Positions 1-64,000 of a stretch of 64,000 nt of DNA are shown piece after piece. The stretch's first letter is position 1; each line of letters opens with the position of its first letter. The notes beneath the pieces are model-generated. The model saw only the letters and a program-made list of their open reading frames with translations. It did not search any database and was not told the DNA's origin. The DNA is from a virus (lineage: Duplodnaviria > Heunggongvirae > Uroviricota > Caudoviricetes): the IMG/VR virus record IMGVR_UViG_2778261503_000006, one strand, 5' to 3'. Both the position numbers and the translations under genes were made by a program.

Positions 1-141
1 GGAGGGTCGGGTAGGCTCTGGCCAGAACAGGATATTGTTCTTTTGTAAAGGCGCGCCCGTCGCACTTTAACCAGCCTGCTGGCGGTGTGGCGGTGGGCCA
101 CGGAACAGGCACACCAACGGGTAGCGCCGAGCCTTCTCCTA
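1..141 (-). CDS. tail-fibre C-terminal cassette, partial (conserved N-terminal segment of a third tandem copy; runs off the left edge)
   Basis: nt 1-152 is a near-identical copy of 441-592 and 912-1062, which encode the conserved first ~47 aa of the two complete cassettes. Confidence 0.35.
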
Positions 142-159
142 AACCAACGTTTCTATGCC
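134..159. other. candidate invertase crossover site (cix/gix-like)
   Basis: TTCTCCTAAACCAACGTTTCTATGCC resembles my recollection of gix (TTCC...AAACC...GTTTT); sits at a cassette junction. Confidence 0.3.
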
Positions 160-581
160 GCCCTTACGATGTAATTAAACGCAATGTTACGGGGACGAAT
201 GGTCACAAAATTAACCCCATCGCCTCGCGAAGGACCTGCAAATGAAAAACGGGAGAATCCAGGGTGGTTGTCAACGATTTGGTCATAGTTATTGATTGCA
301 TGACCAGACCCAATGTCAAAATTACCTGCGTAATGAGAAAAACTTGTACCATCCTGCCGTGAAAGCAGATCGCGCCCTGTATCCACTTTTCGCCCGTCGT
401 CCCATCCACGGATAAACTCACCGCGTAAATCGGGAAGACGGAGGGTCGGGTAGACTCTGGCCAGAACAGGATATTGTTCTTTTGTAAAGGTGCGCCCGTC
501 GCACTTTAACCAGCCTGCTGGCGGTGTGGCAGTGGGCCACGGAACAGGTACACCAACGGGCAGCGCCGAGCCTTCCCCCAA
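153..581 (-). CDS. phage tail-fibre C-terminal variable cassette with tail-collar-type motif; no ATG (the M in the track is a TTG artefact)
   Basis: 142-aa ORF; motif PWPTATPPAGWLKCDGR...YPxL...LPDLRGEFIRGWDDGR typical of phage tail collar domains; shares start and end (RPRNIAFNYIVRAA) with 592..1053 but differs in the middle. Confidence 0.6.
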   Translation of the reverse strand: MGEGSALPVGVPVPWPTATPPAGWLKCDGRTFTKEQYPVLARVYPTLRLPDLRGEFIRGWDDGRKVDTGRDLLSRQDGTSFSHYAGNFDIGSGHAINNYDQIVDNHPGFSRFSFAGPSRGDGVNFVTIRPRNIAFNYIVRAA

Positions 582-598
582 ACCAACGTTTTTATGCC
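395..598. repeat. direct repeat copy 2
   Basis: ccgcgtaaatcgggaagacggagggtcgggtag...aaaccaacgtt repeated; approximate left boundary. Confidence 0.8.
573..598. other. candidate invertase crossover site (cix/gix-like)
   Basis: TTCCCCCAAACCAACGTTTTTATGCC at the junction between the two cassettes. Confidence 0.3.
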
Positions 599-1053
599 GC
601 CCTTACGATATAATTAAAGGCAATATTACGAGGACGGTTTTCATTAGCTGTTGGCACGACACGAGAGGCGTCGAATCCAAGGTCATCGGTTTTGTCTATA
701 GTAGTTGTGTTATTCGGCATTCTCGCTGATCGTGTTCCTGCATCGTAAAAAGCCCCTCTGATTGCATCAAAAGACATACCGATCCCGCCATCTGCGAATC
801 CCTCAATATTTCTTATTGCATCCCCCTGTGAAGATAATAATTGTCGCCCGGCATCCACACCACGTCCGTCATCCCAGCCACGAATAAATTCACCGCGTAA
901 ATCGGGAAGACGGAGGGTCGGGTAGGCTCTGGCCAGAACAGGATATTGTTCTTTTGTAAAGGCGCGCCCGTCGCACTTTAACCAGCCTTCTGGCGGTGTG
1001 GCGGTGGGCCACGGAACCGGTACACCAACAGGCAATGCAGAGCCTTCCCCCAA
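592..1053 (-). CDS. phage tail-fibre C-terminal variable cassette (second variant)
   Basis: 153-aa ORF with the same conserved N-terminal ~60 aa and C-terminal 14 aa as 153..581 and a divergent central segment. Confidence 0.6.
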   Translation of the reverse strand: MGEGSALPVGVPVPWPTATPPEGWLKCDGRAFTKEQYPVLARAYPTLRLPDLRGEFIRGWDDGRGVDAGRQLLSSQGDAIRNIEGFADGGIGMSFDAIRGAFYDAGTRSARMPNNTTTIDKTDDLGFDASRVVPTANENRPRNIAFNYIVRAA

Positions 1054-1068
1054 ACCAACGTTTATCTC
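865..1068. repeat. direct repeat copy 3, adjacent to invertase gene
   Basis: same sequence as copies 1 and 2; approximate left boundary. Confidence 0.8.
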
Positions 1069-1070
1069 TC
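1045..1070. other. candidate invertase crossover site (cix/gix-like)
   Basis: TTCCCCCAAACCAACGTTTATCTCTC, 55 bp upstream of the invertase start. Confidence 0.3.
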
Positions 1071-1124
1071 AAATCCTCCCCACATTATCTCAGTACTTTA
1101 ACCACTCAAAAGGGAGTATTTTTA

Positions 1125-1697
1125 ATGCTGATTGGCTACATACGTGTGTCAACAAATGACCAAAACACAGATTTGCAACGCAATGCATTAATGTGCGCAG
1201 GATGTGAACAGATTTTTGAGGACAAAATGAGCGGAACCAAGTCGGAACGACCAGGCCTGAAACGCGCTTTAAAGTGCCTTAAAAGAGGGGATACATTGGT
1301 GGTCTGGAAGCTGGATCGGTTGGGTAGAAGAATGAAACACCTCATTGCTCTCACAGAAGAGTTACGCGCAAAAGGTGTCAATTTTCGCAGTCTGACGGAT
1401 TCAATCGATACCAGCACTCCGATGGGAAGGTTCTTTTTTCATATGATGGGTGCACTGGCAGAAATGGAGCGTGAACTGATAGTTGAGCGCACGCTGGCAG
1501 GACTGGCTGCTGCGCGAGCACAAGGAAGAGTTGGAGGACGTCGCCCGAAACTGACGAAGGAGCAGCATGAGCAGATCGCAAGATTGCTCCAGAAAGGGTA
1601 TGACAGAAAGCGGCTGGCAATTATCTATGATATTGGACTGTCAACGATCTACCGCTATCACCCTGTTGGGACTGTCATAACGCAACCTGAAATGTAA
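1125..1697 (+). CDS. cin: Cin/Gin/Pin/Hin-family serine DNA invertase
   Basis: 190 aa from ATG 1125 with AAGGGAG RBS; IGYIRVSTNDQ catalytic-Ser block, VVWKLDRLGR, C-terminal HTH; the track's longer ORF from 996 is an upstream extension. Confidence 0.9.
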   Translation: MLIGYIRVSTNDQNTDLQRNALMCAGCEQIFEDKMSGTKSERPGLKRALKCLKRGDTLVVWKLDRLGRRMKHLIALTEELRAKGVNFRSLTDSIDTSTPMGRFFFHMMGALAEMERELIVERTLAGLAAARAQGRVGGRRPKLTKEQHEQIARLLQKGYDRKRLAIIYDIGLSTIYRYHPVGTVITQPEM

Positions 1698-1913
1698 TTC
1701 TTTTTCAAATAATGAAACGCCGCGTGGATGCCATTTATCGCACAAGATAGAGTGCATTTATCGCGCGGCGCATCATCATTTGTTGATATGCGAATGTATC
1801 CAATAAGCATATGTCTCCCTTGTATGCTAAGGATACGATCCTAGAAGATGTCCTGTAAGGAAATAACAAACTGACTAAGTTAGTGGCGCATTAGATGTTA
1901 TTTCTGGAGGGGT

Positions 1914-2240
1914 ATGTTTGCAGATTATGAAAATCTGGCTGTAGTAGTCATAACATCCCTACTAAGTGGAACCGGCGTATTCCTTCTCGGAGTTAGAGAC
2001 GGGCGCATTTCTGCGTCCCTGCTCAATCTTGCGAGTGAATTGTTTACTGCGGTAACAGCCGGGCTTGCGGGGTATGGGGTGGCGGTTAGCCAAGAATGGC
2101 CTGAAGGTATCATTTTCTGCGTTGTTCTGATTGCCAGTAACAACGGTAGTGAAATTTTACAGGGCTTGAAGTCCAGAGCTAGTTACGTCTTGAATCTCTT
2201 AAGCGTAATAGCGAATGGGGGAAAAGGTGGAGAGAAATAA
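1914..2240 (+). CDS. holin-like small membrane protein (LydA-like by position and size)
   Basis: 108 aa with three hydrophobic segments; first gene of the operon after the invertase, as lydA in P1 (synteny from memory). Confidence 0.5.
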   Translation: MFADYENLAVVVITSLLSGTGVFLLGVRDGRISASLLNLASELFTAVTAGLAGYGVAVSQEWPEGIIFCVVLIASNNGSEILQGLKSRASYVLNLLSVIANGGKGGEK

Positions 2241-2686
2241 TGGGTAACTTTGGAAATTATTTCATTTTTATCATGGCATTTGTTGCCATCATTGACCGTT
2301 TCATTTTTCGTCGCAAGAGTGTTGAGATTTTGAGTATTGGTGACGCTGTAGTGAAAGAATCCGCTATAGCATTTCCTGTTTCGCTACGTGTTAAGCGAAG
2401 CTGGGTCAGCAATGCTCAAATCGAATATTGGTTGCAAGACCTGAAAAATCCATCTGTGGTTATTTCAGGGAAAACGCGACCAGTTGACGCCTCAAAACGC
2501 GGTGAGAGAGAAGAGTATTTGCTCATCGATACGAAATATCTTGAGCCAACGAAGTGGGATCTGAAAGTCACATTGACTAACGGTAACTGCCGACTGAATC
2601 CGCTTTATCGCATTTTCCCTATCAATGACTGCATAGAGCGCCAGTTTACGATCGAAAAGCGTAAAGGAGACTGGGATGTCAAATAA
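2240..2686 (+). CDS. hypothetical protein (LydB-like antiholin by position and size)
   Basis: 148 aa, start overlaps the stop of the previous gene; synteny only. Confidence 0.4.
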   Translation: MGNFGNYFIFIMAFVAIIDRFIFRRKSVEILSIGDAVVKESAIAFPVSLRVKRSWVSNAQIEYWLQDLKNPSVVISGKTRPVDASKRGEREEYLLIDTKYLEPTKWDLKVTLTNGNCRLNPLYRIFPINDCIERQFTIEKRKGDWDVK

Positions 2687-3296
2687 GAATAATTATGTTC
2701 TTCTTAATTATGATGAGTTAAACGAAAAGGGGCTGGCAAAACTCGTCAAAGAAATCAGCAAAGGTGGTTACAAGATAGCGAGGGTGATCCCTGCAAGTAA
2801 TGGCAGGAAGAAAGATGGGATCATGACGCGCACGTTTACCCTTATTGGTATTGATGAACAGACAATGGAAGTTCAGGTTAACGATACCGGTGATATATCT
2901 GGGATCAAACTGAATGGTAAAACAGTACCGTTCAAGCCAGTAAAAACAATGTCGGCTTTGGGGCAATCTCTTGCGGCTTTATTTAATCGCGGAGCAACTT
3001 CTTTCCAGAAGTCATTAGCTCGAAAACTTGCTCGTGCAGCAAAAAATATTGATGACGGAAATAAGAAGCGGCAGGGAGTTAAATCTAACGCTCAGAAATT
3101 AGCTGAAGCGAAAGAATCACGTGATGCACTCCGTGAAGATATCGCTAATGCTAACGACAAACTGTCTAAACTCCAGAGCAAGTCAGACAAAGTAATGCAA
3201 GATACGGGTAACGTTAAAGCTGCCTTGTCTCAGGAAGTAGCTAAGACACGTGCTCTTAAAGAAGAAATCGCGCGCCTGGAGGATGAGCATGATTAA
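2676..3296 (+). CDS. Hdf-like protein (shares a module with the following DarA-like protein)
   Basis: 206 aa; central segment resembles a segment of the 3283..5214 product (beta-rich stretch then K/R-rich helical stretch). Confidence 0.45.
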   Translation: MSNKNNYVLLNYDELNEKGLAKLVKEISKGGYKIARVIPASNGRKKDGIMTRTFTLIGIDEQTMEVQVNDTGDISGIKLNGKTVPFKPVKTMSALGQSLAALFNRGATSFQKSLARKLARAAKNIDDGNKKRQGVKSNAQKLAEAKESRDALREDIANANDKLSKLQSKSDKVMQDTGNVKAALSQEVAKTRALKEEIARLEDEHD

Positions 3297-5214
3297 CAAT
3301 CCTTTACGAATTAATATTCAGTCTACTTTTGCTGATACGATCCCCGGCTATGTGCCAAGTCGCTGGTCTTCAGAAGAATTAAGCGAAGATGACCTGATTT
3401 TTGAGGCGGCGACCTTAGAAGATATTGAGCTTGCCTATATGGGCAATGAAATTCTGGTTGTGTCTGACGAAGCTATGTTTGAGTCCATAACTACAACCAG
3501 AATTCGGTTAGCTCAAACAATGCGAGCTTTCGTCCGTGCGCTGAATCGTGGCCTGAATGGTACGAATATTATGGCAGGGACTGATGAAGCCGGGACCGAT
3601 GAAAATGGACGTAATTGTATTGGTGGTGCGATTATCGGTCGTGTACGTCGGGTAGCTAATATCCCTGTTTTGACCGCGCAGATACCGCTTACTGACGGGC
3701 AGAGTACAAGCATAATTTTCCACTCTCCAACAGCTGACGGGGCAAAAATAAAGAGTAACGACGAGCTTGTTGCATTTCAGTTTTTACTTAATAAGCGTAA
3801 CGTAACTCACGTTGTCGCCCCGATTGGTGGGAGAGATGTTTCTTTAAGCCAGGTATGCCAGGCGCTATCTAATTTGATTGAGCGTAACAGCGAAAAATTT
3901 AAGAAAGCAAAAGAGCGCCAGGACAAAATGAAGGCAGATATTGAGAGTTATCTCAATGAAGCAGATAAACTGGCAGAAGAACGGTCAATAATGATTGATC
4001 AGGTGGACGTTGCGCAACGTGGGCTGACTGAAAAGCGTGCTGCTCTTACGGAGATGCAAAAAAAACTTGATGCCCAGAAAGCCATCAACGAGGAATTACA
4101 AGAAAAACGCGATAAATTGTTGTCTGCTAAAGGTGAAAAAACGAAGGAACGAGCGTTTAGTGACCAGCTGCGACATGTAAAACATAATCTTGCCATTGAC
4201 GGAAAAACAGTGCTGGATAATGGCGCTGAAGTTAATTATATCACGTCCGGCAGTGACAATTTCGTTACGATAGTAGCACCTGAAGGTAAATTCAGTATTG
4301 ATGCCAGTGCTGTCAAAGGAGGCAGTTTGGCAGATGCTGCAACCAAATTACTTAAAGCCTACCGAGAGCATAACGCAGATAAATATAAAGTTGATGTGTT
4401 ACCAGGCCAGCAGGAAGACCCCGAACCACCACAGACAGACCCCGAGACGAACCCAGTATCACAACCAGAGAGCCAGGATGTAGGTAAATACCACTATGCA
4501 CTTCAATCTCGCCCGGCTGGTGTTGGTGCTGTGCCGGATGGAAATAAAGCCGTGCTTGATCGTCCTGACCAGGCTGATCAGTATTACGAATATGCTCGTC
4601 ACGGTATCATTACGTATGACCGTAAACTGACAGATGAAGAAGTCAGCCAGTACGAGTTGCTCTATCTTCCTGATGAAGATGAGCTGAAAGATTTTGCAGG
4701 CCAATTGGTTGTGTCCAGCATGTCGAAACATATTGATGGCTATGTAGACCTGTTTGGCAGTGACCTGAAAACATTCAAGGCGCAAGTGAAAATTCTTTTC
4801 CGCAAAGCGTTTCCAAACGTGGCGTATCCACTTGGTGATGGGGAGAACCTTTTCATTATGGACGTGTATAACGCCCTTCAAAATCATTCAAGCGAAGTAA
4901 AAACAGAGCATGTGGTTGAGCCGGAATCACAACCACAACCAGCACCAGAACAGGAGCCGGAGCCAGAAGAAGCTGGTGAATCAGCAAGTGAAGCTGATCA
5001 GGAGGCAGATAAAGCACTGGAGTACCTGAAATCCGTGCCGGAGCAGTTTACATCCCGCGATCTGACGGTCATCAGTGCTGAACTTGATCATGTGCAGGAA
5101 GCAGCAAACGCTCTAATCAGCGCAGGTCGATACGACGAGAACGAAGCCACTGTTGGTGCAGCAGTTGACTACCTGATCAACATTCTGGCTGAAATTCAGC
5201 AGGGAGGTGCTTAA
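3283..5214 (+). CDS. darA: DarA-like antirestriction/head-associated protein
   Basis: 643 aa from ATG 3283 with GGAGGA RBS; size and operon position match P1 DarA as I recall it; acidic Pro/Glu-rich linkers. Confidence 0.5.
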   Translation: MSMINNPLRINIQSTFADTIPGYVPSRWSSEELSEDDLIFEAATLEDIELAYMGNEILVVSDEAMFESITTTRIRLAQTMRAFVRALNRGLNGTNIMAGTDEAGTDENGRNCIGGAIIGRVRRVANIPVLTAQIPLTDGQSTSIIFHSPTADGAKIKSNDELVAFQFLLNKRNVTHVVAPIGGRDVSLSQVCQALSNLIERNSEKFKKAKERQDKMKADIESYLNEADKLAEERSIMIDQVDVAQRGLTEKRAALTEMQKKLDAQKAINEELQEKRDKLLSAKGEKTKERAFSDQLRHVKHNLAIDGKTVLDNGAEVNYITSGSDNFVTIVAPEGKFSIDASAVKGGSLADAATKLLKAYREHNADKYKVDVLPGQQEDPEPPQTDPETNPVSQPESQDVGKYHYALQSRPAGVGAVPDGNKAVLDRPDQADQYYEYARHGIITYDRKLTDEEVSQYELLYLPDEDELKDFAGQLVVSSMSKHIDGYVDLFGSDLKTFKAQVKILFRKAFPNVAYPLGDGENLFIMDVYNALQNHSSEVKTEHVVEPESQPQPAPEQEPEPEEAGESASEADQEADKALEYLKSVPEQFTSRDLTVISAELDHVQEAANALISAGRYDENEATVGAAVDYLINILAEIQQGGA

Positions 5215-5582
5215 TGACCATCTCTGTTTTAGACCGCCTGAAATTAGGTAAAGAGCTATCAGATCTAATGCAGGCGCAGAAAACGGCGCCAGTATTGCAA
5301 CGCGTCACCATTGGTAAGCAGATTGTTGATGTGATGCTGAAATTGGGCTTGGGGACTGCCGCGCAACCGGCAGCGGAACCGCAACAACAGACTGATCCTG
5401 TTGTAGATGAAGTTCCTAAGATAGTGACTGACTTCCTGGGCGGTGTGTTCACAAAGTCCACACAAATGGAATTTATTGATGCGCTGCGTGGGATCTCAAA
5501 CTATGTTGGCGAGTTCCTTACGTTGGAACAGGCAAAAGAGCAGACCATAAGCTGGGTGAAAGCCAACGGTTATGCAGGGTAA
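5214..5582 (+). CDS. small protein (DdrA-like by position)
   Basis: 122 aa, ATGA start/stop overlap with the DarA-like gene. Confidence 0.4.
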   Translation: MTISVLDRLKLGKELSDLMQAQKTAPVLQRVTIGKQIVDVMLKLGLGTAAQPAAEPQQQTDPVVDEVPKIVTDFLGGVFTKSTQMEFIDALRGISNYVGEFLTLEQAKEQTISWVKANGYAG

Positions 5583-5675
5583 TCAAAGGGGCTGAAATGC
5601 CCCTTTCACTTTCCTGTAAGTCCATAAATCACACACTTTTTACACTTCCTGCTTTCTATGTAAGGGGAGTGTATT

Positions 5676-8600
5676 TTGAACAAGTCAGTTACTTCCGCGC
5701 TATCCGAAGCAGCAGACATTAACAGTGTTATTGCGCTGGTTTCTTCATTAGAGAGGCGAGAAACACGCCAGGGGCGCAGTAGTTACGTAGTCACCAGTAA
5801 AGGGGCAGAGGTAAAGACGGCTTTTAAGGTCGTTGATGCCAGCAGTCTGATCATTTCGAACAACCTTGACGGTACGATTAATCCGGCCTTCCCGGAAGAA
5901 CTCCAGCCACGTGACCGTACACGGCTATCAAGCAAACTCCAGGTTAACCGTATTGCCTCCAATTTACGCCCGGCACAATTAACGGATTCCGGCATGAGCA
6001 GCCACGGAGCGCCGATAGTTGGTCCGGACAACGTTGTTGAATCCGGCAACGGAAGGAGCATGGGTATCTGGCGTGCCTATGAGCAAGGGCAGGCGGATGA
6101 ATATCGCCAGTACCTGATCGATCATGCAAAAGAGTTTGGTCTGAATCCTGACGACATTTCACAAATGTCTATGCCCGTATTGGTGCGAGAAAGACTCACA
6201 GATGTAGACCGCGCACAATTTGCCCGCGATTCAAACATCAGCGATCTGCAAGAGATGGCTGCAAGTGAAAAAGCGTATGCGGATGCGCAATTTCTCACTG
6301 AGAGCGTCATGGCGCTATTTAATCCTTCAGATGATGGAAATCTACTGGCGCGGTCCAATGATGCGTTTATTCGTGCGTTTTTGCGCGAAATAGGTGATAC
6401 GGCGACGGCAGGTTTGCTTACTGCCGATGGGCGTCCAACGAAACAACTTATCGACCGCATCCAGAATGCAATTTTTGCCAAAGCGTACAAGGATGAAAGG
6501 CTTGTTCGGCTGGTGGCGGAAGAGCCAGATCCGGAAATGCGTAACATTCTTACCGCATTAAATACGGCAGCCAGCGATTTTGCGCAAATGCAGTCGCTTT
6601 CAGGTGATGTTCACCATGACACGGTAACCGGACTGGTAGACGGTATAGAGCAATTGAATGGTCTGGATAAACAGGCTATTGCCGCGCTACAGGAAGCAAT
6701 TAACCTTGTTCGTGAAGCAAAAGATAACGGTCAGGCAGTAGAAGAGGTGATCGCACAGCGTGGATTGTTTGGAGATAGCACTCCGGAAGCAGAAGCGCTT
6801 GCTCTGTTTATTGTTGCCAACAACCGAAGCGCTAAGCGAATGGGGGCAGCTTTCAAGAAACTGGCGCAAAAAATTAACGATGAACTTATTCACCAGCAAC
6901 AAGCGTTAGGCGATATGTTCGGCGGCGGAGATGTCGATCTGCGTAGCATTTTATCTGCCGTTTCTGATGAAATTGAGGCTGAGTATGGCGAAGGTAAAGG
7001 GCTTAATTTCGCCATGTTTGAATCGGTTTCAGGAGAGGTCGAACCATACATTTCAAAGCTAATTGCTGATGCGACCAGCGTGGAGGACTTGATCCGAATC
7101 GTGAAGGTGTCAGAAAAAATTAAGGAGTCCGCAAAAAAAATAAAGCGCAATGTATTTTTGGAACTTGGTTTTTATATTCGCAATGTCACCGTTAATGAGA
7201 TTAAGGAGTGGGCTAAACGTTATGGATACAGCGACGCTGTGTTAACAACGATGTTATTGTCTTATCAACGCAGCAATTTTTATGCTAACGCACTGCGTGA
7301 CGCGATTGAAAAAGGAGATGAAGCTCCTTCGCTCGCAGATGAAAGAAATATTGATTGTGATATTGAAACGTTTTGCAACATATCAGAAGAAGGCGTGCCC
7401 GCTGAACAATTTATACGTGTTTTACATAATGCAGCAAAACATATTCCTGATGACTTTAGTATTGATGAATTGCGCAATGGTTGTCTTGTTTGGTTAGGTA
7501 ACTATTTAAAATCTCCAGCGTCTATTGCAGAGAAAACAGCTTTAAGATTTAGAAAGGAAATGAATAAAGCTGGAAGCGCAGAAGAGATGGTGTGCATAAT
7601 CCAAAATACTTTGAAGTTATTCAAAAAGAGCTTGCATAATATCGACGATATTATGGCGGCTGGTAGGAAAATAACAGCCAGTGTCGGAGTTAGCTCTGAA
7701 CTAACGGCAGAGGAGATCGCTGATGCGTATATTGAGACACTTGTCAGGCTTAAGGAGATAGTGGAATTAGCAGAGCATTCCTCATATTACGGAATCAAGG
7801 AGCGTGTTGACTTTACTATAGAACAAATCAATAAAGTTAGGTCAAATAAGGAAAAACTCACTGACTACCTTGCTGAGGTTTTGCACCAGAATGATCATGG
7901 GATTGGATATGATCTGAAAAAAATGCTTGTTTTTAATCTGGACATACCGGAAGACTTGCAAGCAGAACTATATGAAATAGCTTCATTAACACGTGGACAA
8001 AAAGCCTATCCTAATGCGCTTGAAAATGTAGTACATAAAAAAGTCAGAGCCGCATTTGACATGATTCTTGAATCGTCAAATGTGTCACATGACCAGTCTA
8101 AGGAATGGAGTCGTGGGATTGCTATTTCTGATGAAGCAGAGCAGTTAAGTGGTCACGATAATGAAACTTTCTCCCGTAAAGCATACAGTATTCGCGAGAC
8201 GATTGAAAAAGCCTATATTATTTCAGGAGGGACTTTATCTACATTAAAAAATATTAACCACAAGAACAATGTTCGTGCTTTTGCAAGTCGAAATGGGAAT
8301 ATAACAATTGATGCTAATAGTGATCACGAGCGTGTATTATGGCATGAAATAGGTCACCATATAGAACATTCAAATCCCCATCTATTGGAGAGGGCCAAAG
8401 CCTTCATTAAATCAAAAACTAACGGTAAAGTTTCTTATCATAATATTGGTAGCCGTGGCAGTGCTGAGTATTTGGTGCGAACCGACCTAAGTCATGGATA
8501 TATGTCTAAAATTTATATGGAAAATACGGTAAGTTCTGTCAGCGGCAGATTTATATCAAAGCCACCTGCATTAAGCAATTGCAGGGCGACTGAGATTTTT

Positions 8601-8717
8601 TCTATGGCCTTGCAGATGTATGCCGATCCGGAGCAGGCGACTAACTCTGTATTAAACAATGACGGCGTGCTGGAATTTTTCTTGGGATGTATGAAGGAGT
8701 TGCAAAATGAAGTATAG
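5676..8717 (+). CDS. large virion-associated protein (DdrB-like by position) with AT-rich C-terminal HExxH metallopeptidase-like module
   Basis: 1013 aa from TTG 5676 with AAGGGGA RBS; GC drops visibly after ~nt 7100; WHEIGHHIEH at nt 8339-8368. Confidence 0.6.
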   Translation: MNKSVTSALSEAADINSVIALVSSLERRETRQGRSSYVVTSKGAEVKTAFKVVDASSLIISNNLDGTINPAFPEELQPRDRTRLSSKLQVNRIASNLRPAQLTDSGMSSHGAPIVGPDNVVESGNGRSMGIWRAYEQGQADEYRQYLIDHAKEFGLNPDDISQMSMPVLVRERLTDVDRAQFARDSNISDLQEMAASEKAYADAQFLTESVMALFNPSDDGNLLARSNDAFIRAFLREIGDTATAGLLTADGRPTKQLIDRIQNAIFAKAYKDERLVRLVAEEPDPEMRNILTALNTAASDFAQMQSLSGDVHHDTVTGLVDGIEQLNGLDKQAIAALQEAINLVREAKDNGQAVEEVIAQRGLFGDSTPEAEALALFIVANNRSAKRMGAAFKKLAQKINDELIHQQQALGDMFGGGDVDLRSILSAVSDEIEAEYGEGKGLNFAMFESVSGEVEPYISKLIADATSVEDLIRIVKVSEKIKESAKKIKRNVFLELGFYIRNVTVNEIKEWAKRYGYSDAVLTTMLLSYQRSNFYANALRDAIEKGDEAPSLADERNIDCDIETFCNISEEGVPAEQFIRVLHNAAKHIPDDFSIDELRNGCLVWLGNYLKSPASIAEKTALRFRKEMNKAGSAEEMVCIIQNTLKLFKKSLHNIDDIMAAGRKITASVGVSSELTAEEIADAYIETLVRLKEIVELAEHSSYYGIKERVDFTIEQINKVRSNKEKLTDYLAEVLHQNDHGIGYDLKKMLVFNLDIPEDLQAELYEIASLTRGQKAYPNALENVVHKKVRAAFDMILESSNVSHDQSKEWSRGIAISDEAEQLSGHDNETFSRKAYSIRETIEKAYIISGGTLSTLKNINHKNNVRAFASRNGNITIDANSDHERVLWHEIGHHIEHSNPHLLERAKAFIKSKTNGKVSYHNIGSRGSAEYLVRTDLSHGYMSKIYMENTVSSVSGRFISKPPALSNCRATEIFSMALQMYADPEQATNSVLNNDGVLEFFLGCMKELQNEV

Positions 8718-9000
8718 CATTGTGAGTCCCGCTGGGATTAGAGGGATTGTTGAATGCTCTGATGACGGCACATTGCGTATATTTGAAGGCGATATTTCGG
8801 AAGAAAATATTGCGCAAGATTTACGCTTTATCAACACAAATTCCGCAATGGGGATCGTGAATACCATTCATGCCGATGGGGTGTTTGTTCTGCGGAGCCT
8901 GGAAACTGTTGGCTGGGAGGTTGAGTGGCCAGAGGTGGAAGGAGATCCTGACGACGAAGACGATACTGGCGAATCATATCAAGACATTGATGTGAATTGA
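8707..9000 (+). CDS. small acidic protein, possible partner of the upstream C-terminal module
   Basis: 97 aa, overlaps the stop of the 1013-aa gene, Asp/Glu-rich C-terminus, followed by a terminator. Confidence 0.5.
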   Translation: MKYSIVSPAGIRGIVECSDDGTLRIFEGDISEENIAQDLRFINTNSAMGIVNTIHADGVFVLRSLETVGWEVEWPEVEGDPDDEDDTGESYQDIDVN

Positions 9001-9013
9001 TATGATTGATAAT

Positions 9014-9036
9014 CCCGCCGTCAGGCGGGTTTTTTT
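9014..9036. terminator. rho-independent terminator (hairpin plus T-run), shared by convergent genes
   Basis: cccgccgtcaggcggg followed by ttttttt. Confidence 0.75.
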
Positions 9037-9298
9037 AGCGTGGTGTAAGAATAAATTCAGGATGCTCTCCAGCAAGCAATAACAGGTACTCAAATTCACC
9101 AGCCATAAGGCGTCTCGGTTTATTTCTATCTTCTTTGAATTGCCAAGCCCGGAGTTGATACCCCATTTTGTGGGCTAACTCCGTTTGCGTTAGCCCCATT
9201 CGCTGGCGGATTTCAATTATAGTTTCCGGGGTGTTTGGTGGGAGTTGTTTCACAATATGCCCTTTGCCAATGCTGTGATTCGCAACGAAGTATATCAT
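9035..9298 (-). CDS. XRE-family helix-turn-helix regulator
   Basis: 87 aa; RQRMGLTQTELAHKMGYQLRAWQFKE HTH signature. Confidence 0.7.
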   Translation of the reverse strand: MIYFVANHSIGKGHIVKQLPPNTPETIIEIRQRMGLTQTELAHKMGYQLRAWQFKEDRNKPRRLMAGEFEYLLLLAGEHPEFILTPR

Positions 9299-9310
9299 CG
9301 TTGAATCGAT

Positions 9311-9613
9311 TCACAGAGCTGCGCCGAATAGACCGCAGCATGGCATCCCTTCATCACAGTACCTGGCCCATTCTTTTTGGCATTCTTCTGTTTGCGCGTA
9401 TTGGCTTAACGCGTCATCCAGCATATCCCAGGCCTTATAGGAATCCTCTGCAACGCTAAACAAAGTCCTGCCTTCCCGGCTTAGAATTTGCAGATTGTAA
9501 ATGTTTTCATTGCTCAGACATGCGCGGCTGATATGCATGTAAACCGACCATGCAGGAACTCGATTTTTGATAGCAAGTTGGTGTAATTTGGAATTAATTA
9601 AAGAGCTTTTCAT
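9311..9613 (-). CDS. hypothetical protein co-transcribed with the downstream HTH gene (possible toxin-like partner)
   Basis: 100 aa from ATG 9613 with GGAGA RBS; 13-bp gap to the HTH gene. Confidence 0.45.
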   Translation of the reverse strand: MKSSLINSKLHQLAIKNRVPAWSVYMHISRACLSNENIYNLQILSREGRTLFSVAEDSYKAWDMLDDALSQYAQTEECQKEWARYCDEGMPCCGLFGAAL

Positions 9614-9796
9614 GGGATTTCTCCGCAGCAAAGTGGTCAACTTTTTCAATCTTAATGCGCACAATGTGCATATTCAAGTTTTATTCTTCACTTTGTTACG
9701 AGAGGGGCCAGCCAATATTTCTAGTTGAAAAGATCCATCATCAAAAATCACATACTGATTATGCTGCCGCAAACTGAAAACATTTCGCGGTGACTC

Positions 9797-11479
9797 ATGG
9801 CAACGAAAGACAAAAACAAAGGCTTTCTGTCGGCATTGAAGAAAGCCTTCAACAGTGGCGATGTCACGCCTGCCGATCCGGTCGTTTTTACGAGCGGTCA
9901 TAGTGTCGTTGCGCGTTCTGGTCTGTCCGCTTTACGTCCGGGGATACTGGGTGGCAATAGCGATGGCATGACAAGCGCGGCAGATACAGTATCAATTTCG
10001 GCAGAACTGCCCGGCGACCGCCTGCAAAAGTACAACATCCTGGAAACGATGGCTAAAAGCCCGACTATCTCGACGGCTTTAAATATTCACATTGCACATG
10101 CGCTTGCGCCTTCAAAAAAAACCGGACAAGCATTCATCCTTTCGCCAAAGGATGGTTCCGATGCCGAGGCAGTAAGTAGATGTGAAGAGTTAACCGCTGA
10201 TTTGGGGACGATGATTAATGACGGACTTCCTTCATGGGCCATGATTATGGCGATCTTTGGGGTGTCTTATGTCCGACCTTATGCTGAACAGGGCAGGGGG
10301 ATAACAGGCATTGAGTCCAGTTATTACACTCTGCCACACTTCGTCCAGGAGTTTTATCGTGGTAGCCAGCTGGTAGGTTTCAGTGGTGATTACATTCTGG
10401 ATACGCATAGTTTGCGCAGAGTAATAACCGAACCGTGGAATCTGGTTTCCATGAAAAATCCCTATTGGACGCCACAGCATAAAGTTATTCCGGTTAGCTA
10501 CGGCACAAAAGGGTACTCACTGTTAAGTGATCAGGCTGATAAGCCGTTAATGGAGACGCAGAATTACGGAACTTCATTCCTGGAATACAGCTATGAACCT
10601 TACCTTAATTTATGTGCTTCGCTCGCCGCGCTGAAATCAACGCGAAATAATGCAGCCAAAATTGACCGCCTGATTGCTCTTACGACGAACACACTGGACC
10701 CGGTTAATGCGGCGAACTATACGCGTGGCGTCAGCCAGGCATTGAAGCGTCATAGTGACCTGGTGGCGCAAAGGTCGATTAATGCCAACGCTATTCCGAC
10801 TGTGCTTAACCATCTGATACCTGTTATGGGAGACGGGAAGAACGGCATCACCATTGATACGCAATCCATACCCGCAGATATCAGTGGTATCGAAGACGTT
10901 ATGTTTCACCTCCGGCAGCTTGCTGCAAGCCTCGGCATTGACGCAACAATGCTTGGCTGGGCTGATCAGATGAGCGGAGGGCTTGGAGAAGGCGGCTGGC
11001 AGCAAACTGCTATCCAGGCTGCATTGCGTGCGAACTGGATCAGACAGGCCGCCCAGCGAACTATTTATCGGCTTCTGGACATTCACCTCGCTTATAAATA
11101 CGGCAAGGTTTACACCGAAACAAACCGCCCTTATGACGTGCAATTCAACTCAATGAACACAGCTATCCAGGAAGAGGAAAACCGAGAACTGGATGCACGC
11201 GCCAACTTTGTTGCTGTCATCTCCCAAATTATGGACCAGATCCAGAACAACCCGAAACTGGCTGGTAGCGACGCGTTTATGCGTTATCTGTTCACTGAGC
11301 AGTTGCACATCGACGATGACACTCTCAACACCATGATCAAAGAGTTTAAGGCGAATGAATCAGAGCAAAACAACGAGCATGGTATGTACGAATCCGCGCC
11401 GTTGTCGTCCGGTGACGATCCGGAAAACTGGACGCCAGAACAGTTAATAAACTTTGCAAAATTTGTGATGAGCAATTAA
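9797..11479 (+). CDS. large structural/morphogenesis protein (portal-like by size and context; not confirmed)
   Basis: 560-aa ORF with strong coding signal; no diagnostic motif recognised. Confidence 0.55.
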   Translation: MATKDKNKGFLSALKKAFNSGDVTPADPVVFTSGHSVVARSGLSALRPGILGGNSDGMTSAADTVSISAELPGDRLQKYNILETMAKSPTISTALNIHIAHALAPSKKTGQAFILSPKDGSDAEAVSRCEELTADLGTMINDGLPSWAMIMAIFGVSYVRPYAEQGRGITGIESSYYTLPHFVQEFYRGSQLVGFSGDYILDTHSLRRVITEPWNLVSMKNPYWTPQHKVIPVSYGTKGYSLLSDQADKPLMETQNYGTSFLEYSYEPYLNLCASLAALKSTRNNAAKIDRLIALTTNTLDPVNAANYTRGVSQALKRHSDLVAQRSINANAIPTVLNHLIPVMGDGKNGITIDTQSIPADISGIEDVMFHLRQLAASLGIDATMLGWADQMSGGLGEGGWQQTAIQAALRANWIRQAAQRTIYRLLDIHLAYKYGKVYTETNRPYDVQFNSMNTAIQEEENRELDARANFVAVISQIMDQIQNNPKLAGSDAFMRYLFTEQLHIDDDTLNTMIKEFKANESEQNNEHGMYESAPLSSGDDPENWTPEQLINFAKFVMSN

Positions 11480-11492
11480 CCGGAGGGAAATA

Positions 11493-12491
11493 ATGCAATC
11501 ACTGAATACTGTTACGGATCGCTTCTCCCTGGTAGAGAAAATCCGCAAACACACACCGCAGAACAACCGAAATTACGTCATTCAGTCGGTACGAGACACA
11601 TTCAACTCGCCAGAAACAAAAGAGCGTATCGCGCTGGGTGAGATGTATGGTTATTACGGTCATGGTCGCCGGGCGATGCACTATAACAAAACGAAAAGCC
11701 TGAACTTGCCGGAAGTCTCTGTTGTGATGGTAGATGGGAAGCCTGTTGTATTGGAGAACGTGCCGTCAAACAGGACTATCGACATTTCGATTGACGACAA
11801 CGGCATTGTTACTCATACGCAGGAAATACTGGATACAGACACCGGGCGTATTGTTCAGGGCATGATTAATTCTGGTGCTGGTGGTTGGTCGTGGGCTACA
11901 TCTGGTCCAGATTCATCGGTATCCCTGGTAAAGTCTTTCCACGGCTTTGATTACGTAACTGTGCCTAACTATATCAGCCTCGACAAGAAAAGCCTGATGC
12001 TTGAATCAGCAGAAGAGCGCGATGCGGCTATTCATGCAGCACTTATCGAACAAGGTTTTACCGATAACGCTGCTACGGATCTGGTTCACCACTTTTCAGC
12101 AATGAAAAATCAGCAAGCCATGCTCGAATCTGCACATCGTGAAGCCCTGGAATCAGAATTGATGCTCCTTGAAGTGGAAAACATACAGCTTCGAGATAAG
12201 CTGCGCGCTCAAACAGCGATGATGGAAAGCCAGGGGGAAAATGCAAAGCAATACCGCCGGATTTTGCGTGAAGCTATCCAGGAAATGCCTGTTTTTATCA
12301 GCGCAGAACAGCGCCGGGCGCTCTGCCGTATGCAGTCTGAAGATGATGCCCGCATAGTGGCTGCGATGCTTGAATCTCTTGGGGCAAATGCTACTTATGG
12401 CTTACCGGTATCAGGCAAGAAAGAACCAGAGTTATCACCGAAGGAGAACAAAAACACTACCCCGTTACTCTTCGTTTCCAGAAGGGGGTAA
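11493..12491 (+). CDS. hypothetical protein with C-terminal coiled coil (head protease/scaffold-like by context; not confirmed)
   Basis: 332 aa, 14 bp downstream of the previous gene. Confidence 0.5.
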   Translation: MQSLNTVTDRFSLVEKIRKHTPQNNRNYVIQSVRDTFNSPETKERIALGEMYGYYGHGRRAMHYNKTKSLNLPEVSVVMVDGKPVVLENVPSNRTIDISIDDNGIVTHTQEILDTDTGRIVQGMINSGAGGWSWATSGPDSSVSLVKSFHGFDYVTVPNYISLDKKSLMLESAEERDAAIHAALIEQGFTDNAATDLVHHFSAMKNQQAMLESAHREALESELMLLEVENIQLRDKLRAQTAMMESQGENAKQYRRILREAIQEMPVFISAEQRRALCRMQSEDDARIVAAMLESLGANATYGLPVSGKKEPELSPKENKNTTPLLFVSRRG

Positions 12492-12502
12492 TCGCCTTGT
12501 TA

Positions 12503-12520
12503 AGTTAAATTTCTAACATA
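12503..12520 (-). promoter_or_regulatory. operator-like motif (core TGTTAGAAA, reverse orientation)
   Basis: agttaaatttctaacata; member of the dispersed motif family. Confidence 0.4.
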
Positions 12521-12608
12521 GTGTATTTATATACACTGTTGATCCTGGTGGATGGGATCGAGTAGGATCGCGGTCACTGCTCCGGTAGCGACTGCCAAAA
12601 AAGCAAAA

Positions 12609-12629
12609 GCCGCTTCTCAGCGGCTTTTT
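12609..12629 (+). terminator. rho-independent terminator
   Basis: gccgcttctcagcggc followed by ttttt. Confidence 0.7.
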
Positions 12630-12781
12630 GGGTGTATAAATCCACTGCCATAGATTTATACGGTAGATAGATTTTTTCACGGAACTATCTGGCGAGTATT
12701 TTAAATTCAGTTTCAGTAACTTTCAACACTTCTGAGTATAAAAACAACACTGAATACCACAAAAAAATCAAAGGTCATCAG

Positions 12782-13654
12782 TTGAGTTTTTTTGCTCGTC
12801 ATAGCGGTCTTCTTTCCCCTTCACATAGCGCCATTATTGCCGAGTTCGCCAACCTGGCAGGGTCTACCGATGAATACATGATCCGTCGCTCATATGCTGA
12901 TATGTCCGAGATTACAGGACGCAGTATTTCTACTGTGCGCCGGGCATTTGCTGAAGCGACGAAGTGCGGAATGCTTGTTAAGCAACATCAGGTAGCGAAT
13001 AACAATGCCCAGGTGTGTAACGTATATCGGTTTACGACACAATTTCTCCACTTCATTCATGTAGCAATGGAGATAGGGGGTAAGCAGGGCATCAAATTTG
13101 CCAACGCCACAAAACTGGTTAAGCAGTTGATTTCAAAGGTTCGTTATTTTTTTGAAACTGGGAACCCCCTGTTCAAATTGAACAAGTCCCCCCATGTTCA
13201 AAATGAACAGCCAATAGAAAATAAGAGTCACTCTATAGCCAAAAGAAGAGAAAGATCATGCGCGGTTCAGCCAAAGGCTTCACCTGCAGATAGTTCTCAA
13301 ACGGATAACGGGGTACTGGATAAAAAACCAGTAATCAGGGAAGAACATACCAACCACTGCCTGGCGGCGGCAAAAGCGAGAGCTGCAAAGCGTCGTTCAG
13401 ACGAGGGGCACGCAAAACGGCAGGCTCTGTATCGTACCGCTGAAAATCTGGCAAAAAAATTTGCATGGATACGTAGTGCCGCTACCGCAGTGAATAAGCC
13501 TAAACAATCCAGTGCCCTAGATTTCTCAATGGATTATTCTGGCTCCCAGGGGTGTGCAACCATTGGTGAAGCCTTTGACCTGATGAAACAGCGTGGCTAT
13601 CGGTCTGAATTTGACCGTGAGGATTGGTCAATCCCTGCGGGATTTAGGGGATGA
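12782..13654 (+). CDS. DNA-binding protein, possible replication initiator (RepL-like by size and context)
   Basis: 290 aa from TTG 12782; HTH-like ITGRSISTVRRAFAEA; preceded by GATC cluster and palindrome. Confidence 0.4.
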   Translation: MSFFARHSGLLSPSHSAIIAEFANLAGSTDEYMIRRSYADMSEITGRSISTVRRAFAEATKCGMLVKQHQVANNNAQVCNVYRFTTQFLHFIHVAMEIGGKQGIKFANATKLVKQLISKVRYFFETGNPLFKLNKSPHVQNEQPIENKSHSIAKRRERSCAVQPKASPADSSQTDNGVLDKKPVIREEHTNHCLAAAKARAAKRRSDEGHAKRQALYRTAENLAKKFAWIRSAATAVNKPKQSSALDFSMDYSGSQGCATIGEAFDLMKQRGYRSEFDREDWSIPAGFRG

Positions 13655-13707
13655 CCTGTGTGTCTACAAAACATCCCAATGATCGGAAAATGCTCGGCCG
13701 ATTATTT

Positions 13708-13738
13708 ATGTTAGAAAATTAATTTGCTGTTTCTAAAA
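13708..13738 (+). promoter_or_regulatory. operator-like motif pair (atgttagaaaattaattt plus inverted partial gtttctaaaa)
   Basis: upstream of the icd-like/ant operon. Confidence 0.45.
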
Positions 13739-14067
13739 CGGAATGTATGATCTGCATCATCGACTGAAGTCATCCATTGCTGAAATTTTTAGTTGATCTT
13801 CCATGTTTTCAGGCTTATATTCATGCCGTCGTAGCAAATTCTGCGACCGGGTTTGACAGCCTGAATGTTAGTGCGGACAACCGCAGATTTCCGATATTGC
13901 GGTATTTTTGTGTCCGTAAACCGCGTTACGCCCGAATTATGGTGGGGCGTGATGGGGAGGCTTCGGCCTGCTGGTTTCACTAACGCCAGTCTGTCAACCC
14001 TGTCACGTCCTGCCACCTGTTTGACAGCGGGTGGCAGGTTGTTAAACCTGTTAGTGAGGCCGTAACT

Positions 14068-14292
14068 ATGGTTAATGCCAATCCTTGCTCACGTCCAGAA
14101 TTCATCTGGCGTTTCCACTCCCTGCAAAAACGCTGCGATCACTTCGCAATTGCCGCAACCGAAAAAGAAGCCCGTTCTCTGATCCCTGATCAGCATGGTG
14201 TTCTTACTGGTCGTTTCTCTACTTCCCCACAACCAAACACTAATCCCTGGTATCGCAATATTACCAATCCCGGCATTGCGGAGGCTCACTGA
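14068..14292 (+). CDS. icd: Icd-like host cell division inhibitor family small protein
   Basis: 74 aa; EFIWRF...AATEKEAR pattern; immediately precedes an antirepressor gene with TGATG overlap. Confidence 0.55.
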   Translation: MVNANPCSRPEFIWRFHSLQKRCDHFAIAATEKEARSLIPDQHGVLTGRFSTSPQPNTNPWYRNITNPGIAEAH

Positions 14293-14999
14293 TGGGTATC
14301 TGCATTCTCGAAAAACTATCAATGACCAGCATTGAGATTGCGGAGCTGGTGGGAAGCCAACACTCTGACGTTAAACGTAGTATTGAGCGTATGGTTGCTC
14401 GAAGCATTATCCGAAAACCGCCAATGGCTGTTTTCGAAAAAATCAATAACTTAGGATTGCGTCGTGGCGTTGAGGCTTACGTCTTCGAAGGCGAGCAAGG
14501 CAAACGAGACAGCATCATTGTCGTCGCGCAGCTCTCTCCCGAATTCACCGCCCGGCTGGTGGACCGCTGGCGCGAACTGGAAGAACAAGTACGCCAGCCG
14601 TTGACCGAAATAGAGATGATCGCTGCAATGGCTGCGAATGCAGTTCAGCAGCAAAAGCTGATTCATGCTGTTGAGTCAAAGGTTAGCCAGGTCGCTGAAA
14701 CCGTCGAGCAAATAAAGAAAGGCAATATTCCGGAAGGCTACATTGGCTACCGCCAGTTGGCGGCGAAATGCGGCCTGACTGAAGCCAAATGCCGAAACCT
14801 TGTCAACGCTTACCGGATTCCCACCGATACACATGAGTTTTTGACTCCAGAGGGGGTATTGTCGCGTCGTTCCATCGTGGCCTTATCTCCCTTCATGAAT
14901 GCTTTTAACCGGATGATGTCGGAGGCTGAACACCGAGGAAAACGCTGGTATCACCCCAAAATGGGGCAATTCCAGGTGATCGGTTGGGGAGGTGAGTGA
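14292..14999 (+). CDS. ant: phage antirepressor (Rha/Ant family)
   Basis: 235 aa; MTSIEIAELVGSQHSDVKRSIERM N-terminal Rha-type motif; C-terminal half near-identical to 52799..53740. Confidence 0.7.
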   Translation: MGICILEKLSMTSIEIAELVGSQHSDVKRSIERMVARSIIRKPPMAVFEKINNLGLRRGVEAYVFEGEQGKRDSIIVVAQLSPEFTARLVDRWRELEEQVRQPLTEIEMIAAMAANAVQQQKLIHAVESKVSQVAETVEQIKKGNIPEGYIGYRQLAAKCGLTEAKCRNLVNAYRIPTDTHEFLTPEGVLSRRSIVALSPFMNAFNRMMSEAEHRGKRWYHPKMGQFQVIGWGGE

Positions 15000-15196
15000 T
15001 GGACATCATGCAGGCGGTAAAAAAAATCAGGGAAGGACAGGCTGAAGTGTGCCGCCGTAAAGCATGGAGTGTTGGTGTATGGGCCTGGCCTGATAATTAC
15101 TCTACTACCGGATGGTTTTGTATTAATGGACTCCAGATCCGGGAAGTTGATTTATCGACGGCTGATATAGTCGGTAATGATTGGATCGTGACTTGA
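14996..15196 (+). CDS. DUF2829-like small protein (Tad2-like fold candidate)
   Basis: 66 aa; KKIREGQAEVCRRKAWSVGVWAWP...NDWIVT; homologous to the C-terminus of the fused 313-aa Ant at 52799..53740. Confidence 0.5.
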   Translation: MMDIMQAVKKIREGQAEVCRRKAWSVGVWAWPDNYSTTGWFCINGLQIREVDLSTADIVGNDWIVT

Positions 15197-15204
15197 AGCG
15201 TGAT

Positions 15205-15229
15205 GCCCCGGCCTGGCCGGGGCTTTTTT
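15205..15229. terminator. bidirectional rho-independent terminator between convergent genes
   Basis: gccccggcctggccggggc followed by tttttt. Confidence 0.7.
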
Positions 15230-15714
15230 CATGCCTCATTAGTTGAGGTTGCTGCGTCTCCGACTGGTAACAGGGCGGTATTGCGTGGTTCGCCAGCAGG
15301 CCAGCGATAGCCAGACACTCTTGATGTTGGGAATGCGCGAATATTAACCGCATCCCCCTGGTTCCCACCCAGGACAAGCAGATCGCCATTGGCGCGGCGT
15401 CCGACAACGAAGCCTACGTGCCCACCGCCTACGCGGGTAAATACAACGATACATCCGTATGCCGGTGTATCTAATTTCTCGCCCCAATCCAGATAGGATT
15501 TTGCCGACTCAAATCTTGTTGAGCGAATGCCTACACGTTCCAGCATTGCACCGACAAATGCTGCGCACCACGGCGTTTCATCGTCTTTAATTCCGCCGCG
15601 CTTGATGTCGCGCCAGAACTGAACGATTTCAGGGTTGTGTTTAGCGCCTTTTATTTCAGTCAAGCCAATGTGCTTACGGGCTTCAATTAGCCAGCGAGGT
15701 TCAATGTTTGCCAT
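15229..15714 (-). CDS. CHAP/NlpC-P60-like putative peptidoglycan hydrolase (TIGR02594-like)
   Basis: 161 aa; N-terminal Cys (PWCAAFVG) and downstream His (GGGHVGFVVG) spaced as in papain-fold amidases. Confidence 0.55.
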   Translation of the reverse strand: MANIEPRWLIEARKHIGLTEIKGAKHNPEIVQFWRDIKRGGIKDDETPWCAAFVGAMLERVGIRSTRFESAKSYLDWGEKLDTPAYGCIVVFTRVGGGHVGFVVGRRANGDLLVLGGNQGDAVNIRAFPTSRVSGYRWPAGEPRNTALLPVGDAATSTNEA

Positions 15715-15865
15715 ATTTTTCTCCCGGTCATGGGTTAATAAGTAGGCAAACTATGGGGAGTATGTGATTTTGACGGTAGTATCGTCCCCCTGAAAATAAC
15801 ATTCTCCATACCCTCTCAACCGTACCGCATAGCGGAATTTTTTACGGTTTAGAGGGGGAAATCCT

Positions 15866-18800
15866 TTGGACAAACTACTTCATTCAATCAGTGAAGCCTC
15901 CAGCTTAGGCGAACTGATTGAAATTGTTAGTCGGTTGCATAAATTACGTGCTGTTGCGACCTTTGGCGTCAGGAAAGCCGATGGCGTCAGTATTCAGAAA
16001 ACACGCCGGGCAGCAAACAATGCCGCAGTAAATCTTCTTAATTCCCTTCCGCCCGGCTTCGATGGGGCGAAATTAACTGACGAACAACGTCAGATTCTTG
16101 CTGGGTATACCGGTGAAGGCGGCCTGACAGATGGTGAGGGCAGCCAATACGAATACTACACGCCACAGTTTATGGCTGAAGGTATATGGGAGCTGTTTGC
16201 TGACTACGGTATTGATGGCGGTCACGTACTGGAACCATCAGCTGGCACGGGTATTTTCCAGGAGACAAAACGGCAGGGAATGATAATGACCAGCGCCGAG
16301 CTGTCTCCGATCTCCGGTCGAATCAACCAGCTGTTGCACCCGGAAGACGATGTGAACATTGGGGCGTTTGAGGCTCTGGCGGCGAAAGACGCAATGTATG
16401 ACCACGCTGTTGGTAACGTACCGTTTGGCGAAGGCCGTTCCGGCGTTGCAGGGCTTGATCCGGCATATGCAAACGAGAAGAACGTTGGCAATTACTTTGT
16501 GCTGCGCACGATCGACAAGGTTAAACCTGGTGGGCTTATCGTATTGGTGGTGCCGAATGGCATGACTGATGGTACGAAATACAAAAAATTGCGCGATAAA
16601 GTCAGCCGTAAAGCGGAATTTTTGGGCGCGCATCGTATGCCTTCCGGTACGTTCAGTGAATCAGGTACAGATACCGTGGTGGACGTATGGGTATTGCGTA
16701 AACACCCGGAAGCCTTCCTGGAGATGATCCCCGATACGGATGATTCGACGCTCAAATCGGCAAACGTCCTTTGGGTTACCTTCCTCAAAGGGAAATGGTT
16801 TACAACCGAAGGGAAGCGATTTGTTTACGGCGACATGGAACGTACCAGCTTCCGCAATACCCTAGTGGTGAAAAAAGACGGTCGTGTATCCAATGAGTCG
16901 ATGAAAACCGCGCTATCTCGTCGCTTTGATAGTCGCATCAATTGGGATTTGCTCGGCGTAACTACTCAGGCATGGCAGGGCGCGAAAGTGGGCGATAAAC
17001 GCCTTGTAGGCGGTATCTGGCATGAGTTTGATGGTCTGAAATGGGTTCAGGACACGACAACCAAATCCTCCGCGCTTGATGTAAGTCGATATGGTGTTTC
17101 GACGTTTGGCGATCTGCAGATCGCGTTCCAGTCAACAAACGGGATTCTGGCTTTGTCATGGGACCAGATATCGGCGATCGCGTCCGACTATCCATCGGTT
17201 GTCAGTGATGAAGTGGCAGCAATGATTCGCTTTGCTGGCAAGCAGCGAGAAAAAGACAGGGAGCGCGTTATGCGCGGTGCACTGATAGGTCAGTTGATCA
17301 ACAAGGCACTTGATTTGCGTAACCTGGGGGTGAACGTTGATGACAAACTGGCAGATGCATCCCGCTTGGCGGCAGCAGAAGTTGCGAAGTATGGACCACC
17401 GCACGCGATTAAGCTGAATGGGCTTGCTGAAGCTGGCGCTAAAAACTGGATGACGTTCACTGGCAATGTGAAACAGGATGGTTCCACTTCTGACCTTCTG
17501 GCAGGGCGACTTGATGTAACGGATGGTGCTGCCGGTATTGACTTTACGCGTCCTGAACAAGTGATAGCACATCTTTTTAGTGATGTAGCCCTTAATCCTA
17601 TAACGCTGGGCGACTTTCGTGAGGCGTTTGCTGGTGAACTGCCAGAGGACGACGACGCGGTCCTTGAATACCTGGCGAAATTTGATGATATCGCTATTGA
17701 TGGGTATGGCTGTCTGCTGCCGATGGACCGCGCCACCAGCGGCGATGTTGCAACCAAAACAGCACTGCTGGTGGGCTGGCGTGATGCGTCAACAGGTGAG
17801 CAGAAAGCGAACTTTGAGCGTCAGTTGGCGAAAATCGAAGAGAAACGCATTTTCACGCCACTAAATAAAGTCACCGTTAATCTGAATGCCCGCTGGCTGG
17901 ATCGCCGCTTGATAAAAGAGTTCCTGGCAGAGCAGGGCTATGACGAGTTTAAGTACACTGAACCTGATCTGAAGGTCGTCGATGGCATTCTGGTATCTCC
18001 GGACGATTACGAAGGTAAGGACGGGGTATTTACCGGCTATCAGCTACGAACCGTAAACGGCAAAAACGGGAATGAGTTCAAGAAGGCCAACAATAAAGAC
18101 GGCTTCCTGAACCAGTTAGAAAACTACCTGAACGGTGTTAAACCGCGTGGGCAGAACGCTAACGAGTACCTGGATAAAATTGCTCAACTGGAAGTTAGCT
18201 TTAACGACTGGTTACGCACCCACCCGCAGGCGGATCAGATAGCCCGTGACTATAACGACGCATTCAATGGTTTCATTCCGTTCACACATTCTGACGCACC
18301 GCTTGGCCTGGAAGGGATTAGTGGAAAGCGCATTCCTCTGACTTATCAGAATGAAGAAGTTCGGCGCTTGTCAGAAGATGGGCGTGGCATCATGGGATTT
18401 GGTACCGGGCTGGGTAAAACCACGACCGCGCTTGCGCTTGAGGCGTATAACTTCGAAACAGGTCGCACTAAACGCACGTGTATTGTTGTTCCGAAGGCGG
18501 TTTATCAGAACTGGTATCACGAGGCACAGAGTTTCTACAGTGCTGATGCCTTCGCCAATATGATGTTTATCGGTTTGGATGAAGTTCGTGATGACAGCGG
18601 AAATATTCTGACCGCGCCGGTGCTTGATGAAAATGGCGAACCACGCCTCGACAGTAACGGGCAGCCTCTTACCAGAAATGTTGTGAAAGAGTCCTCCAGC
18701 GCCGTTATCGTTCAGCGTATGAACATGATCCCGTCGTCAAATTGGCGAACGGTCATCATGACAAAAGAACAATTCGCGTCTATCCCGCTACGAGAAAAAA

Positions 18801-21800
18801 CCATCGAGGAGAACTCACAGCAAGCTGTCTTTAATGCTGTGGAAATGGGGCGTCTTGACCTGGCGTCCGGTAAACACCGTGATGCGCAGAAGAAGAACAA
18901 GATTAAGGATCAGGCCGCGAATACCGGTACAACGAAGAAGCAGAATATCCCTTACTTTGAGGATATGAACTTCGATAGCGTGATTGCCGACGAGGGGCAT
19001 AACTACCGCAACTCCTTTAATGCCGGGCGTGAAGCGGGACAACTGGCATATTTGCCTAACCCGGCAGTATCCAAGATGGCCCGCGACATGGCTGTAAAAG
19101 CTGCGTACATGATGAAACGCAACAACGGGCGTGGTGTAGTCATGCTGACGGCAACACCGCTGGTGAACAGTCCGATTGATGCCTTCAACATGCTGTCTAC
19201 TGTCATTCCGCAGGAAGAGTGGATGCGTATGGGCATCATTACGCCTGATGATTTCGTTCGTGTGTTTGGCAAAACAGCCACAGTTCAGGTCCAGAAAATT
19301 TCCGGGGAAGTGGAAGAGAAGCAGGGGCTGGTGGGCTTCCAGAACCTTGACGGCCTGCGTGGTATTTTCCATCGTTGGACCACTCTGAAGACTGCTGCAG
19401 ATGTCGGAGCGACGGTTAAAATTCCCGACATCATCGAGAACACCTTGCAGATCCCGATGACAGGGGAGCAGGAGACTGCTTATGAAGAGCTTCGTAAGCG
19501 TGCTCAGGAGTTAAGTCGCAATGATGAGCTGACAGTCGATGAAAACGGGCATATCACTAACGACAAACCGGATGATTTCATCTTCTCCATCATCCGTGAC
19601 ATGGATAAGGTTGCTATAGACCCGGATCTGTATGCCAGTGCGATTACATTCCAGTTCCCCGTTGAGCTTGCAGACCAGGTAAAAGCTATTGCTGATGCCT
19701 TGCCAAAAGTAGCTGGCGGTAAAGTGGCAGATGATGTTGATGAGGCCGAGGAAGACGGCGCTGGCGGGCTGGTCAGTACGCGTACCAGCAAGGTAGTGAA
19801 GACCGCTTTTAGTGAACATCCGACGCATGTTGAAATACGTGCCAGCATTGAACTGGAAGCTGAAATACTGAAGGCCATTGCGGCTGCCGGCATTGATATG
19901 CAGCAGGTGTCGCACCCCATCCCGCCGAAGTATGCCGCGCTGATCGAAAATCTTCGTGAAGGTCTGAAGAACGGTAAGCAGATCGTCTTTATTGATGAAA
20001 AAGCCCAGCACCAGAAGCTGCGCCGTATTATCGCCAGTGCACTGCAAATGCCGGAGCAGGAGATTGGCATTATCAATGCGACGACAGTTAGCCAGGCTGG
20101 TGGCATCAAGCTGAAGAAGGTGAATAAGCCGACCGAACCTACTCCAAACAAAAACGGTGAATACAAAGAAGGGGCATGGGAAACCTACTACAGCAAACTT
20201 GCCCAATATGAGGATTATCTCTCCGCTAAAAATGATGCTGGCCTTGAGGGCATGGAAGGTATTGCCGCCGACTATAACGAAGGTCGCACGCGCATCATAA
20301 TCTGTAACAAGAAGGCTGAAGTAGGTATTAACCTGCACATCGGGACAACCGATATCCACCACCTGACACTACCCTGGACACCAGCCAGTATCGACCAACG
20401 AAATGGGCGCGGTGCGCGCGTAGGTTCACCGCAAGAAAAGGTCAATGTTCACTACTATTGTGGCAAAGGCACATTCGACGACTTCCGTCTGGATACGCTG
20501 AAACGTAAGAAAGACTGGATCAAGATGGTGATGACATCCGACATGTCAGAGATCGCCAATGGTGATGCGGATGATGCTGATGAACGCGCCATTATGCTGG
20601 CGGCAAACCCGGAAGAACGCCGCGCAATCATGGCTCGCCAGGCGCAAGAGCGTGAAGAACGTCTGAAACTGAAAGCACAGCGCGAGGCCAACAATGCTCT
20701 CGATATCTACCTGAAAGCGGCAAACGCCGCCGGAAAAGATATCGGCATGATGGAGACAGAACTGAAAAGCGCGATGGAACAGATAGAGTATTACCAGCGC
20801 AATCTTGACGACCTGATAAAAGCGGGTACGAACAGGAATGGGCAAAAATACGCGCTTGAGCAGTTGAGTAGCTACAGAAAACGTGCGCGGGTGCTGCGGT
20901 TTGCGATCACCAGGGCAAAAGACGCGGATACCATAATGAAACGCTCTCGTGGTGATGTGGAGCGCGCTATTAAGTCTGGTGTGCTGGATATCAGTATCGA
21001 TGTTATTCAGAACCCACAGGAATATATGCGCACTGACAAGAATATCCTGTTGCATAAAGGTAGTTATTACCGTGCAGTCATTGATGATCGCGAAACAACA
21101 GCGATTGTCCGGGTGGAAAAAATTGACGGTGAAAAAGCACAATACCTCTGCCGTATCGCCTGGCTGGATAGAGCAAGTCGTTACGCTCGAGCACCGGGGT
21201 CAATCGTTACATTGCCGTTTGACTCTGTGATTGAAGCGGTAACTTTTGAAGAGGGGGTAGCTGAATCGCGCGCAACGGCTGCGCGTGGTGTTCAGTGCCA
21301 CCAGCTATCAACAATACTTACTCGCGATCAGTTCTATGATGCTATTCGCAATGGGGTAATGAATGTTATTGCTGGTAAACCTGGTAATGCATGGGGCGGT
21401 GGGTCAGCTATTAAATACTGGGCATATCGCACAGATGATGGTCAGATCGCGCTGTCATCGGCCTATGATGGCGTGATAGGCCAAAAAATCGGGCGAGCAT
21501 CGGATATAGCACCTGAGCGATGGATATATCCTGATGGCAACGACGAGGCGCTGAAGCGTGAAGTGGCAAAAATACAAGCCAGTGATAACCCGCTGAATAT
21601 CGTGGACGGCGAGGGATTCCTCCAGGCATTGTATGGGTATGATTACACCCAGGGAATGCAGGCATGGGGCGCACAGGCAACGATGGATGATGTTGCCCAT
21701 GAGTTCGAAAACTGGATGGCTGGGCGTGGTCTGTCAGGTCGTTCGCTTAATAAAGTCACTTCTGAAGATATTCTTAGCTTGTTCCGCAAACCGTCCGGAG

Positions 21801-22702
21801 AAGGTCTGGAATCATTCTGGAGGACCGTGCTGGCATACCGTTTATTCCAGGGCAGGATGAAAGCCTTTAGCAATATCGATGATATTGAACGGATGTTTAA
21901 TCAGGTCAAGATCGCGAAAATTAAGGCGAAGATCGAAAAAACACGTTCTGCGCTGGTGGCCTGGCGCGATGCATTGTTTGAGCAATATAAATCACTCAGT
22001 GATGCAGATGGATGGGCGGCATTGGAACAGCTGGCGAATAATGGGGTAGATGGAGCGAAACTCGCCATTGTTCAGGCTGATAACCCCCTGGAATCACCGG
22101 CAGCACAGTGGATTAAGGTGGGGGCTGTCATCAATGCATTTGATGAAAAACACATTAGTAAGGACGATTTTGCTGATGCTGTTTCTGTTAATCGCCTGGT
22201 AGAAATGGCTACCCGCCGCGCCCGTGAGTTGAAAGACGGCGACTATGTGAATGAGTTGCCGGATACGCTCAAATCGGCAACGTGGCAGGACTATGTATCG
22301 CTGAAAAACGGCGGGGCCACTGAATCAGAGATCGCGGAAAGGCTTGAGCAGGCTGAAAGCAAAAGAGAAGAGCAGGCGGCAGTGGCTGAAGCCAGAGCTG
22401 ATGAAGCGGCGAATGATGACTATATCATTGTGGTTAATGATAAGCCGATTCGCGCTAAGGCGCGTGTTCGCGGGCGCTGGTGGAGCGTCAGCGAGGACGT
22501 TGGCGCGGTTTATCTCATTGCCGACCAACCAGGTTCCTCGACAATACGGAACGCCAAAGACGCGATTAAGAAGATTGGCGGACGTTTCTGGAATTTTGAA
22601 GCAAACCCGGTTGCTGATGTGAACTTTGACCGTCCTGCATGGATGGTATCTACGCGTTACTCGGTAGATGAACTGCGTAAAATAATCGCCGATGCGGCCT
22701 AA
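15866..22702 (+). CDS. darB: DarB-like giant antirestriction protein: N-terminal N6-adenine-methyltransferase-like domain plus SF2 helicase domain
   Basis: 2278 aa from TTG 15866 with AGAGGGGGAA RBS; EPSAGTGIF (nt 16232-16258) and GNVPF MTase-like motifs; Walker A GFGTGLGKTT (nt ~18394-18423), DEGH box (nt ~18986-19000), motif VI QRNGRGAR. Confidence 0.75.
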   Translation: MDKLLHSISEASSLGELIEIVSRLHKLRAVATFGVRKADGVSIQKTRRAANNAAVNLLNSLPPGFDGAKLTDEQRQILAGYTGEGGLTDGEGSQYEYYTPQFMAEGIWELFADYGIDGGHVLEPSAGTGIFQETKRQGMIMTSAELSPISGRINQLLHPEDDVNIGAFEALAAKDAMYDHAVGNVPFGEGRSGVAGLDPAYANEKNVGNYFVLRTIDKVKPGGLIVLVVPNGMTDGTKYKKLRDKVSRKAEFLGAHRMPSGTFSESGTDTVVDVWVLRKHPEAFLEMIPDTDDSTLKSANVLWVTFLKGKWFTTEGKRFVYGDMERTSFRNTLVVKKDGRVSNESMKTALSRRFDSRINWDLLGVTTQAWQGAKVGDKRLVGGIWHEFDGLKWVQDTTTKSSALDVSRYGVSTFGDLQIAFQSTNGILALSWDQISAIASDYPSVVSDEVAAMIRFAGKQREKDRERVMRGALIGQLINKALDLRNLGVNVDDKLADASRLAAAEVAKYGPPHAIKLNGLAEAGAKNWMTFTGNVKQDGSTSDLLAGRLDVTDGAAGIDFTRPEQVIAHLFSDVALNPITLGDFREAFAGELPEDDDAVLEYLAKFDDIAIDGYGCLLPMDRATSGDVATKTALLVGWRDASTGEQKANFERQLAKIEEKRIFTPLNKVTVNLNARWLDRRLIKEFLAEQGYDEFKYTEPDLKVVDGILVSPDDYEGKDGVFTGYQLRTVNGKNGNEFKKANNKDGFLNQLENYLNGVKPRGQNANEYLDKIAQLEVSFNDWLRTHPQADQIARDYNDAFNGFIPFTHSDAPLGLEGISGKRIPLTYQNEEVRRLSEDGRGIMGFGTGLGKTTTALALEAYNFETGRTKRTCIVVPKAVYQNWYHEAQSFYSADAFANMMFIGLDEVRDDSGNILTAPVLDENGEPRLDSNGQPLTRNVVKESSSAVIVQRMNMIPSSNWRTVIMTKEQFASIPLREKTIEENSQQAVFNAVEMGRLDLASGKHRDAQKKNKIKDQAANTGTTKKQNIPYFEDMNFDSVIADEGHNYRNSFNAGREAGQLAYLPNPAVSKMARDMAVKAAYMMKRNNGRGVVMLTATPLVNSPIDAFNMLSTVIPQEEWMRMGIITPDDFVRVFGKTATVQVQKISGEVEEKQGLVGFQNLDGLRGIFHRWTTLKTAADVGATVKIPDIIENTLQIPMTGEQETAYEELRKRAQELSRNDELTVDENGHITNDKPDDFIFSIIRDMDKVAIDPDLYASAITFQFPVELADQVKAIADALPKVAGGKVADDVDEAEEDGAGGLVSTRTSKVVKTAFSEHPTHVEIRASIELEAEILKAIAAAGIDMQQVSHPIPPKYAALIENLREGLKNGKQIVFIDEKAQHQKLRRIIASALQMPEQEIGIINATTVSQAGGIKLKKVNKPTEPTPNKNGEYKEGAWETYYSKLAQYEDYLSAKNDAGLEGMEGIAADYNEGRTRIIICNKKAEVGINLHIGTTDIHHLTLPWTPASIDQRNGRGARVGSPQEKVNVHYYCGKGTFDDFRLDTLKRKKDWIKMVMTSDMSEIANGDADDADERAIMLAANPEERRAIMARQAQEREERLKLKAQREANNALDIYLKAANAAGKDIGMMETELKSAMEQIEYYQRNLDDLIKAGTNRNGQKYALEQLSSYRKRARVLRFAITRAKDADTIMKRSRGDVERAIKSGVLDISIDVIQNPQEYMRTDKNILLHKGSYYRAVIDDRETTAIVRVEKIDGEKAQYLCRIAWLDRASRYARAPGSIVTLPFDSVIEAVTFEEGVAESRATAARGVQCHQLSTILTRDQFYDAIRNGVMNVIAGKPGNAWGGGSAIKYWAYRTDDGQIALSSAYDGVIGQKIGRASDIAPERWIYPDGNDEALKREVAKIQASDNPLNIVDGEGFLQALYGYDYTQGMQAWGAQATMDDVAHEFENWMAGRGLSGRSLNKVTSEDILSLFRKPSGEGLESFWRTVLAYRLFQGRMKAFSNIDDIERMFNQVKIAKIKAKIEKTRSALVAWRDALFEQYKSLSDADGWAALEQLANNGVDGAKLAIVQADNPLESPAAQWIKVGAVINAFDEKHISKDDFADAVSVNRLVEMATRRARELKDGDYVNELPDTLKSATWQDYVSLKNGGATESEIAERLEQAESKREEQAAVAEARADEAANDDYIIVVNDKPIRAKARVRGRWWSVSEDVGAVYLIADQPGSSTIRNAKDAIKKIGGRFWNFEANPVADVNFDRPAWMVSTRYSVDELRKIIADAA

Positions 22703-22738
22703 CAGATAAGGAGCGGCCCCAACTGGGGCCGAATTTGA

Positions 22739-23173
22739 ATGACGACATTAATTGACACTGTAAAACCGACGGAATCCTACCTTGAGGACATTTTGCCGCA
22801 GGCGCTCAATGGCAGGAGTGAAGAGGCGTTTCTGGATGCATATCTGAATGGCATGGTGGAAAGGCTGAAACGAGATCCACAGCTTTATCACCTTTATGGG
22901 CCGTGGTGGCCTGCGCTTAAAACGTTATTGCTGGAGCGCGGCGACATATCATTTGGACAAGTTGTAGATAGTGATGTGGCAGAGATCTACAAAATGAGTC
23001 GCCCGGCGCTTACGGTTTTGGCTGGGCATCTGTATTCGAGCGATCGCCTGGAAAATGACGCGGTATACAATCCTGTTCATGCTCTGGAAGTCGCACCTTA
23101 TGCCGATGATACAGAGCCATACGTGTACACAAGTTACGACGAGTCTATAGAGAAATATCGAATTATGGGGTAG
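22739..23173 (+). CDS. hypothetical protein
   Basis: 144-aa ORF directly downstream of darB-like gene. Confidence 0.5.
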   Translation: MTTLIDTVKPTESYLEDILPQALNGRSEEAFLDAYLNGMVERLKRDPQLYHLYGPWWPALKTLLLERGDISFGQVVDSDVAEIYKMSRPALTVLAGHLYSSDRLENDAVYNPVHALEVAPYADDTEPYVYTSYDESIEKYRIMG

Positions 23174-23175
23174 CC

Positions 23176-23436
23176 ATGCGAAAGAATCGTAGGTTTACGG
23201 TCGAAGACCTAAAGGAATATTCCATATCGAAGGGGTATATCCTTGAGTTCCACCGATACAAGAAGGTTTTTACGCTGCGAAAAGCAGAAAACCCTGCGAA
23301 CTGGAGCTGGATATACTTTCCTCACACCGATGATAAGTTGGTAGAACTTGTTGATGATTTAACCTATGAAGGTTGGTTGATCGCAATCGACAAGACAATC
23401 AAAGAATTATCCGAACAGGATAAAATAACCCTTTAA
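23176..23436 (+). CDS. hypothetical protein
   Basis: 86-aa ORF, 3-bp gap from previous. Confidence 0.45.
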   Translation: MRKNRRFTVEDLKEYSISKGYILEFHRYKKVFTLRKAENPANWSWIYFPHTDDKLVELVDDLTYEGWLIAIDKTIKELSEQDKITL

Positions 23437-23572
23437 AAATAACAGGTTGGGTAAATGCCATGCGATTTACCCTCCTTGTTGATTAAGGTCACTCTTTACT
23501 CTAAAAGCAAATCCGACCTGTTGCATATAGACCATCCTTGAGTAGTATCTCTCTTGTTTTACAAATCTAACG

Positions 23573-24067
23573 TTGTTGTTATTATTTCGCATATTTACTA
23601 TCAATGGGTGTGTTAGAAAAATAGCGCGAAAGAGAAGGCGTCGCAGTGAATATTCTGAAACATCCCCACATGCCGCAGCTCTTAGAGAACTGGAGAAAAA
23701 CCCAGATCTAATCAAAAGGAACCATGAGCATTACGAGCAGGTTCGCGTCCTGGACTGGATGTATCGCAATATGCGTTATGTGTATGAGCATACTCACGCC
23801 ACTCCAAACGGTGGCCTGCGAGGCATAAGGACGGCAATAAAAATGGTGGCAGAGGGCCAAAAGAAGGGATATCCCGATCTTTCTATAGACCTTGCTTGTG
23901 GGGGATACCACGGAATGCGCATTGAGATGAAACATGGGAGAAATCGCCTGACTCCCGAACAACTCGTCTGGATGACTCGCCTCACAGAAGCCGGTTACTA
24001 CTGCTTTGAGGCGCGCAGTGCCGCTGAAGCCATAAAAGCTATCACGGAGTATGTTTGTCTTGATTAA
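23573..24067 (+). CDS. VRR-NUC domain nuclease (true start uncertain, probably internal)
   Basis: HEHYEQVRVLDWM...GYPDLSIDLACGGYHGMRIEMKHG: PD-(D/E)xK VRR-NUC pattern; operator-like motif lies inside the track's N-terminal extension. Confidence 0.55.
   Translation: MLLLFRIFTINGCVRKIARKRRRRSEYSETSPHAAALRELEKNPDLIKRNHEHYEQVRVLDWMYRNMRYVYEHTHATPNGGLRGIRTAIKMVAEGQKKGYPDLSIDLACGGYHGMRIEMKHGRNRLTPEQLVWMTRLTEAGYYCFEARSAAEAIKAITEYVCLD
23608..23625 (+). promoter_or_regulatory. operator-like motif (gtgtgttagaaaaatagc)
   Basis: core TGTTAGAAA. Confidence 0.4.
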
Positions 24068-24081
24068 ACGGAGAAATCGTT

Positions 24082-24282
24082 TTGCGGTTACTTAACGTGG
24101 CAGAACTTATCCCTGCAGGAACTAATGCTATCGCTCGTCGTCGCTCATGGCAGCAGGCTCTATGTATTGAGATCTCGAAACGTATCAATGGAAGTTTTGA
24201 AGCTCGCAATATTGTTACTGGCGATAAGGTTCACATAACCCCGGAAAGTGCAAGCGCTGATGATTGGGAGTTTGTACATTGA
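24082..24282 (+). CDS. hypothetical small protein
   Basis: 66-aa ORF. Confidence 0.3.
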   Translation: MRLLNVAELIPAGTNAIARRRSWQQALCIEISKRINGSFEARNIVTGDKVHITPESASADDWEFVH

Positions 24283-24578
24283 GCAAAAAATATTATGTGA
24301 GTCTGGCGTTCGCTGACGATGCGGGGAGGACGCGGAGTATCACGTTGAGCACACCGGTTAAGGCTGTGACAGCGCCGTTAATCCGTGAAGCTCTCAGAGA
24401 GCTGGAATTGGGGGAAAACTCGGCACTGTTGTCGGTTAGTTGGTTCGGGAAAATGTCAGAGAAACAATACGTGGATGGAGTTACCCCAATAACAGTAATG
24501 AGGCTACTTTCATTGCTGCAATGGGCCATCGTACCTGTATTTATCGCGTATCTTATTTATCAGGCTGCAACACAGTAA
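24264..24578 (+). CDS. small protein with C-terminal transmembrane anchor (start probably TTG 24279)
   Basis: C-terminal LLSLLQWAIVPVFIAYLIY hydrophobic helix; followed by terminator. Confidence 0.4.
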   Translation: MGVCTLSKKYYVSLAFADDAGRTRSITLSTPVKAVTAPLIREALRELELGENSALLSVSWFGKMSEKQYVDGVTPITVMRLLSLLQWAIVPVFIAYLIYQAATQ

Positions 24579-24588
24579 TTGCATAAAA

Positions 24589-24611
24589 ACCCGCCAATTA
24601 GCGGGTTTTTT
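24589..24611 (+). terminator. rho-independent terminator
   Basis: acccgccaattagcgggt followed by tttttt. Confidence 0.75.
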
Positions 24612-24650
24612 GTTTATTGCATCTTTCGATACTGTCATCAAACTAATAAA

Positions 24651-24670
24651 ATATGTTAGAAAAATAATTT
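24651..24670 (+). promoter_or_regulatory. operator-like motif (atatgttagaaaaataattt)
   Basis: 20 bp upstream region of 24692 gene. Confidence 0.45.
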
Positions 24671-24691
24671 AACAAAGTAACGGGAATAGCA

Positions 24692-25900
24692 ATGAGTCAA
24701 CACACTGATACTTCTAATCTGGAAATTATCTCGACAGCAATTGAAACGCTGCGCACACAAATCGCTCTTATACAGAAACGGAATCCGGGTGATGACCTGT
24801 CAAAGCGACTGCACGAGAGTGTCATTGCCACTACAGATAACCTGGTGGCGGAAATCAACAAGCTGCTTGATGATGGGGCAGTTGATTACAATAAGCTGGT
24901 GGATCAGTTTGAGGAATACCAACAAGCAGTTAATGATGGCTTGATCCGTTTTTCACAAGTCACAGGCGTATCAGCGACAGTTGAAAGCCTGGGTGATGCA
25001 GTTAATCAATTTGCCGCGAATATGCGTAATGAGATCGGCAATCTGGAAGCGCGTCTTGAACAGGCAAATACACTGCGTAAATCTGCCGAAGCCGATTTGA
25101 ACCGTTACAAAAAAGACTATCCGCCAAGCCTGACAAAGCGGCTGGATGTTGCGGAGAAGGATAACCGCACGCTGAAAAGAGAGCGCCGGGAACTAAAAGA
25201 GCGTTTAACCAAGCTCAATCAGCAATGCATTGATTATCAAGGCGAAGGCGTCACACTGCGTAAAAAGTTGGCTACAGCGCAGAGCATTATCGAAACATTA
25301 AAGCGAGAGTGCTCACAGCTTGGTCACGATCTGAACCGTGCTTGTGGCATGGGACAAAGACCAGAGACATTTCCACTTATGTATGATGGAAGGGATGCCA
25401 TTGCCTACATCCATGAGTATCCGCACGGCCTGGTTGCGGAAACTGGGCAGCGTGGCGAAGCACTGCTGACGGCTAATTACCATCAACAAATCAGAACCAA
25501 TCGCCTGTTAACGATGGATGTGATCCCATCGGTATGGGGAACGCCGCTTTACTATCGCCTGCCGGGCTTCGAAAAGGACTGGAATACCGACATAGACGAA
25601 TGTCTCGCAGATAAAATTATGGCGTATCTGGAGACGGATTTTCCGCGCTTATATCGCCGGATTATGGACTCTAAGGATGCGCCAATCGATGAATTAAAAA
25701 TGCGTCCGGAGACGCTGGAGGCAATCAAGCAGACGGAGTTTGATACTGTATTCAGTGTGGCCTGCATTCCAAGCTGTTTCCATGAAAGCATCCCGTTCAT
25801 GCAAGGAGATCGTCGTCAGGAAATCATTGACGCTTGCCGGGTATGGGCGAACGAATGGGATAAGAAGAATGGGGGTGTAGAAGATCTTTATGGGAAATAA
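24692..25900 (+). CDS. coiled-coil protein, function unknown
   Basis: 402 aa; long heptad-rich N-terminal half. Confidence 0.55.
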   Translation: MSQHTDTSNLEIISTAIETLRTQIALIQKRNPGDDLSKRLHESVIATTDNLVAEINKLLDDGAVDYNKLVDQFEEYQQAVNDGLIRFSQVTGVSATVESLGDAVNQFAANMRNEIGNLEARLEQANTLRKSAEADLNRYKKDYPPSLTKRLDVAEKDNRTLKRERRELKERLTKLNQQCIDYQGEGVTLRKKLATAQSIIETLKRECSQLGHDLNRACGMGQRPETFPLMYDGRDAIAYIHEYPHGLVAETGQRGEALLTANYHQQIRTNRLLTMDVIPSVWGTPLYYRLPGFEKDWNTDIDECLADKIMAYLETDFPRLYRRIMDSKDAPIDELKMRPETLEAIKQTEFDTVFSVACIPSCFHESIPFMQGDRRQEIIDACRVWANEWDKKNGGVEDLYGK

Positions 25901-25919
25901 TGTGTTAGAAATCTAAAAT
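25899..25919 (+). promoter_or_regulatory. operator-like motif (aatgtgttagaaatctaaaat)
   Basis: core TGTTAGAAA. Confidence 0.4.
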
Positions 25920-26055
25920 CACAATTCGAATGTATTGATTGTGAAGATAACTTAACATAGAATTTTCCTTGCTGGTGGGCGGTACCCACGTTTCGCTTGC
26001 TGGGCTTGATAGTCACTTATTGGTTATTGTTCGCCCACCAGCATTTAACAAATTA

Positions 26056-26074
26056 AAGTGTTAGAAATGTATAG
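26056..26074 (+). promoter_or_regulatory. operator-like motif (aagtgttagaaatgtatag)
   Basis: core TGTTAGAAA. Confidence 0.4.
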
Positions 26075-26650
26075 TAATGCAAGAGCACGCTTTGGCACCG
26101 TGCAGGCCAAAGTTCAGCAGGTTTAGTGCGGAAAGTGGTTTCAGAGAGAGCACTTTGCGGAGTAAACGACAATACATGTTGAGCCACGGAAGGTCTTTTT
26201 AAGGTGTTCATTGATGATGGTCCGGCAGAGAGTAACGGTACATGCTGCATCTAATCATCAATGCACATCTTCAACATTAAGGAGGCATAGGGATTTTTGT
26301 GGCGGTTACCTTTTGCCCTGAGTCTCCTTAATGTTGCGGTAATGCACCTATGCGGATGTGGCCTTGCATTGTGTCTTGAAAGAATGGGGTAAGGCCGGGG
26401 ATATCCCCAGGGGGAGGCACCCCCGCTGCAACGAACAGCCACAGACGGCAGTCGAGTGATGGAAACGTGTAAAGACTTTAAACCTCGTTACGGCTGGCGT
26501 GGCAAACGCGACAACCGAGACAGAGCGGTGACGGGCGGAGAGAGTGCCGCATCAAGAAAGAAGCCGACTTGTGATCCCTTTCAGCGGGCATTTGAAAGTG
26601 AATCCAGCTCAGGCAGTCGGCTTCTTTCTTGTGTGAGATGTAGCGTATTT

Positions 26651-26675
26651 GCCCATCTTCGGGTGGGCTTTTTTA
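26651..26675 (+). terminator. hairpin plus T-run
   Basis: gcccatcttcgggtgggc followed by tttttt. Confidence 0.5.
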
Positions 26676-27135
26676 GGGTTTTCGTCATGGTTAGCGACTT
26701 TGCGGCGGTTTAGAAACTGACCATTAAAGTAAATGCAAACGATGATCTGATGATGGTAGCGGCCTAAGAAGCCAGACGCCACGGGGTATGAGTCGTCCCC
26801 CGTCAAAAAAATCGACCGCAGAGTGTCCCCGTCTGTGTATTAGGGAACGGGGAGGCATAACAGGCAAGGGCGCTGGTGTGATTAACCAGATGAATGAGAA
26901 GGGTCAGGTCTTTCTGGTCAGCGCCCTTACCTGTTGCGTCCTTCCCGCGTAACAGCCATTGCTTAATGGCATCCTGGGAGAACTTCTTGTAACGGGTATA
27001 TCCCGTCATGCTGAAGGCGCTAATCACGCTGGAAGCCAGGGTTGTGCATCCCCTGTTACCGAATTGCAGCCAGGGCGCGGTGCGCCGAAAAGCATACGGA
27101 GGTGGAAGCCCTCGCCGGAGACGTACCCGGCAAGT

Positions 27136-27210
27136 GATGGTGTAGCTCAGCGGTAGAGCAGTTGGCTGTTAACCAACTGGTCGGTGGTTCGAATCCACCC
27201 ACCATCGCCA
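27136..27210 (+). tRNA. tRNA-Asn (anticodon GUU)
   Basis: manual cloverleaf: acceptor gatggtg/caccatc, D-arm gctc/gagc, anticodon loop ctGTTaa, T-loop ttcgaat, 3' CCA. Confidence 0.85.
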
Positions 27211-27215
27211 ATTTA

Positions 27216-27302
27216 GGGGAGTTAGTCCGTAGGGGTAGCGGGGTAGACTGTAAATCTACTGTCATTGCGACTCGGGTGGTTCGACTCCATCACTCCCCAC
27301 CA
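27216..27302 (+). tRNA. type II tRNA-like gene, anticodon GUA (Tyr) by manual fold; D-arm non-canonical
   Basis: acceptor ggggagt/actcccc, anticodon stem gtaga/tctac with loop ctGTAaa, long variable arm, T-loop ttcgact, 3' CCA. Confidence 0.55.
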
Positions 27303-27306
27303 AATT

Positions 27307-27382
27307 GCCGGTTTAGCTCAGTTGGTAGAGCAGTCGCTTTGTAAGCGAATGGTCAGCGGTTCGATCCCGTTAACCGGCACCA
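27307..27382 (+). tRNA. tRNA-Thr (anticodon UGU)
   Basis: acceptor gccggtt/aaccggc, D-arm gctc/gagc, anticodon loop ttTGTaa, T-loop ttcgatc, 3' CCA. Confidence 0.8.
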
Positions 27383-27836
27383 ACACAACAGGTAAGAGCA
27401 TTTGTAGAGTTCGACTCTCTACCGTGGGCTTTTTCCCGCGATGCGAGCCATAAATGCTCTTACCGTTGTGATGAAGTGCAGCTCTTTGAAGCAACCAGAA
27501 GATAAGCATCTGGCTTCACAACATAAACCGCAGGAACGACCAATAAACGGTAGTCCGTATGGAGAACACCCCGTTGAGGAAGAGGTCTGGCCGGAACCGT
27601 AACCGGCACTACAACGTTGAGAACACTGGCGTAACGGGGTCATATCCCAATCTACGAATAAATGTTGCGTTGCAGCGTGACAACCAGTGTTCTCAACATT
27701 GTGGTGAATGCGCAGGCTGATGCGCGAAAGACATTGCAGCTATTGCGGAAAAGAGCTGTTCGGCGGGGCAATTAAACGCCCGTGAGAGTCTGAAATAACC
27801 GCAAGCCGGAGATCAGCACCGGTCGCCACAATAACG

Positions 27837-27923
27837 GGAGAGTAGGGAGCATGGTGCTCAAGCGGTCTTGAAAACCGTCCCATTGCGCAAGCGATGATGG
27901 TTCGATTCCATTACTCTCCGCCA
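27837..27923 (+). tRNA. type II tRNA-Ser-like (anticodon UGA); D-arm short
   Basis: acceptor ggagagt/actctcc, anticodon arm gcggt-ctTGAaa-accgt (very like E. coli tRNA-Ser), 17-nt variable arm, T-loop ttcgatt, 3' CCA. Confidence 0.55.
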
Positions 27924-28214
27924 GTGCAACATTAAGGGTATTTGGCTAATTAAGCGAATGCCGGAAGCAGAACCGGATCACCAAATGCGTACAGGCGTCA
28001 TCGCCGCCCAGTCAGCCAAATGCTCTTACCATTGCGGTGAATGCGGCTAAGCGCACGCGGAACAGTTAAAACAGTAAAGGTGGTCTTTTTACTGGCGTAA
28101 CGAGAATCCATAAGTGATCCGGCGTTAATTGTTAACTGGTTAACGTCACCGGGAGGCGCCCGGCACCGCAACCTAACAGCAATGGCGTTTTGTCTTAAAA
28201 GGTGGCTGCAAGTG

Positions 28215-28343
28215 ATGGATTTTTGGGCGTTTGCCGATAAAAACCCGGAGTGGACATTATTGTTTCTGCTGGTGGTTGCATACGGGGTAGAGCAAGCGGC
28301 AAAAGCCTTACGCGGTTCTGGCAAAAAGCGTAAGCGTAATTAA
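28215..28343 (+). CDS. candidate 42-aa small membrane protein (below the track's size cut-off)
   Basis: ATG 28215 preceded by AAGGTGG; hydrophobic core TLLFLLVVAYGV and K/R-rich tail; ends 10 nt before a tRNA. Confidence 0.25.
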   Translation: MDFWAFADKNPEWTLLFLLVVAYGVEQAAKALRGSGKKRKRN

Positions 28344-28352
28344 CAGTAATCT

Positions 28353-28428
28353 GGCCCTTTAGCTCAGTGGTTAGAGCGGGCGACTCATAATCGCACGGTC
28401 ACCGGTTCAAGTCCGGTAGGGGCCACCA
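28353..28428 (+). tRNA. tRNA with anticodon CAU (elongator Met or Ile2/lysidine type)
   Basis: acceptor ggccctt/aggggcc with G1-C72, D-arm gctc/gagc, anticodon loop ctCATaa, T-loop ttcaagt, 3' CCA. Confidence 0.8.
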
Positions 28429-28880
28429 CATTTGGTTGTAACACGGCGTATGGCACATGCGTCGTTAGCGGTCTGGTGTAGCTGTTAGGTACCTTTTACT
28501 AACACTGCATGGGCACACCAGGTAGCCGGAATGTGCAAGCCCCGTTCATAGCGTCGGACTGCGGATTCACCATCCTGGCGATTCGGTGTGACAGCCGGAA
28601 GAGCACGGCGCACAACAGGAAAAGGCGTTTAATTAGCGTGAGCGCCGTTTCCGTTGTGGTAATTGCGGCTATGCGCTCGTGACGAAGCCATTTTCATTCA
28701 CTACGTTCTGATAAGTGACGTCGCCAGGAGTGGCTAACCTGGCAGGTGGAGGCACCACCGCCACAACTCCTTTCAATTCATCATATAGCCGCTCAGGCTG
28801 TACCCCTTAATTAATACGAAGTTACGACATCACTACCGGTACTTCCGGGGGATAGTCGCGCGTGTAAAAAAGGAAACGTT

Positions 28881-29456
28881 ATGTTAATGGCGAACGATAA
28901 CGCATATACAGAAGAAGATCTCATTTTGAGTGACTTCATAGGGAAGCGTGAACGCTGGACCCAAAAGCGAGAGGAAATTTACGCCTCATTAGTTCGCAAA
29001 GGCGTCAATATCGAAACCGCACAGAGCGGCGATATGACAGTGGTAAGCGTTGGATTGCACGGTGTAAGCGTGTCAGCAATCAATCATGAGCCATACGTTG
29101 CGTTATCCGAGTCAATGGTAAGGTTAGTTAAGTTCCTGAAATACACAGAAGCGAATAATGTAATCATTGGCAAAAAGAATATCCCTTTTTCCTCGGCTTT
29201 TTACTGGATGATGAAAGGGCTTGATGCCCGGCGGACATCATGGCCCAAAGGGAGCTATATATCGATGTTCCGTGGCAGTATTGGCAGCAAAGAAAAGCTC
29301 TTCGAATTCTTGCCGGAAGAGGCATTCGATATTGTGGAAGGGTGCGATGTGATGGTGATGCCTCGCCTGGTAATGATGAATGGGGATTTACAGGCGCAGA
29401 CAGACTGGTTTGCAACTGGTGTGGATATTATCGCGACTGACTGGGAGGCTTTCTGA
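28881..29456 (+). CDS. hypothetical protein with DUF2829-like C-terminal region
   Basis: 191 aa; C-terminal AFYWMMKGLDARRTSWPKGSYI...ATDWEAF resembles the DUF2829 pattern. Confidence 0.45.
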   Translation: MLMANDNAYTEEDLILSDFIGKRERWTQKREEIYASLVRKGVNIETAQSGDMTVVSVGLHGVSVSAINHEPYVALSESMVRLVKFLKYTEANNVIIGKKNIPFSSAFYWMMKGLDARRTSWPKGSYISMFRGSIGSKEKLFEFLPEEAFDIVEGCDVMVMPRLVMMNGDLQAQTDWFATGVDIIATDWEAF

Positions 29457-29848
29457 TGTACGGGACTACCAAATTAAGCACTCAACAGGCCACCAATATG
29501 GAGTGGTCTATCGCTAACTGTAAGATCGAGTCATGCAATGCCACGCGTACTGATGTGGGCCATAAAAGCACTATAACAGGCTATCTAGTAATGACCACCA
29601 GGGGGATAAGGGTTAGATTTCGCTGGAAAGCAGAGCAAGTAACCCCATTCAGAGAGCCATCAATGCCGCTGCAGGTTGAGCAGGATTATCTATGTTTACC
29701 AGAAATAGATGGAGGAATGCTGGTGGAGTCTGATGGTAGTAAGGCTGATTTTGAAGCCAATTTGAAGCTGGCACAGGCCGTAATCAATAGTTATCGCGGA
29801 CAGTGGATCGCAAAAGTGAAACATGTTGTTCGTTTGTCTCGCTGGTAG
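29456..29848 (+). CDS. hypothetical protein
   Basis: 130-aa ORF, start overlaps previous stop. Confidence 0.45.
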   Translation: MYGTTKLSTQQATNMEWSIANCKIESCNATRTDVGHKSTITGYLVMTTRGIRVRFRWKAEQVTPFREPSMPLQVEQDYLCLPEIDGGMLVESDGSKADFEANLKLAQAVINSYRGQWIAKVKHVVRLSRW

Positions 29849-29864
29849 CATTAGATATTTAGTA

Positions 29865-29883
29865 TTAATTTTCTAATACATTC
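29865..29883 (-). promoter_or_regulatory. operator-like motif, variant core (attaattttctaatacatt), reverse orientation
   Basis: upstream of Lpa-like gene; second variant ttagatatt at 29851-29859. Confidence 0.35.
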
Positions 29884-29956
29884 ATCTTTTTACCAGTCTA
29901 TACAGTTTTAACATTCTCATTATCATCCCCTCGGTCATTTCCTGCCCGGGGGATTA

Positions 29957-30349
29957 ATGGAACAAATCAGCAGCGCAGAAATTGCGGATATCATGATCAG
30001 GGCTGACTGCTATCTGACAGTCACTGAAATTACCACTCTCGCCAAAGAAAAATACCCTCATCTCCATGTTTCACGAGTAAGTGTAACTAACATCATTCGT
30101 CATTTTGTTCGTTCAAGCAGGGCAATCTGTGAGCTTGATGATCGTGTTTACCCACGAAAATACTGGTTGCATGGCCTGAACGGATATCAGTTCAAGGTGC
30201 GTGGGCGAACCCCTGAATATGGCAGTTTACTGGTTAAAAACTGTAGCAGGAAATCAGTCGAACAGGCGCGAAAAGAGCAACGAGAGCTGGTGGACATGGC
30301 GAATAAGCTGTGGAATGCCGCCGTTAAAAAGCGTGGTGTTGCTTTATGA
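29957..30349 (+). CDS. small regulatory protein (Lpa-like late promoter activator by position)
   Basis: 130 aa immediately upstream of terminase genes; synteny only. Confidence 0.4.
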   Translation: MEQISSAEIADIMIRADCYLTVTEITTLAKEKYPHLHVSRVSVTNIIRHFVRSSRAICELDDRVYPRKYWLHGLNGYQFKVRGRTPEYGSLLVKNCSRKSVEQARKEQRELVDMANKLWNAAVKKRGVAL

Positions 30350-31176
30350 GTCTGGTTAATTGGGAGGAGCACCGCGCCCGCTTTATAGCGTTGCGTGAAG
30401 AAAAAGGGATCACTGTAAAGGAATACTGTGAGGAGCATGGCCTTAGCTTCAATACAGCCAGAAAGCATCTCAATATGAAAAAAAATGAGGTGCGGTCGCA
30501 GGTAAAGACAACAAAAAAAAGCACCAAATCACCTGAAAAAAAACGGGCGGGAAGAGCAACAAAAAAGCTGGAAGAGGGTGCAGAAAAAACAAAATTTACA
30601 GAAATTGACAATTCGCAGGGCGCAGGTTCTTTCCGAAGTATGCCGAGAAAGAAAACTTCGGATCATGAAAATAATTCAAATAATAACAATGAGATAAAAG
30701 AATCTGTCAGGAGATCATTGCGCGAAAAAATGGCGAAAATGATCCCCGAAGAAGATAAAAACGCCCCAAAAATTGAGGGATCTTCTGCAATGATCCCTGA
30801 CGGTGCTGTGCAGCGTGCCACATTGCCAACTACGAATGTGGCTCGCGATATGATGAAGAACGGCGCAGAAGAACACCTGCGGTTAGCAATTCAAATGGCG
30901 CAAGAGCGCGCACTTCAGTATCAAAGCATTGTTGATCAGGAGGCCGAACGTCTACAGGCGGAAATAGACGCCTTGGGCGATAAAGAGCCAGAAGGAATGC
31001 ACCCTGGGCAGCGCCTTCTCGGTCTAATCAGTGACGCGGCCTACTACATTTTGGGATGTTCCCCTCCCACCAGCAGCAGCAGATCATTCAGTCAGTGCAG
31101 GAAACGGGGAGTAGGACGACCGTCACGTCCGGACACGGAACGGGGAAGTCGTCCCTTACCGCGATGTTGCTGTTGA
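30346..31176 (+). CDS. terminase small-subunit-like protein (PacA-like); 3' end probably not as in the track
   Basis: N-terminal HTH-like region; last ~40 aa (PPTSSSRSFSQCRKRG...) look like out-of-frame read of the next gene; overlaps 31056..32456 by 121 nt. Confidence 0.45.
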   Translation: MSLVNWEEHRARFIALREEKGITVKEYCEEHGLSFNTARKHLNMKKNEVRSQVKTTKKSTKSPEKKRAGRATKKLEEGAEKTKFTEIDNSQGAGSFRSMPRKKTSDHENNSNNNNEIKESVRRSLREKMAKMIPEEDKNAPKIEGSSAMIPDGAVQRATLPTTNVARDMMKNGAEEHLRLAIQMAQERALQYQSIVDQEAERLQAEIDALGDKEPEGMHPGQRLLGLISDAAYYILGCSPPTSSSRSFSQCRKRGVGRPSRPDTERGSRPLPRCCC

Positions 31177-32456
31177 TTTTTATGATCCTGTTCCCCGATG
31201 CCCGTGTCATCATTGTTGCTAACAAGATAGGCCAGGTAAAAACAGGCGTATTCAAATACGTTAAACAGTATTGGGCGAATGCAGTTAAGCGTCATGGGTG
31301 GTTGCAGACCTATTTTGTCCTCTCTGACACCATGTTTTATGAGCGCTCCCGTAAGGGGATTTGGGAAGTTCTCTGCAAAGGTTATCGACTCGGCAACGAA
31401 GAAGCGCTGGCGGGGGAACACGCGGCACATTTGCTTCTAATTCTGGATGAAGCATCTGGTATATCTGATAAGGCGATCGGCGTAATGACCGGTGCTCTTA
31501 CTGAAGAAGATAACCGGATGTTGATGCTATCCCAGCCAACAAGGCCAAGTGGTTATTTCTACGATTCGCACCATTCTCGAGCAAAAACCCCAGACAACCC
31601 GAAAGGGATCTGGACAGCAATTGTTCTTAACTCGGAAGAATCACCGTTCGTCACACCACAATTCATCAAGGAGAAGCTTCTGGAATATGGTGGGCGCGAT
31701 TCTATTGAGTACATGGTCAAGGTGCTTGGTCAGTTCCCACGAGAAATTAACGGCTATTTGCTTGGTCGTGATGAATGCGATCGCTCTGCTCGCCGCAAGG
31801 TGTTGTTGGAGAAAAACTGGGGATGGGTGGCAACGGCTGACGTTGGTAATGGGCGAGATAAGTCGGTCCTCAACATCTGCAAGGTATCAGGTCACAGGGA
31901 TAAGCGGCGCGTTGTTAACTTTAAGGTAATGGAGATGCCTGGCACTATGGACCCATTGGCCTTTGCTGACTTCATATATAACGAATGTACGCCGGAAAAA
32001 TACCCGAATATAACAATCGCGGTTGATGCTGATGGTTTTGGTTCTGATACGTGTGCGCAGTTGGTGCGTCGTGGTGCGAACCCGGTACGTATTCGGTGGG
32101 GAAAACCCATGTTTGCGAACAAAGACAGGGAGCGATTTGTTAATCAGCGTGCCTACGCAAATATTATGGCGCGAGATGCCATAAAGTCAGGGCGTATGCG
32201 GATAGACAGTGACCCTAAAACGGCAGAGCAAGCGTCAAAAATCCCCTTTTTACTGAATGAAGAAGGGAAAATGGCGATGATGCGCAAAGAGCACATGCGG
32301 CAAAAGCTAAACATCAAATCGCCTGACCGATGGGATACCTACTGCTTCACTATGCTGGTGGACTATGTGCCTGCTAATGAAGATATTGGTGCCGAAATGG
32401 CAACTTTCCGAGATCAGGTTCTGGCGGATATCGAAATGCCGGATCTGGATATATAA
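31056..32456 (+). CDS. terminase large subunit (PacB-like ATPase-nuclease)
   Basis: 466 aa; Walker A GHGTGKSS, Walker B LLLILDEASG, conserved GYFYDSHH block. Confidence 0.7.
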   Translation: MFPSHQQQQIIQSVQETGSRTTVTSGHGTGKSSLTAMLLLIFMILFPDARVIIVANKIGQVKTGVFKYVKQYWANAVKRHGWLQTYFVLSDTMFYERSRKGIWEVLCKGYRLGNEEALAGEHAAHLLLILDEASGISDKAIGVMTGALTEEDNRMLMLSQPTRPSGYFYDSHHSRAKTPDNPKGIWTAIVLNSEESPFVTPQFIKEKLLEYGGRDSIEYMVKVLGQFPREINGYLLGRDECDRSARRKVLLEKNWGWVATADVGNGRDKSVLNICKVSGHRDKRRVVNFKVMEMPGTMDPLAFADFIYNECTPEKYPNITIAVDADGFGSDTCAQLVRRGANPVRIRWGKPMFANKDRERFVNQRAYANIMARDAIKSGRMRIDSDPKTAEQASKIPFLLNEEGKMAMMRKEHMRQKLNIKSPDRWDTYCFTMLVDYVPANEDIGAEMATFRDQVLADIEMPDLDI

Positions 32457-32483
32457 AGCCCCGCGATGCGGGGCCGGTTGTGA

Positions 32484-33521
32484 TTACCAGAGCTTCGCGG
32501 CGTACTGCGTTTGGGGGAATGTGTATCCGTAACGTTCTTCGATTGCTTTGCCGTATTTTTTACGAGCTTCATTCAGTTTTATGCCGGTCAGGTCGTCTCC
32601 AGAGGCCATCATTACGTCTAACAATTCCAGATCCATTTTATCCAGCCTTGCCATTGCTTCACGTGATGTACGTATCTTACGCTCAATGATATGGCGAATA
32701 GCCGGATCGGCATCCTCCAGCATCTTAGCGGATTTCTGCTTAAGGCTTTCATTGCGAATATCGATGTTCCTTAAGATGTACGACTTCGCAACGTAGCTTG
32801 GCTGGTGTTTTTCCAGGTCACGAACACGATATAAGTTAAAATCGCCGAGAAGGCTGCAAGGTACCGATTCGACGCCAGAATAAATTGTAATGCTCCGGCG
32901 CTCACCAACATTATTGACAACGGGGATCGTTGTCTTCGGTAGTCTTGCGAAAACCAATGCGCCATGTGCGCCAACTCTAAAGCGAGAAAGGGCATTGCTG
33001 CCTTCGATGTTTGTTGTCAGCACAACATCTGTATATGCCTCTTTACGCGCCCGGTAGATCTCGCCTTCAGGCTCAGCTTCAAAGAAGCGCTGTTCTTCTT
33101 CAAGAGCACCTACGATTTGAGAAAAAACCCTATTTTTCAGGCTTTTCTTTATGATTTTGTCGTATTTTTTGAGCAATTGTTCACGTGTAAATGTACGTGT
33201 TGTTGTAGCGCTTTGCACAACAACATGCGTGCTTTGATTGGTGTCCTCAATGATGAATGGGATCGGAGAATATACAGACTCAACAATGTTCGACGCTTTG
33301 CCGTCGGCATCGCGGCACATGTCAACGAAGGCTTTCCATTCAGCAAGACATTTTTCAGCTTCTTCTAATATGTTTTGGTCATGCGTTAATGCAACATGGC
33401 GGAATTCCTCGCCAGCATAACTGGTATCATGGAAAACAGAGTTTGCGACCACCAGCTCTTTCCACCGTTCAGCGGTTTGCAGGAACCGTTTGTACTCTTT
33501 CTCGATCGACTTCTTACTCAT
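32484..33521 (-). CDS. hypothetical protein divergent from the recombinase locus (candidate immunity repressor by position only)
   Basis: 345 aa; operator-like motif 14-37 bp upstream of its start; no motif recognised. Confidence 0.5.
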   Translation of the reverse strand: MSKKSIEKEYKRFLQTAERWKELVVANSVFHDTSYAGEEFRHVALTHDQNILEEAEKCLAEWKAFVDMCRDADGKASNIVESVYSPIPFIIEDTNQSTHVVVQSATTTRTFTREQLLKKYDKIIKKSLKNRVFSQIVGALEEEQRFFEAEPEGEIYRARKEAYTDVVLTTNIEGSNALSRFRVGAHGALVFARLPKTTIPVVNNVGERRSITIYSGVESVPCSLLGDFNLYRVRDLEKHQPSYVAKSYILRNIDIRNESLKQKSAKMLEDADPAIRHIIERKIRTSREAMARLDKMDLELLDVMMASGDDLTGIKLNEARKKYGKAIEERYGYTFPQTQYAAKLW

Positions 33522-33534
33522 TATTCCTACTCGA

Positions 33535-33558
33535 TTTAGTTTTCTAACATAAAATTAC
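33535..33558 (-). promoter_or_regulatory. operator-like motif overlapping the promoter region of the 32484..33521 gene
   Basis: tttagttttctaacataaaattac; core TGTTAGAAA on minus strand. Confidence 0.45.
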
Positions 33559-33731
33559 TATGACAAATTTATGTCGAATAACAGAGTGAGTAAAGGATCG
33601 AACTGTGATTTTTTGTCATCAAATTTAGAAAACCAACTGTATAAACCACGCTTCGCAAATTAAAGACCATGAAGGCAACGTGTTACTGGTCAGAATCAAT
33701 CTGTGATGGATTAAAAAAAATCGCCATTTTA

Positions 33732-33763
33732 TAACTTTAAATAATTGGCATTATTTAAAGTTA
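33732..33763. other. rox-like 32-bp recombination site (14-bp inverted arms, 4-bp spacer)
   Basis: taactttaaataat tggc attatttaaagtta is a perfect 14-4-14 palindrome; its reverse complement matches the rox site of the Dre recombinase as I recall it; ~150 bp upstream of the recombinase gene. Confidence 0.8.
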
Positions 33764-33915
33764 GGCTATAATTATGGGTAGATGATCAGTATTGACATCA
33801 CTGAAAATACGCGCCTCGAATCAAAGGCTTGAATCTTGAAAATTAACTTATAGCTACCCTGTCATTTTTATATTTTTCGCGTAGCGTTATCTGTATATAG
33901 AGGTTAAATAGTTTC

Positions 33916-34944
33916 ATGAGTGAATTAATTATCTCTGGCAGCTCCGGTGGTTTTCTGCGCAACATTGGCAAAGAGTACCAGGAGGCCGCAGAAAACTTTA
34001 TGCGGTTCATGAATGACCAGGGGGCTTATGCGCCGAATACTCTGCGCGACCTCCGGTTGGTGTTTCATTCATGGGCGCGCTGGTGTCACGCTCGCCAGCT
34101 TGCCTGGTTTCCGATCTCACCAGAAATGGCCCGCGAGTATTTTCTTCAGCTGCATGATGCCGATCTGGCTTCGACCACCATTGATAAGCACTACGCCATG
34201 CTGAATATGCTGCTTTCGCATTGTGGCCTTCCGCCACTTTCGGATGATAAAAGTGTTTCTCTGGCTATGCGGCGCATCCGGCGCGAAGCGGCAACTGAAA
34301 AAGGCGAACGAACAGGCCAGGCTATACCGCTTCGGTGGGACGATCTGAAACTGCTCGACGTCCTGTTGTCCAGGTCAGAACGGCTGGTGGACCTGCGCAA
34401 CCGGGCTTTTCTCTTTGTTGCATACAATACGCTGATGCGTATGTCGGAAATCTCGCGTATTCGTGTAGGAGATCTGGATCAAACAGGTGACACTGTCACG
34501 CTACATATTTCACACACGAAGACAATAACGACCGCCGCCGGGCTTGATAAGGTGCTTTCCCGTCGCACTACCGCTGTGCTGAATGACTGGCTGGATGTTT
34601 CCGGGCTTCGCGAACATCCTGACGCAGTGCTGTTCCCGCCGATACACCGTAGCAATAAGGCCAGGATCACGACAACGCCCCTTACTGCACCTGCAATGGA
34701 GAAAATATTCAGCGACGCCTGGGTGTTGCTGAATAAAAGAGATGCTACGCCAAACAAAGGAAGATACCGGACGTGGACCGGGCATAGTGCACGCGTCGGG
34801 GCCGCTATTGATATGGCTGAAAAGCAGGTGTCTATGGTGGAGATCATGCAGGAAGGAACCTGGAAGAAACCGGAAACACTTATGCGGTATCTTCGCCGTG
34901 GCGGCGTGTCTGTGGGGGCTAATAGCCGCCTGATGGATTCGTAA
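33916..34944 (+). CDS. dre: Cre-family tyrosine recombinase (Dre-like)
   Basis: 342 aa; SVSLAMRRIRRE, LRNRAFLFVAYNTLMRMSEISRIRVGDL and WTGHSARVGAAIDMAEKQVSMVEIMQEGTW align block-for-block with P1 Cre. Confidence 0.85.
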   Translation: MSELIISGSSGGFLRNIGKEYQEAAENFMRFMNDQGAYAPNTLRDLRLVFHSWARWCHARQLAWFPISPEMAREYFLQLHDADLASTTIDKHYAMLNMLLSHCGLPPLSDDKSVSLAMRRIRREAATEKGERTGQAIPLRWDDLKLLDVLLSRSERLVDLRNRAFLFVAYNTLMRMSEISRIRVGDLDQTGDTVTLHISHTKTITTAAGLDKVLSRRTTAVLNDWLDVSGLREHPDAVLFPPIHRSNKARITTTPLTAPAMEKIFSDAWVLLNKRDATPNKGRYRTWTGHSARVGAAIDMAEKQVSMVEIMQEGTWKKPETLMRYLRRGGVSVGANSRLMDS

Positions 34945-34963
34945 ATTAAATTTCTAACACATC
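34943..34963 (-). promoter_or_regulatory. operator-like motif (aaattaaatttctaacacatc)
   Basis: starts within the recombinase stop codon. Confidence 0.4.
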
Positions 34964-35017
34964 TTTTTAGATTAACGCCTTTGCTGTAAAGTACCCTCGC
35001 CTATTTAGGAGGGTGCT

Positions 35018-35362
35018 TTGCAGAGTCAAATCACGGAATCAAGACGCTTCAAGGTGGATGGTTACACCGTAACCTTCGCCGCTGGTGTTAAGAACAGTCA
35101 TGCTGTCGTTGTGTTCGGCATCATGACCGGGCTTGAGGCCGTCCCTGTGTTTACCCTCGAAAAAAACTGGCGAAATCTGGAGGAAGCAGAAAGCTACGTC
35201 CGGAAAGTAACCATCATTGCCGCCGAAAAACTCCTGGCCCACTATCAGGAAAATTATCGCACTATGGTCGAGAAGATTAATCTCGCTTTCACTCGCCCCA
35301 CTACCGGCTTTATTGCACCGGATACTAATGCCGGTCGATATCCTGCAAGGGGGTGTCGGTGA
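35018..35362 (+). CDS. hypothetical protein downstream of recombinase
   Basis: 114 aa from TTG 35018 with AGGAGGG RBS. Confidence 0.4.
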   Translation: MQSQITESRRFKVDGYTVTFAAGVKNSHAVVVFGIMTGLEAVPVFTLEKNWRNLEEAESYVRKVTIIAAEKLLAHYQENYRTMVEKINLAFTRPTTGFIAPDTNAGRYPARGCR

Positions 35363-35835
35363 AAACTTATTACCCATCTCTGAATTGTTACCCGTCTTCC
35401 TATCCAGAATTATCCGGGAAGCTGTTAGCTCTATTAGCTAAAGCACCTACGGAATGGTTTAAGCCAGTCGTTATCAATCCACACTTCCTGGGTTACGGAT
35501 CTGTTCGCACTCGTAACGAACTCAAAAACCTACTGGCGCATGGATTCATTCGACACCGTGCCGGGAAAGGCTATCAGTTAGCGATTGCGCCAGAAGAGGC
35601 CGTGCGGCTATTCGCATATCGTGACAGCCAGACAAAAACTCGGGTAATAGCTCAAATACTTCATAACGGCAGCACCTATGCCCGCCAGTTTGGCGGCGAC
35701 ACGTCGCAGTTCTTGCGGGCGGTGCGATCGCTGGATGAGCAAGGAGTTATTGAAAGTTCCTGTCTTCCTGTTCCTACCGTTCCACATATCAAACGTCGGG
35801 TTTACACCTTCACGCAGAGAGCTAAAAAACAATGA
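35353..35835 (+). CDS. hypothetical protein
   Basis: 160-aa ORF from GTG 35353. Confidence 0.4.
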   Translation: MSVKTYYPSLNCYPSSYPELSGKLLALLAKAPTEWFKPVVINPHFLGYGSVRTRNELKNLLAHGFIRHRAGKGYQLAIAPEEAVRLFAYRDSQTKTRVIAQILHNGSTYARQFGGDTSQFLRAVRSLDEQGVIESSCLPVPTVPHIKRRVYTFTQRAKKQ

Positions 35836-36326
35836 TTTACGTAAAAGTGAAACGCCTACATCCGGCAGCAAAACTTCCAGCTTATGCCACCTCCGGATCG
35901 GCGGCGATGGATTTTGAGGCTGTTGAAATAAAACCATGCGTCGATAGCAATGGTGCAATTTCCTCAAGCTGGTGGGTGTATACCGGACTGGCTATGGAGA
36001 TCCCGCCCGGCTGGTGTCTGAAACTCTATCCGCGATCAGGATTGGGCTGCAAAAAACATACTCGCCTGGCTAACTGCGTAGGAATTATCGACTCCGATTA
36101 TCGCGGCGAAATCATGGCAAAACTGATTACTGATCCCGGCGGGGAAGGCGTTTGTCTCAAGCCTGGAATGGCTGTCATGCAAGGAATTTTTGAGCGTGTT
36201 GAACAAGTCTCACTAGTCGAGGTTGAGGAACTCAACGAAACGGAGCGTGGTGCTGGTGGCTTTGGTAGCACATCGGAAGGCCACTTTGAAATTAAGCGTT
36301 CACCGCTTCAGTACGAAAAGTTATAA
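35832..36326 (+). CDS. dut: dUTP diphosphatase (dUTPase)
   Basis: 164 aa; GIIDSDYRGEI and C-terminal RGAGGFGSTS motifs. Confidence 0.8.
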   Translation: MIYVKVKRLHPAAKLPAYATSGSAAMDFEAVEIKPCVDSNGAISSSWWVYTGLAMEIPPGWCLKLYPRSGLGCKKHTRLANCVGIIDSDYRGEIMAKLITDPGGEGVCLKPGMAVMQGIFERVEQVSLVEVEELNETERGAGGFGSTSEGHFEIKRSPLQYEKL

Positions 36327-36340
36327 GCAGAGAAAAGACT

Positions 36341-36781
36341 ATGAATAACATGGCAACGAAAGAGCTTTTTAAGTTCCGTCCCAAATACAAAGCTCACAAA
36401 AAAAATGGAACCACGGTCATCATTACGGATGACAACGGCGTGATGATTAATCTTACCGGGAGCGTAACTATTTCTGCTGGTGGCATCACCACCCAGCAAG
36501 AAGAAATCGACCTTGAAGCAGCCGACTTTTCAGACGCGCTGATGTGGCTGAAGGAAGGCAAGAAAGTTGCTCGACGCGGGTGGAACGGCGAAAACCAATT
36601 CTGCTGGCTGGTTCCTGAAGGACAGTACCCGGCACGAATGGAAGCCATTAAGGGATATTTCCCCGGCGACCTCGTTCCGTATGGTGCTTATTTCGCCTTA
36701 AAAAATGCACAAGGTGTAGTTGTTCCGTGGGTGCCTTCAGTTGGCGACCTGCTGGCCTGTGACTGGTTTGTTGTGGAGTGA
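36341..36781 (+). CDS. DUF2829-domain protein (Tad2-like fold candidate)
   Basis: 146 aa; FSDALMWLKEGKKVARRGWNGENQF...ACDWFVVE matches the DUF2829 hallmark as I recall it. Confidence 0.6.
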   Translation: MNNMATKELFKFRPKYKAHKKNGTTVIITDDNGVMINLTGSVTISAGGITTQQEEIDLEAADFSDALMWLKEGKKVARRGWNGENQFCWLVPEGQYPARMEAIKGYFPGDLVPYGAYFALKNAQGVVVPWVPSVGDLLACDWFVVE

Positions 36782-36787
36782 TTTGAC

Positions 36788-37555
36788 ATGGAAAGCACTA
36801 AAACAATTCAATACCGCTTGCGTAATGGCCTGCTGGTGGCTGTTAACGCCGACATGTCACTGCCGTTTGACACGATTGAACGCACTATCATGACGTATCT
36901 CGGCTTTAATGAAGAGCTGAATGAAGAGCATGGCGTAGCTATATGGAGTGATGCAGACAGCGGCGTTCGTCGTTACATCACCGCCAGGGGCAAAGACTAC
37001 TCTCTGGAAGAACTGTTTGCCCTTGCGCAGTCTTTCGAATGTGTAGCATTAGACCTGTTTAATGATCCTGCTATAGCGCAACGACTTATACGCGAGCTTG
37101 GGCTATCCGTTACACCAATTATATTTAAAAATGGCAGCCTGACTGGCACATGGCGCGTAGAACGCATCTCAAACTACCTTCCATATAACCGACAGTTAAA
37201 TGGAGTAATCTCCGGCGTTAACCAGCCCGTAGCGTGTGAAAATGTAAACCTAGTTGTCGCTGTTTTGGCAACCGCATGTCGTGTTATCGGTTTGGCTAAA
37301 CAGGCATTTATTCATTTCCCAAATGGTGCAGAAGGTAGCGCAGAGATTATCGCGTGTGATTTCGAATTTACCTGGATGCTACGCGAATATCTGGACCAAA
37401 CAGTATTCCGTGCCGAAGAACTGGATATGTATATCACGTCAACGATTCCAGACGATGTGCGAGCTGAAGCAATCGCTACAGCCAGGGCGAAATGCCGTGC
37501 GGCGATTGCAGAACAGGCCAAAGAAGAAGTTAAGGAAGTGGCAGATGGCGACTAA
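36788..37555 (+). CDS. hypothetical protein
   Basis: 255-aa ORF. Confidence 0.45.
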   Translation: MESTKTIQYRLRNGLLVAVNADMSLPFDTIERTIMTYLGFNEELNEEHGVAIWSDADSGVRRYITARGKDYSLEELFALAQSFECVALDLFNDPAIAQRLIRELGLSVTPIIFKNGSLTGTWRVERISNYLPYNRQLNGVISGVNQPVACENVNLVVAVLATACRVIGLAKQAFIHFPNGAEGSAEIIACDFEFTWMLREYLDQTVFRAEELDMYITSTIPDDVRAEAIATARAKCRAAIAEQAKEEVKEVADGD

Positions 37556-38639
37556 GAGCAATATTTATAAAGATCCGCGCTGGCTGTCGCTGGTGGAGAA
37601 ATATAAAGACAATTGGGTACTGGCAGCAAAAGAATTGTTTGATATTGATTTAAGCCACCAGCAACAACAAATTGTTGAAGCTATACAGCCCAATAATGCA
37701 AAAGCTACTGTCACCACTCCGTATGGGATCGGACGACCGCAAGTGCTTGCTGTTATTAGTACCCTTTATACGATTATGTATCCTGATTCCCGGACAGTAA
37801 TTGTTTATCCAAAATCAAATGTTTGCAAAAGAGGAATTGTTGCATATGTGTGGCAATGTTGGGAGGCATTGCTGAAAAAACAACCTTTTATCATTGAGTA
37901 TTTTAAGGTCGGTGATAGCGGTCTGATGTTCAATGAATTTTGGGGAATGTGCTTTTGTAACTTCCGCCTTAACTATGAAGATAGCATTGCAGGTCACTAC
38001 GCCGACCATCTTTTATTCATTATTGTGGATTCCGCACATATCAGCGATCGGGCATACAGCATTGTGTGGGCAAGCATGACTAGTGGTGATTCACGCATAT
38101 TGCTCACTTCAATTCCGTCACCAGAGGAAATAGGCTTTTTTTATGATTCACATCATGGACGTGCTTTAGCTGAAGATAATCCGAGTGGTGTATATAAAGC
38201 CATTAAGCTGAGTGCGGAGGATTCACCATTTATTACCCAAGAATATCTTGATCATTTTGCCGAAAGGTATGGCGGGCGAAATAGTGATGACTATCGTCGT
38301 ATGATTCTTGGTGAGTTCCCTGGTATTAGGGAGGCTGTTCTTGAATCAGATATGCCGAAGACAATGCGCTTTTCGATGCCTGATGGTAGTGAATGGACAA
38401 TACCATTACGAGTGATAGCCCGGCATCATGCGCAGCACCACGCCAAAAAACATGGCGTCACGACATTAGAATGGTTGAAATCGCACACCATTCCACTCTT
38501 CACTGCAGATCACAATGCTATCGTTGAGTGGGCAAAAACAATTCCGTGGGAGAATGTCGCTGAATACGCCCACATGCTAAAACCGCCGAAAGACAGGCAA
38601 GAAATTAGCTGGCTGACAGCAGAAAAAATCATTGAGTGA
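37545..38639 (+). CDS. terminase large-subunit ATPase-domain paralogue with degenerate catalytic motifs
   Basis: 365 aa from ATG 37545; aligns with 31056..32456 (SHQQQQI, HLLFIIVDSAH vs HLLLILDEASG, GFFYDSHHGRA vs GYFYDSHHSRA) but Walker A is TTPYGIGRP and no nuclease domain follows. Confidence 0.6.
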   Translation: MATKSNIYKDPRWLSLVEKYKDNWVLAAKELFDIDLSHQQQQIVEAIQPNNAKATVTTPYGIGRPQVLAVISTLYTIMYPDSRTVIVYPKSNVCKRGIVAYVWQCWEALLKKQPFIIEYFKVGDSGLMFNEFWGMCFCNFRLNYEDSIAGHYADHLLFIIVDSAHISDRAYSIVWASMTSGDSRILLTSIPSPEEIGFFYDSHHGRALAEDNPSGVYKAIKLSAEDSPFITQEYLDHFAERYGGRNSDDYRRMILGEFPGIREAVLESDMPKTMRFSMPDGSEWTIPLRVIARHHAQHHAKKHGVTTLEWLKSHTIPLFTADHNAIVEWAKTIPWENVAEYAHMLKPPKDRQEISWLTAEKIIE

Positions 38640-38645
38640 TAGTAA

Positions 38646-38675
38646 GAAGCCCGCCTGGTTGAGCGGGCTTCTTTT
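38646..38675. terminator. bidirectional terminator between convergent genes
   Basis: gaagcccgc...gcgggcttc hairpin followed by tttt. Confidence 0.7.
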
Positions 38676-39055
38676 CAAATATTGGAACCATATAGTTCAC
38701 GTAGTTTTTTCGCTACTGAAGATACGGGGATTTCACCAGTTGCAGCCCCCACTGCAAGCTCCACCAGCACGGGATCATCATATACCTGTATACCGTTACG
38801 GCGTAGAAATAGCAGCGCACTGTTTAGCGCGGTACGCTTATTGGCATCATTGAATATATGCCCTCTCGCCGTAGCCACCAGGTAGGTGGCGGAGACTTCG
38901 AAAAGGTCGGTGATCTCTTCGTAGGCAACTCTGGCCTGAACTCTCCCGATAATGGCCTCTGCCCTACCCGGATCTGACATTCCCGGCAGGCCGCCGTAGC
39001 GGCTTATATTCGCATCATGAAGCGCAATAAGTTCTTCCGGTGATATATGCCTCAT
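38675..39055 (-). CDS. doc: Doc toxin (Fic-fold kinase, death on curing)
   Basis: 126 aa; [22 protein letters not shown]... and Fic motif HIFNDANKR; matches P1 Doc as I recall it. Confidence 0.9.
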
Positions 39056-39276
39056 TATCGGTTAACCAGTTCCTTGTTGGTGGAGTCCAGGGTGTCAAAC
39101 AGGGATGCAAATTCGGCATCCAGCGCCGCTTTTTTGTAGGCTTCAAAAGTAGCCTTGCTGACAATTACTGCTGGCTCACGGCCTCTGCGGGTGATTTCAA
39201 CCTCTTCCCCGGCTTCAACATTGTTGAGCACTTCAGAAAGGTTGCCGCGCGCGGTACGGAAGTTAATGGATTGCAT
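39055..39276 (-). CDS. phd: Phd antitoxin
   Basis: 73 aa from ATG 39276 ([49 protein letters not shown]...); track's start at 39282 is an upstream GTG. Confidence 0.9.
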
Positions 39277-39384
39277 AAACACCTCGTGTGCTCGTTATGT
39301 GTACGCAATTATAGGTTTTAATGATGCTGAATACCACTTCTTGGTGCCTTAAATCCTCGAGATGCAGTCTTGCAATTGCTGGGA

Positions 39385-39807
39385 TTAAGCAGAATAAGTG
39401 GTTGGAATTCTGAGCAGTAATCCAATCTTGGCTATGTGCTCATATGGCAGCTCTCCGGTTTTACCATCATGTATCGAGGCTATCAGATTCAATTCTTGCG
39501 CCGCTTTACGAATTTCAGTTTCTGATGGAACAAGGCGAAAACCGATGTGTAACATTTTGATATAGAAAGGTAATAGTTCGTACTTCACCCGTAACTGTGC
39601 TGCCGCATCTTTCAAATCATGGATGATTTCTTGTTTTAAGTCAGAGCGGGGATTCGATAGCTTTGCTTGGTTAGACAATAACAGATGCGATATTTCCCCC
39701 AACTGTTCCTTGAATGAAATGTAAGACTCAACCCCCTTGATGATGAGTCGACCTAGGACAAAAACGCTTACTCCAGTGACAACAGTGACAAAAGCAGACG
39801 AACTCAT
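39385..39807 (-). CDS. hypothetical protein with N-terminal membrane anchor
   Basis: 140 aa; N-terminal FVTVVTGVSVFVLGRLII hydrophobic segment. Confidence 0.45.
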   Translation of the reverse strand: MSSSAFVTVVTGVSVFVLGRLIIKGVESYISFKEQLGEISHLLLSNQAKLSNPRSDLKQEIIHDLKDAAAQLRVKYELLPFYIKMLHIGFRLVPSETEIRKAAQELNLIASIHDGKTGELPYEHIAKIGLLLRIPTTYSA

Positions 39808-39941
39808 TCGCGTACCTAAAAAGAGAATTATAACCTCATCTTATCTTCAAGTGAGTAACCGCGTCTAATGGGAGGAATCATTTAAATGGCCAGGGCGATA
39901 TAGATCCAGTCATGCCTCTCTATGGTTTCTCTGAAAACAAA

Positions 39942-40331
39942 TCATATAGCAGGACTATCATCAAATTCACCGCCCCTGGCGTCATTGATAATGTGGGTGA
40001 TCACACCAAAAACAGCATTACTACCCGTGTAACCATCGTCATCTACTGGTAACGCCTCTTTCTTCCCGGTGCTTAAATCCTCCAGGTGCTGGCGCGGATA
40101 CTTCCGGTATCTTTTTACGCGATATTCTCCCTCCATAGCGCACACAAGCAGCGAACCATCAACTGGAGTAAGCGAAGAATCAACCACCAGCAAAGCACCC
40201 TGCAATATTCCCTCACGGTGATGGCTGTCTGCCGCCCGCATGAAGTATGTCGCTGATGGATGCCTGATTAGTTGCTGATCAAGAGAAATTCGGCTTTCAA
40301 CATAGTCCGCCGCAGGAGAAGGGAAGCCCAT
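39942..40331 (-). CDS. humD: UmuD-like S24 peptidase-fold protein (HumD-like)
   Basis: 129 aa; GFPSPAADYVE start typical of UmuD-prime-like proteins; sits upstream of phd-doc as humD does in P1. Confidence 0.65.
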   Translation of the reverse strand: MGFPSPAADYVESRISLDQQLIRHPSATYFMRAADSHHREGILQGALLVVDSSLTPVDGSLLVCAMEGEYRVKRYRKYPRQHLEDLSTGKKEALPVDDDGYTGSNAVFGVITHIINDARGGEFDDSPAI

Positions 40332-40578
40332 AGCGTTTTCACCTCAATAATACTGTTCATTTATACAGTATACATTAAAGAGACACATTTGGTGCAAACG
40401 CGTTACGTACATCAACCACCGCAGATGATTTTGTGCGCTTTGCTACTATTCATCACCAACGAATCAGCGTAACCTCGTTGCCCGGATTAGAGAAATGCAA
40501 AACGATAATAAAGGCTAAATCGAGGTAGAAAACACATTGTTTAAGGCCACTAATTGTGACCTCAAAGGGGAGAGATGC

Positions 40579-41130
40579 TTATTGGCTATGGCTAAAAATC
40601 AAATGAGACACTTCATGTGGTTGTAGCTCGTCAAGATCCGGGGCCACAAAACCTTTTCCGAAAGACTTCACAAGTGATTCACCAGCCGCATCATTGTCAC
40701 CTATTACGCGAAAGTCATACGGCAGCATCGCAAGTTGACGGCGTAATCCTGCGGAGAAAGTTGAACCTAACAGCGCCCACGAATTGCCGCCCGCGTTGTG
40801 TACAGCTGCGCTCTTAAAAATAGACTCAGTTATCCATATTGGGCCATCTTTTAAAGGAAGATAGGTTCCCCAAAGTAACTGTCTGCCGTGTGATCGCGTG
40901 AAATACCGGGCCATCTTCGGATTGCTATGCTGCTTAGGTGCACCTGGTCTATATGTCTGATACCCAGCCAACATCCCATCAAACCTGTAGAGAGGGAATG
41001 TAACTACTCCTTCGCTTTCATCGATCCACTGTCTATATGGGTGTATATCATGGCGGTAGTTGCGAGTTAGCAAATGAGCTTCCAGCTTTCCAAATTTTGT
41101 CATATTCCGTTCTTCCTGCATACTGGGCAT
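40579..41130 (-). CDS. hypothetical protein
   Basis: 183-aa ORF. Confidence 0.45.
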   Translation of the reverse strand: MPSMQEERNMTKFGKLEAHLLTRNYRHDIHPYRQWIDESEGVVTFPLYRFDGMLAGYQTYRPGAPKQHSNPKMARYFTRSHGRQLLWGTYLPLKDGPIWITESIFKSAAVHNAGGNSWALLGSTFSAGLRRQLAMLPYDFRVIGDNDAAGESLVKSFGKGFVAPDLDELQPHEVSHLIFSHSQ

Positions 41131-41405
41131 GTGTTCTCTGTGAAATATGGGAAACTATTATCCAGCTCATCTACCCACTGTTTATGGTCGAAGCAGAAAA
41201 ATATCTCCCACGGCATTCCATATTCTTCCATCCATAGGCGGATCTGCATTTCTATTGGAATCGGCGGTATTGCAGACACCATATCAACAGGATAACAGTT
41301 CAGACGACGTTCCAGTTCTTCTACTCTCTTCTGGAGATGAAATATCCGATCCAGATGCACACGCCGCTCCCGTGCCATTTTAAAATAAAGCTCGCCGGTC
41401 ATCAT
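41100..41405 (-). CDS. small coiled-coil protein with C-terminal Cys motif (paralogue of 41405..41689)
   Basis: C-terminal FFCFDHKQWVDELDNSFPYFTENTCPVCRK parallels AFWCYDHRRWCDELDSSFPYFAEGNSCPECRR. Confidence 0.4.
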   Translation of the reverse strand: MMTGELYFKMARERRVHLDRIFHLQKRVEELERRLNCYPVDMVSAIPPIPIEMQIRLWMEEYGMPWEIFFCFDHKQWVDELDNSFPYFTENTCPVCRKNGI

Positions 41406-41689
41406 TAACGCCTACATTCAGGGCAAGAGTTCCCTTCTGCAAAATAGGGGAAACTGCTATCAAGCTCATCACACCATCTGCGATGGTCGTAGCACCAAAA
41501 CGCCTCCCACGGTGCACGGAAATACTTCATCCACCAGGACACTCGATCAGGTATATCTGCTGGTGGCAGTTCTTCTGGCAATAATTTGCCTGATAATTCC
41601 CTTTCCGCCCGCGACAGCATTTTTTTGAGGCTCGCGTTCTCTTTTTCAAGCTCATCTACGCGCACCTGTAATTCAGCTTTCGTTGGCAT
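41405..41689 (-). CDS. small coiled-coil protein with C-terminal Cys motif (paralogue of 41100..41405)
   Basis: start set at internal ATG 41689 (MPTKAELQ...); track's longer ORF overlaps the upstream gene. Confidence 0.4.
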   Translation of the reverse strand: MPTKAELQVRVDELEKENASLKKMLSRAERELSGKLLPEELPPADIPDRVSWWMKYFRAPWEAFWCYDHRRWCDELDSSFPYFAEGNSCPECRR

Positions 41690-43193
41690 GGTCCACCTCA
41701 TGCTTTTCAGCCACCAGCGGCAATAAAGCCCTGGCCATCTTATGAACCAATAGTGCATCAATAATGCCAAGCGTATGCCCCGGCTTAATGTTTAATGCCG
41801 CCTCAAGGCGACACCTTTCCAGGCCACTTTTCTCGGCTTGTTTATGATGATCTGGTGTAATAACGTCGCCCAAAACACGGCTAATTCTTTCTCGTAATTG
41901 CTGGGTGCCAGCACACTTGATCGCTGTATCGTGGAGACGGTTAACCAGTTCGCGATAAACATGCGGCTTAATGCGGATACGTTCACCGGTGACGCCCTTT
42001 CCTGGCGCTGGCACCGAACTATCCGGAATATCCGGATAGTTGCCTGCCAGTCTACGCAACACAGCCTTAACGGCCTCAATACGGTCATCATCGCAACTTT
42101 CCGCCGTATCTATGCGGTCGAGCATGATGATGGCGTTATCAATATCAGGATTGCCGGTCCACTCATTACCGCGATTGGATTCGGCAGACTGGTTACCAGA
42201 TGCGGGTTGATTGTCGGCCTTACCCAGCCTGTCGTCGCTGCATGAATGCCCTTCCAGCCAGGCCAATGCTTGTCGCATGAAATACGCAATATGCTTGCCG
42301 TGGTAATCGTCTTCATCGATGTGAAAAGCGATACTGCGGATATATTCAATTGCGTTTTCAATGGCCTCCGGCGTTACCGGTGCTGACATATTTTGATTTT
42401 GGAGTGCCAAGACGCGGCTGGCATCCTCTACGCCTTTAACTGCATCTGCGCAGTAGTTATAGCGATTGCATTCCACTAACTTCTGCTTGAGATTTTCAAT
42501 TGCTTGCGCGACATCAGCCTGTATTGGCGGAACGGCTGTTTGCTCTCGAACGTCATTAGTCGCTATCGGTTCTGCTGCCAACTGACTGGCATATTTGTTA
42601 ATGGTAACGATAAGCTCTTGCTCGGCCTCATCCAGACAATCACCGATACCTCGCCTGTCACCGTCAAAATCATCGAAATCGGCACGAACTCTGGCAAACT
42701 TCAGGATTGCTGACAACACCTCACTAGGAATTACCGGATAGTTGGTTGACGTTTCCGCGATTTCCCGAAAATTATTGGTTGACGAATTCTTGCTTTCCCG
42801 AAAGTTTCCGGACTGAAGCATGGCGGTGCGGCAGGCGTTCCATATTTCGGCAGCAATATCGCGCTCGCTATCGGTTAATTTGTACGTGGAAACATAGCCA
42901 GAGAGCATTTCTACGTTTTCCGGAGTTGCTTCTTCCGGCACTACCGGCGCTGGCGGGGCGATGCGTCCAAGCAACTTATTTACCTCTTTCGCCATCGCGT
43001 CATATTTATCTAAATGGCGATTAGCTTCTAAGCAGACTCGGCGCATCTGATCTGAGTTAACTCGTTTAACTGGATCTGCTTCCAGCGATGCCAGCGCAAT
43101 CCGTGCCAGTTCCATTTGTTCACCACGGGTAAGCCCGTTTTCAAGCGGATTTTTAATGAACAATTCAATACGTTCTTTGGTAATAGTGGTCAT
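41673..43193 (-). CDS. large hypothetical early protein
   Basis: 506 aa; N-terminal MTTITKERIELFIKNPLENGLTRGEQMELARIALASLEA shared with 43469..43879; C-terminal segment resembles that of 50310..50921. Confidence 0.5.
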   Translation of the reverse strand: MTTITKERIELFIKNPLENGLTRGEQMELARIALASLEADPVKRVNSDQMRRVCLEANRHLDKYDAMAKEVNKLLGRIAPPAPVVPEEATPENVEMLSGYVSTYKLTDSERDIAAEIWNACRTAMLQSGNFRESKNSSTNNFREIAETSTNYPVIPSEVLSAILKFARVRADFDDFDGDRRGIGDCLDEAEQELIVTINKYASQLAAEPIATNDVREQTAVPPIQADVAQAIENLKQKLVECNRYNYCADAVKGVEDASRVLALQNQNMSAPVTPEAIENAIEYIRSIAFHIDEDDYHGKHIAYFMRQALAWLEGHSCSDDRLGKADNQPASGNQSAESNRGNEWTGNPDIDNAIIMLDRIDTAESCDDDRIEAVKAVLRRLAGNYPDIPDSSVPAPGKGVTGERIRIKPHVYRELVNRLHDTAIKCAGTQQLRERISRVLGDVITPDHHKQAEKSGLERCRLEAALNIKPGHTLGIIDALLVHKMARALLPLVAEKHEVDHANES

Positions 43194-43203
43194 GTGTTAC
43201 TCC

Positions 43204-43467
43204 TTAACCCGCAGTGCTTTCAACTGATGAGGGGAACAAAATCTTTTCATCAAACCCTGCATTCATATCATGAACAGCAACACACCAATCCATCGACGAA
43301 CGATTATCAAGAGTCTCCATGATTTCATCCATGCGGCGCAGGTCATACAGGTAAATGCTTTTATCGCCAATGGTGTAAAAACCAATTTTTTTCGGTGATG
43401 GACAGCGATCAAGAACGTCCTGTAATTCGTTCAACCATGCCCGTTCTTTTTTTGTTAAAGTTGCCAT
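43204..43467 (-). CDS. hypothetical small protein
   Basis: 87 aa from ATG 43467 (MATLTKKERAWLNELQ...) with AGGAGA RBS. Confidence 0.4.
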   Translation of the reverse strand: MATLTKKERAWLNELQDVLDRCPSPKKIGFYTIGDKSIYLYDLRRMDEIMETLDNRSSMDWCVAVHDMNAGFDEKILFPSSVESTAG

Positions 43468-43468
43468 A

Positions 43469-43879
43469 TCACTCTCCTTTCCCATGAAGCATAGCGGCGC
43501 GGCAGGCGTTCCAGCCTGTAGCGTATGCAGCCGCTTTGCTGCTGCCTTCAACTGGCGCATCCTGCCAATACATTTCATCCGGCACTACCGGCGCTGGCAA
43601 GGCAGCGTGATAGTAGAGTGGCATAGTTTTGTACAGTGGTTCGCCAGGACTTCCGTCAACCTGATTCCATTCTTCAACCCAGGCATCAACAACCGCTTTG
43701 CTGGTTGATACATGTTCTTCTGAATCTACATTTTGTCCTGATATACAGAACATAACTGCCTCTGCTTCCAGCGATGCCAGAGCAATTCGTGCCAGTTCCA
43801 TTTGTTCGCCACGAGTAAGTCCGTTATCAAGCGGATTTTTAATGAATAATTTGATACGTTCTTTGGTTATAGCGTTCAT
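43469..43879 (-). CDS. hypothetical protein sharing the N-terminal module of 41673..43193
   Basis: 136 aa from ATG 43879 (MNAITKERIKLFIKNPLDNGLTRGEQMELARIALASLEA). Confidence 0.45.
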   Translation of the reverse strand: MNAITKERIKLFIKNPLDNGLTRGEQMELARIALASLEAEAVMFCISGQNVDSEEHVSTSKAVVDAWVEEWNQVDGSPGEPLYKTMPLYYHAALPAPVVPDEMYWQDAPVEGSSKAAAYATGWNACRAAMLHGKGE

Positions 43880-43880
43880 C

Positions 43881-44636
43881 TCACTCTCCTTTGATGCGAA
43901 TGCCAGTAGCGCGGATTGCATCGATGACTTCAGAAACTTTGTATGCCATTACCGTTTGGTAATCATCGTGAAAATCTGTTCGATGAAGCATGCTGCTACG
44001 TTCCGGGAGCGATATTTCCCGAGCATCCAGTTCCTTAACGCGCTCCTCCAGTTCGTAGACCCTGCATTGTTCTCTATCATCAATCAGATATAACCCAAGA
44101 CATTCGCTTTCTACCCAACCGCCAAAATCATGATCGTAACGCTCACATGAAAACTCACCGTCACCGTCCTTTGTTGGAATGGTGTAACTATCTAATGGGC
44201 CACCATATGTCGGCACATTTCCCAATGTTGGATGCTCAATCCACATGAAAAATGCACGTCCGGTTATTGGGCAAATATCTGGCCGCCATTGGTTACGAAC
44301 AGCCTTGGTTTCGGATAATTCTTCAGCGTGTTGTTTTACTTCCTCAAGCTCAACTCTCAGCTTCCCAACCGTAAGAGCAATATCCTCGTTCTTCTGGTCG
44401 CGGCGTTTGATGTATTGCTGGTTTCTTTCCAGTTCATCCAGTAATGCCAAAGCAACCTTTGGATTAAAGGCAGCAATAAATTCAGCGTTGTTTTTCAGAA
44501 CGTGTTGCGCAATGGCCTGACCACTTAGTCGGACCTTATAACCACGTGCGCCACGGTGTGGTTTATATGAGTCCCAGTCTCCCCACGTTGCTTTCTCTGC
44601 CGCCTCACGCAGTGCCTGGTAATTAATTTTGCTCAC
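43881..44636 (-). CDS. Ead/Ea22-like family protein
   Basis: 251 aa; N-terminal YQALREAAEKATWGDW...AAFNPKVALALLDELE pattern. Confidence 0.5.
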   Translation of the reverse strand: MSKINYQALREAAEKATWGDWDSYKPHRGARGYKVRLSGQAIAQHVLKNNAEFIAAFNPKVALALLDELERNQQYIKRRDQKNEDIALTVGKLRVELEEVKQHAEELSETKAVRNQWRPDICPITGRAFFMWIEHPTLGNVPTYGGPLDSYTIPTKDGDGEFSCERYDHDFGGWVESECLGLYLIDDREQCRVYELEERVKELDAREISLPERSSMLHRTDFHDDYQTVMAYKVSEVIDAIRATGIRIKGE

Positions 44637-45072
44637 TGACTGCCTCCTTCTTAATCAGTTTACACAGGTGCTCCACAGCCACAGAGAGTGCATCCACCGC
44701 TCGTTTATCCAGACGCGGGGCCAGAGCAAGCAGTTCATTTATTGCAATCTGAATACCATGCTCCGCCGCCAGCGCCGCGCGATTGCTCTCCAGCTCTGCA
44801 ATGCGCTGTTTTGCGGTATCAAGTTCAATCGATAATTTTTCCAACTGCTCTTTATGCTTCTTGTATTCCTGATATGCGTGCCAGGACTGACCTTTGCGCA
44901 CACTATCAGTAATATCAGTAATCTGTTCTGGTGTTAGAGTGGTCAGTGGCTGTGCTGGGAAAATCAGCACTTTCCCGGAATCCCAATCAAAACCAGCGTG
45001 AATTGACTGAACCTCAACTGAGGGTGTTGAACCAATGCTGCCAGGCGAATGAACAACGATCGTTACATCCAT
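44623..45072 (-). CDS. hypothetical coiled-coil protein (start uncertain)
   Basis: ORF in track 44623..45168; internal ATG 45072 (MDVTIVVHSP...) preferred. Confidence 0.4.
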   Translation of the reverse strand: MDVTIVVHSPGSIGSTPSVEVQSIHAGFDWDSGKVLIFPAQPLTTLTPEQITDITDSVRKGQSWHAYQEYKKHKEQLEKLSIELDTAKQRIAELESNRAALAAEHGIQIAINELLALAPRLDKRAVDALSVAVEHLCKLIKKEAVSEQN

Positions 45073-45164
45073 ATCGCGACGATGGCTGTGGTTGTTGGAC
45101 AAAATACGATTCAACAAAATACGATTCACCAACTCAGAAAATTTGGAGAATTTCATGCGGAGCC

Positions 45165-45575
45165 TCAATATGCAAAATAGACCGTTGCCACGCCGTTATA
45201 GTGATCAAACGATACGGCGTTTACTTCATAACTGGCCGGGAGCTTCGAGCCAAGAACGTATCCGGGCCACGTTTTCCATGGAATTTCTCTATTCTCACTA
45301 CCCCCATATACCGTACATCCAAGTGAACCTACAGCTTCATTAGAACGCGTGCCGCACGTTATGAATCCCAGATTTTGCTTACTGCTCTTAATGGTGATTG
45401 AGTGAACGCTGGCTGATGCATTAGCAGCACGCTGTGCCTGTTGGTTTGCGATATTCGCAGAGTTCGCAGCAGCTACAGCAGCCGTAGTCGCGGCGGTAGA
45501 GGCTACAATAGCTGCTGAAGCATGCACTTGTTGGATATTCACCAACAATGCCGCGATAAAAATCATCTTCTTCAC
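45165..45575 (-). CDS. secreted Ala-rich protein with signal peptide
   Basis: 136 aa; MKKMIFIAALLVNIQQVHA signal-like N-terminus. Confidence 0.45.
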   Translation of the reverse strand: MKKMIFIAALLVNIQQVHASAAIVASTAATTAAVAAANSANIANQQAQRAANASASVHSITIKSSKQNLGFITCGTRSNEAVGSLGCTVYGGSENREIPWKTWPGYVLGSKLPASYEVNAVSFDHYNGVATVYFAY

Positions 45576-46294
45576 TTGTCAGCTCCTTTGCGAATCTGTT
45601 CCGCCCATTCTTCAAGGGATTTCTCCGCATATTCACCAGACAGGCCATCAATCGGATGCGCTTCATTAGCCAACTCTTCTTTCGCTGACAAAATCATGCG
45701 TGTAACGTCGAAAACTTCACGCAAAGACTTATTGATAAATCCGTGATTGAACGCAGCAGCAAGACGGCTGGCGGTATAGTTAACTCCCTCGTTGCGTGCT
45801 TCCGCACGAATTTCAGCCAGAAAAGCATCGGTGGCTGGCATATTTCCTGTTGCCTTCATGGCCTCCAAAATAACCAGAACGCCATCTCGCCCAACCTCCT
45901 CAGCGATAACCTCGGTGTTGTCGCCAACAACATCGCAGAATGCCTGAACTGCCTTACGAGCCAGTTCATTCTCCGCCGCCAGCGCCGCGAGATTAGTCTC
46001 AAGCTCTGCAATTCGACACATAGCATCAATATTTGTGTCCTCCAGGCGCTTAATTTCACCAAGAAGCTCCAGTGCAACCTTTGGGTTGAACGCGGCAACA
46101 TAACGAGCGTTGTTCTCTGCATTTTTCTGTCCATCAAAGCCGGTCCATTTGATAACGTCTTCACATCGTTCATCACCGGGCGTGTGCACCGCATAAGTAC
46201 CAGTATCCGTCGAAATAAATGCGACCCATTCGTCTGGTGTTGCCTTTTCTGCCGCCTCACGCAGTACCTGATAGTCAATTGTCATTCTCGCCAT
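45572..46294 (-). CDS. Ead/Ea22-like family protein
   Basis: 240 aa; YQVLREAAEKATPDEW...AAFNPKVALELLGEIKRLE; C-terminal region paralogous to 49503..50006. Confidence 0.5.
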   Translation of the reverse strand: MARMTIDYQVLREAAEKATPDEWVAFISTDTGTYAVHTPGDERCEDVIKWTGFDGQKNAENNARYVAAFNPKVALELLGEIKRLEDTNIDAMCRIAELETNLAALAAENELARKAVQAFCDVVGDNTEVIAEEVGRDGVLVILEAMKATGNMPATDAFLAEIRAEARNEGVNYTASRLAAAFNHGFINKSLREVFDVTRMILSAKEELANEAHPIDGLSGEYAEKSLEEWAEQIRKGADK

Positions 46295-46926
46295 CCTTCA
46301 CAGTTGTAATCACGACAGCCTTCAAAATCATATGGGCTGTACTGCCAGGTTATTTTTCCGCAATGCGGACAATTCCAACGCACCTTCCCGCTTCGCGACT
46401 TCTTTCTTCTGTTCTGCTCTTTCAACCAGTCAGGCATGACCAAACCTGCGCCCTGAACCATTGTTCTGCGGTTAAAGTTATTGATATTGAACGTCCGGCG
46501 CTTTGCTGCATCAGCAATGGAAAATGGCAACCAAACTATTCCTGGTTCGTTTTTGTTGGCGAAGCTAAAGATGGTCGCTTTACTGAAGTCATCTGTTGGC
46601 AATCCACCGTGTTGAAGCCAGTAAACATCGTTGCCGTTCCAGCTACCTTTTTTGTAGGCCACATACTCAGTGCAATCTGACTCAATCAGGCTTTCTGTAG
46701 GGATGTACTGGCAATCAACGTGCCACACAGCCATTGCATCCACACTATCGGCACAAACAGGCTGATCGATATCTCGCCCACAATTCCAGGCTTTTTGGGC
46801 TTCTTCCAGCGTGTAAATATGAGCGCGATCGATATCAGAACTGTAACCATTGCCGTTATGGCAATGGAATGAGGCGTTATTACCCACAGTTTCACGCAAG
46901 CACATCATGTAAAAGCGGTTATTCAC
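46282..46926 (-). CDS. hypothetical protein with C-terminal zinc-ribbon-like Cys cluster
   Basis: 214 aa; WNCPHCGK...CRDYNCEG. Confidence 0.45.
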   Translation of the reverse strand: MNNRFYMMCLRETVGNNASFHCHNGNGYSSDIDRAHIYTLEEAQKAWNCGRDIDQPVCADSVDAMAVWHVDCQYIPTESLIESDCTEYVAYKKGSWNGNDVYWLQHGGLPTDDFSKATIFSFANKNEPGIVWLPFSIADAAKRRTFNINNFNRRTMVQGAGLVMPDWLKEQNRRKKSRSGKVRWNCPHCGKITWQYSPYDFEGCRDYNCEGWRE

Positions 46927-47212
46927 TGGTTGCCTCCGCTTCCCACGTTTTCAGACTTTCACCACAGAATGGGCAAAATGAAACTCGAATAGGCGATTTA
47001 GAAAATTCACCAGACCGCAGCATGATCAGGTCTTGTGAATGAATTAATTCATGGTTATAGATTTTGTATTTCAGCAGACCTTTCCGCGTCGTGTATTCAG
47101 CATCCTGCTCCAGAGATTGTGCCAACGCCGCGCACGGTTCTATTTTTTTGTCATTAATCAAACAAGTGGAGATTCTGCACTTTGCAGCTCCGTCACCATT
47201 ACCTTGACTCAT
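46919..47212 (-). CDS. hypothetical small Cys-rich protein
   Basis: 97 aa; CPFCGES motif. Confidence 0.4.
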   Translation of the reverse strand: MSQGNGDGAAKCRISTCLINDKKIEPCAALAQSLEQDAEYTTRKGLLKYKIYNHELIHSQDLIMLRSGEFSKSPIRVSFCPFCGESLKTWEAEATSE

Positions 47213-47225
47213 TGCATTGCTCCCA

Positions 47226-48221
47226 TCAGTTATTGAACGTGATCACTCCGCGCTCAATGGCGAAGTCGAAAAGCTGGTTAGCGGCTACGTAAAGGCGTAT
47301 GCCATGTGCTTTTTCCCATGCCCGGACATCGTTTTCTGCGCTTCTGGCGCAGTCATCGCAAAGAGGAACAGTCCAGCGGTCGTGTTCGTTTAACGAGCGG
47401 GCGCGGTACATGAATGGGTGATTAACCTTGCCGCCGCAGCCTACACACGGGCGAGACACCACAAACCGGAGATAAGCCGGGCTTTTTCCGAGTAAGGTTT
47501 TTGGACGGCGCATATATAGGAGGCCAGAATCTTCATCGACGGACAGATTGACGATCTGCTCTGCGGAAATATCCACCAGCTCGCGGGTACTATGCTCCCA
47601 AGTAATATCCGACTCTTTCAGAGTGCCGGTAGGGATTTCAGTTTTTGGCTGACAAAATGCAATGCGACCAGCTTCATCAGGCAGTTCGTCTTTAAGATTC
47701 CGGCGAATGGCCCAAAAGGTGAGTTCAACCATGCTCAGATCGCGATCTGGCGGAAGTTTTAACTCGCTGGCAGCCCAGTTCATAATCCAGTTGGCGCGAT
47801 TCAGTGACAGTTGGTCTTCCAGCTTGCCGTATCCCTTCATCATGTATTCCGCATCATGCTTCCAGCACAGGCGAACGGCAGAACCGTTATAGAAATGGGT
47901 GGTTAGCTGGTGGCTGCAATCGCGCTTATCATGCACCTGGCAATCGTGAATGTTGGTGCTAACCCAGTGAACGAGAGAATCCTCACCACCTAACGCGTTA
48001 AATACGCGCTCACTTTGAAAAAAGGGTGCCAGTGACTGGTTGGCAACCAGTGAATAATTCAGGTCAACGACACCATCAGGGGTGTTTTCAGCCTGTTCAC
48101 GCGGCAATGGGGATATAAGAAAACGGCGTCCTGCGCCGATGTAATTGCTGGTGGGCTTATCTACAGGAAAGACAGCCACACCAGTTTCATTTACGACATA
48201 TGGGGTGATTATTGCACTCAT
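47226..48221 (-). CDS. hypothetical protein with C-terminal Cys/His zinc-finger-like motifs (DUF968-like impression)
   Basis: 331 aa; CVGCGGKVNHPFMYRARS...DRWTVPLCDDCA; operator-like motif pair upstream. Confidence 0.5.
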   Translation of the reverse strand: MSAIITPYVVNETGVAVFPVDKPTSNYIGAGRRFLISPLPREQAENTPDGVVDLNYSLVANQSLAPFFQSERVFNALGGEDSLVHWVSTNIHDCQVHDKRDCSHQLTTHFYNGSAVRLCWKHDAEYMMKGYGKLEDQLSLNRANWIMNWAASELKLPPDRDLSMVELTFWAIRRNLKDELPDEAGRIAFCQPKTEIPTGTLKESDITWEHSTRELVDISAEQIVNLSVDEDSGLLYMRRPKTLLGKSPAYLRFVVSRPCVGCGGKVNHPFMYRARSLNEHDRWTVPLCDDCARSAENDVRAWEKAHGIRLYVAANQLFDFAIERGVITFNN

Positions 48222-48260
48222 AATGCATACCGACTCTGTTTTGTTCCGATCGGTAAAATA

Positions 48261-48293
48261 ATATGTTAGAAAACTAAAATCAATGTTCTAACG
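48261..48293 (+). promoter_or_regulatory. operator-like motif pair in inverted orientation (atatgttagaaaactaaaatc / aatgttctaacg)
   Basis: 40-70 bp upstream of minus-strand gene starting at 48221. Confidence 0.45.
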
Positions 48294-48449
48294 TGATTTT
48301 GAGTGCGTAAATGATTTGATCAGACTTTAAGCTGCCCTCCCTTCACCTGCATTAGCGTCAGATTTCCGCTAAAAACCGCGCCCGTGTCTAGTTTCTATAG
48401 CCAGAACCATCAATACGGCTATATAAATTCACTTCATGCAGAGCCTGGG

Positions 48450-48761
48450 TCATGCGGCAACCTTCTCACGCAGCCAGATACAAACCGGACCATCTTCAGT
48501 GTCATGAATAGAGCCAACAAACCAGCCTTCACCCTCTGGTCGCTCCGGTTCCCAGGCGGCAATATCGGGACCAGCTGCGTCCAGATCAAAATCATCTTCA
48601 TCCATACTGCGAATAGTCCACTGAAGATTATTTTCCTTCATCCAGGCGTCAAATTCCTCAGTGGAAATATATTCACGACCTGCGCAAAACTTCTCATACT
48701 CCGGATGTGTCCAGCAGCCATATTCATCACGTTCTACCGGCATTTCTTTAATTGTGTTCAC
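48450..48761 (-). CDS. hypothetical acidic protein
   Basis: 103-aa ORF. Confidence 0.4.
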   Translation of the reverse strand: MNTIKEMPVERDEYGCWTHPEYEKFCAGREYISTEEFDAWMKENNLQWTIRSMDEDDFDLDAAGPDIAAWEPERPEGEGWFVGSIHDTEDGPVCIWLREKVAA

Positions 48762-48982
48762 TCTTCATCCTCCAAATCAGCAACCGCGTCCATCACATCA
48801 GAACCGCGAATAACTTCAAAAGCGCGGCAGGCCATTTGAAATACCCGTTGCTCTTGCGGGTGCGGAGACTCCCAATATTTGAAGCCTGGGCGATGCGTGT
48901 ACCCCATCATGGAATAAAAATCGCCAGCAAGTTCAATCGCGGCATCAACAAGTTCGCGATTTGTCATCGTCTGTTCTGTCAT
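48758..48982 (-). CDS. hypothetical small protein
   Basis: 74-aa ORF, overlapping stop/start with neighbours. Confidence 0.4.
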   Translation of the reverse strand: MTEQTMTNRELVDAAIELAGDFYSMMGYTHRPGFKYWESPHPQEQRVFQMACRAFEVIRGSDVMDAVADLEDEE

Positions 48983-49254
48983 TTGGTTTTCTCCTGTCTG
49001 AACATCACTATCATCAGGTCGCCTTTTGTCGCTATTCTGGCTGTTGTGCCTGGTTCAATGCGGCTAAGTTCAAATGCGTCATAGAACGCTTCTAATGCCT
49101 TCTGGCGTAGTTCCTGTTTGCGCCGTTTTTTCCACTCTTTTAGGAAAATGGAACCCAGCCATCGCCAGGTACGGGACATGATGTAAAGCCAACCAAGAAG
49201 TGCCAGACCGGTATTTAGGGCCGTATCGAGCGTTATCGTGGTGTCGATATTCAC
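48979..49254 (-). CDS. hypothetical small membrane-anchored protein
   Basis: 91 aa; LALLGWLYIM hydrophobic segment. Confidence 0.4.
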   Translation of the reverse strand: MNIDTTITLDTALNTGLALLGWLYIMSRTWRWLGSIFLKEWKKRRKQELRQKALEAFYDAFELSRIEPGTTARIATKGDLMIVMFRQEKTK

Positions 49255-49499
49255 TGTGGTGGTTCCTGCTTTTCTGCCTTCAATACCATGCGAGAACCAT
49301 CATCCAGCTCCCAATTAATTTCACCGCCTTCTGCCATGACCAGATGCCAGACGAGTTGAGCGGCCTCGTTGGTTACATCACGACCGCGATCATTGCCAAC
49401 ACGACGTTTTGTTCCATCCCCTAAGTCACGCATTTTTGCCAACACGATGGTTTTTGATAGCGGTGAAAAACCAAGCTGTAGTCGTGCGGTATTACTCAC
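49251..49499 (-). CDS. hypothetical small protein
   Basis: 82-aa ORF. Confidence 0.4.
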   Translation of the reverse strand: MSNTARLQLGFSPLSKTIVLAKMRDLGDGTKRRVGNDRGRDVTNEAAQLVWHLVMAEGGEINWELDDGSRMVLKAEKQEPPQ

Positions 49500-49502
49500 T
49501 GT

Positions 49503-50006
49503 TTACCTTCCTTTTCTAAGCTGTTCGGCGATATCTTCGAGAACGCCATCAGAGAATGAGCGGTCAAAATCGCCTTCCCGCGCATTAGCCATAAACTCAG
49601 TAGAGGTAAGAATCATCCGGGCAATATCCGCGGCGTTCTTCGCAGTATCATCAATAAAACCAGCTTCCCAAGCAGCCAGCATCCTGTTCGCCACAAAGTA
49701 AGCGCCCTCCTTGCGTGCTTCAGTCTTCACTTCATCCAGGAAAGTGTCGGTCGCAGGAGTGGTTTTTTGTGGTGATAGGGCGAGACGAATTGTTTCGAGA
49801 GCTGGATCTATTTCCACTGTTGGCACCTTGATAAAGCCAAGCTGCACGCCATTCATAATGAACGTGCGGCGATCCTCACATATCGCATTCAGTCTCGCAT
49901 TCTCCGCCGCCAGCGCAGCACACGCTTTCTCAAGTCGGGAAATTTCCGTTACATACTCAGCGTTACGCTCTGCCAGTTGTGCTGGCGTTAAACCTTCAGA
50001 CTTCAT
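49503..50006 (-). CDS. Ea22-like C-terminal-module protein
   Basis: 167 aa; DTFLDEVKTEARKEGAYFVANRMLAAWEAGFID parallels the C-terminus of 45572..46294. Confidence 0.45.
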   Translation of the reverse strand: MKSEGLTPAQLAERNAEYVTEISRLEKACAALAAENARLNAICEDRRTFIMNGVQLGFIKVPTVEIDPALETIRLALSPQKTTPATDTFLDEVKTEARKEGAYFVANRMLAAWEAGFIDDTAKNAADIARMILTSTEFMANAREGDFDRSFSDGVLEDIAEQLRKGR

Positions 50007-50313
50007 GTACTCTCCTTTCGAAATAAACGTACTGATTAATCATGCCCAGGGGCATTTCGAGTTTTTCCGCGATCTCACGGCGGGGAACACCACACTGATG
50101 AAGCTGCCGCGCCAGTTCTATATCGCTCTGCCGGAATTTGGCTGACGGATGAAAGTCTCCTTTCAGAATCATGCTGATCCCCAACTCCCGCGCTTTAGTC
50201 CTGACGGCATCACCGGTACGACCGATCAGCTTCCCAATACTCTCGACCGTCATAGTTCCGGCGCACTGGCGGAGTATCATGATTTCTGCCCTTCCCCATC
50301 CCCGCCAGCTCAC
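49996..50313 (-). CDS. small DNA-binding protein (HTH-like)
   Basis: 105 aa; IGKLIGRTGDAVRTKAREL and RREIAEKLEM helix-turn-helix-like segments. Confidence 0.4.
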   Translation of the reverse strand: MSWRGWGRAEIMILRQCAGTMTVESIGKLIGRTGDAVRTKARELGISMILKGDFHPSAKFRQSDIELARQLHQCGVPRREIAEKLEMPLGMINQYVYFERRVHEV

Positions 50314-50921
50314 GCAGAACTCCTTCTAACCAAAAGAACGCCATCTTCAGAAACAACGTTGCAGGACTTCAGGTAATTCATTGCCTCTTTCGGTAATGGA
50401 TTCTTTGGATCGGCGTTTGCCAGGGATTTCGATAACCTCATGATAAATTTGATCATTACCTTCTGGCGGAGCTTGTGCTCATGAGATAAAGACAGGTAAT
50501 AGGAAATGGTATGGGCTAAACGCTCACGAAGCTGTTCTGTGCCGTGATATACAGCAGCGATATCACGCAGTGCATTGACCAGTTCCCGGTAAATATGCGG
50601 AGCAACCTGGCATTCAATGTTGGTTGGTGACTCATAAATTACAGTCAGCCCCAGCTTTTCAGCCAGCGCGTGCTCTGCGCGAGCACCAACCGATTCTTCC
50701 CATCGATTGAGCAAGTAGATCGCATCAGCAGAACGCACCATTGCCAGGCAAATATCCATGTATTCACTCTGACAAAGGCCACCAGGTAACATAGCTGGAT
50801 TCAGAACGATATGCCCTTCAGCCATCAACTCGCTCGCTTTCGCATTAAACGCCGCACGGTTGTAATCTGGATAACCAGTCATCGGCCCCGCGATGTAAAT
50901 TTTCAAAACACGTTTCACCAT
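50310..50921 (-). CDS. DUF4406-like (nucleoside 2-deoxyribosyltransferase-like) N-terminal domain protein
   Basis: start set at ATG 50921 (MVKRVLKIYIAGPMTG...); KIYIAGPMTG motif. Confidence 0.5.
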   Translation of the reverse strand: MVKRVLKIYIAGPMTGYPDYNRAAFNAKASELMAEGHIVLNPAMLPGGLCQSEYMDICLAMVRSADAIYLLNRWEESVGARAEHALAEKLGLTVIYESPTNIECQVAPHIYRELVNALRDIAAVYHGTEQLRERLAHTISYYLSLSHEHKLRQKVMIKFIMRLSKSLANADPKNPLPKEAMNYLKSCNVVSEDGVLLVRRSSA

Positions 50922-51073
50922 CAAAATTTCCCCAGAATCGTGACGCAAAACATAAGCACTGCGAAAAGCTCAATACCAAGCTCAAGTAGCGCCAACGCCC
51001 CGAAAAACAACACATAGAACAGGCCAATCTCATTCACAGATGGCTGGTGGATCGCACTTAAAGCTATAAGCAT
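50921..51073 (-). CDS. candidate 50-aa hydrophobic peptide (below the track's size cut-off)
   Basis: manual translation MMLIALSAIHQPSVNEIGLFYVLFFGALALLELGIELFAVLMFCVTILGKF; GGAGGA RBS; stop overlaps next ATG (TGATG). Confidence 0.25.
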   Translation of the reverse strand: MLIALSAIHQPSVNEIGLFYVLFFGALALLELGIELFAVLMFCVTILGKF

Positions 51074-51113
51074 CATGTCCTCCAAACAGTTATCAGGAAT
51101 GATATTAATGTTT

Positions 51114-51146
51114 TGTGTTAGAAAATCAATTTTGAATATCTAACCA
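51114..51146 (+). promoter_or_regulatory. operator-like motif pair (tgtgttagaaaatcaatttt plus inverted variant atatctaacc) in a divergent promoter region
   Basis: between minus-strand operon ending 51073 and plus-strand gene at 51194. Confidence 0.45.
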
Positions 51147-51193
51147 TTTTGATCAATCATAGAAAAATCGTTGAAAAGTAAGAGACTGCCATC

Positions 51194-51772
51194 ATGCAGA
51201 AACAGAGTTATTGGGAGAAACAGAGACAAAAAGCCATGCAAAAATTGGCTGACCCGGCCTGGCGAGAGGAACAAAGGGCAAAGCGCCTTCAACAAGCTCA
51301 ACGCCAGCAGCAGCGAGCGAGAGAAAAAGCCGCATCGCCTGAATATCGGCAAAAGAAAATTGAAAAAGCAAAGCAATATGAACAGCGGAGAAAAGATAAA
51401 GCTGTATCCGCTCCGTCCAAAAAAACACGCACGTCACGCGGCCTGAAAGGCAGATCACTCACAGCCGATGAACGCCGGATACAGACCGCTATCGGTGCTC
51501 TCCCCTGCATTGCCTGCCATATTCACGGGCAACATAGCCCAGTGGTATCCCTGCACCATATCTTCGGGAGAACGGCAGAGAACGCGCATAAATATGTCCT
51601 CCCTTTGTGTAAATGGCACCACCAGTACGCAGCGCCAGCCGAGGTCAGAGAACAATATCCCTGGCTGGTCCCTGTTCATGCTGACGGAAAAATAGGCGGA
51701 AAAGCAGATTTCATGCGGCACAATGCCGATGAAATGACGTTGTATCAGATGGCGATTGAGTTGATAAATTAG
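51194..51772 (+). CDS. ref: Ref-like HNH-family nuclease with basic disordered N-terminus
   Basis: 192 aa; K/R/Q-rich first ~80 aa then Cys/His cluster LPCIACHIHG...SLHHIFGR...LPLCKWHHQ. Confidence 0.55.
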   Translation: MQKQSYWEKQRQKAMQKLADPAWREEQRAKRLQQAQRQQQRAREKAASPEYRQKKIEKAKQYEQRRKDKAVSAPSKKTRTSRGLKGRSLTADERRIQTAIGALPCIACHIHGQHSPVVSLHHIFGRTAENAHKYVLPLCKWHHQYAAPAEVREQYPWLVPVHADGKIGGKADFMRHNADEMTLYQMAIELIN

Positions 51773-51787
51773 TTTTCTAACATTTTA
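51767..51787 (-). promoter_or_regulatory. operator-like motif (aaattagttttctaacatttt)
   Basis: overlaps the Ref-like gene stop. Confidence 0.4.
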
Positions 51788-52103
51788 AGTTGAATTGAAA
51801 AACTCTCCGATGTACATTCACTACCGATTGGCACACCGGTCAACTTTTTGAGACAAACTGTTTAGTTTTTCGTATTATTGCCTCCGCCATACCTATGGCG
51901 GTGCAATATAGGTGGCTGAAAAGCCCCCGTTGACTCACGGTGTTCCAGCCTTTATTGCGCCGCCACCAGACCGTGGAACAGTCGATGGCGGCTCCGAAAG
52001 CAAGGAGTCACAACACTATGAACAACTACAGTCTTTTCCCATCACTCGTCTTCCACCACTCACGCGATAATCTGCATTCTTTACTCGCGCTGGAGGTGTC
52101 AAA

Positions 52104-52271
52104 ATGACGGTTCGCTACCTCAACTTTCAAATCAAGAACATTACTGGCGGTTGCTATGACTGGTTTGTCACTCTCGGAAAAGAAGTGATCACCGGGAAGC
52201 TGGATGAAGTGAAAGCTAAAGCAATGGCCTACGCCTGCAAGCAAGCCCGGAAGAAATCCGCCAAAGCATAA
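52104..52271 (+). CDS. candidate 55-aa small protein
   Basis: ATG 52104 with GGAGGTG RBS; below track size cut-off. Confidence 0.3.
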   Translation: MTVRYLNFQIKNITGGCYDWFVTLGKEVITGKLDEVKAKAMAYACKQARKKSAKA

Positions 52272-52376
52272 AATACTGACTGTTGCGCCCTGGCATTATC
52301 GTGGGGTATATTTCTACGGCACCTTAGAAAAACGGGTGCCGGGATTGAGACCCCGGATAATGCAAAAGGCGACACA

Positions 52377-52398
52377 GACGCCGAAAGCGTCTTTTTTT
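52377..52398 (+). terminator. rho-independent terminator
   Basis: gacgccgaaagcgtc followed by ttttttt. Confidence 0.7.
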
Positions 52399-52447
52399 GT
52401 GTCATGCCATCGCACAGCCATACGTAGCGTATAGCTCCAAGATCAAT

Positions 52448-52523
52448 GGTAGTGCTGGCTGGGCTGCCGAAAGGCAGGCCGGTTCCCTTTTGCGCCGGTA
52501 GTCTCAACCCAGCCAGTGCTACC
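52448..52523 (+). ncRNA. candidate structured antisense-type RNA upstream of the icd-like gene (c4-like by analogy); unverified
   Basis: 16-bp outer stem ggtagtgctggctggg/cccagccagtgctacc enclosing two hairpins. Confidence 0.3.
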
Positions 52524-52583
52524 GCCATTGAGATTGAGACCTCACGCGGTAGCTCCTTAAATTAGCAAAAGGAGGCTGCCAAT

Positions 52584-52799
52584 ATGGCTACTATCCCTAC
52601 CCCAACTCATTCTGAATTTATCTGGCGTTTCTATTCCTGCCAAAAGCACCTGTATATCTGCGTCATGGCTGCTACCGAATCAGAGGCGCGCTCATACCTT
52701 CCCGAAGAACCCTGCATTTTTGCTGCTCGCTTCACTCTTGATGCGATGGAGATCCTCAATTACTGGAATCTGCCGATGAACTGCGTGGAGGTGCGCTGA
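52584..52799 (+). CDS. icd: Icd-like small protein (second copy)
   Basis: 71 aa; SEFIWRFYSCQKH...AATESEARSYLPEEPCIFAARF; TGATG overlap with the ant gene. Confidence 0.55.
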   Translation: MATIPTPTHSEFIWRFYSCQKHLYICVMAATESEARSYLPEEPCIFAARFTLDAMEILNYWNLPMNCVEVR

Positions 52800-53740
52800 T
52801 GAATCTGTCCATCTCTCAAAAAGCGACAATGACCAGCATTGAGATCGCGGAGCTGGTAGGAAGTCGCCCAGATAGTGTGAAGAGAACTATCGAAACACTG
52901 GCTAAAAAGAGTGTGATCCAATTTCCACAATCTGTGGAAATTGAAAATAAACAATCAGTTGGCCCTCGTCGATTTTCCAAGGCTTACATCTTTGAAGGCG
53001 AACAAGGAAAACGAGACAGCATCATTGTCGTCGCGCAGCTCTCTCCGGAATTCACCGCCCGGCTGGTGGACCGCTGGCGCGAACTGGAGAATGCCCGGGT
53101 ACAGTTAAAATCAAAAGCCGAAATCCTGGCTGAAATGGCGCAAATGCATCTTGAGCATGAACGCCGGATCAACGCCGTAAATGCCCAGGTAGCCGAGGTA
53201 TCAGCACAAGTATCGATGGTCGCTGAAACCGTCGAGCAAATAAAGAAAGGCAATATTCCGGAAGGCTACATTGGCTACCGCCAGTTGGCGGCGAAATGTG
53301 GCCTGACTGAAGCCAAATGTCGCAACCTGGTTAACGCTTACCGGATTCCCACCGATACGCATGAGTTTTTAACTCCAGATGGTTTGCTTGCGCGACGCTC
53401 CATTGTGGCCCTGGCCCCCTTCCGGAAAGCCTTTAAGCAGGTGATGTCAGAGGCAGAACCACGCAATAAACGCTGGTATCATCCAAAGATGGGGATGTTT
53501 CAGGCAATCCACCATCCTGTGCCTGAAAGTCCAAAGGCAAACCTGTCGTTGCATACCGCCAGAGAGAGGATTAAAACAGGCTATGCAATCGTATGCCGTC
53601 GAGCATCCTGGCCTGAAGGTGTATGGGTGTGGCCCGAAGGTGGATCACGAAAGCACTGGCGCACTATCCGGGATGGGAAAATCCATGCGATTGATTTAGC
53701 TCCAGAGGATGTTGTTGCTACGGACTGGATTGTTAGTTAA
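52799..53740 (+). CDS. ant: phage antirepressor (Rha/Ant family) fused to a C-terminal DUF2829-like domain
   Basis: 313 aa; N-terminal MTSIEIAELVGSRPDSVKRTIE; C-terminal YAIVCRRASWPEGVWVWPE...ATDWIVS equals the separate 66-aa ORF of the first copy. Confidence 0.7.
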   Translation: MNLSISQKATMTSIEIAELVGSRPDSVKRTIETLAKKSVIQFPQSVEIENKQSVGPRRFSKAYIFEGEQGKRDSIIVVAQLSPEFTARLVDRWRELENARVQLKSKAEILAEMAQMHLEHERRINAVNAQVAEVSAQVSMVAETVEQIKKGNIPEGYIGYRQLAAKCGLTEAKCRNLVNAYRIPTDTHEFLTPDGLLARRSIVALAPFRKAFKQVMSEAEPRNKRWYHPKMGMFQAIHHPVPESPKANLSLHTARERIKTGYAIVCRRASWPEGVWVWPEGGSRKHWRTIRDGKIHAIDLAPEDVVATDWIVS

Positions 53741-53799
53741 TTACTGTTGCCCCGGCCTGTCCGGGGCTTTAACTACTAAATAACCGGATTCTCCGCACG

Positions 53800-54087
53800 A
53801 TGAAGAAAATAGATTTCACTTACTCTGCTGCCACAATCCAGCGACGTTTCAGTCTCATAAGGGAAGTGGAACTATCAAAAAACTGCTATCAAATTCTACT
53901 GGATGAAGAGTTTTCACTGATGGTTATAGCAGAAAAATTGGCTATGCCGAATGACCGACACAAGGTCATAGCCAGCCTCGATCTGGTGACAAACAGATAC
54001 TGGGAGACAGAGGAACTACATGAAGCGGGAGTAATTCGTGGCCTGATGGAGAATTCCGTTCCCCGTCGTTATAGTGTGATGAGCTAA
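53800..54087 (+). CDS. hypothetical protein
   Basis: 95-aa ORF. Confidence 0.4.
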   Translation: MKKIDFTYSAATIQRRFSLIREVELSKNCYQILLDEEFSLMVIAEKLAMPNDRHKVIASLDLVTNRYWETEELHEAGVIRGLMENSVPRRYSVMS

Positions 54088-54413
54088 AACTCACCTGCAC
54101 ACCGTCAGGCCCAACGCAAATAAATGAAACATCCCGCTCTTGGTGTTTCAGTGAAATAGCTCATTTTTAGCTTGGAAGCAACTTGATTATGAGCTAAGCC
54201 TGACATACACTTCAGCGAGAAAATGATCAAGTTAAAGACACAAAAGCTCTGTTTTAACAGAGCTTTTGTGTCTTTAAAACATAGATATCATGCCATATAT
54301 AGTGCCAAAATTAGTTTTAGACACTATATATATTATAAAAGGTAAAAACCGCTTCTACTTTTAACATCCACAGAAAAAAGAAAGCGGTTATAGATAAGGG
54401 AAAAGGAGGGGTT

Positions 54414-54719
54414 ATGCTCTATGCGGTTCCTCAGCAAGCTTCTGATTCTTTGAAGTTAATCAAGACTGTACTTCAGCTTATAGCATCTCAACAAGAAGTG
54501 TCACAGCAGTTAAAGTTACGGGTTTATGAGGTGATCAGAGAAGCCTCAAACTTAAGTGTAGATAAAGGTGATCAATTACAGATTCCTTCTCACAGAGAGT
54601 CCATCTCGCTCGCGGTAGAGATACGCCACACTAAGGCGCTCGCCCAGGTGCTAACCAAAGTAACTAGCGAAGATATGTTAGAACCCGTAATGGCCCGGAA
54701 TGTATTAGAGTACATTTAA
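54414..54719 (+). CDS. small helical protein, first gene of AT-rich three-gene operon
   Basis: 101 aa; ATG 54414 with AAAAGGAGGGG RBS. Confidence 0.5.
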   Translation: MLYAVPQQASDSLKLIKTVLQLIASQQEVSQQLKLRVYEVIREASNLSVDKGDQLQIPSHRESISLAVEIRHTKALAQVLTKVTSEDMLEPVMARNVLEYI

Positions 54720-55792
54720 TGCTTGCATTTACACAACTTACATTAGTTCGAAATAAGCTAAGGGAGATATCAGAATCTCCCTATTTTTCTAAAGACATGC
54801 ATGAATATCTTGCTGTTCTACAAGAAGCGGTAGATAAGCTCTATGAAAACCATGTGAATGTTGCTGATAAAATAATTGCGGATTGTACTTTTTTTATCAC
54901 CGATGCAGTTAATTTTTTCACTGGCAGTACTACAAAGAAAATTCCCTACGAGATTGTTTATTGCTTAAATGATGCCTGTAAAAAATGGATAAGTGAAAAA
55001 ACACTTATAACCACAGCCCTATCTCCAGATATGCATGGGTTTTATTTTAAGTCTGTAAACAAGAATTTGTATTCTTTATTTGATGAAGTTTTAAATGTCA
55101 AATTCGAGGTCGAATTAATTCAGATTTCATTACCTGAAATGTACAGAAGACGACCATTATGCTCTATACCTTTATATCACGAATTGGGACATTTCGTTGA
55201 TATTAGCAAAGGTATTTCTGAGCTTGCCTGTCTTAACTATCGTTCCAAGGACAAAGGCACACTTCCAGGACCAGAATGGAGTAATCTACCTGATGTTATT
55301 TGGATAAATCATTGCAGAGAATATTTTGCAGATCTATTTAGTGCCCAATTTATTGGAAAAAGTGGGGTAGATTTCTTATACAAATTAGCTGGCTCTCATC
55401 CTGCAAGCTATACTCACCCATCCACAGAAGATAGAGTTAAAATTGTAAGCGACTTTTTGAACAAAGTGGAAAATCCAGTTGTTGGCATGTTCAATGCTGT
55501 GATATCAGCCTTACATAAGGGTGGGCAGATTATTTCTCCTTGTTTGACATTGCCGACACCTTTGCTTGATGTGAAATCAGCTTTTGATAATGTGCGTCCT
55601 TTTGTTATTCGCGACCACAATGAAATGCATGCTTTTATTAACAGCAGCTGGCAGTACTTATGCTCTGAATGGGAAAAACCTACGGGTATATGGTCTGGGT
55701 TGTCAAAAGAAGCCATAGAAAAAACTATAAATGATTTGGTTGAAAAATCGATTCGAAACGTAATGATTCTTGAAAAATGGAGTGCACAATGA
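54719..55792 (+). CDS. HExxH zinc-metallopeptidase-like protein
   Basis: 357 aa; HELGH at nt 55178-55192; AT-rich; translationally coupled to both neighbours. Confidence 0.6.
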   Translation: MLAFTQLTLVRNKLREISESPYFSKDMHEYLAVLQEAVDKLYENHVNVADKIIADCTFFITDAVNFFTGSTTKKIPYEIVYCLNDACKKWISEKTLITTALSPDMHGFYFKSVNKNLYSLFDEVLNVKFEVELIQISLPEMYRRRPLCSIPLYHELGHFVDISKGISELACLNYRSKDKGTLPGPEWSNLPDVIWINHCREYFADLFSAQFIGKSGVDFLYKLAGSHPASYTHPSTEDRVKIVSDFLNKVENPVVGMFNAVISALHKGGQIISPCLTLPTPLLDVKSAFDNVRPFVIRDHNEMHAFINSSWQYLCSEWEKPTGIWSGLSKEAIEKTINDLVEKSIRNVMILEKWSAQ

Positions 55793-56406
55793 ATCTCCTA
55801 AGCAAAGCTGAATTGCTGCAATATTATGAATCAGAAGAACCTGAGTCGTTGTTCATTGAACCTCTTCTAAATAAAAACCAAATTGGAAACTTCACCATAG
55901 ACCTTAGACTTGGTTACGATTTTTTAGTGTCTATTATGACAAGGAAGCCGTCAATAGAGTTAATTCCCTCAAAAAACAATGATACTCATCAACCAATCAG
56001 AACATTTTTCCAGGAAACAAGGAGAGATCTTGGGGATAGGTTCATTGTTTACCCGAATCAAGTGGTACTGGCAACAACATTAGAATATGTTTGTTTGCCA
56101 CCAGATTGCTACGCTGATGTATTGTCCAGAAGCAGCTATACAAGGCTTGGTCTTTCATTAAATACCATGATACAACCAGGGTACAGAGGCTGTATATCTT
56201 TAGAGTTATTTAATCATGGGAATAGCCCTGTAGAACTTATTGTTGGATCTCGCATATGTCAAATTCGTATATTCAAGAATGAAACTGTCGGTGAATACAT
56301 AAGTCATGAGTCTCACAGGAAATATTTCGGAAATGTGAGGCCAACCGTCTCAGCAGCAGAAAGTGATAATGAATTAAATATGCTGGAAAAGATCCGACAA
56401 AAATGA
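55777..56406 (+). CDS. dCTP deaminase / dUTPase-fold enzyme (Dcd-like); alternative start ATG 55789
   Basis: IDLRLG, SSYTRLGL, PGYRGCISLELFN, GSRICQIRIF blocks align with E. coli Dcd. Confidence 0.7.
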   Translation: MECTMNLLSKAELLQYYESEEPESLFIEPLLNKNQIGNFTIDLRLGYDFLVSIMTRKPSIELIPSKNNDTHQPIRTFFQETRRDLGDRFIVYPNQVVLATTLEYVCLPPDCYADVLSRSSYTRLGLSLNTMIQPGYRGCISLELFNHGNSPVELIVGSRICQIRIFKNETVGEYISHESHRKYFGNVRPTVSAAESDNELNMLEKIRQK

Positions 56407-56494
56407 AAACTTTAATGCTTTATATTATAAAAACATACAGCGACAACGCAGCCACCAAGATGTGTTGTCGCCATGTTCAAAGTGCTAACACAGT

Positions 56495-56887
56495 TTAAAA
56501 ATCACCTGCGCGCTGTTTTTCAAGCACAGATTTAACATTTGGCACTTTCCCTTTAAAAGAATGGAAAGTGCCACATTTTTCTGTTTTAACTTCGCGCAGA
56601 GCTTCGCCATCGGCGTTCTGCCATTGATGGGATAATGTCATATCACCGCGAGAAGGAACATCCAGCGAGTACAGCGTGTAAGTTCCCCCCATCTCCGCAT
56701 ACTCCTGGAACACATAGCTCATTACGTCAGATTCAGTTTTTCGGTGTACGTTATCAACCTTATTCCCATTCAGAAATATGGCATCTGGATAGATTTTTAT
56801 ATCAAACCGACCGCACTTAACTTGTAAATTTCCGGCGCTCGCGATCAAAGGGAAAGACGCCAGTAAAGCAATTGTCAATCTTTTCAA
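56495..56887 (-). CDS. secreted small protein with signal peptide
   Basis: 130 aa; MKRLTIALLASFPLIASA signal peptide. Confidence 0.5.
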   Translation of the reverse strand: MKRLTIALLASFPLIASAGNLQVKCGRFDIKIYPDAIFLNGNKVDNVHRKTESDVMSYVFQEYAEMGGTYTLYSLDVPSRGDMTLSHQWQNADGEALREVKTEKCGTFHSFKGKVPNVKSVLEKQRAGDF

Positions 56888-56907
56888 TTCTGCCTCCGCT
56901 GCGTAAC

Positions 56908-57531
56908 TTATTGCCCGTATTTTTTACACCATTGCTCTGCCATTTGTTTGGCTAAAGGCCCGGCTACTGCACTGTATTCTGCTGTTTTACTTTGCACACA
57001 TGAAGCAGATGGTTTTTTATTTCGCTGCTCGGTTAGTTTGCGCTCATAAGCCATCATGCTATCGAACCCGGCAATATCACTTTGGCGAAGCATTCCCTTT
57101 TTAACCAAAAATTGCTGCCCCTCGGGCACCAACGCAAGCATAAAAAGTGGTTGCAATAACTCACCTAATCCTTGCTGGCGATACACTTCGAATTGCTGCC
57201 ATCCCTGACTTAATCTGGAAAGAGTATCTTTGGTTGAATAACCTGTTTTTGTTATAGCTTTGTCCGTCAGATATGCTGTATATGCAAAAACGCAAAAGTC
57301 AGTTTTACCAATAAACTGAGTTCCAACAGGCCGTAATGGAATGCCCTCCCTCTTGCAAAAGTCCATAATGGCCGCTTGTGAATGATCCCCACCAGCATTA
57401 TTCATAACCTGCTGCCCTGCCCTGAATTGTGCAGGTAACGCAGTTGCATTGGCAGTATTAGCAGATACGCATCCCAACATAGCCGCGAGCGCGGCCCCTA
57501 AAACCCTTAACTTCACTACACCATCCTTCAT
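56908..57531 (-). CDS. secreted/periplasmic protein with signal peptide
   Basis: 207 aa; LRVLGAALAAMLGCVSANTANA N-terminus. Confidence 0.5.
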   Translation of the reverse strand: MKDGVVKLRVLGAALAAMLGCVSANTANATALPAQFRAGQQVMNNAGGDHSQAAIMDFCKREGIPLRPVGTQFIGKTDFCVFAYTAYLTDKAITKTGYSTKDTLSRLSQGWQQFEVYRQQGLGELLQPLFMLALVPEGQQFLVKKGMLRQSDIAGFDSMMAYERKLTEQRNKKPSASCVQSKTAEYSAVAGPLAKQMAEQWCKKYGQ

Positions 57532-57799
57532 GTAAACAAAATGAAGTTTTATGTTATAAAAACAATTAACTACATCAACATGATTTAGGCCAAATTTCGG
57601 TCAAAAAATAAAATCCACAAAAAGTGGTTGACACTATTTTGGAAATCACAAACTGCACATAATCCATCGCGCTAACGGCTCCCGTTGAAGGTTCTTTTGA
57701 CGATTAACTTTCAGCCGAAGCGCGGTAGGGAGTCATAACGCCAAAGCAGGCCGCCATGTGCGGCCTTTTTTTGTATCCGTCATCCGTGGAGGAAGGAAA

Positions 57800-58453
57800 A
57801 TGGAAAAGATCGCAATATTCAGCCTGACCACCAGCAAGCCTCAAATGCTCACTGCAATACTGAAAGACGGTGCTCTCATTATTAACGAAGTAAAACCCCT
57901 TCCCGCGTCAGCATTGGAGCAAAAGCAAAAAATTCCTCCAGCTATAGCAGCCCTGCGGAAAAGCAAATTTAAGGTTCTAGTAGACGAAATTACGCCAACG
58001 ATCTCCGCTGGCACCGGAGCAAGCCAGGTGACTCTCAAGACCCGTCATGCCGATGGTAGAGCAGCAATCATCGTTGGGATGGAAAGATACAGAGAGTTAA
58101 AACTCCAGAAACTATTATCCCTGCCGCAAAATAACAAAGGTGCTTTCGAAATCCCCGACTCTATCGTTGATACCGAATACAACGGTAACGGAGAAGAAGT
58201 CTACAGGGTGAACTGGCAGGATATCAGGCCGGAGCATATTTTGATGATCCTGTGTTGCTACGCGACCGTATACCACAACGTTGCCAGTGCAGATTATGTA
58301 GAGCAGATGACCGGTACAGTCGAGAAAGAGCAAAAAACAGGCATACTCGCTTCGTTCCTGTCCATTATTGGGCATGAAAAAGTTAAAGCAGGCACCTCCC
58401 AGCCAAAGTCACTGGCTGGGAAAGAAGTTGATGAAGATACCGTGATACTTTGA
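57800..58453 (+). CDS. hypothetical protein
   Basis: 217 aa from ATG 57800 with GGAGGAAGG RBS. Confidence 0.45.
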   Translation: MEKIAIFSLTTSKPQMLTAILKDGALIINEVKPLPASALEQKQKIPPAIAALRKSKFKVLVDEITPTISAGTGASQVTLKTRHADGRAAIIVGMERYRELKLQKLLSLPQNNKGAFEIPDSIVDTEYNGNGEEVYRVNWQDIRPEHILMILCCYATVYHNVASADYVEQMTGTVEKEQKTGILASFLSIIGHEKVKAGTSQPKSLAGKEVDEDTVIL

Positions 58454-58781
58454 TCACATTAGTAGCTTTGTTAACTCCCTCAATACCAGGTAGAAGAGTA
58501 ACAAAAATATTGACGCGAGTATTTGAGTGGTCAATGAAGCGTTCATAAACAGATCAATTAGCATTAATAATTCGAATATAACATCCATGTCATTCACTCC
58601 GTTTAATTTTTAATCTAATGCCAGCAAATGAAGCTGGCCCCCGCACAAAGATTAATGAAAGTCACTTGTCACCAGTGAGGGGATTTATGAACCACATCCC
58701 CCTGAACTGGTGGCCTGTCTGTTTCTCACATTTCACACCCTGCATACAGTTTCCCCCAGGTTATGACTGAGAGGCTTTGTT

Positions 58782-59111
58782 ATGGGCTATAGCAGACTCG
58801 ACGACAGGTACATTGAAGACGATATTTTTCGTGCGCTGTTTCACCAGGAAATGATTAAGCGGGTATCGGAGTATCACTCTGATAATTTCCAGTACACGAT
58901 AAAGATTGATGAAGTATATCGTTCAGACCTTGCAGCCTACCGGGCGTATGGCAATGCAGATTTGCGCTGGGTATTCCGGGTGCTGGTGGGCCATGAGTCA
59001 GAAATGGAAGAAATGCCCGCCGGGACCACGTTAACTCTTCCTGATGTGGCATGGCTGAGGAACAAGATCCGTGATTACGCGAGCGCGGAACCGGAGATAG
59101 AAAATGCCTGA
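58782..59111 (+). CDS. hypothetical protein
   Basis: 109-aa ORF. Confidence 0.4.
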   Translation: MGYSRLDDRYIEDDIFRALFHQEMIKRVSEYHSDNFQYTIKIDEVYRSDLAAYRAYGNADLRWVFRVLVGHESEMEEMPAGTTLTLPDVAWLRNKIRDYASAEPEIENA

Positions 59112-60297
59112 TTTCCTGAAAAACCAGGACGGGCGCTATATCACTGACGGCCTGTCCTCTAAGGACTTCACGCGTTTATTCGACCTTATCAGGAAAGAAC
59201 AAACCCGTAAGCGCCGACAAGCTCACCGGACGCTGACGCCAGGTAGACTGAGGAACAAATCCGCCGAAGATATTCTCAAGTTAGGGAAGAAAAAAGGCGG
59301 CACGTTCTTCACGCGAGACGACCTGAAAGGTTTCGAAAAGCTACGGAGTAAAACACGCGAAAAATATGACAGCAAGACGGCTGGCATCACATACGCCCAG
59401 CTGGTGGCATCCAGCCAGGCAATCGATATTAAGCGTGCAAATAACGCCGTGGATGACGGATCTGGTATCAAAAGAGCTACACCCGTATCTCTTCGCCACA
59501 ACGTGATTAATATCCGCGTAGAAGCATCGGATATATCCGTCCACCAGCACCATATCGTCCGGATACGCTTTGAAGAATGGGATCAGATGGTTGATGACAT
59601 CGCAGAAGACGATAAATCAGCTCTGAAAATCACTAAATCACTGTGCGCCGGGCGAGTGTCTTTCGATTGTGACTGTGGTCGTCATCAATACTGGTATCGT
59701 TACATCGCTACTGCGGGTAACTTTGCCCTGGCCCCGCCAAAAGAATACGCCTATCCAAAAGTTCGTAACCCTAAGCTACAAGGCGTCGCCTGTAAACACG
59801 TGATCCACTCAATGACGCGGTTACAGTCCGCAAGTTGGCAAATGAGTATTGCTCGTGCACTACAAAAGGCTGCAACGCAAATTGCATTTGGTGACGATCG
59901 CCGACGTACAACCAAACACTTCTCAAAAGAAGACGAGAAGGAGTTTAATCGCAATCGTAGCAGTAAAACGAACGTTGAAGCCGCCAAACGCGAATGGAGA
60001 CTCTATCAGAAGCGCCAGGCAGCTTTAAGTACAAAACTGGCAAAGGACAACGGCAAGATCGACAAACTACGTGACCAATTGACCAAGGCCAGAAAGTTGT
60101 CAGATGCACAGAAAAAACGGGCGGCAGCAAAAGAAGCGGCCTTGCAACGTGAGAAACAGAAAAACAAGGAGCTTCAGCAACGCCTTGCCGATCAGTTCGC
60201 ACTGAAGAAGCAGGCGTTCATTGATGCGCTTGTCATGGCTGGAACACCACCAGCACAAGCTGAAAAAATGTTCATGGAGTATGTAAAAAAAGCATAA
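59104..60297 (+). CDS. SWIM-type zinc-finger protein with K/R-rich coiled-coil tail
   Basis: 397 aa; FDCDCGRHQYW...(x30)...CKHVIH fits CxCxnCxH. Confidence 0.5.
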   Translation: MPDFLKNQDGRYITDGLSSKDFTRLFDLIRKEQTRKRRQAHRTLTPGRLRNKSAEDILKLGKKKGGTFFTRDDLKGFEKLRSKTREKYDSKTAGITYAQLVASSQAIDIKRANNAVDDGSGIKRATPVSLRHNVINIRVEASDISVHQHHIVRIRFEEWDQMVDDIAEDDKSALKITKSLCAGRVSFDCDCGRHQYWYRYIATAGNFALAPPKEYAYPKVRNPKLQGVACKHVIHSMTRLQSASWQMSIARALQKAATQIAFGDDRRRTTKHFSKEDEKEFNRNRSSKTNVEAAKREWRLYQKRQAALSTKLAKDNGKIDKLRDQLTKARKLSDAQKKRAAAKEAALQREKQKNKELQQRLADQFALKKQAFIDALVMAGTPPAQAEKMFMEYVKKA

Positions 60298-60330
60298 ACC
60301 ACACATAGCCTAGCTGCCTAGGCTAGGCTT

Positions 60331-61059
60331 TCATCTTTTTGAAAAATCAATTTCCGTTTTATCAAATAAATTTGAAATATCAGCAACCAATTTATTAAAA
60401 TCATGATCGCCATTATAAAGCGAAGTCTTCTTTATTGCCATTACAAAATCATATAACTTTTCTGGGGAGTCAATACCAACCCCTCTACTTTTAAAAAGCT
60501 CAATGATAACTCCAACATCATCATATAATAATTTTATTGCCGCCATAATCTCTTTTTGCTGCCTAAGCAATCTCTCAAGTTCATTTTTATTTTCATCCAT
60601 AATTCTTTTGTTGAATTGTGTATCATTAATACTTTTTATTATTTCAGTCTCTTTTATTTGCAACGCCTTTCTTTTATTTTGATCCATGTCGGCATCCAAA
60701 TACCTTATCTCTGTATATATTTTACTTGTTAGCTTTGATACGCAAAGAGTGACAATCGGAGCTGCAATTGATGCAATAATTCCAAAAATAAATGGCAAGC
60801 AAAAATGATAAAACCAAGGAGACAAAACGCCTTCATAAACTAGAGGAATCTTACCTCCAACAAATGTTACAGATAAAGTATATAGGATATCATCCTTTGA
60901 CTTCATCAATATTAGTATATCTTTCCAATTAATAATTAGAAAAGAAATGAATATATATGCAAACACTTTATTAAAAAGCTTGTCTTTTATGGCATCTCCA
61001 AAAGATACTTTGATTAGATCATTTTCAGTCAATTTTTCTGTTGATGAATCTGTATTCAT
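60331..61059 (-). CDS. AT-rich membrane protein, candidate abortive-infection/exclusion protein
   Basis: 242 aa; two hydrophobic helices (VFAYIFISFLIINW; FCLPFIFGIIASIAAPIVTLCV) then coiled-coil tail; very low GC. Confidence 0.5.
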   Translation of the reverse strand: MNTDSSTEKLTENDLIKVSFGDAIKDKLFNKVFAYIFISFLIINWKDILILMKSKDDILYTLSVTFVGGKIPLVYEGVLSPWFYHFCLPFIFGIIASIAAPIVTLCVSKLTSKIYTEIRYLDADMDQNKRKALQIKETEIIKSINDTQFNKRIMDENKNELERLLRQQKEIMAAIKLLYDDVGVIIELFKSRGVGIDSPEKLYDFVMAIKKTSLYNGDHDFNKLVADISNLFDKTEIDFSKR

Positions 61060-61198
61060 ATAAACTACCGTGATTTCTAATATCTATTTTATGAAAATTC
61101 ATTTCCGGTTCGTTATCGAACATCGGTTCGACCGCACGCAGTGCGGCCTCATAATCTTGTTCTGTACGGATAGATTTAATGTTCATTAATTACAAAGG

Positions 61199-61225
61199 AA
61201 AGCCCACTTGCTAAGTGGGCTTTTT
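61199..61225. terminator. hairpin plus T-run between minus-strand genes
   Basis: aaagcccacttgctaagtgggcttt followed by tttt. Confidence 0.6.
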
Positions 61226-61242
61226 GTATGTGTTTTACTATA

Positions 61243-61581
61243 TCAGGCTGCTTTTTTATTCAGGTTCCGCTGAGAAATAAATTTTTCAGCAGTATTGATA
61301 CGACTTAACTCTTCCTGAACGCGCATATCATTTTCGACTTCCCACAGGTCTACTGCGGTCTGAAGATTAATCCAAAAATCTACAGAAGTATCGAATGCTT
61401 TTGCCAGGCGATATGCCATATCCATCGTTAGCTTACGATTATTATTAACAAGAGCACTTACGGTGTTACGATGAACATGAAGTATTTCTGCTAACTCGTT
61501 GATCTTCAGCTCTAACGGCTCCAGGTATTCGTACAGCAGGATATCACCTACGGTCGTCGGTTTTCTGGTTGCCTGTTTCAT
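61243..61581 (-). CDS. higA: HigA-family antitoxin (HTH)
   Basis: 112 aa; ILLYEYLEPLELKINELAEILHVHRNTVSALVNN HTH. Confidence 0.8.
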   Translation of the reverse strand: MKQATRKPTTVGDILLYEYLEPLELKINELAEILHVHRNTVSALVNNNRKLTMDMAYRLAKAFDTSVDFWINLQTAVDLWEVENDMRVQEELSRINTAEKFISQRNLNKKAA

Positions 61582-61651
61582 TTTTTGCCCTTACTAGCGT
61601 GCGTATTAAGTGGACTCTGGTCAGAACCCGGTCCGTAACCGGGTATCTGTT

Positions 61652-61954
61652 TTAGTATTTGTGAGGGTCGAGATACAAGTCCTCGGCCTTTCCGTTAACC
61701 CACCTAAAAATTAACCTATATTGCTTATTCACCCTTACTGATGAATAGCCATTTAGCTTCCCTGACAGTTCCTCATACCGATTACCTGGTGGTGATCTTA
61801 AATCCTTACAGGTAGTTGCGGCATTGATAATGTCCAACTTCCGTGACAATGTCATATGAATATCAGGAGGTATCTTTCTATGTGGTGTTGAAAATTCAAA
61901 AAAATCATCAAGCCACGCATCCCTGAAATCCTTTATGTTAATTTTTTTGGTCAT
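61652..61954 (-). CDS. higB: HigB-family toxin (RelE/ParE superfamily)
   Basis: 100 aa; GNRYEELSGKLNGYSSVRVNKQYRLIFRWVNGKAEDLYLDPHKY matches HigB C-terminal pattern; toxin-first order. Confidence 0.8.
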   Translation of the reverse strand: MTKKINIKDFRDAWLDDFFEFSTPHRKIPPDIHMTLSRKLDIINAATTCKDLRSPPGNRYEELSGKLNGYSSVRVNKQYRLIFRWVNGKAEDLYLDPHKY

Positions 61955-62116
61955 TAGTCATTTGATCCTCCGTGATGATTACCGAATGCCATAACTATAG
62001 CGCACCGTTGCACTGTGCGCAAGTGCATTTTATGAATTCCCCCTCCTTCATCCAAAATCACAATCTCCAGAAAATCTTCCTTTCGATACCTGACAGATCG
62101 ACCTTTGAGGATGCTT

Positions 62117-62908
62117 ATGGGCCGTTTTGACGAATGGTTTGCTGACGATGCAAACCTGGCAAGTAAGGAGTCAGAACATGACAGCACGCAGAGAGAAACG
62201 CCAGCGCCGATTGAAGCGAATGCAGGAGGCGCGCCGGAACATGGCAATACCGGTTCGGATTCATTCAGCATTCTGGAAGAGCAACCCGCCGCCAAAGCTG
62301 ATAGCCATGATAATTTTGCTGATAGCAACGGTGGCCTTACTCCGGATGCTGGCGAATCAGATATAGCCATACTTCCATCTTCCCTGGCTGGCAGAGAACC
62401 GACTCCACAGTTAAAAGCACGCTATAACGGGCATAAAGCCTTTAACGACCAAATCCGCGCAGACTGGATGCTGATTATTGAATCCAGCCCAGACGCGTTT
62501 CAGGCTCTCTTATATCGACCAGATGTTGGCACATATGGGGTAGTCAGCGACGAAACAGGAGAAGAGTCATTCACCGAACTGGATAACAACCAACGCGAAC
62601 TGACTTACCAGGAACCTGAAATCGTTTATGTGCTGGATAACCCTGACGGGCGTGACTCTTTCCATGCGATTGACGCAGACGGTGAGCAGGATGGCTTAAC
62701 CGATGATGTTCTGATTCTGCGTATTGCAGCAAATAACGTCCCCGTCGGCTCAATTCTTGAATGGAATGAAGAGATGGTAAACGGCGTAGCGCGCCGCTGG
62801 TGGTACGTGCACCGTATTTTTAGCTACGGCACACAGCATGTTGGTTCGCTTTACTACTGCATACCTGCCAGGAATTTTGATACGACTCAAAACGGAGTGA
62901 TCGAATGA
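62117..62908 (+). CDS. hypothetical acidic protein (possible virion protein)
   Basis: 263 aa from ATG 62117 with GAGG RBS. Confidence 0.45.
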   Translation: MGRFDEWFADDANLASKESEHDSTQRETPAPIEANAGGAPEHGNTGSDSFSILEEQPAAKADSHDNFADSNGGLTPDAGESDIAILPSSLAGREPTPQLKARYNGHKAFNDQIRADWMLIIESSPDAFQALLYRPDVGTYGVVSDETGEESFTELDNNQRELTYQEPEIVYVLDNPDGRDSFHAIDADGEQDGLTDDVLILRIAANNVPVGSILEWNEEMVNGVARRWWYVHRIFSYGTQHVGSLYYCIPARNFDTTQNGVIE

Positions 62909-63672
62909 CTTCAAATAAAACCCTCCTGGCGCGAACAGGTGAATGGCAAACCTCACGCACAGGAAAATTCCAGACCACGGGCTTTGAAAACGTGGATAAC
63001 GCGTTTGCGACGCTAATCAGCAACATTTTTTCTGATATCTTACTGGTGGCCCCCGCGCCGGAAGAAAAACGCTTTGCGTCATTCCTGAATCGTCCACCAG
63101 CAGAGCGTGTCTATGTGGCCCGTTTCGACAATGCGATCGAGTTTCTTAAAGCAGTTCGTCGCGCAAATGCCGGGCAAGGGAGAAAACCTGAAAACCAGAA
63201 CATTAACCGGGATGCTCTCCCCCTGGTCAATATCTCACGCAATATGGATATCAATTATATCAACGATGATCAGCAGATTGACCGCAAAAAAGTAGCCAGT
63301 TTTTGCGAACCGGATACCGGAATGCCTTTAGCAGAACTGGAATACACCCAGGCCATTCTGACGTATGACGTTACGTTAATGGCAACTGATAAAGCGACCA
63401 TGAGTCTGATGTGTAATTCGCTGGGCGCACGGCTTCGCCTGATGACAGGTACACAATTTGAAGCAACCACTCACCTTGTTCGTGTCCCGGTCCCGCTGAT
63501 TTGCTCGATACAGGATGCCAAAGAAGTCGGCTTTACGGATGTTTCAGCACCAATTGGAGAAGAGCGTATTTATGCCACACAAGCGCCGATAAGTGTGATT
63601 GCAGACGTGATCACAGCATGGGAGTTGGACGCAAAACGTATTATTACCGAAACCTCGATATCTATGGGGTGA
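62905..63672 (+). CDS. hypothetical protein (possible virion protein)
   Basis: 255-aa ORF with overlapping start. Confidence 0.45.
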   Translation: MTSNKTLLARTGEWQTSRTGKFQTTGFENVDNAFATLISNIFSDILLVAPAPEEKRFASFLNRPPAERVYVARFDNAIEFLKAVRRANAGQGRKPENQNINRDALPLVNISRNMDINYINDDQQIDRKKVASFCEPDTGMPLAELEYTQAILTYDVTLMATDKATMSLMCNSLGARLRLMTGTQFEATTHLVRVPVPLICSIQDAKEVGFTDVSAPIGEERIYATQAPISVIADVITAWELDAKRIITETSISMG

Positions 63673-63675
63673 TAA

Positions 63676-64000
63676 GTGGCCCAGGAGTTACAACAATATT
63701 TTCTACAGTCAGTGCTCATTAACGATAACAAAGTGCCACGAGACTGGATTTTTACCGCAGTATATGTAGAAAAAACCAGCCTCAAAGCCCCTTTGCTAAA
63801 ACTGGAAATTCATGACGCTACCGGCACCGTAATTGATGACTGGAAAGCCAAATACGGTGCATCGCTGGTGGCTGAAATGGGCGATCCAAACGGTAATGCA
63901 GGCACTTTTAAAACAGATTTCTTTGTTACGTCTGCAATGCTGGCTGGTGATGTTGTTACCGTTATTGCTGTCAGTGAAGACGTGCGCAGGTTTAAGATCC
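63676..64000 (+). CDS. hypothetical protein, partial (runs off the right edge)
   Basis: open frame from GTG 63676 to window end; not in the track because no stop is reached. Confidence 0.35.
   Translation, partial: MAQELQQYFLQSVLINDNKVPRDWIFTAVYVEKTSLKAPLLKLEIHDATGTVIDDWKAKYGASLVAEMGDPNGNAGTFKTDFFVTSAMLAGDVVTVIAVSEDVRRFKI

Follow-up and report, generated by a model that had tools for sequence, protein, structure and literature searches.

Genomic context, the C1 homologue and the immI modules

The window, by which we mean the whole stretch of 64,000 nucleotides analysed here, derives from a D6-like phage-plasmid of the P1-like family, with a DNA identity to D6 of 96-99% across most common segments. 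Coliphage D6 (MF356679.1; immC region AY753669.1) is essentially the same element, with an identical C1 and equal sites in equal places, although several segments are replaced between the two. The c1 gene lies at 32484..33521 on the minus strand and encodes a 345-aa D6-type repressor, 100% identical to phage D6 C1 and the presumed reader of the motif described below. Among PLSDB plasmids, tblastn recovered this protein or a relative in 149, the source genera including Escherichia, Salmonella, Shigella and Citrobacter.

Sequence and profile comparisons identify the window protein as a remote, family-level homologue of P1 C1 rather than an equivalog. BLASTP aligned 240 aa of the two at 21% identity (E 2e-8), and hhalign gave 98.6% (E 1e-15) across 234 columns. 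Against NCBIfam NF041318 (phage_rep_C1) the protein scored 25.4 bits, far under the equivalog cut-off of 500. A local Pfam search with the window C1 itself returned no match, while precomputed assignments place PF27008 (Phage_P7_repressor_C1) on homologues 44-99% identical to it. Compared with P1 C1, the D6-type protein carries ~100 extra C-terminal residues past the aligned region and is 62 residues longer overall. P1 has two accessory proteins, the co-repressor Lxc and the C1 inactivator Coi. BLASTP detected no similarity to P1 Lxc in the syntenic ORF (23176-23436) of the window, and no coi-like ORF is present between c1 and rox, where P1 carries coi.

Two immI modules were recognized, each with icd and ant ORFs. 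Their C4 antisense RNAs (Rfam RF01695) lie on the plus strand at 13935..14020 (69 bits; identical to P1 c4) and 52442..52529 (76 bits; diverged from P1 c4), and each module is preceded by a copy of the motif, at 13707 and 51766, respectively. The a1b1 targets of C4 RNA are present downstream of the site at 13707-13740. The components of an immI region, namely a repressor site (here a predicted one), a C4 antisense RNA, icd and an antirepressor, are all in place.

A recurrent asymmetric motif in intergenic DNA

An earlier note on this DNA, made from the letters alone, had listed 12 places bearing a dispersed asymmetric motif, and we recovered the motif at all of them. Its core, TGTTAGAAA, occurs 11 times in the window against 0.67 expected, a count reached in 0/100 whole-window shuffles, and it is the top 9-mer of the window once Chi-related words are set aside. 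The exact matches fall at 13709, 23611, 24654, 25903, 26059, 48264 and 51116 on the plus strand and at 12510, 33541, 34951 and 51774 on the minus strand. The twelfth copy, TGTATTAGAAAATTAATAC, departs from the core by one mismatch; it lies upstream of lpa on the minus strand, at 29862-29880, 3 nt away from where it had been placed. Scanning with a 19-nt matrix (tRTGTTAGAAAWnTAAwtT; cut-off at least 14 bits) returned 14 sites against 0.37 in shuffles, adding 23555-23573 and 57550-57568, both on the plus strand, to the core list. The same matrix finds 19 sites in the full D6 genome, 17 of them intergenic.

In the window, 13 of the 14 matrix sites lie outside long ORFs, while the non-coding share is 16% (binomial P = 6e-10). 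The lone 'coding' site (23609) lies no further than 50 nt into an ORF with a doubtful start. The note had also reported inverted partial partners beside some copies; these hold up and all have the same fixed geometry, TTAGA-N16-TCTAA, in which the 19-mers are offset by 15 nt, with four instances (13711, 29851, 48266 and 51118) against 0.08 expected. In number, dispersal and mostly intergenic placement, the predicted 19-nt sites agree with a P1-type C1 regulon, for which ten or more asymmetric operators of ~17 bp would be expected, and they mix monovalent with bivalent (inverted, overlapping) forms.

The intergenic DNA is A/T-rich, as is the motif apart from two G positions, and such copies could in principle recur by chance or be remnants of short mobile repeats. 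The frequency nevertheless exceeds what A/T-rich intergenic DNA would yield: TTAGAAA is its most over-represented 7-mer, with 15 observed against 2.1 expected from intergenic dinucleotide content, and none of the shuffles reached the core count. Moreover, the flanks of the copies are unrelated, and sites are kept where the surrounding intergenic DNA has diverged. Chance recurrence is rejected by the shuffle, matrix, intergenic 7-mer and intergenic-placement tests alike, and we give this explanation a negligible probability. When applied to P1, this unbiased 7-mer method ranks the known C1 operator first.

Placement of the sites and correspondence with P1 operators

The C1 repressors of P1 and P7 act on dispersed 17-bp asymmetric operators with the consensus ATTGCTCTAATAAATTT; 22 C1 operator sites have been cited for P1 (PMC8546580), and about 20 are given in its annotation (AF234172.1). 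Taking the experimentally mapped P1 operators as reference, a site-by-site comparison with AF234172.1 matched window sites by position to Oc1, Oc4, OrepL, Olpa, Oref, Omat, OpmgR, O26 and Oban, and D6 carries a further site at the position of Odmt, outside the window.

The predicted operator at 33533..33551 (minus strand, 27 bits) precedes the c1 ATG by 12 nt, at the position of Oc1a/b, and would be an autoregulation site; the corresponding distance in P1 is about 85-110 nt. A weak distal site in inverted orientation (33621..33639, plus strand, 9 bits) follows ~100 bp upstream of c1. The monovalent site at 12502..12520 (minus strand, 28 bits) lies 11 nt past the pro stop and upstream of a repL-like gene, at the OrepL position, with a hairpin between site and gene. 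Upstream of c4 RNA-icd-ant is the bivalent site 13707..13740, with a strong half on the plus strand (13707-13725) and a weak half on the minus strand (13722-13740). Four plus-strand sites cluster around the pmg genes. One of moderate score (23555..23573, 15 bits) overlaps the -35 of a TTTACA-16-TATTAT promoter candidate upstream of a pmgM-like gene. Another (23609..23627, 21 bits) sits 24 nt downstream of the -10 of that candidate, at the O26 position upstream of pmgL-pmgM. The third (24652..24670, 28 bits) lies 22 nt upstream of a pmgS-like ATG at the OpmgRa/b position, and the fourth (25901..25919, 27 bits) 1 nt past the pmgS stop. The next plus-strand site (26057..26075, 20 bits) heads the tRNA/tciA region, at the position of Obanab, which heads the tRNA-tciA-ban operon.

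Upstream of lpa, at the Olpa position, the bivalent site 29847..29880 combines a strong minus-strand half (29862-29880, 20 bits) with a degenerate plus-strand half (29847-29865). The site at 34943..34961 (minus strand, 29 bits) overlaps the stop codon of dre and precedes the next ORF by 57 nt. Two further bivalent sites are 48262..48295 (48262-48280 on the plus strand, 28 bits; 48277-48295 on the minus strand, 10.5 bits), 41 nt upstream of a minus-strand pdcB-like gene, and 51114..51147 (51114-51132 on the plus strand, 26 bits; 51129-51147 on the minus strand, 8 bits), flanked by ref and a divergent minus-strand operon and at the Oref position. The site at 51766..51784 (minus strand, 27 bits) heads the second isrK/C4-icd-ant module and overlaps the ref stop codon, as Omat does in P1. 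Finally, a moderate plus-strand site, TATGTTATAAAAACAATTA (57550..57568, 15 bits), lies upstream of a simB-like gene and has a 13-bit counterpart at position 72195 of D6.

About half of the sites bear out the proposal that they almost always lie no more than 100 bp ahead of an operon start; several others (12502, 25901, 29862, 34943 and 51766) adjoin the stop codon of the gene before them, and for 12502 and 25901 the next start codon is far off. P1 operators likewise often adjoin the stop codon of the upstream gene. The stoperators of mycobacteriophage L5 gp71 are many asymmetric repressor sites scattered across the genome and active in one orientation relative to transcription. The window resembles this system in having one repressor, sites in short intergenic gaps and several copies just past stop codons, but its sites are of mixed orientation and include inverted pairs, and the proteins are unrelated.

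Promoter context

The motif contains hexamer-like parts (TAAwtT, and TAACAT on the other strand), and a relaxed promoter scan placed candidates overlapping sites at 13723, 23558, 48283, 51132 and 51790, both of which would suit a promoter element, either an Lpa-linked box or an unusual -35/-10, in place of a repressor site. Such a role is hard to reconcile with the mixed orientation of the sites, 8 of which run with the downstream gene and 5 against it, and with the inverted pairs. The motif also precedes lpa and c1, neither of which can depend on Lpa, and the structural-gene operons at 1-12 kb have no site in front. A search for P1-style late-promoter boxes gave two weak matches, and the motif is ruled out as that box, AAGTGAYTT, which is a different word. 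A promoter role for the motif is accordingly very improbable. As a late-promoter candidate, another motif of the window, GTGATTT, fits better. With the strict sigma-70 consensus, few promoters were found around the sites and their count was not above chance, so that the overlap of operators and promoters is shown just loosely.

Predicted operator specificity relative to P1 and the c4 junction

The P1/P7 immC system and the D6-type one are alike in encoding homologous repressors, in carrying ~15-20 scattered asymmetric sites per genome, both monovalent and bivalent, and in their presumed target operons: c1, c4-icd-ant, repL, lpa, ref, the region after ref, pmgR/S, pmgL/M, the tRNA/ban operon and, in D6 outside the window, hrdC-dmt. 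They differ in the word itself. In P1 orientation, the 19-nt window site reads AawTTAnWTTTCTAACAYa and departs from P1 at the bases flanking TCTAA; the window sites do not match ATTGCTCTAATAAATTT, and the TCTAA core alone is in common. The bivalent geometries also differ, TTAGA-N16-TCTAA in the window against TCTAA-N8-TTAGT in P1, where the 17-mers are offset by 11 nt.

A P1 matrix gave 25 matches in P1, 2 in D6 and 1 in the window (13 bits, within the c1 coding sequence), whereas the D6-type matrix had zero intergenic matches in P1; neither matrix picks out the sites of the other genome, in agreement with the earlier view that the consensus is unlike that of P1. The likeness of the two matrices is modest: their best alignment scores 5.05, where the null is 3.65 +/- 0.58 and 20/1000 column shuffles reach the same value. 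Since the orientation of sites at syntenic operators is not conserved with respect to P1, it is unusable for choosing between direct and reverse-complement alignment of the two consensus sequences, and we prefer the latter because of the common TCTAA core. The distinct immunity specificity that had been proposed would apply to immC only; immI is partly shared with P1, since its first c4 RNA matches P1 c4 exactly.

At the first immI module, the window DNA matches P1 at ~99% identity from ~13808, i.e., from the conserved inner c4 promoter, onwards; at equivalent distances upstream of this junction, P1 carries Oc4 and the window a D6-type bivalent site. The junction has the appearance of a natural operator swap, and it is the strongest single piece of evidence for reading the motif as a C1 operator. 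Together with the homology of C1 and the P1-equivalent positions, it supports the earlier proposal that these are operators of the C1-type repressor. From this sequence evidence, we consider it about 85% probable that the motif is the operator of the window's own C1-type repressor, with a specificity of its own; we infer binding.

The two D6 GenBank records (MF356679.1 and AY753669.1) carry no operator annotation, and a full-text search for the motif string and D6 operators in papers other than the D6 genome description by Gilcrease and Casjens (2018) returned nothing relevant.

Clade-specific candidate operator words among relatives

For clade comparison, we used the plasmids matched by tblastn together with contigs encoding C1 homologues; a related-locus search of genome contigs yielded four P1-type loci only and was of no use here. 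Elements whose C1 is 70%, 51% and 44% identical to D6 C1 keep TCTAACA. In a Citrobacter/Leclercia clade (C1 ~30% identical to D6 and 49% to each other) the word is TTCTAAGG, in Pantoea (C1 28% to D6) it is ACACA..TTCTAAA, and in P1 GCTCTAAT. Each word is enriched solely in the intergenic DNA of its own element, at the same syntenic spots, and the dre-stop position (34943..34961) bears a clade-specific variant in six relatives.

Upstream of c1, TGTTAGAAAA is the sole invariant block among four elements whose C1 proteins are 44-100% identical. At the equivalent of the distal c1 site, relatives L015 and L016 have TTTTCTAACA, with a full core, and the window and L007 have TTTTCTAAAT. TCTAA upstream of lpa is invariant in four relatives, and in L007 the sites upstream of lpa and pdcB are fully bivalent.

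Clade tracking of this kind is expected with any element-encoded regulator and therefore does not by itself single out C1. A different element- or host-encoded protein (a second repressor, an Lxc-like factor able to bind DNA on its own or a nucleoid protein) could be the reader instead, and the partly A/T-rich motif resembles nucleoid-protein sites in that respect. Yet the sites replace mapped P1 C1 operators position by position, the c4 swap included, the strongest conserved site stands directly before c1, and the TCTAA core is common to the P1 C1 operator. For a host factor, the word would not differ among elements sharing enterobacterial hosts. We hence regard another regulator as unlikely, though the least improbable of the alternatives, and retain C1 as the predicted reader.

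A broader proposal, to which we give even odds, is that members of the C1 family recognize TCTAA as a conserved core, together with clade-specific flanks, and form at least four non-cross-reacting specificity groups among P1-like phage-plasmids: P1 (GCTCTAAT), D6 (TTTCTAACA), Citrobacter/Leclercia (ATTCTAAGG) and Pantoea (ACACA..TTCTAAA). Under this proposal, the bivalent architecture would be inverted in the D6 group, and modules such as the P1-identical c4-icd-ant cassette would be re-wired between groups through exchange of the operator alone.

Proposed regulation and implications

In the mechanism that we envisage, the 345-aa C1 (32484-33521, minus strand) would recognize tRTGTTAGAAAWnTAAwtT as its operator, with one molecule binding each asymmetric site as a monomer, by analogy with P1. 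In the lysogen, C1 would hold down dispersed early and regulatory transcription units, probably by occluding or blocking RNA polymerase; the proposed targets are c1, the two c4-icd-antirepressor modules, repL for lytic replication, lpa for the activation of late genes, ref and pdcB, as well as the pmg genes and the tRNA operon.

A C1-type operator network is expected for the P1-like family, and the understanding of the family is unchanged by these results. Their use lies in the operator consensus. Since D6-like phage-plasmids are common, it would allow mutually excluding elements to be predicted, mark early genes that are silent in lysogens and flag places, the c4 junction among them, where mosaic exchange with P1 has re-wired regulation. 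The D6 repressor and its site also adjoin the widely used Dre/rox system and would offer an orthogonal partner to P1 C1 in engineering. If the proposal of clade-specific flanks is true, the immunity groups of these widespread plasmids would be readable from sequence, and their C1/operator pairs would be ready-made orthogonal repressor/operator parts.

Placement of the element in the phage D6 group

By megablast, the window is assigned to the phage D6 group of P1-like phage-plasmids, with Escherichia phage D6 (MF356679.1) matching it at 96–99% identity over most shared segments and the E. coli plasmid NZ_CP117014.1 at 99.1%. The window is oriented in reverse to the D6 record and corresponds to a D6 span running from about position 32,000 through the rox site to about 65,470. 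In GenBank record AY753669, D6 c1 carries a C1-like annotation, and operator annotation is absent from both D6 records (MF356679.1 and AY753669). Among papers open to full-text search, none was found to describe D6 operators, which may already have been described.

A recurrent asymmetric motif in intergenic DNA

We found the core TGTTAGAAA 11 times on the two strands of the window, where dinucleotide-preserving shuffles predict 0.67; a count of 11 was reached in none of 100 shuffles. In the aligned copies, information spans −1 to +17 around the core, which yields an asymmetric 19-mer, tRTGTTAGAAAWnTAAwtT, referred to here as the D6-type site. At a threshold of ≥14 bits, the 19-nt matrix recovered 14 sites in the window versus 0.37 in shuffles: the 11 exact copies, the lpa site at 29862-29880(-) with one mismatch, and a pair of moderate strength (23555 and 57550). 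All but one of these 14 lie outside long ORFs, in a window with a non-coding share of only 16% (P = 6e-10), and the matrix scan found none in the structural-gene block at 1–12 kb. The full D6 genome carries 19 such sites, 17 of them intergenic, a number of the same order as in P1. Using no prior knowledge, TGTTAGAAA emerged as the commonest 9-mer in the window apart from Chi-related words, and TTAGAAA as the top over-represented intergenic 7-mer (15 versus 2.1 expected). The enrichment statistics and unbiased word search that the earlier note had called for put the motif far above expectation, and its chance recurrence is excluded. That note's site coordinates were all correct within 3 nt, and what it had described as inverted partial copies proved to share one fixed geometry, TTAGA-N16-TCTAA, found four times against 0.08 expected and located upstream of c4-icd-ant, lpa, pdcB and ref.

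Other words also recur in the window. No 8-mer is more over-represented than Chi (GCTGGTGG), either in the window or in any of the relatives examined, P1 among them; the window has 45 copies (30 on the plus and 15 on the minus strand; for example 6509, 11877, 14345 and 63864) versus 1.65 expected. Intergenic DNA is also rich in GTGATTT (10 versus 2), with copies at 5626(-), 9745(-), 15764(+) and 62055(-) among others, several of them in a common context, gtatGTGATTTTtga. Because this word resembles the P1 late-promoter −22 box AAGTGAYTT, its copies may represent candidate Lpa-dependent late promoters.

Correspondence with the P1 operators

For comparison, P1 operators were taken from AF234172.1, a record that annotates every C1 operator, and the extracted sequences gave back ATTGCTCTAATAAATTT, the P1 C1 operator consensus also given in PMC8546580, where 22 dispersed sites are cited. 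The D6-type sites occupy equivalent positions. Upstream of c1, c4-icd-ant, repL, lpa and ref, where P1 has Oc1a/b, Oc4, OrepL, Olpa and Oref, the window carries sites 33533, 13707, 12502, 29862 and 51114, respectively. Site 51766 lies on the ref stop codon, at the place of Omat; sites 24652 and 23555/23609 precede pmgS and pmgM, as OpmgRa/b and O26 do in P1; and site 26057 heads the tRNA/tciA region, in the position of Obanab. Just beyond the window, D6 has a bivalent site, that is, two half-sites in inverted orientation, before hrdC-dmt (Odmt). Several D6-type sites adjoin the stop codon of the preceding gene, as P1 operators do. Binding of the motif by some other regulator is unlikely, given that these sites replace the P1 operators operator for operator and that a conserved one stands directly before c1.

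Several of these regions carry further features. An inverted repeat, AGTGTAT-N4-ATACACT (12520-12537), adjoins the site at 12502-12520. Beyond a minus-strand promoter-like site (12726->12698; 10/12 matches) comes a terminator-like hairpin (12628->12605) that sits between site 12502 and repL; the interval 12605-12726 could encode a short antisense RNA within the leader of repL, much like PaskilA of P1. A GC-rich inverted repeat at 29927-29952 (CCCCTCGG...CCCGGGGG), kept in four D6-group elements, immediately precedes the lpa start codon and may form a translational control hairpin. An ORF called from TTG 23573, with the same annotation in D6, encloses the site at 23609, and the pmgM-like gene may actually begin at GTG 23641, which follows a purine-rich stretch. 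Downstream of site 26057 lie four tRNA genes (27136-27207, 27216-27299, 27307-27379 and 28353-28425), which resemble those heading the P1 ban operon.

A probable operator swap at c4

The most telling single observation for the motif as a C1-type operator is a mosaic junction upstream of c4. Rfam models locate a C4 antisense RNA at 13935-14020, identical to P1 c4, and its a1b1 targets at 13815-13867. The window is ~99% identical to P1 over the whole interval between the inner c4 promoter (about 13808) and the start of icd, with 13808-14075 matching the P1 c4 region at that level; this identity ends sharply near 13808, and further upstream the two are unrelated. Oc4 in P1 and the D6-type bivalent site 13707-13740 in the window stand at equivalent distances beyond the junction. 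The immC region next to the P1-like c4 stretch, comprising c1 and its operators, is likewise unrelated to P1 at the DNA level. A P1-type c4 module has thus come to stand under a D6-type site, as would be expected of a motif that serves as a C1 operator. Another immI-like module, diverged from the first (52319-53740), follows site 51766 and comprises an isrK-like RNA (52319-52397), a diverged C4 RNA (52442-52529), icd (52584-52799) and an antirepressor (52799-53740) with 66% identity to that of the first module (14292-14999).

The C1 homologue

The repressor candidate singled out in the earlier note, the 345-aa product of 32484-33521(-), is 100% identical to D6 C1. It had no matches in a local copy of Pfam and scored only 25 bits against NCBIfam phage_rep_C1 (cut-off 500). 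Against P1 C1 it shows 21% identity over 240 residues (E 2e-8), and hhalign of a profile of five D6-type sequences with P1 C1 gave a probability of 98.6% (E 1e-15, 234 columns); its database relatives bear the precomputed family PF27008, Phage_P7_repressor_C1. These sequence comparisons make it a true but remote homologue of P1 C1. It is 62 residues longer than P1 C1 overall and has ~100 C-terminal residues past the aligned region. No sequence-related solved structures were found, and its AlphaFold model (pLDDT 79) had generic helical structural matches only.

Divergence of the proposed operator specificity

The earlier note's suggestion of a consensus unlike that of P1 was borne out, as neither matrix detects the intergenic sites of the other element. 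With the P1 matrix, 25 sites are recovered from P1 but a single 13-bit match from the window, within the c1 coding sequence; with the D6-type matrix, which recovers 14 sites from the window and 19 from D6, P1 yields only two matches, both coding. The two matrices align best as reverse complements, with TCTAA common to both, at a score of 5.05; column shuffles give a null of 3.65 ± 0.58, and 20 in 1000 attain that score, so that their kinship via TCTAA is suggestive only. The bivalent geometry also differs, being TTAGA-N16-TCTAA in the window and TCTAA-N8-TTAGT in P1.

Across relatives, the motif word tracks the C1 clade. The Shigella plasmid L007, whose C1 is 70% identical to that of the window, has the word TGTTAGAAA, with two perfect bivalent sites among its copies; in the metagenomic contigs L015 and L016 (51% and 44%), the same spots have TCTAACA; the Citrobacter L014 and Leclercia L008 plasmids (~30%, and 49% to each other) have TTCTAAGG; and the Pantoea plasmid L013 (28%) has ACACA..TTCTAAA. 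Each word is enriched solely in the intergenic DNA of its own element, and six of seven aligned elements have their clade's own variant directly 3' of the cre/dre-like recombinase gene. The sole invariant block in the c1 upstream regions of four D6-group elements is TGTTAGAAAA, and TCTAA is invariant in the lpa upstream regions of the relatives. The L008/L014 clade has a second recurrent site, TGATCAC, with a Dam site inside it. Its intergenic enrichment is strong (9 versus 0.36 in L008), and its copies cluster between the recombinase gene and c1 (L008 9150-9430, and L014).

Promoter context and proposed mode of action

A relaxed promoter search placed candidate hexamers on or beside many D6-type sites, and a strict scan around the sites performed no better than chance. 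One relaxed candidate, TTTGCT-17-TATGAT, overlaps site 13707, paralleling P2c4 (former P51a), which overlaps Oc4 in P1. The motif itself is unlikely to be a promoter box: it occurs in inverted pairs as well as in both orientations, it precedes lpa and c1 themselves, and the late box of P1 reads differently. The mixed orientation of the sites relative to transcription argues against a promoter element and likewise against L5-type stoperators.

As for a C1-type operator function, by analogy with P1, C1 bound at D6-type sites would silence the lytic replication gene repL together with the late activator, the antirepressor modules and further early operons, and C1 at its own upstream site would limit its own synthesis. 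The window's C1 is the presumed binder, probably with one monomer per half-site, and once bound would block initiation.

The kind of system is already known, namely the P1/P7 C1 regulon, and the element is essentially phage D6. Of more interest than the sites themselves are two by-products: four putative specificity groups that have TCTAA in common as their core, and the probable swap of operators at c4.

What the first reader, a model, noticed from the sequence alone, without database searches (positions are those of the whole stretch)
12503..12780. Regulatory/origin-like region: operator motif, 16-bp palindrome, three GATC in 30 bp, terminator
Seen: operator-like motif (12503-12520), perfect palindrome gtgtatttatatacac (12521-12536), GATC at 12541, 12556 and 12566, then a terminator (12609-12629) and an AT-rich leader before the DNA-binding gene at 12782. 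Inference: a Dam-methylation-sensitive origin or promoter controlling the rep-like gene.
Basis: partly seen in the sequence, partly recalled or inferred. Interest (0 to 1): 0.4.

Follow-up and report, generated by a model that had tools for sequence, protein, structure and literature searches.

The report
Lytic replication gene control region
This stretch is the regulatory switch in front of repL, the lytic replication gene of a D6-like, P1-family phage-plasmid; it holds a repressor site, a promoter, a two-way terminator and a probable antisense RNA, which is an expected kind of element and not a replication origin.

Summary
The window is a D6-like P1-family phage-plasmid (96.6% identical to phage D6). 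Bases 12492-12781 lie between the head protease gene (pro) and the lytic replication gene (repL).

Confirmed:
- The 18-mer at 12503-12520 is a dispersed operator-type motif with about 12 copies, one directly upstream of the C1 repressor homologue.
- The three GATC sites are real.
- The terminator at 12605-12629 is real and works in both directions.

Not confirmed:
- The "perfect 16-bp palindrome" is 7-bp arms around a 4-bp spacer.
- The GATC cluster alone is what chance gives about once per window.
- Relatives start repL at 12692, not 12782.

Four diverged lineages share CACTGTTGAT(C/T)-N18-TAGGATC with a free-varying spacer. That marks a rightward promoter (-35 at 12539, -10 at 12563) whose hexamers carry two of the GATCs.

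A conserved leftward promoter (12726→12698) predicts a 96-nt antisense RNA. It would cover the repL ribosome site and end at the same terminator.

This parallels P1's Op53-P53-P53as lytic replicon, rearranged. The origin is more likely inside repL (dyad repeats at 13165-13209), as in P1. Dam sensitivity is plausible but untested. I rate it a new variant of a known kind, of modest interest.

The parts
12503..12520 (.). C1-type repressor operator (AGTTAAATTTCTAACATA), about -73 to -56 from the predicted start of repL transcription
   Evidence: 5 copies with 3 or fewer mismatches against 0.06 expected. About 12 weight-matrix sites, including 33534-33551 directly upstream of the C1 homologue, 29863-29880 upstream of lpa and 13707-13724 upstream of c4-icd-ant. 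The core TTTCTAA sits a fixed 17 nt upstream of CACTG in four diverged lineages.
12520..12537 (.). Interrupted inverted repeat AGTGTAT-TTAT-ATACACT (not a perfect 16-mer); an AT-rich stretch between the operator and the -35
   Evidence: The left arm is lost in lineage C and altered in lineage D, while the right arm is conserved as part of ATACACTGTTGAT.
12534..12544 (+). Conserved CACTG followed by the -35 hexamer TTGATC (12539-12544) of the predicted repL promoter; contains the GATC at 12541
   Evidence: CACTGTTGAT(C/T) is invariant in all D6-like lineages, and the following 18-nt spacer varies freely.
12556..12559 (.). Middle GATC, inside the promoter spacer
   Evidence: Present in the D6 group. 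Absent in lineages B and D. Present at a different spacer position in lineage C.
12563..12569 (+). -10 hexamer TAGGAT (12563-12568), which with the next base forms the GATC at 12566-12569
   Evidence: TAGGATC is invariant at exactly 18 nt from the -35 in every D6-like locus examined, including 25 of 25 loci found through the protein alone.
12605..12629 (.). Bidirectional intrinsic terminator. It would end pro transcripts and attenuate repL-promoter transcripts on the + strand, and end the antisense RNA on the - strand
   Evidence: The stem is kept through paired changes between lineages (GCCGC/GCGGC versus GTCGCC/GGCGAC). T content of the 12-nt tail is 4-9 on the + strand and 9-11 on the - strand.
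12634..12661 (-). Stem-loop 2 of the predicted antisense RNA (GTATAAATC...GATTTATAC)
   Evidence: Two base pairs change on both sides between lineages A and B. Three G-U pairs exist only on the - strand transcript; they would be C-A mismatches on the + strand.
12665..12690 (-). Stem-loop 1 (AGATAG...CTATCT). Its loop is complementary to the repL Shine-Dalgarno-like GGAA at 12681-12684
12698..12726 (-). Antisense promoter TTGAAA-N17-TAAAAT, lying in codons 3-12 of repL
   Evidence: 10 of 12 match to consensus. Present in 58 related loci. The six codons carrying the hexamers are nucleotide-identical between lineages A and B, the spacer codons change, and only 18 of 50 downstream codons are identical.
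12596..12691 (-). Predicted antisense RNA of about 96 nt with three stem-loops
   Evidence: Folding energy -32.4 kcal/mol, z-score -5.56, and 0 of 200 shuffles fold as well. Lineages C and D predict an RNA of 180-186 nt from a different antisense promoter, TTGCGT-N16-TATAAT.
12692..13654 (+). repL, the lytic replication initiator. The long form is 320 aa. The window has GCG at the start position, and the next possible start is TTG at 12782
13165..13257 (.). Candidate lytic origin core inside repL: two dyad repeats 25 bp apart (CCCCCTGTTCAAATTGAACA and CCCCATGTTCAAAATGAACA), then an A-rich stretch ending in GATC
   Evidence: Tandem dyad repeats sit at the same place in lineages B, C and D, with lineage-specific sequences. 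P1 has CCCCCATGTCAAAATGATA and CCCCCTGTCAGGATGACG directly before the AT2 region, which is needed for RepL-driven replication (PMC9948254).
13707..13724 (-). Second operator copy, 53 nt after the repL stop and upstream of the c4-icd-ant region
   Evidence: P1 likewise has an operator (Op55) 4 nt after its repL stop. No such site follows repL in lineages B, C and D.

Best explanation
Bases 12492-12781 are the control region of the lytic replicon of a D6-like, P1-family phage-plasmid.

1. A C1-type repressor binds the asymmetric operator at 12503-12520. Shown: the motif and its regulon-like distribution. Inferred: binding.
2. A sigma-70 promoter, TTGATC(12539)-N18-TAGGAT(12563), starts rightward transcription near 12575. 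Inferred from conservation across lineages.
3. The operator ends 18 bp upstream of the -35, so repression cannot be simple occlusion of the core promoter. I infer that it blocks upstream (alpha-subunit/UP-type) contacts in the AT-rich stretch at 12520-12537.
4. The transcript meets a bidirectional terminator about 30 nt downstream. Only read-through RNA reaches repL, so the terminator acts as a leaky attenuator (inferred).
5. A conserved leftward promoter inside the first codons of repL (12726→12698) makes an antisense RNA of about 96 nt. This RNA is complementary to the repL ribosome-binding site and leader and ends at the same terminator. It should dampen RepL synthesis, as the P53as RNA does in P1 (inferred).
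6. Two of the three GATC sites lie in the -35 and -10 hexamers. Dam methylation or SeqA binding could therefore tie promoter activity to replication state (speculative).
7. The origin on which RepL acts lies inside repL, near 13165-13257, not in this region.
For: Identity and context:
- The window is 96.6% identical to phage D6. The flanking genes are annotated as head processing protease and lytic replication protein.
- 111 plasmids carry the same region.
- RepL homology to P1.

Operator. One copy lies 12 nt upstream of the C1 homologue.

Promoter:
- The hexamers and their 18-nt spacing are invariant while the spacer diverges, across lineages whose RepL is only 35-63% identical.
- The same 18-bp gap between operator and -35 recurs at the lpa promoter, which the scan tool found independently.

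Terminator.

Antisense promoter and RNA.

P1 precedent, from the record's annotation: three Dam sites, P53, Op53, the antisense promoter P53as and oriL inside repL. The GATC pair at the P53 -35 is invariant in 22 P1-like variants.

Origin inside repL: and PMC9948254.
Against: - The promoter matches only 8 of 12 consensus positions and has an 18-nt spacer, so it fell below the scan tool's threshold.
- A terminator 30 nt after the predicted start would stop much of the transcription. No anti-termination structure was found in the leader.
- The operator does not overlap the core promoter, unlike P1 Op53.
- Support from compensatory changes for the antisense RNA rests on two base pairs and two lineages.
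- There are no transcript or binding data.
- The D6 genome paper (Gilcrease and Casjens 2018) could not be read, so prior description of parts of this region cannot be excluded.
Confidence: 0.72

Rival explanations
1. The region is, or contains, the lytic replication origin. The palindrome and the GATC cluster would be origin elements.
For: There is an AT-rich palindrome and three GATC sites next to an initiator gene. The P1 plasmid origin oriR depends on methylated GATC (my own knowledge, not tested here).
Against: The region has no direct repeats or iterons. The window holds only 2 DnaA boxes, and neither is here. P1 oriL is annotated inside repL, and its AT2 segment is required in cis (PMC9948254). 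The homologous dyad repeats and A-rich stretch are inside repL at 13165-13257 in all lineages. The conserved bases in the region fit promoter hexamers at a fixed spacing.
Confidence: 0.06
2. The conserved promoter does not serve repL. It makes a short sense RNA of about 55 nt that ends at the terminator, and repL is transcribed from elsewhere or by read-through from the late prt-pro operon.
For: The terminator with its T-run lies only about 30-55 nt after the predicted start, and this holds in every lineage.
Against: No other conserved + strand promoter lies between the terminator and repL. The + strand T-tail is shorter than the - strand tail, which fits a leaky terminator. RepL is an early function controlled by C1 in P1 (PMC9948254).
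Confidence: 0.13
3. The operator controls a leftward promoter with P1-P53-like geometry. Read on the - strand, the order is three GATC sites, -35 TCAACA (12543→12538), a 16-nt spacer, then -10 TATGTT (12519→12514) inside the operator. The product would be an RNA antisense to pro.
For: Read this way, the order GATCs, -35, -10-in-operator mirrors P1. The motif has this same orientation in front of the C1 and pmgS homologues.
Against: The TATGTT is not conserved: it is TGTGTT in lineage B and CCTTTA in lineage C. No gene lies to the left on that strand. Operators occur in both orientations upstream of + strand genes, for example lpa.
Confidence: 0.06
4. Nothing is specific to repL. The region is only the 3' end of the late operon (a terminator) plus chance AT-rich motifs and a chance GATC cluster.
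For: The GATC cluster alone is not significant. The promoter matches only 8 of 12 consensus positions.
Against: Hexamers, spacing, operator core, terminator and antisense promoter are conserved across lineages whose RepL is 35% identical.
Confidence: 0.03

Closest known systems
Phage P1 lytic replicon control region (Op53 operator, P53 promoter, P53as antisense promoter, kilA, repL with oriL inside)
   Same: Both have a RepL-family initiator, a C1-type operator at the promoter, GATC sites in or at the promoter hexamers, a constitutive-looking antisense promoter firing back towards the sense promoter, and a bidirectional terminator that ends the antisense RNA. Both have tandem C-rich dyad repeats plus an A-rich stretch inside repL, and a further operator just after repL.
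   Different: There is no kilA. RepL is only 28% identical, and the operator sequence differs (TATGTTAGAAAWWTAATT versus ATTGCTCTAATAAATTT). The operator lies 18 bp upstream of the -35 instead of over the -10. The sense promoter lies upstream of the bidirectional terminator instead of downstream, so sense RNA must read through it. In the D6 group the antisense RNA covers the repL start region itself rather than the kilA 5' end. The locus follows prt-pro, and the immI region follows repL rather than preceding it.
Countertranscript control of plasmid replication initiators (R1 CopA/CopT, ColIb-P9 Inc RNA; attenuation in pT181 and pIP501)
   Same: A short, highly structured antisense RNA is encoded in the leader of the rep gene. 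A loop is complementary to the ribosome-binding region.
   Different: Here the terminator lies upstream of the antisense target in the sense RNA, so the pT181-type induced-attenuation mechanism does not fit. This element serves a repressor-controlled lytic replicon, not copy-number control. The comparison rests on my own knowledge of those systems and was not tested here.
Dam-sensitive promoters and SeqA sequestration (IS10 transposase promoter, dnaA promoter, P1 cre promoter)
   Same: GATC sites lie within the -35 and -10 hexamers, and at least two GATC lie within 25 bp in most lineages.
   Different: No functional evidence exists. The -35 GATC is TTGATT in several relatives, and the middle GATC is not conserved.
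Phage lambda ori within the O initiator gene
   Same: Repeats with internal dyad symmetry plus an A/T-rich segment sit inside the initiator's own coding sequence, in an inter-domain linker. There is a weak PHROG match to 'replication initiation O-like'.
   Different: There are two repeats rather than four, and the protein family is different. This feature lies outside the finding's coordinates.

Membership tests
P1-type lytic replicon (RepL/oriL module) | RepL-family initiator gene | tested here: met
   28% identity over the full length to P1 RepL, pairwise E = 8e-29. tblastn hits to P1, P7 and SJ46 repL. Homologues carry PF26868 Phage_P1_RepL.
P1-type lytic replicon (RepL/oriL module) | Origin elements inside repL (a C-rich repeat pair followed by an A/T-rich segment equivalent to P1 AT2) | tested here: met
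   Met at the sequence level only: 13165-13257 compared with P1 and PMC9948254. Origin function is not testable here.
P1-type lytic replicon (RepL/oriL module) | C1-controlled operator overlapping the promoter | tested here: inconclusive
   The operator motif is present and conserved, but it ends 18 bp upstream of the predicted -35 and does not overlap the core promoter. Binding was not tested.
P1-type lytic replicon (RepL/oriL module) | Antisense promoter and RNA opposing the sense promoter (P53as type) | tested here: met
   A conserved 10-of-12 promoter on the - strand, with the terminator downstream and a structured 96-nt product. This is sequence-level evidence; the RNA itself has not been observed.
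P1-type lytic replicon (RepL/oriL module) | kilA gene between the promoter and repL | tested here: not met
   Only about 115 nt of leader lies between the predicted start and repL, with no ORF.
P1-type lytic replicon (RepL/oriL module) | Autonomous replication when derepressed | not testable with these tools
   Requires cloning of about 12480-13760 into a conditional-origin vector.
Dam-methylation-sensitive promoter | GATC within the -35 and/or -10 hexamers, conserved | tested here: met
   The -10 TAGGATC is invariant. The -35 is TTGATC in most relatives and TTGATT in some. P1 P53 has an invariant GATCtgGATC at its -35.
Dam-methylation-sensitive promoter | Promoter activity changes with methylation state | not testable with these tools
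   Requires reporter assays in dam and seqA mutant hosts.
Replication origin located at 12503-12780 | Iterons, DnaA boxes or an initiator-binding repeat array | tested here: not met
   No direct-repeat family in the region. No DnaA box in the region.
P1-type pac site | Two clusters of TGATCA/G hexamers inside pacA | tested here: not met
   The region is not in pacA, and only one of its three GATC sites has a TGATC context. The window's densest GATC cluster lies in the pacA homologue at 30661-30795.
Rfam RNA families | Match to a curated RNA family within 12492-12781 | tested here: not met
   The only match is a chance-level hit (STnc50, 24 bits against a gathering score of 55, E = 0.81).

The most novel reading that the evidence does not exclude
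D6-type phage-plasmids gate lytic replication with a layout not described for P1. The repressor acts from a fixed site 18 bp upstream of the -35, and the same geometry recurs at the late-activator gene lpa. A promoter with GATC in both hexamers senses the methylation or replication state. The sense RNA must read through a promoter-proximal terminator that it shares with a countertranscript covering the repL start. In addition, the lineage-specific dyad repeats inside repL (TGTTCA-N3-TGAACA, TGATCA-N3-TGATCR, and TGTCA-N3-TGAYR in P1) would be the long-sought RepL recognition sites of oriL.
Probability: 0.2. Interest if true: 0.55.

Novelty: new variant of a known kind. Interest (0 to 1): 0.3.

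Why it matters
D6-like phage-plasmids are common in E. coli, Salmonella and Shigella: 111 plasmids in one collection carry this region. Their public annotation lists only coding genes here.

Knowing the switch for lytic replication helps explain how these elements stay quiet as plasmids and how they are induced. That switch comprises the operator, the promoter, the terminator and the antisense RNA.

The comparison also points to specific repeats inside repL as candidate RepL binding sites. [quoted passage not shown] RepL is also used as a tool for plasmid amplification.

The kind of system is already known from P1, so the gain is detail and testable predictions rather than a new principle.

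Tried and rejected
- Perfect 16-bp palindrome: rejected.
- The palindrome as a recurrent, late-promoter-type element: rejected, because it is unique in the window.
- Significance of the GATC cluster on its own: rejected.
- Origin in the region: no iterons or DnaA boxes.
- Second sense promoter overlapping the operator (TTAAAT-N17-TATATA): not conserved in lineages B, C and D (by inspection).
- Sense promoter between the terminator and repL (TTTTCA-N17-TATTTT, CTGCCA-N17-TAGATT, TATAAA at 12737): not conserved in lineage B, or it would start inside the ORF.
- Leftward promoter in the operator: its -10 is not conserved.
- Repression by looping between the two operators that flank repL: no downstream operator exists in lineages B, C and D.
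- Strong strand asymmetry of the terminator: only a moderate difference.
- Rfam match: none.
- Pfam and NCBIfam scans of RepL returned nothing. Homology rests on BLAST and PHROG.
- Searches for intermediate RepL lineages gave only P1-like loci in genome contigs. Viral contigs held the same four D6-like lineages plus P1-like loci.
- The D6 genome paper, the P1 genome paper and the P53as paper are not held.
- A 15-nt similarity between 12520-12534 and 12632-12646 is not conserved in lineage B and was not pursued.

Full report
**What the window is.**
Bases 12400-13800 are 96.6% identical to Escherichia phage D6, a P1 relative that lives as a plasmid prophage. They are 98-99.9% identical to many of the 111 E. 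coli, Salmonella and Shigella plasmids that carry this region. In the D6 record the flanking genes are the head processing protease (pro) and the lytic replication protein (repL).

The finding therefore lies in the pro-repL intergenic region. The repL product is 28% identical to P1 RepL over its full length. Downstream lie the c4 antisense RNA and its a1b1 targets, found by Rfam at 13815-14020, followed by the icd and anti-repressor genes.

**Checking the observation.**
- The 18-mer at 12503-12520 recurs 5 times with 3 or fewer mismatches, against 0.06 expected. A weight matrix finds about 12 sites with core GTTAGAAA.
- The "perfect palindrome" is not perfect. It is AGTGTAT-TTAT-ATACACT and is unique in the window.
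- The three GATC sites are at the stated positions. GATC is not enriched in the window (241 found, 248 expected). At least one 3-in-30 cluster arises in 65% of random placements.
- The terminator is real (12605-12629) and is flanked by an A-run and a T-run, so it can act in both directions.
- The gene start at 12782 is doubtful, as explained under "The gene start" below.

**The operator.**
One copy lies 12 nt upstream of the start of a 345-aa gene. D6 annotates that gene as the prophage repressor similar to P1 C1, and it has a weak match to the NCBIfam C1 model.

Other copies lie upstream of the lpa homologue (29863), the c4-icd-ant region (13707) and the pmgS homologue (24652), among other places. 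This scattered, asymmetric, single-site pattern is what P1's C1 operators show (P1 annotation). The sequence differs from the P1 consensus. I take it as the operator of the D6-type C1 repressor, although binding itself is inferred.

**Relatives used for comparison.**
A protein search with RepL gave homologues at 63% and 35% identity. Their contigs keep the order prt, pro, intergenic region, repL, a CHAP hydrolase on the opposite strand, then darB. Together with plasmid variants and viral contigs, this gives four lineages:
- A: the D6 group, which includes the window.
- B: E. fergusonii and Shigella dysenteriae plasmids.
- C: a metagenome contig (L004).
- D: L005, L006 and L019.

**The sense promoter.**
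All lineages contain CACTGTTGAT(C/T), then 18 nt that differ freely, then TAGGATC. All 25 D6-like loci that were found through the protein alone carry the pattern, so the result is not circular.

Two conserved hexamers at a fixed distance with a variable spacer mark a sigma-70 promoter: -35 TTGATC (12539-12544) and -10 TAGGAT (12563-12568), with a start near 12575. It matches 8 of 12 consensus positions, below the scan tool's threshold.

The operator core sits a fixed 17 nt upstream of CACTG in every lineage. The operator therefore spans about -73 to -56 and does not cover the core promoter. The scan tool independently finds a promoter for lpa (TATACA-16-TATCAT, 29899-29926). Its -35 also begins 18 nt after an operator in the same orientation. 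This suggests a shared repression geometry whose mechanism is unknown. I infer interference with upstream RNA polymerase contacts in the AT-rich stretch.

**The GATC sites.**
- The site at 12566 is the last four bases of TAGGATC and is invariant in all lineages.
- The site at 12541 is part of the -35. It is TTGATT in lineage D and in some A and B members.
- The site at 12556 lies in the spacer and is not conserved.

In P1 the homologous control region is annotated with [quoted passage not shown], one of them inside the -35 of P53. The pair GATCtgGATC is invariant in 22 P1-like variants, while the neighbouring bases vary. Dam or SeqA control is therefore a reasonable hypothesis shared with P1. 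Nothing here tests it.

**The terminator and the antisense RNA.**
The hairpin is kept in all lineages, with paired changes in the stem (GCCGC/GCGGC versus GTCGCC/GGCGAC). It lies about 30 nt after the predicted sense start in the D6 group and somewhat further in lineages C and D.

On the - strand the scan finds TTGAAA-17-TAAAAT at 12726→12698, a 10-of-12 match. This promoter is present in 58 related loci. The six repL codons that carry its hexamers are nucleotide-identical between lineages A and B. The four codons between them carry three amino-acid changes, and only 18 of 50 downstream codons are identical. This points to a constraint on the DNA itself.

The predicted RNA runs from about 12691 to about 12597 and is 96 nt long. 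It folds into three hairpins with a z-score of -5.56.
- Stem-loop 1 places the complement of the repL Shine-Dalgarno-like GGAA in its loop.
- Stem-loop 2 has two pairs changed on both sides between lineages A and B. It also has three G-U pairs that would be C-A mismatches on the + strand.

Lineages C and D use a different antisense promoter (TTGCGT-16-TATAAT). Their predicted RNAs are 180-186 nt long, close to the 180-nt P53as RNA that I recall for P1. The P1 record gives that promoter and its start site.

The arrangement therefore parallels P1's, with one change. In P1 the bidirectional terminator lies upstream of P53. Here it lies between the sense promoter and repL.

**The gene start.**
D6 and 52 other loci have GTG or ATG at the position of 12692. 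Only the window has GCG, and its nearest relative, pB2C_96, has GTG. The TTG at 12782 is CTT in lineage B, a Leu-to-Leu change. Synonymous changes occur upstream of it in this reading frame. The true ORF therefore starts near 12692. The window carries a start-codon loss or a base-call error.

**Where the origin is.**
The region has no repeat family and no DnaA box. Inside repL, at 13165-13209, two 20-nt repeats lie 25 bp apart, and each has internal dyad symmetry. Repeats sit at the same position in the other lineages but with other sequences:
- Lineages A and B: TGTTCA-N3-TGAACA.
- Lineages C and D: TGATCA-N3-TGATCR.
- P1: CCCCCATGTCAAAATGATA and CCCCCTGTCAGGATGACG, directly before the A/T-rich AT2 segment.

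AT2 is required for RepL-driven replication (PMC9948254). That paper notes a C/G-rich stretch before AT2 whose role is unknown.

**Verdict.**
This is the regulatory region of the lytic replicon of a D6-like phage-plasmid. It is the counterpart of P1's Op53-P53-P53as region with a rearranged layout. It is a new variant of a known kind. The evidence is entirely computational, and the interest is modest.

Noticed in passing
window 12692-12694: The repL start codon is GCG in the window. It is GTG (35 loci) or ATG (18 loci) in every related locus, including the 99.7%-identical plasmid pB2C_96. The next in-frame start, TTG at 12782, would remove 30 residues, including an invariant glycine. This is either an inactivating or weakening mutation of lytic replication, or a base-call error.
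   Followed up: yes
window 12614-12619: The terminator loop reads TTCTCA in the window and in pB2C_96 but TGAGAA (its reverse complement) in D6 and most relatives, while the stem is unchanged. This looks like an inversion of the hairpin loop.
   Followed up: partly
window 13165-13257; L003 3473-3520; L004 3505-3557; L005 3424-3476; L002 (P1) 2883-2975: Inside repL there are two tandem repeats 24-25 bp apart, each with dyad symmetry, followed by an A-rich stretch. Their position is conserved but their sequence is lineage-specific. In lineages C and D they carry four GATC sites. They are candidate RepL recognition sites of oriL.
   Followed up: partly
window 29863-29926: The lpa (late activator) homologue has an operator copy in the same orientation as at repL. 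A scan-detected promoter there has its -35 beginning exactly 18 nt after the operator, the same gap as at repL.
   Followed up: partly
window 13815-14020: Rfam finds the c4 antisense RNA (68.8 bits) and its a1b1 target element (55.2 bits). A sub-threshold isrK match overlaps them. The immI immunity region thus directly follows repL, whereas in P1 it precedes kilA-repL.
   Followed up: no
window 30661-30795: Five GATC sites fall within 135 bp inside the pacA (terminase) homologue, the densest GATC cluster in the window. It may be the packaging (pac) site, by analogy with P1.
   Followed up: no
window 51114-51131 and 51767-51784: Two operator copies in convergent orientation bracket a 192-aa ORF (51194-51772). 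Further copies lie at 48262, 57550, 25901 and 23609.
   Followed up: no
whole window: The DnaA-box consensus TTWTNCACA occurs only twice, against 7.0 ± 2.6 expected from shuffles.
   Followed up: no
window 12520-12534 and 12632-12646: A 15-nt inverted similarity (87% complementary) links the palindrome left of the promoter with the start of stem-loop 2 right of the terminator, 97 nt apart. It is not conserved in lineage B.
   Followed up: no

What the first reader, a model, noticed from the sequence alone, without database searches (positions are those of the whole stretch)
14068..15196. Two immI-like modules (icd-like + antirepressor) in one element, one split and one fused to a DUF2829-like domain
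Seen: 14068-15196 encodes icd-like (74 aa), Ant (235 aa) and a separate 66-aa ORF; 52584-53740 encodes icd-like (71 aa) and a 313-aa Ant whose last ~60 aa equal the 66-aa ORF. The Ant C-terminal halves are near-identical while the N-terminal Rha-type regions differ. Upstream of both lie hairpin-rich untranslated regions (13950-14060; 52448-52523, the latter a 16-bp outer stem enclosing two hairpins). Established: P1 immI is c4 antisense RNA, icd, ant. Inference: the upstream structured regions may encode c4-like antisense RNAs.
Basis: partly seen in the sequence, partly recalled or inferred. Interest (0 to 1): 0.55.

Follow-up and report, generated by a model that had tools for sequence, protein, structure and literature searches.

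The report
Two RNA-locked phage antirepressor operons
This plasmid-borne P1/D6-like prophage carries two diverged copies of the classic P1 "immI" switch (a small antisense RNA that blocks a cell-division-inhibitor/antirepressor operon), each with its own RNA specificity; the arrangement is real and conserved but has already been noted for D6-like phages, so it is largely ordinary.

Summary
Both modules exist at the stated coordinates and are diverged paralogues: Ant 66% identical, Icd 43%, DUF2829-like part 40%. They are not an assembly duplicate.

Rfam places a C4 antisense RNA above its curated threshold upstream of each icd (13935-14020 and 52442-52529). Each C4 has loop sequences complementary to one site pair upstream and one over the icd ribosome-binding site.

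- **Module 1:** its c4 is base-for-base identical to phage P1 c4, but it drives a Rha-type Ant rather than P1 Ant1/2.
- **Module 2:** it has a different, orthogonal specificity. Its upstream target pair lies inside an IsrK-family leader RNA that ends in an intrinsic terminator.
- **Covariation:** across related elements the three sites change together. 64 of 65 leaders keep the b triad, against about 1.5 of 65 in a swapped control.
- **DUF2829-like part:** the 66-aa ORF and the Ant2 C-terminus have a Tad2 (anti-Thoeris sponge) fold. Distant members of this small family sit directly behind a c4 RNA.

The window is a D6-like phage-plasmid. Both modules occur in about 100 plasmid records, and a 2019 paper already mentions the second antisense RNA/icd region. 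This is a member of a known kind and of modest interest. The IsrK/a1b1 equivalence and the c4-Tad2-like link are the fresher points.

The parts
13708..13722 (+). Candidate operator for the D6-type C1 repressor (ATGTTAGAAAATTAA). It sits upstream of module 1, in the position of P1 Oc4/Op51.
   Evidence: The motif occurs 12 times in the window against about 0.85 in shuffles. Other copies lie next to c1, repL and ref. It aligns with the P1 Oc4 region. Its function is inferred.
13793..13821 (+). Module 1 promoter-like site (TTGATC-17-TATATT), homologous to P1 P1c4/P51b.
   Evidence: Promoter scan. It aligns with the annotated P1 promoter.
13815..13874 (+). Module 1 leader carrying target sites a1 (13853-13859, TTGACAG) and b1 (13867-13874, GTTAGTGC).
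   Evidence: Rfam c4-a1b1 RF03163 at 55.2 bits against a threshold of 46.7. The sites are identical to the P1 annotation.
13935..14020 (+). c4 antisense RNA of module 1. The mature core is 13941-14017, with b' at 13977-13984 and a' at 13991-13997. It is identical to P1 c4.
   Evidence: Rfam C4 at 68.8 bits. The 77-nt core is identical to L003 2634-2710. Predicted fold -42.5 kcal/mol.
14021..14060 (+). Module 1 targets a2 (14021-14027) and b2 (14050-14057), overlapping the icd Shine-Dalgarno sequence.
   Evidence: Exact complementarity to a'/b' and identical to the P1 a2/b2 annotation.
14068..14292 (+). icd-like gene 1 (74 aa).
   Evidence: NCBIfam NF033153 phage_ICD_like, E 1e-9. PHROG 1426. 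About 53% identical to P1 Icd.
14292..14999 (+). Rha/Roi-type putative antirepressor 1 (235 aa).
   Evidence: Pfam Phage_pRha at 30.6 bits against a cut-off of 29.9. PHROG 63 'anti-repressor Ant', E 1e-46. No similarity to P1 Ant1 or KilA.
14996..15196 (+). Stand-alone mini-Tad2-like (DUF2829-like) ORF of 66 or 65 aa, translationally coupled to ant.
   Evidence: Pfam Tad2-like E 0.034, but all 6 family members hit it, best E 3.6e-9. AF2 model pLDDT 92. The top 13 PDB fold hits are all Tad2, TM 0.73-0.77.
15205..15232 (+). Intrinsic terminator that closes module 1. It lies between module 1 and the convergent CHAP hydrolase gene.
   Evidence: Terminator scan: 8 GC pairs followed by a T run.
52283..52312 (+). 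Inferred promoter of module 2 (TTGCGC-18-TATATT), 7 nt upstream of the IsrK-like 5' end.
   Evidence: Read from the sequence. It falls below the scan's threshold. Inference only.
52319..52399 (+). IsrK-family leader RNA of module 2. a1 (52345-52351, TTGAGAC) sits in a hairpin loop and b1 (52362-52369, GCAAAAGG) in the linker. An intrinsic terminator follows at 52376-52399.
   Evidence: Rfam isrK RF01394 at 59.1 bits against a threshold of 50. Terminator scan. Complementarity to c4-2.
52442..52529 (+). c4 antisense RNA of module 2, with b' at 52486-52493 (CCUUUUGC) and a' at 52501-52507 (GUCUCAA).
   Evidence: Rfam C4 at 76 bits, E 5e-13. Fold -49.1 kcal/mol with a 16-bp outer stem and two hairpins.
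52534..52575 (+). Module 2 targets a2 (52534-52540) and b2 (52565-52572), overlapping the GGAGG Shine-Dalgarno of icd.
   Evidence: Exact complementarity. Three-site covariation in relatives.
52584..52799 (+). icd-like gene 2 (71 aa).
   Evidence: NCBIfam NF033153, E 2e-13. 43% identical to Icd1.
52799..53740 (+). Rha/Roi-type putative antirepressor 2 (313 aa). Residues 249-313 (53543-53737) form a fused mini-Tad2-like domain.
   Evidence: BLASTP against Ant1 and orf66. PHROG 63 matched over its full length, and PHROG 7385 matched at residues 252-312. Hundreds of near-identical 313-aa proteins occur on contigs of about 90 kb.

Best explanation
The window is part of a D6-like phage-plasmid, a P1 relative. 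It carries two paralogous immI-type anti-immunity operons, and each is locked by its own c4-family antisense RNA.

**How each operon is built.** A promoter transcribes, in order: a leader with target sites a1/b1, the c4 RNA, a second target pair a2/b2 over the icd ribosome-binding site, and then icd. A Rha-type putative antirepressor (Ant) is translationally coupled to icd, and a mini-Tad2-like module follows. That module is a separate coupled ORF in module 1 and is fused to Ant in module 2.

**How the lock works.** The excised c4 RNA pairs through its loop b' and junction a' with a2/b2. This blocks icd translation and, through coupling, Ant expression. In an established lysogen the operon is therefore silent. 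On entry into a cell that lacks the matching c4, the operon can fire.

**Why the two locks are independent.** Module 1 uses exactly the P1 c4 specificity. Module 2 uses a different a/b pair, so neither RNA should control the other operon.

**The module 2 leader.** It is an IsrK-family RNA that ends in an intrinsic terminator. By analogy with Gifsy-1 IsrK, the short terminated leader probably titrates or competes for c4 pairing, and only read-through transcripts carry c4-icd-ant.

**Shown here:** the RNA family matches, the complementarity, the covariation, the gene order, the stop-start overlaps and the Tad2-like fold.

**Inferred:** RNA processing, repression in vivo, that the Rha-type proteins inactivate the D6 C1-like repressor, and the role of the Tad2-like part.
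For: - **RNA families:** two C4 hits, one c4-a1b1 hit and one isrK hit, all above Rfam's gathering scores.
- **Module 1 matches P1:** its c4 and all four target sites are identical to the experimentally annotated P1 features.
- **Module 2 complementarity:** exact 7- and 8-nt matches at both flanks, with b2 overlapping GGAGG 9 nt before the ATG.
- **Covariation in the P1-type family:** P1 and this window, P7, and D6 carry different a/b sets, and a1/a'/a2 and b1/b'/b2 change together.
- **Covariation in the module 2 family:**
  - 7 a/b combinations occur in 49 leaders.
  - In a wider scan, all 65 leaders with an a1:a' match have a2.
  - 64 of 65 also have a b triad of at least 7 nt, against 1.55 of 65 when b' is swapped between loci.
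- **Proteins:** Icd-like proteins are confirmed. The Ants match PHROG 63 and Rha. The junctions are TGATG overlaps.
- **Conservation:** both modules are present in phage D6, and about 100 plasmid records hold each at full length.
- **Experimental precedent for the leader:** Gifsy-1 IsrK terminates at its own terminator. In trans it activates translation of the downstream ORF and antirepressor, and an RNA of about 80 nt is processed from the read-through transcript (PMC4825925).
- **isrK and C4 go together:** in 16 other loci, all 19 isrK hits are followed 22-65 nt later by a C4 hit.
Against: - Nothing here shows transcription, RNase P processing or repression in this element.
- The Ants are Rha/Roi-family proteins with no similarity to P1 Ant1/2 or KilA and no solved relative. 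'Antirepressor' therefore rests on operon position and family names.
- The local C1-like repressor is only 21% identical to P1-type C1.
- No candidate C1 operator lies within about 500 nt of the module 2 leader, so how module 2 connects to the lysis-lysogeny circuit is unknown.
- ViennaRNA does not clearly prefer the terminator hairpin in the module 2 leader, and the leader z-scores are weak at -1.3 and -2.0.
Confidence: 0.85

Rival explanations
1. Only module 1 belongs to the element's own immunity circuit. Module 2 would be a mobile IsrK-c4-icd-ant cassette that moves among P1-like, D6-like and lambdoid prophages. Its main role would be in competition between phages, either by inducing or disarming other prophages or by extending immI-type immunity to a second class of incoming phage.
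For: - Module 1 occupies the P1-like position next to repL and has a candidate C1 operator upstream. Module 2 has none nearby.
- Nearly the same leader-c4 unit, with a different Ant, sits between pacB and c1 in the P1-like phages RCS47 and JL22.
- isrK-C4 units occur in many prophage contigs of about 40 kb, sometimes as tandem arrays.
- The a and b determinants are shuffled combinatorially, as expected for an immunity-specificity arms race.
Against: - Module 2 is as conserved in D6-like plasmids as module 1: 92 versus 110 full-length records.
- Its Ant is a close paralogue of Ant1, with blocks 93-100% identical. This suggests a shared target or partner.
- This rival is not mutually exclusive with the main explanation.
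Confidence: 0.3
2. The Rha-type proteins are not antirepressors. They would be DNA-binding regulators of lytic development, as the names 'Rha family transcriptional regulator' and Roi-like suggest. The c4 RNAs would then gate a transcription factor rather than a repressor antagonist.
For: - Pfam gives Rha and weak winged-helix hits only.
- NCBI names these proteins 'Rha family transcriptional regulator' or 'DNA-binding protein'.
- There is no homology to P1 Ant1/2.
Against: - The best profile match is PHROG 63 'anti-repressor Ant', E 1e-46 and 1e-61.
- The position behind c4-icd is the one occupied by proven antirepressors in P1 and by AnrP in Gifsy-1, whose expression induces the prophage.
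Confidence: 0.3
3. The Tad2-like ORF and domain is a genuine anti-defence sponge for TIR/Thoeris signalling nucleotides. It would ride in the c4-controlled early operon, so that it is made on infection or induction but is silent in the lysogen.
For: - The model has a Tad2 fold: the top 13 PDB hits are all Tad2, with probability 1.0.
- Every family member hits Pfam Tad2-like, best E 3.6e-9.
- PDB sequence-profile hits are Tad2 and AcrIIA7.
- The family is tied to c4. Stand-alone members lie 45-53 nt behind a C4 RNA whose b2 site covers their ribosome-binding site.
Against: - The window sequences score below Pfam's cut-off: 15.1 and 12.4 bits against 25.
- The domain is about 25 residues shorter than Tad2.
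- The model lacks helix alpha2, which forms the Tad2 dimer interface.
- Ligand-contact residues could not be checked.
- Fusion to Ant could instead mean that the domain serves only for oligomerisation or partner binding.
Confidence: 0.3
4. The second module is an assembly or duplication artefact, or the 'RNAs' are chance hairpins.
For: None found.
Against: - The modules share no DNA similarity outside ant, and only 78% within it.
- Both are present in the finished phage D6 genome and in about 100 independent plasmid records.
- The Rfam E-values are 5e-13 and 3e-11.
Confidence: 0.01

Closest known systems
P1/P7 immI region (c4 antisense RNA, icd, ant1/ant2)
   Same: - The order is the same: promoter, a1/b1, c4, a2/b2 over the icd RBS, icd, then a coupled ant.
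- Module 1 shares 93% DNA identity with P1 from the P51b -10 region into icd.
- Its c4 and target sites are identical to those of P1.
- Specificity is set by a and b triads, as in the P1/P7 heteroimmunity pair.
   Different: - Ant is a Rha/Roi-type protein of 235 or 313 aa, not Ant1/Ant2.
- A Tad2-like ORF or domain is appended.
- repL lies upstream rather than downstream.
- There are two modules per genome.
- Module 2 has an IsrK-type leader with an intrinsic terminator.
Phage D6 (MF356679) and D6-like plasmid prophages such as pYU39_89
   Same: - The window matches D6 at 93% (module 1) and 98% (module 2). The same flanking genes are present: repL, darB and the CHAP hydrolase on one side, and ref and pmgF on the other.
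- The D6 record annotates both icd genes and both 'putative anti-repressors'.
[quoted passage not shown]
   Different: - D6's module 1 has a different b specificity (ACTTACG), whereas this element carries the P1 one (GTTAGTG).
- The D6 record annotates no c4 RNA.
- The D6 genome paper itself (PMC5800970) could not be read.
Gifsy-1 IsrK-orf45-anrP locus of Salmonella (PMC4825925)
   Same: - The module 2 leader is an Rfam isrK hit ending in an intrinsic terminator. It is followed by a processed-RNA-sized structured element and an antirepressor gene.
- In every locus tested, an isrK hit is followed by a C4 hit.
- In locus L108, positions G28/G31 and C159/C162 fall in a1 and a'. They would form exactly the pairs tested by compensatory mutation in that paper.
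   Different: - The paper interprets the c4-sized region as coding 'orf45' plus STnc1160. It compares IsrK with P4 seqA and does not mention P1 c4.
- The Gifsy-type locus L108 has a BRO-N-type antirepressor and no recognisable icd.
- The identity of L108 with strain SL1344 was not verified.
P4 CI RNA with seqA/seqC, and N15 CA RNA anti-immunity system (from my own knowledge; P4 is also mentioned in PMC4825925)
   Same: A small RNA is processed from the leader of the operon it controls, and complementary sites lie on both sides of it. The terminator next to the upstream site in module 2 recalls control by premature termination.
   Different: In P4 and N15 the RNA acts by transcription termination. 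P1 c4 acts at the icd RBS. Which of these applies to the a1/b1-terminator unit here is untested.
Tad2 (DUF2829, PF11195) anti-Thoeris sponge; AcrIIA7
   Same: The fold matches: helix alpha1, a beta-sheet, alpha3 and a C-terminal D-W-[IV] motif. TM-score is 0.73-0.77 to SPO1 and Myroides Tad2. Profile hits point the same way.
   Different: - It is about 65 residues long against about 89.
- It lacks helix alpha2.
- It scores below the Pfam threshold.
- It is fused to, or coupled with, an antirepressor and sits under c4 control.
- Ligand binding is unknown.

Membership tests
C4 antisense RNA (Rfam RF01695; P1/P7 c4) | Sequence and structure match the covariance model above the curated gathering score. 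| tested here: met
   68.8 bits (13935-14020) and 76.0 bits (52442-52529) against a threshold of 45, over the full model length.
C4 antisense RNA (Rfam RF01695; P1/P7 c4) | Loop b' and junction a' are complementary to a2/b2 overlapping the RBS of the downstream icd gene, and to an upstream a1/b1 pair. | tested here: met
   Exact 7-8 nt matches at all four sites in both modules. Three-site covariation in relatives.
C4 antisense RNA (Rfam RF01695; P1/P7 c4) | The RNA is excised from the operon's own transcript (RNase P processing) and represses icd/ant in trans. | not testable with these tools
   This needs RNA mapping and reporter assays. It is inferred from the identity of the module 1 RNA to P1 c4.
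P1-type immI operon | An Icd-like small ORF lies directly downstream of c4 and is translationally coupled to the next gene. | tested here: met
   NF033153 hits, E 1e-9 and 2e-13. TGATG overlaps at both icd/ant junctions.
P1-type immI operon | The antirepressor is homologous to P1 Ant1/Ant2. | tested here: not met
   tblastn of P1 Ant1 and KilA against the window gives no hit at E 1e-3 or better. The proteins here are Rha-type.
IsrK Hfq-binding RNA (Rfam RF01394) | Covariance-model score above the gathering score, with three hairpins, the last being an intrinsic terminator. | tested here: met
   59.1 bits against 50 at 52319-52397. Terminator at 52376-52392 followed by a T run.
IsrK Hfq-binding RNA (Rfam RF01394) | Binds Hfq, and the short form activates the downstream antirepressor in trans. 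| not testable with these tools
   Known only for Gifsy-1 (PMC4825925).
Phage_pRha (PF09669) | Pfam score above the curated cut-off of 29.9 bits. | tested here: inconclusive
   Ant1 scores 30.6 bits (met). Ant2 scores 26.2 bits (below the cut-off). Near-identical Ant2 homologues do carry a precomputed PF09669 hit.
Tad2-like / DUF2829 (PF11195) | Pfam score above the curated cut-off of 25 bits. | tested here: not met
   15.1 and 12.4 bits for the two window copies. Relatives in the same small family reach E 3.6e-9.
Tad2-like / DUF2829 (PF11195) | Tad2 fold. | tested here: met
   AF2 model pLDDT 92. The top 13 Foldseek PDB hits are all Tad2, TMq 0.73-0.77, probability 1.0. The model lacks helix alpha2.
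Tad2-like / DUF2829 (PF11195) | Forms a homotetramer that binds gcADPR or His-ADPR and inhibits Thoeris. | not testable with these tools
   This needs biochemistry. Contact residues were not compared.
D6-like phage-plasmids | Near-identical DNA and the same gene order around both modules. | tested here: met
   93% and 98% identity to MF356679, with the same neighbouring genes. 100% identity to plasmid NZ_CP035876.1 for module 1.

The most novel reading that the evidence does not exclude
The mini-Tad2-like module may be a third, conserved payload of c4-locked operons. It occurs in three arrangements: c4-icd-ant-tad2, c4-icd-ant::tad2 and c4-tad2 alone.

The antisense RNA would keep an immune-signal-binding protein silent in the lysogen and release it on infection or induction.

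In the fused Ant2, binding of a TIR/Thoeris nucleotide might be coupled to antirepressor activity. The prophage would then sense, or quench, host abortive-infection signalling.

Alongside this, IsrK-family sRNAs would be the a1/b1 decoy leaders of c4 immunity modules. That would re-explain the Gifsy-1 'orf45/STnc1160' data as c4 biology.
Probability: 0.2. Interest if true: 0.7.

Novelty: new member of a known kind. Interest (0 to 1): 0.35.

Why it matters
As given, the finding adds little. c4-icd-ant is the textbook P1 immI system, and the duplicated module in D6-like phage-plasmids is already annotated and mentioned in print.

What could matter is in the detail:
- **Specificity code:** the a and b determinants form a combinatorial code, with 4 a types and about 17 b types seen here. 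They are swapped as small patches between P1-like, D6-like and lambdoid prophages. This D6-like element carries the exact P1 lock on a different antirepressor, which predicts immI cross-immunity with P1.
- **IsrK:** Rfam's IsrK family appears to be the a1/b1-bearing leader of c4 modules. That would unify the Gifsy-1 IsrK literature with P1 c4 biology and give a function to the long-unexplained a1/b1 sites.
- **Tad2-like family:** a tiny Tad2-fold family is found almost only behind c4 RNAs. This gives a testable link between prophage anti-immunity operons and nucleotide-signalling defence.

Tried and rejected
- **Assembly duplication.** Rejected: the modules are diverged and both are conserved in many finished records.
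- **P1 C1 operator near either module.** The consensus ATTGCTCTAATAAATTT has no match with 3 or fewer mismatches anywhere in the window. I derived a different recurrent motif instead. RCS47's second module does carry a P1-type operator.
- **Homologues of the 66-aa ORF.**
  - The word-indexed search found only 3 proteins.
  - The exhaustive HMMER search found 7 representatives.
  - Homology to Tad2 therefore had to be argued through family-wide Pfam hits and the fold.
- **Solved relatives of Ant.** None were found. I did not model the full Ant.
- **Retrieving the real Salmonella Gifsy-1 IsrK locus.** The mapping of published IsrK mutations onto a1:a' therefore rests on IMG/VR locus L108, whose ATG position differs by 1 nt from the paper's numbering. 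I treat it as suggestive.
- **A c4-dependent terminator/antiterminator switch in the leaders.** Folding gave near-equal alternatives and weak z-scores. I do not claim it.
- **The minus-strand ORFs over the RNAs** (13789-14016 and 52229-52528; the latter is named 'ash family protein' in some plasmid records). They have no Pfam or NCBIfam support and are probably spurious.
- **The D6 genome paper (PMC5800970).** It is not held in the library.
Full report
**1. Observation**

- Module 1: icd-like 14068-14292 (74 aa), ant 14292-14999 (235 aa), and a 66-aa ORF at 14996-15196. An ATG at 14999 would give 65 aa.
- Module 2: icd-like 52584-52799 (71 aa) and ant 52799-53740 (313 aa).
- All three internal junctions are TGATG stop-start overlaps.

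The paralogues are clearly diverged.
- The Ants are 66% identical over 237 aa.
- The Icds are 43% identical.
- The 66-aa ORF is 40% identical to Ant2 residues 249-313, E 2e-17.

Ant similarity is mosaic rather than split into N- and C-terminal halves. Identity in 30-aa blocks is 60, 30, 93, 40, 65, 100, 80 and 67%. At the DNA level only ant aligns: 78% over 14473-14966 versus 52980-53494. The leaders, RNAs and icd genes do not align. This excludes an assembly duplicate.

**2. RNA elements**

An Rfam scan of the whole window at gathering thresholds found four relevant matches.
- C4 antisense RNA (RF01695) at 13935-14020 (68.8 bits) and at 52442-52529 (76.0 bits). The threshold is 45, and both hits cover the full model.
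- c4-a1b1 (RF03163) at 13815-13867.
- isrK (RF01394) at 52319-52397 (59.1 bits against 50).

With their downstream targets, the two RNAs fold with z-scores of -4.4 and -5.4.

**3. Targets**

*Module 1.* The 77-nt core at 13941-14017 is identical to the annotated P1 c4 RNA. The sites are a1 13853-59, b1 13867-74, a2 14021-27 and b2 14050-57, and b2 runs into the GAGG before the ATG. These are the sequences annotated in the P1 GenBank record as C4 binding sites. DNA homology to P1 (93%) runs only from the P51b -10 region into icd, 13808-14179. A TTGATC-17-TATATT promoter-like site at 13793-13821 corresponds to P51b. A strong terminator at 15205-15232 closes the operon.

*Module 2.* Loop b' (CCUUUUGC, 52486-93) and junction a' (GUCUCAA, 52501-07) are exactly complementary to two site pairs.
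- a2 (52534-40) and b2 (52565-72). b2 overlaps GGAGG, 9 nt before the icd ATG.
- a1 (52345-51) and b1 (52362-69), which lie inside the IsrK-like leader. There a1 is in a hairpin loop and b1 is in the linker just before an intrinsic terminator at 52376-52399.

The determinants of the two modules differ: TTGACAG/GTTAGTG in module 1 and TTGAGAC/GCAAAAGG in module 2. Neither target set occurs in the other module. The two locks should therefore be orthogonal.

**4. Covariation**

*P1-type family.* P1 and this window, P7, and D6 carry three different a/b sets. In each, a1/a'/a2 and b1/b'/b2 change together. D6 itself differs from this window only in the three b sites.

*Module 2 family.* 49 unique leaders from 80 IMG/VR loci show seven a/b combinations with the same three-way compensation. 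One apparent recombinant, L036, has an a1 that no longer matches a'.

*Wider scan.* A pattern scan for the IsrK-type a1 hairpin gave 79 unique leaders.
- 65 have an exact a1:a' complement, and all 65 also have a2.
- 64 of 65 have a b triad of at least 7 nt. When b' windows are swapped between loci the figure is 1.55 of 65.
- Four a types and about 17 b types were seen.

I regard this as the strongest evidence that the pairings are functional.

**5. What the element is, and prior knowledge**

The window matches Escherichia phage D6 (MF356679) at 93% for module 1 and 98% for module 2, with the same neighbours. These are repL, a CHAP hydrolase and darB on one side, and ref and pmgF on the other.
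- In PLSDB, 110 records hold module 1 and 92 hold module 2 at 80% coverage or more. At least 11 accessions appear in both top-30 lists.
- One E. coli plasmid, NZ_CP035876.1, is 100% identical to module 1.
- The 313-aa fused Ant occurs on hundreds of contigs of about 90 kb from E. coli and Salmonella.
- The D6 record already annotates both icd genes and both 'putative anti-repressors', though no c4.
- The P1-like phages RCS47 and JL22 also carry a second leader-c4-icd-ant unit. In RCS47 it lies between pacB and c1, has a P1-type C1 operator upstream and uses a different Ant.

Two immI modules per genome is therefore a known and recurrent arrangement.

**6. The IsrK connection**

In 16 further loci, each of the 19 isrK hits is followed 22-65 nt downstream by a C4 hit. 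In two loci the isrK and c4-a1b1 models hit the same place. Two prophage contigs carry tandem isrK-C4 arrays.

The Gifsy-1 study (PMC4825925) reports four things.
- IsrK ends at its own terminator.
- Read-through gives the operon mRNA.
- A stable RNA of about 80 nt (STnc1160) is processed from that mRNA.
- Short IsrK in trans activates translation of the downstream 'orf45' and the antirepressor AnrP.

That paper notes that orf45 is conserved as nucleotides but not as protein. It compares IsrK with P4 seqA and never with P1 c4.

In locus L108, which has the best isrK score, G28 and G31 lie in a1, and C159 and C162 lie in a'. They would pair as G28-C162 and G31-C159, exactly the compensatory pairs tested in that paper. 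I could not verify that L108 equals the SL1344 sequence, and the ATG position differs by one nucleotide.

None of the papers I could search links IsrK with c4 a1/b1. My inference is that IsrK-family RNAs are the a1/b1 leaders of c4 modules. The module 2 leader would then act as in Gifsy-1, most simply as a decoy for c4.

**7. Proteins**

- *Icd.* Both match NCBIfam phage_ICD_like. Each is about 53% identical to P1 Icd.
- *Ant.*
  - Both are Rha-type. Pfam gives 30.6 and 26.2 bits against a cut-off of 29.9.
  - Both match PHROG 63 'anti-repressor Ant'.
  - They are unrelated to P1 Ant1 and KilA and have no solved relative.
- *The 66-aa ORF and the Ant2 C-terminus.*
  - They form a very small family, with 7 representatives in 1.8 billion clusters.
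  - The window copies hit Pfam Tad2-like (formerly DUF2829) only weakly. All six family members hit it, best E 3.6e-9.
  - A family profile finds Tad2 and AcrIIA7 chains first in the PDB.
  - An AlphaFold model with pLDDT 92 has Tad2 structures as its top 13 Foldseek hits, TM 0.73-0.77 and probability 1.0, with nothing comparable after them.
  - The model lacks Tad2 helix alpha2, which is part of the dimer interface described in 10.1101/2023.05.01.538930.
- *Association with c4.*
  - Two distant members, P0124 and P0125, are stand-alone genes on contigs of about 90-110 kb.
  - They lie 45-53 nt downstream of Rfam C4 plus c4-a1b1 hits, and the b2 site covers their ribosome-binding site.
  - Among 211 fetched loci, the family occurs only in D6-like modules and in these loci.
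  - The Tad2-like unit is therefore a recurrent cargo of c4-controlled operons in three arrangements: alone, coupled to Ant, and fused to Ant.

**8. Mechanism**

The P1 steps below come from established knowledge of immI (Citron and Schuster 1990 and later work from that laboratory, cited from memory) and from the P1 record notes.

c4 is cut out of the operon's own transcript. It pairs with a2/b2 and blocks icd translation, and ant expression depends on icd translation. The same should hold for both modules here, independently, because their a/b codes differ.
- Module 1 should be cross-repressed by P1 c4.
- A candidate operator for the local C1-like repressor (gene at 32727-33503, minus strand, 21% identical to P1-type C1) lies at 13708-13722.
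- That motif, ATGTTAGAAAAnTAA, has 12 copies in the window against about 0.85 in shuffles. Other copies lie next to c1, repL and ref.
- No copy lies within about 500 nt of the module 2 leader, so module 2 may be constitutively transcribed and controlled only by its RNA.

**9. Verdict**

The feature is a member of a known kind: P1-type immI in a D6-like phage-plasmid. The duplication itself is already in the literature.

The points that seem fresh are three:
- the exact P1 lock on a non-P1 antirepressor;
- the IsrK/a1b1 equivalence with its combinatorial specificity code;
- the c4-linked mini-Tad2 family.

All three rest on computation only.

Noticed in passing
window 52319-52397; loci L004, L090-L159: All 19 Rfam isrK hits examined are followed 22-65 nt later by a C4 hit. 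In L101 and L126 the isrK and c4-a1b1 models hit the same site. IsrK-family sRNAs therefore look like the a1/b1 target leaders of c4 modules. Rfam does not place isrK in the C4 clan, and the papers I could search do not make the link.
   Followed up: yes
L108 5953-6282: In this Gifsy-like locus the published IsrK mutations G28A and G31A and their compensating partners C162U and C159U (PMC4825925) map onto the a1:a' duplex. The start of the paper's 'orf45' coincides with the conserved AUGG at the 5' end of the c4 RNA, so orf45/STnc1160 may be the c4 homologue. L108 was not shown to be identical to SL1344.
   Followed up: partly
L207 2752-3291; L209 2746-3207: On other contigs of about 90-110 kb, stand-alone mini-Tad2-like genes (96 and 68 aa) lie directly behind a c4-a1b1 leader and a C4 RNA. 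There is no icd or ant between them, and the b2 site covers their ribosome-binding site.
   Followed up: partly
window 12505, 13708, 23610, 24653, 25902, 29865, 33536, 34946, 48263, 51115, 51769, 57551 (15-mers): The recurrent motif ATGTTAGAAAAnTAA has 12 copies against about 0.85 in shuffles. Copies lie next to the c1-like gene, repL, ref and module 1. It is probably the operator of the D6-type C1 repressor. The P1 operator consensus is absent from the window.
   Followed up: partly
window 52229-52528 (-) and 13789-14016 (-): These minus-strand ORFs of 99 and 75 aa lie exactly over the isrK/c4 RNAs. The first is annotated 'hypothetical' in D6 and 'ash family protein' in many plasmid records, but neither has a Pfam or NCBIfam hit. 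They are probably spurious ORF calls over structured RNA genes.
   Followed up: partly
L090 9709-11209; L131 3225-4066: There are tandem arrays of three (L090) and two (L131) isrK-C4 units spaced about 650 nt apart in prophage contigs. Multiple c4 locks per element are therefore not confined to D6-like phages.
   Followed up: no
L036: In this one module 2-type leader, a1 (TTGAGAC) no longer matches its own a' (GTTCCAA), while a2 does. It looks like a recombinant between specificity types at the leader/c4 boundary.
   Followed up: no
L004 2907-4600 (RCS47); JL22 hit H28: The P1-like phages RCS47 and JL22 carry a second IsrK-c4-icd-ant unit between pacB and c1. It has a P1-type C1 operator (ATTTGCTCTAATAAATT) upstream and a 371-aa Ant of a different family.
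   Followed up: partly
window 27136-28425: Four tRNA genes cluster here (Rfam tRNA hits at 27136-27207, 27216-27299, 27307-27379 and 28353-28425). This is consistent with the tRNA region described for D6-like plasmids.
   Followed up: no
window 15229-15714 (-) and 15866-22702 (+): A CHAP-domain peptidoglycan hydrolase lies convergent with module 1. It is followed by a 2278-aa DarB-like methyltransferase/helicase, in the same order as D6 orf16 and orf15.
   Followed up: no
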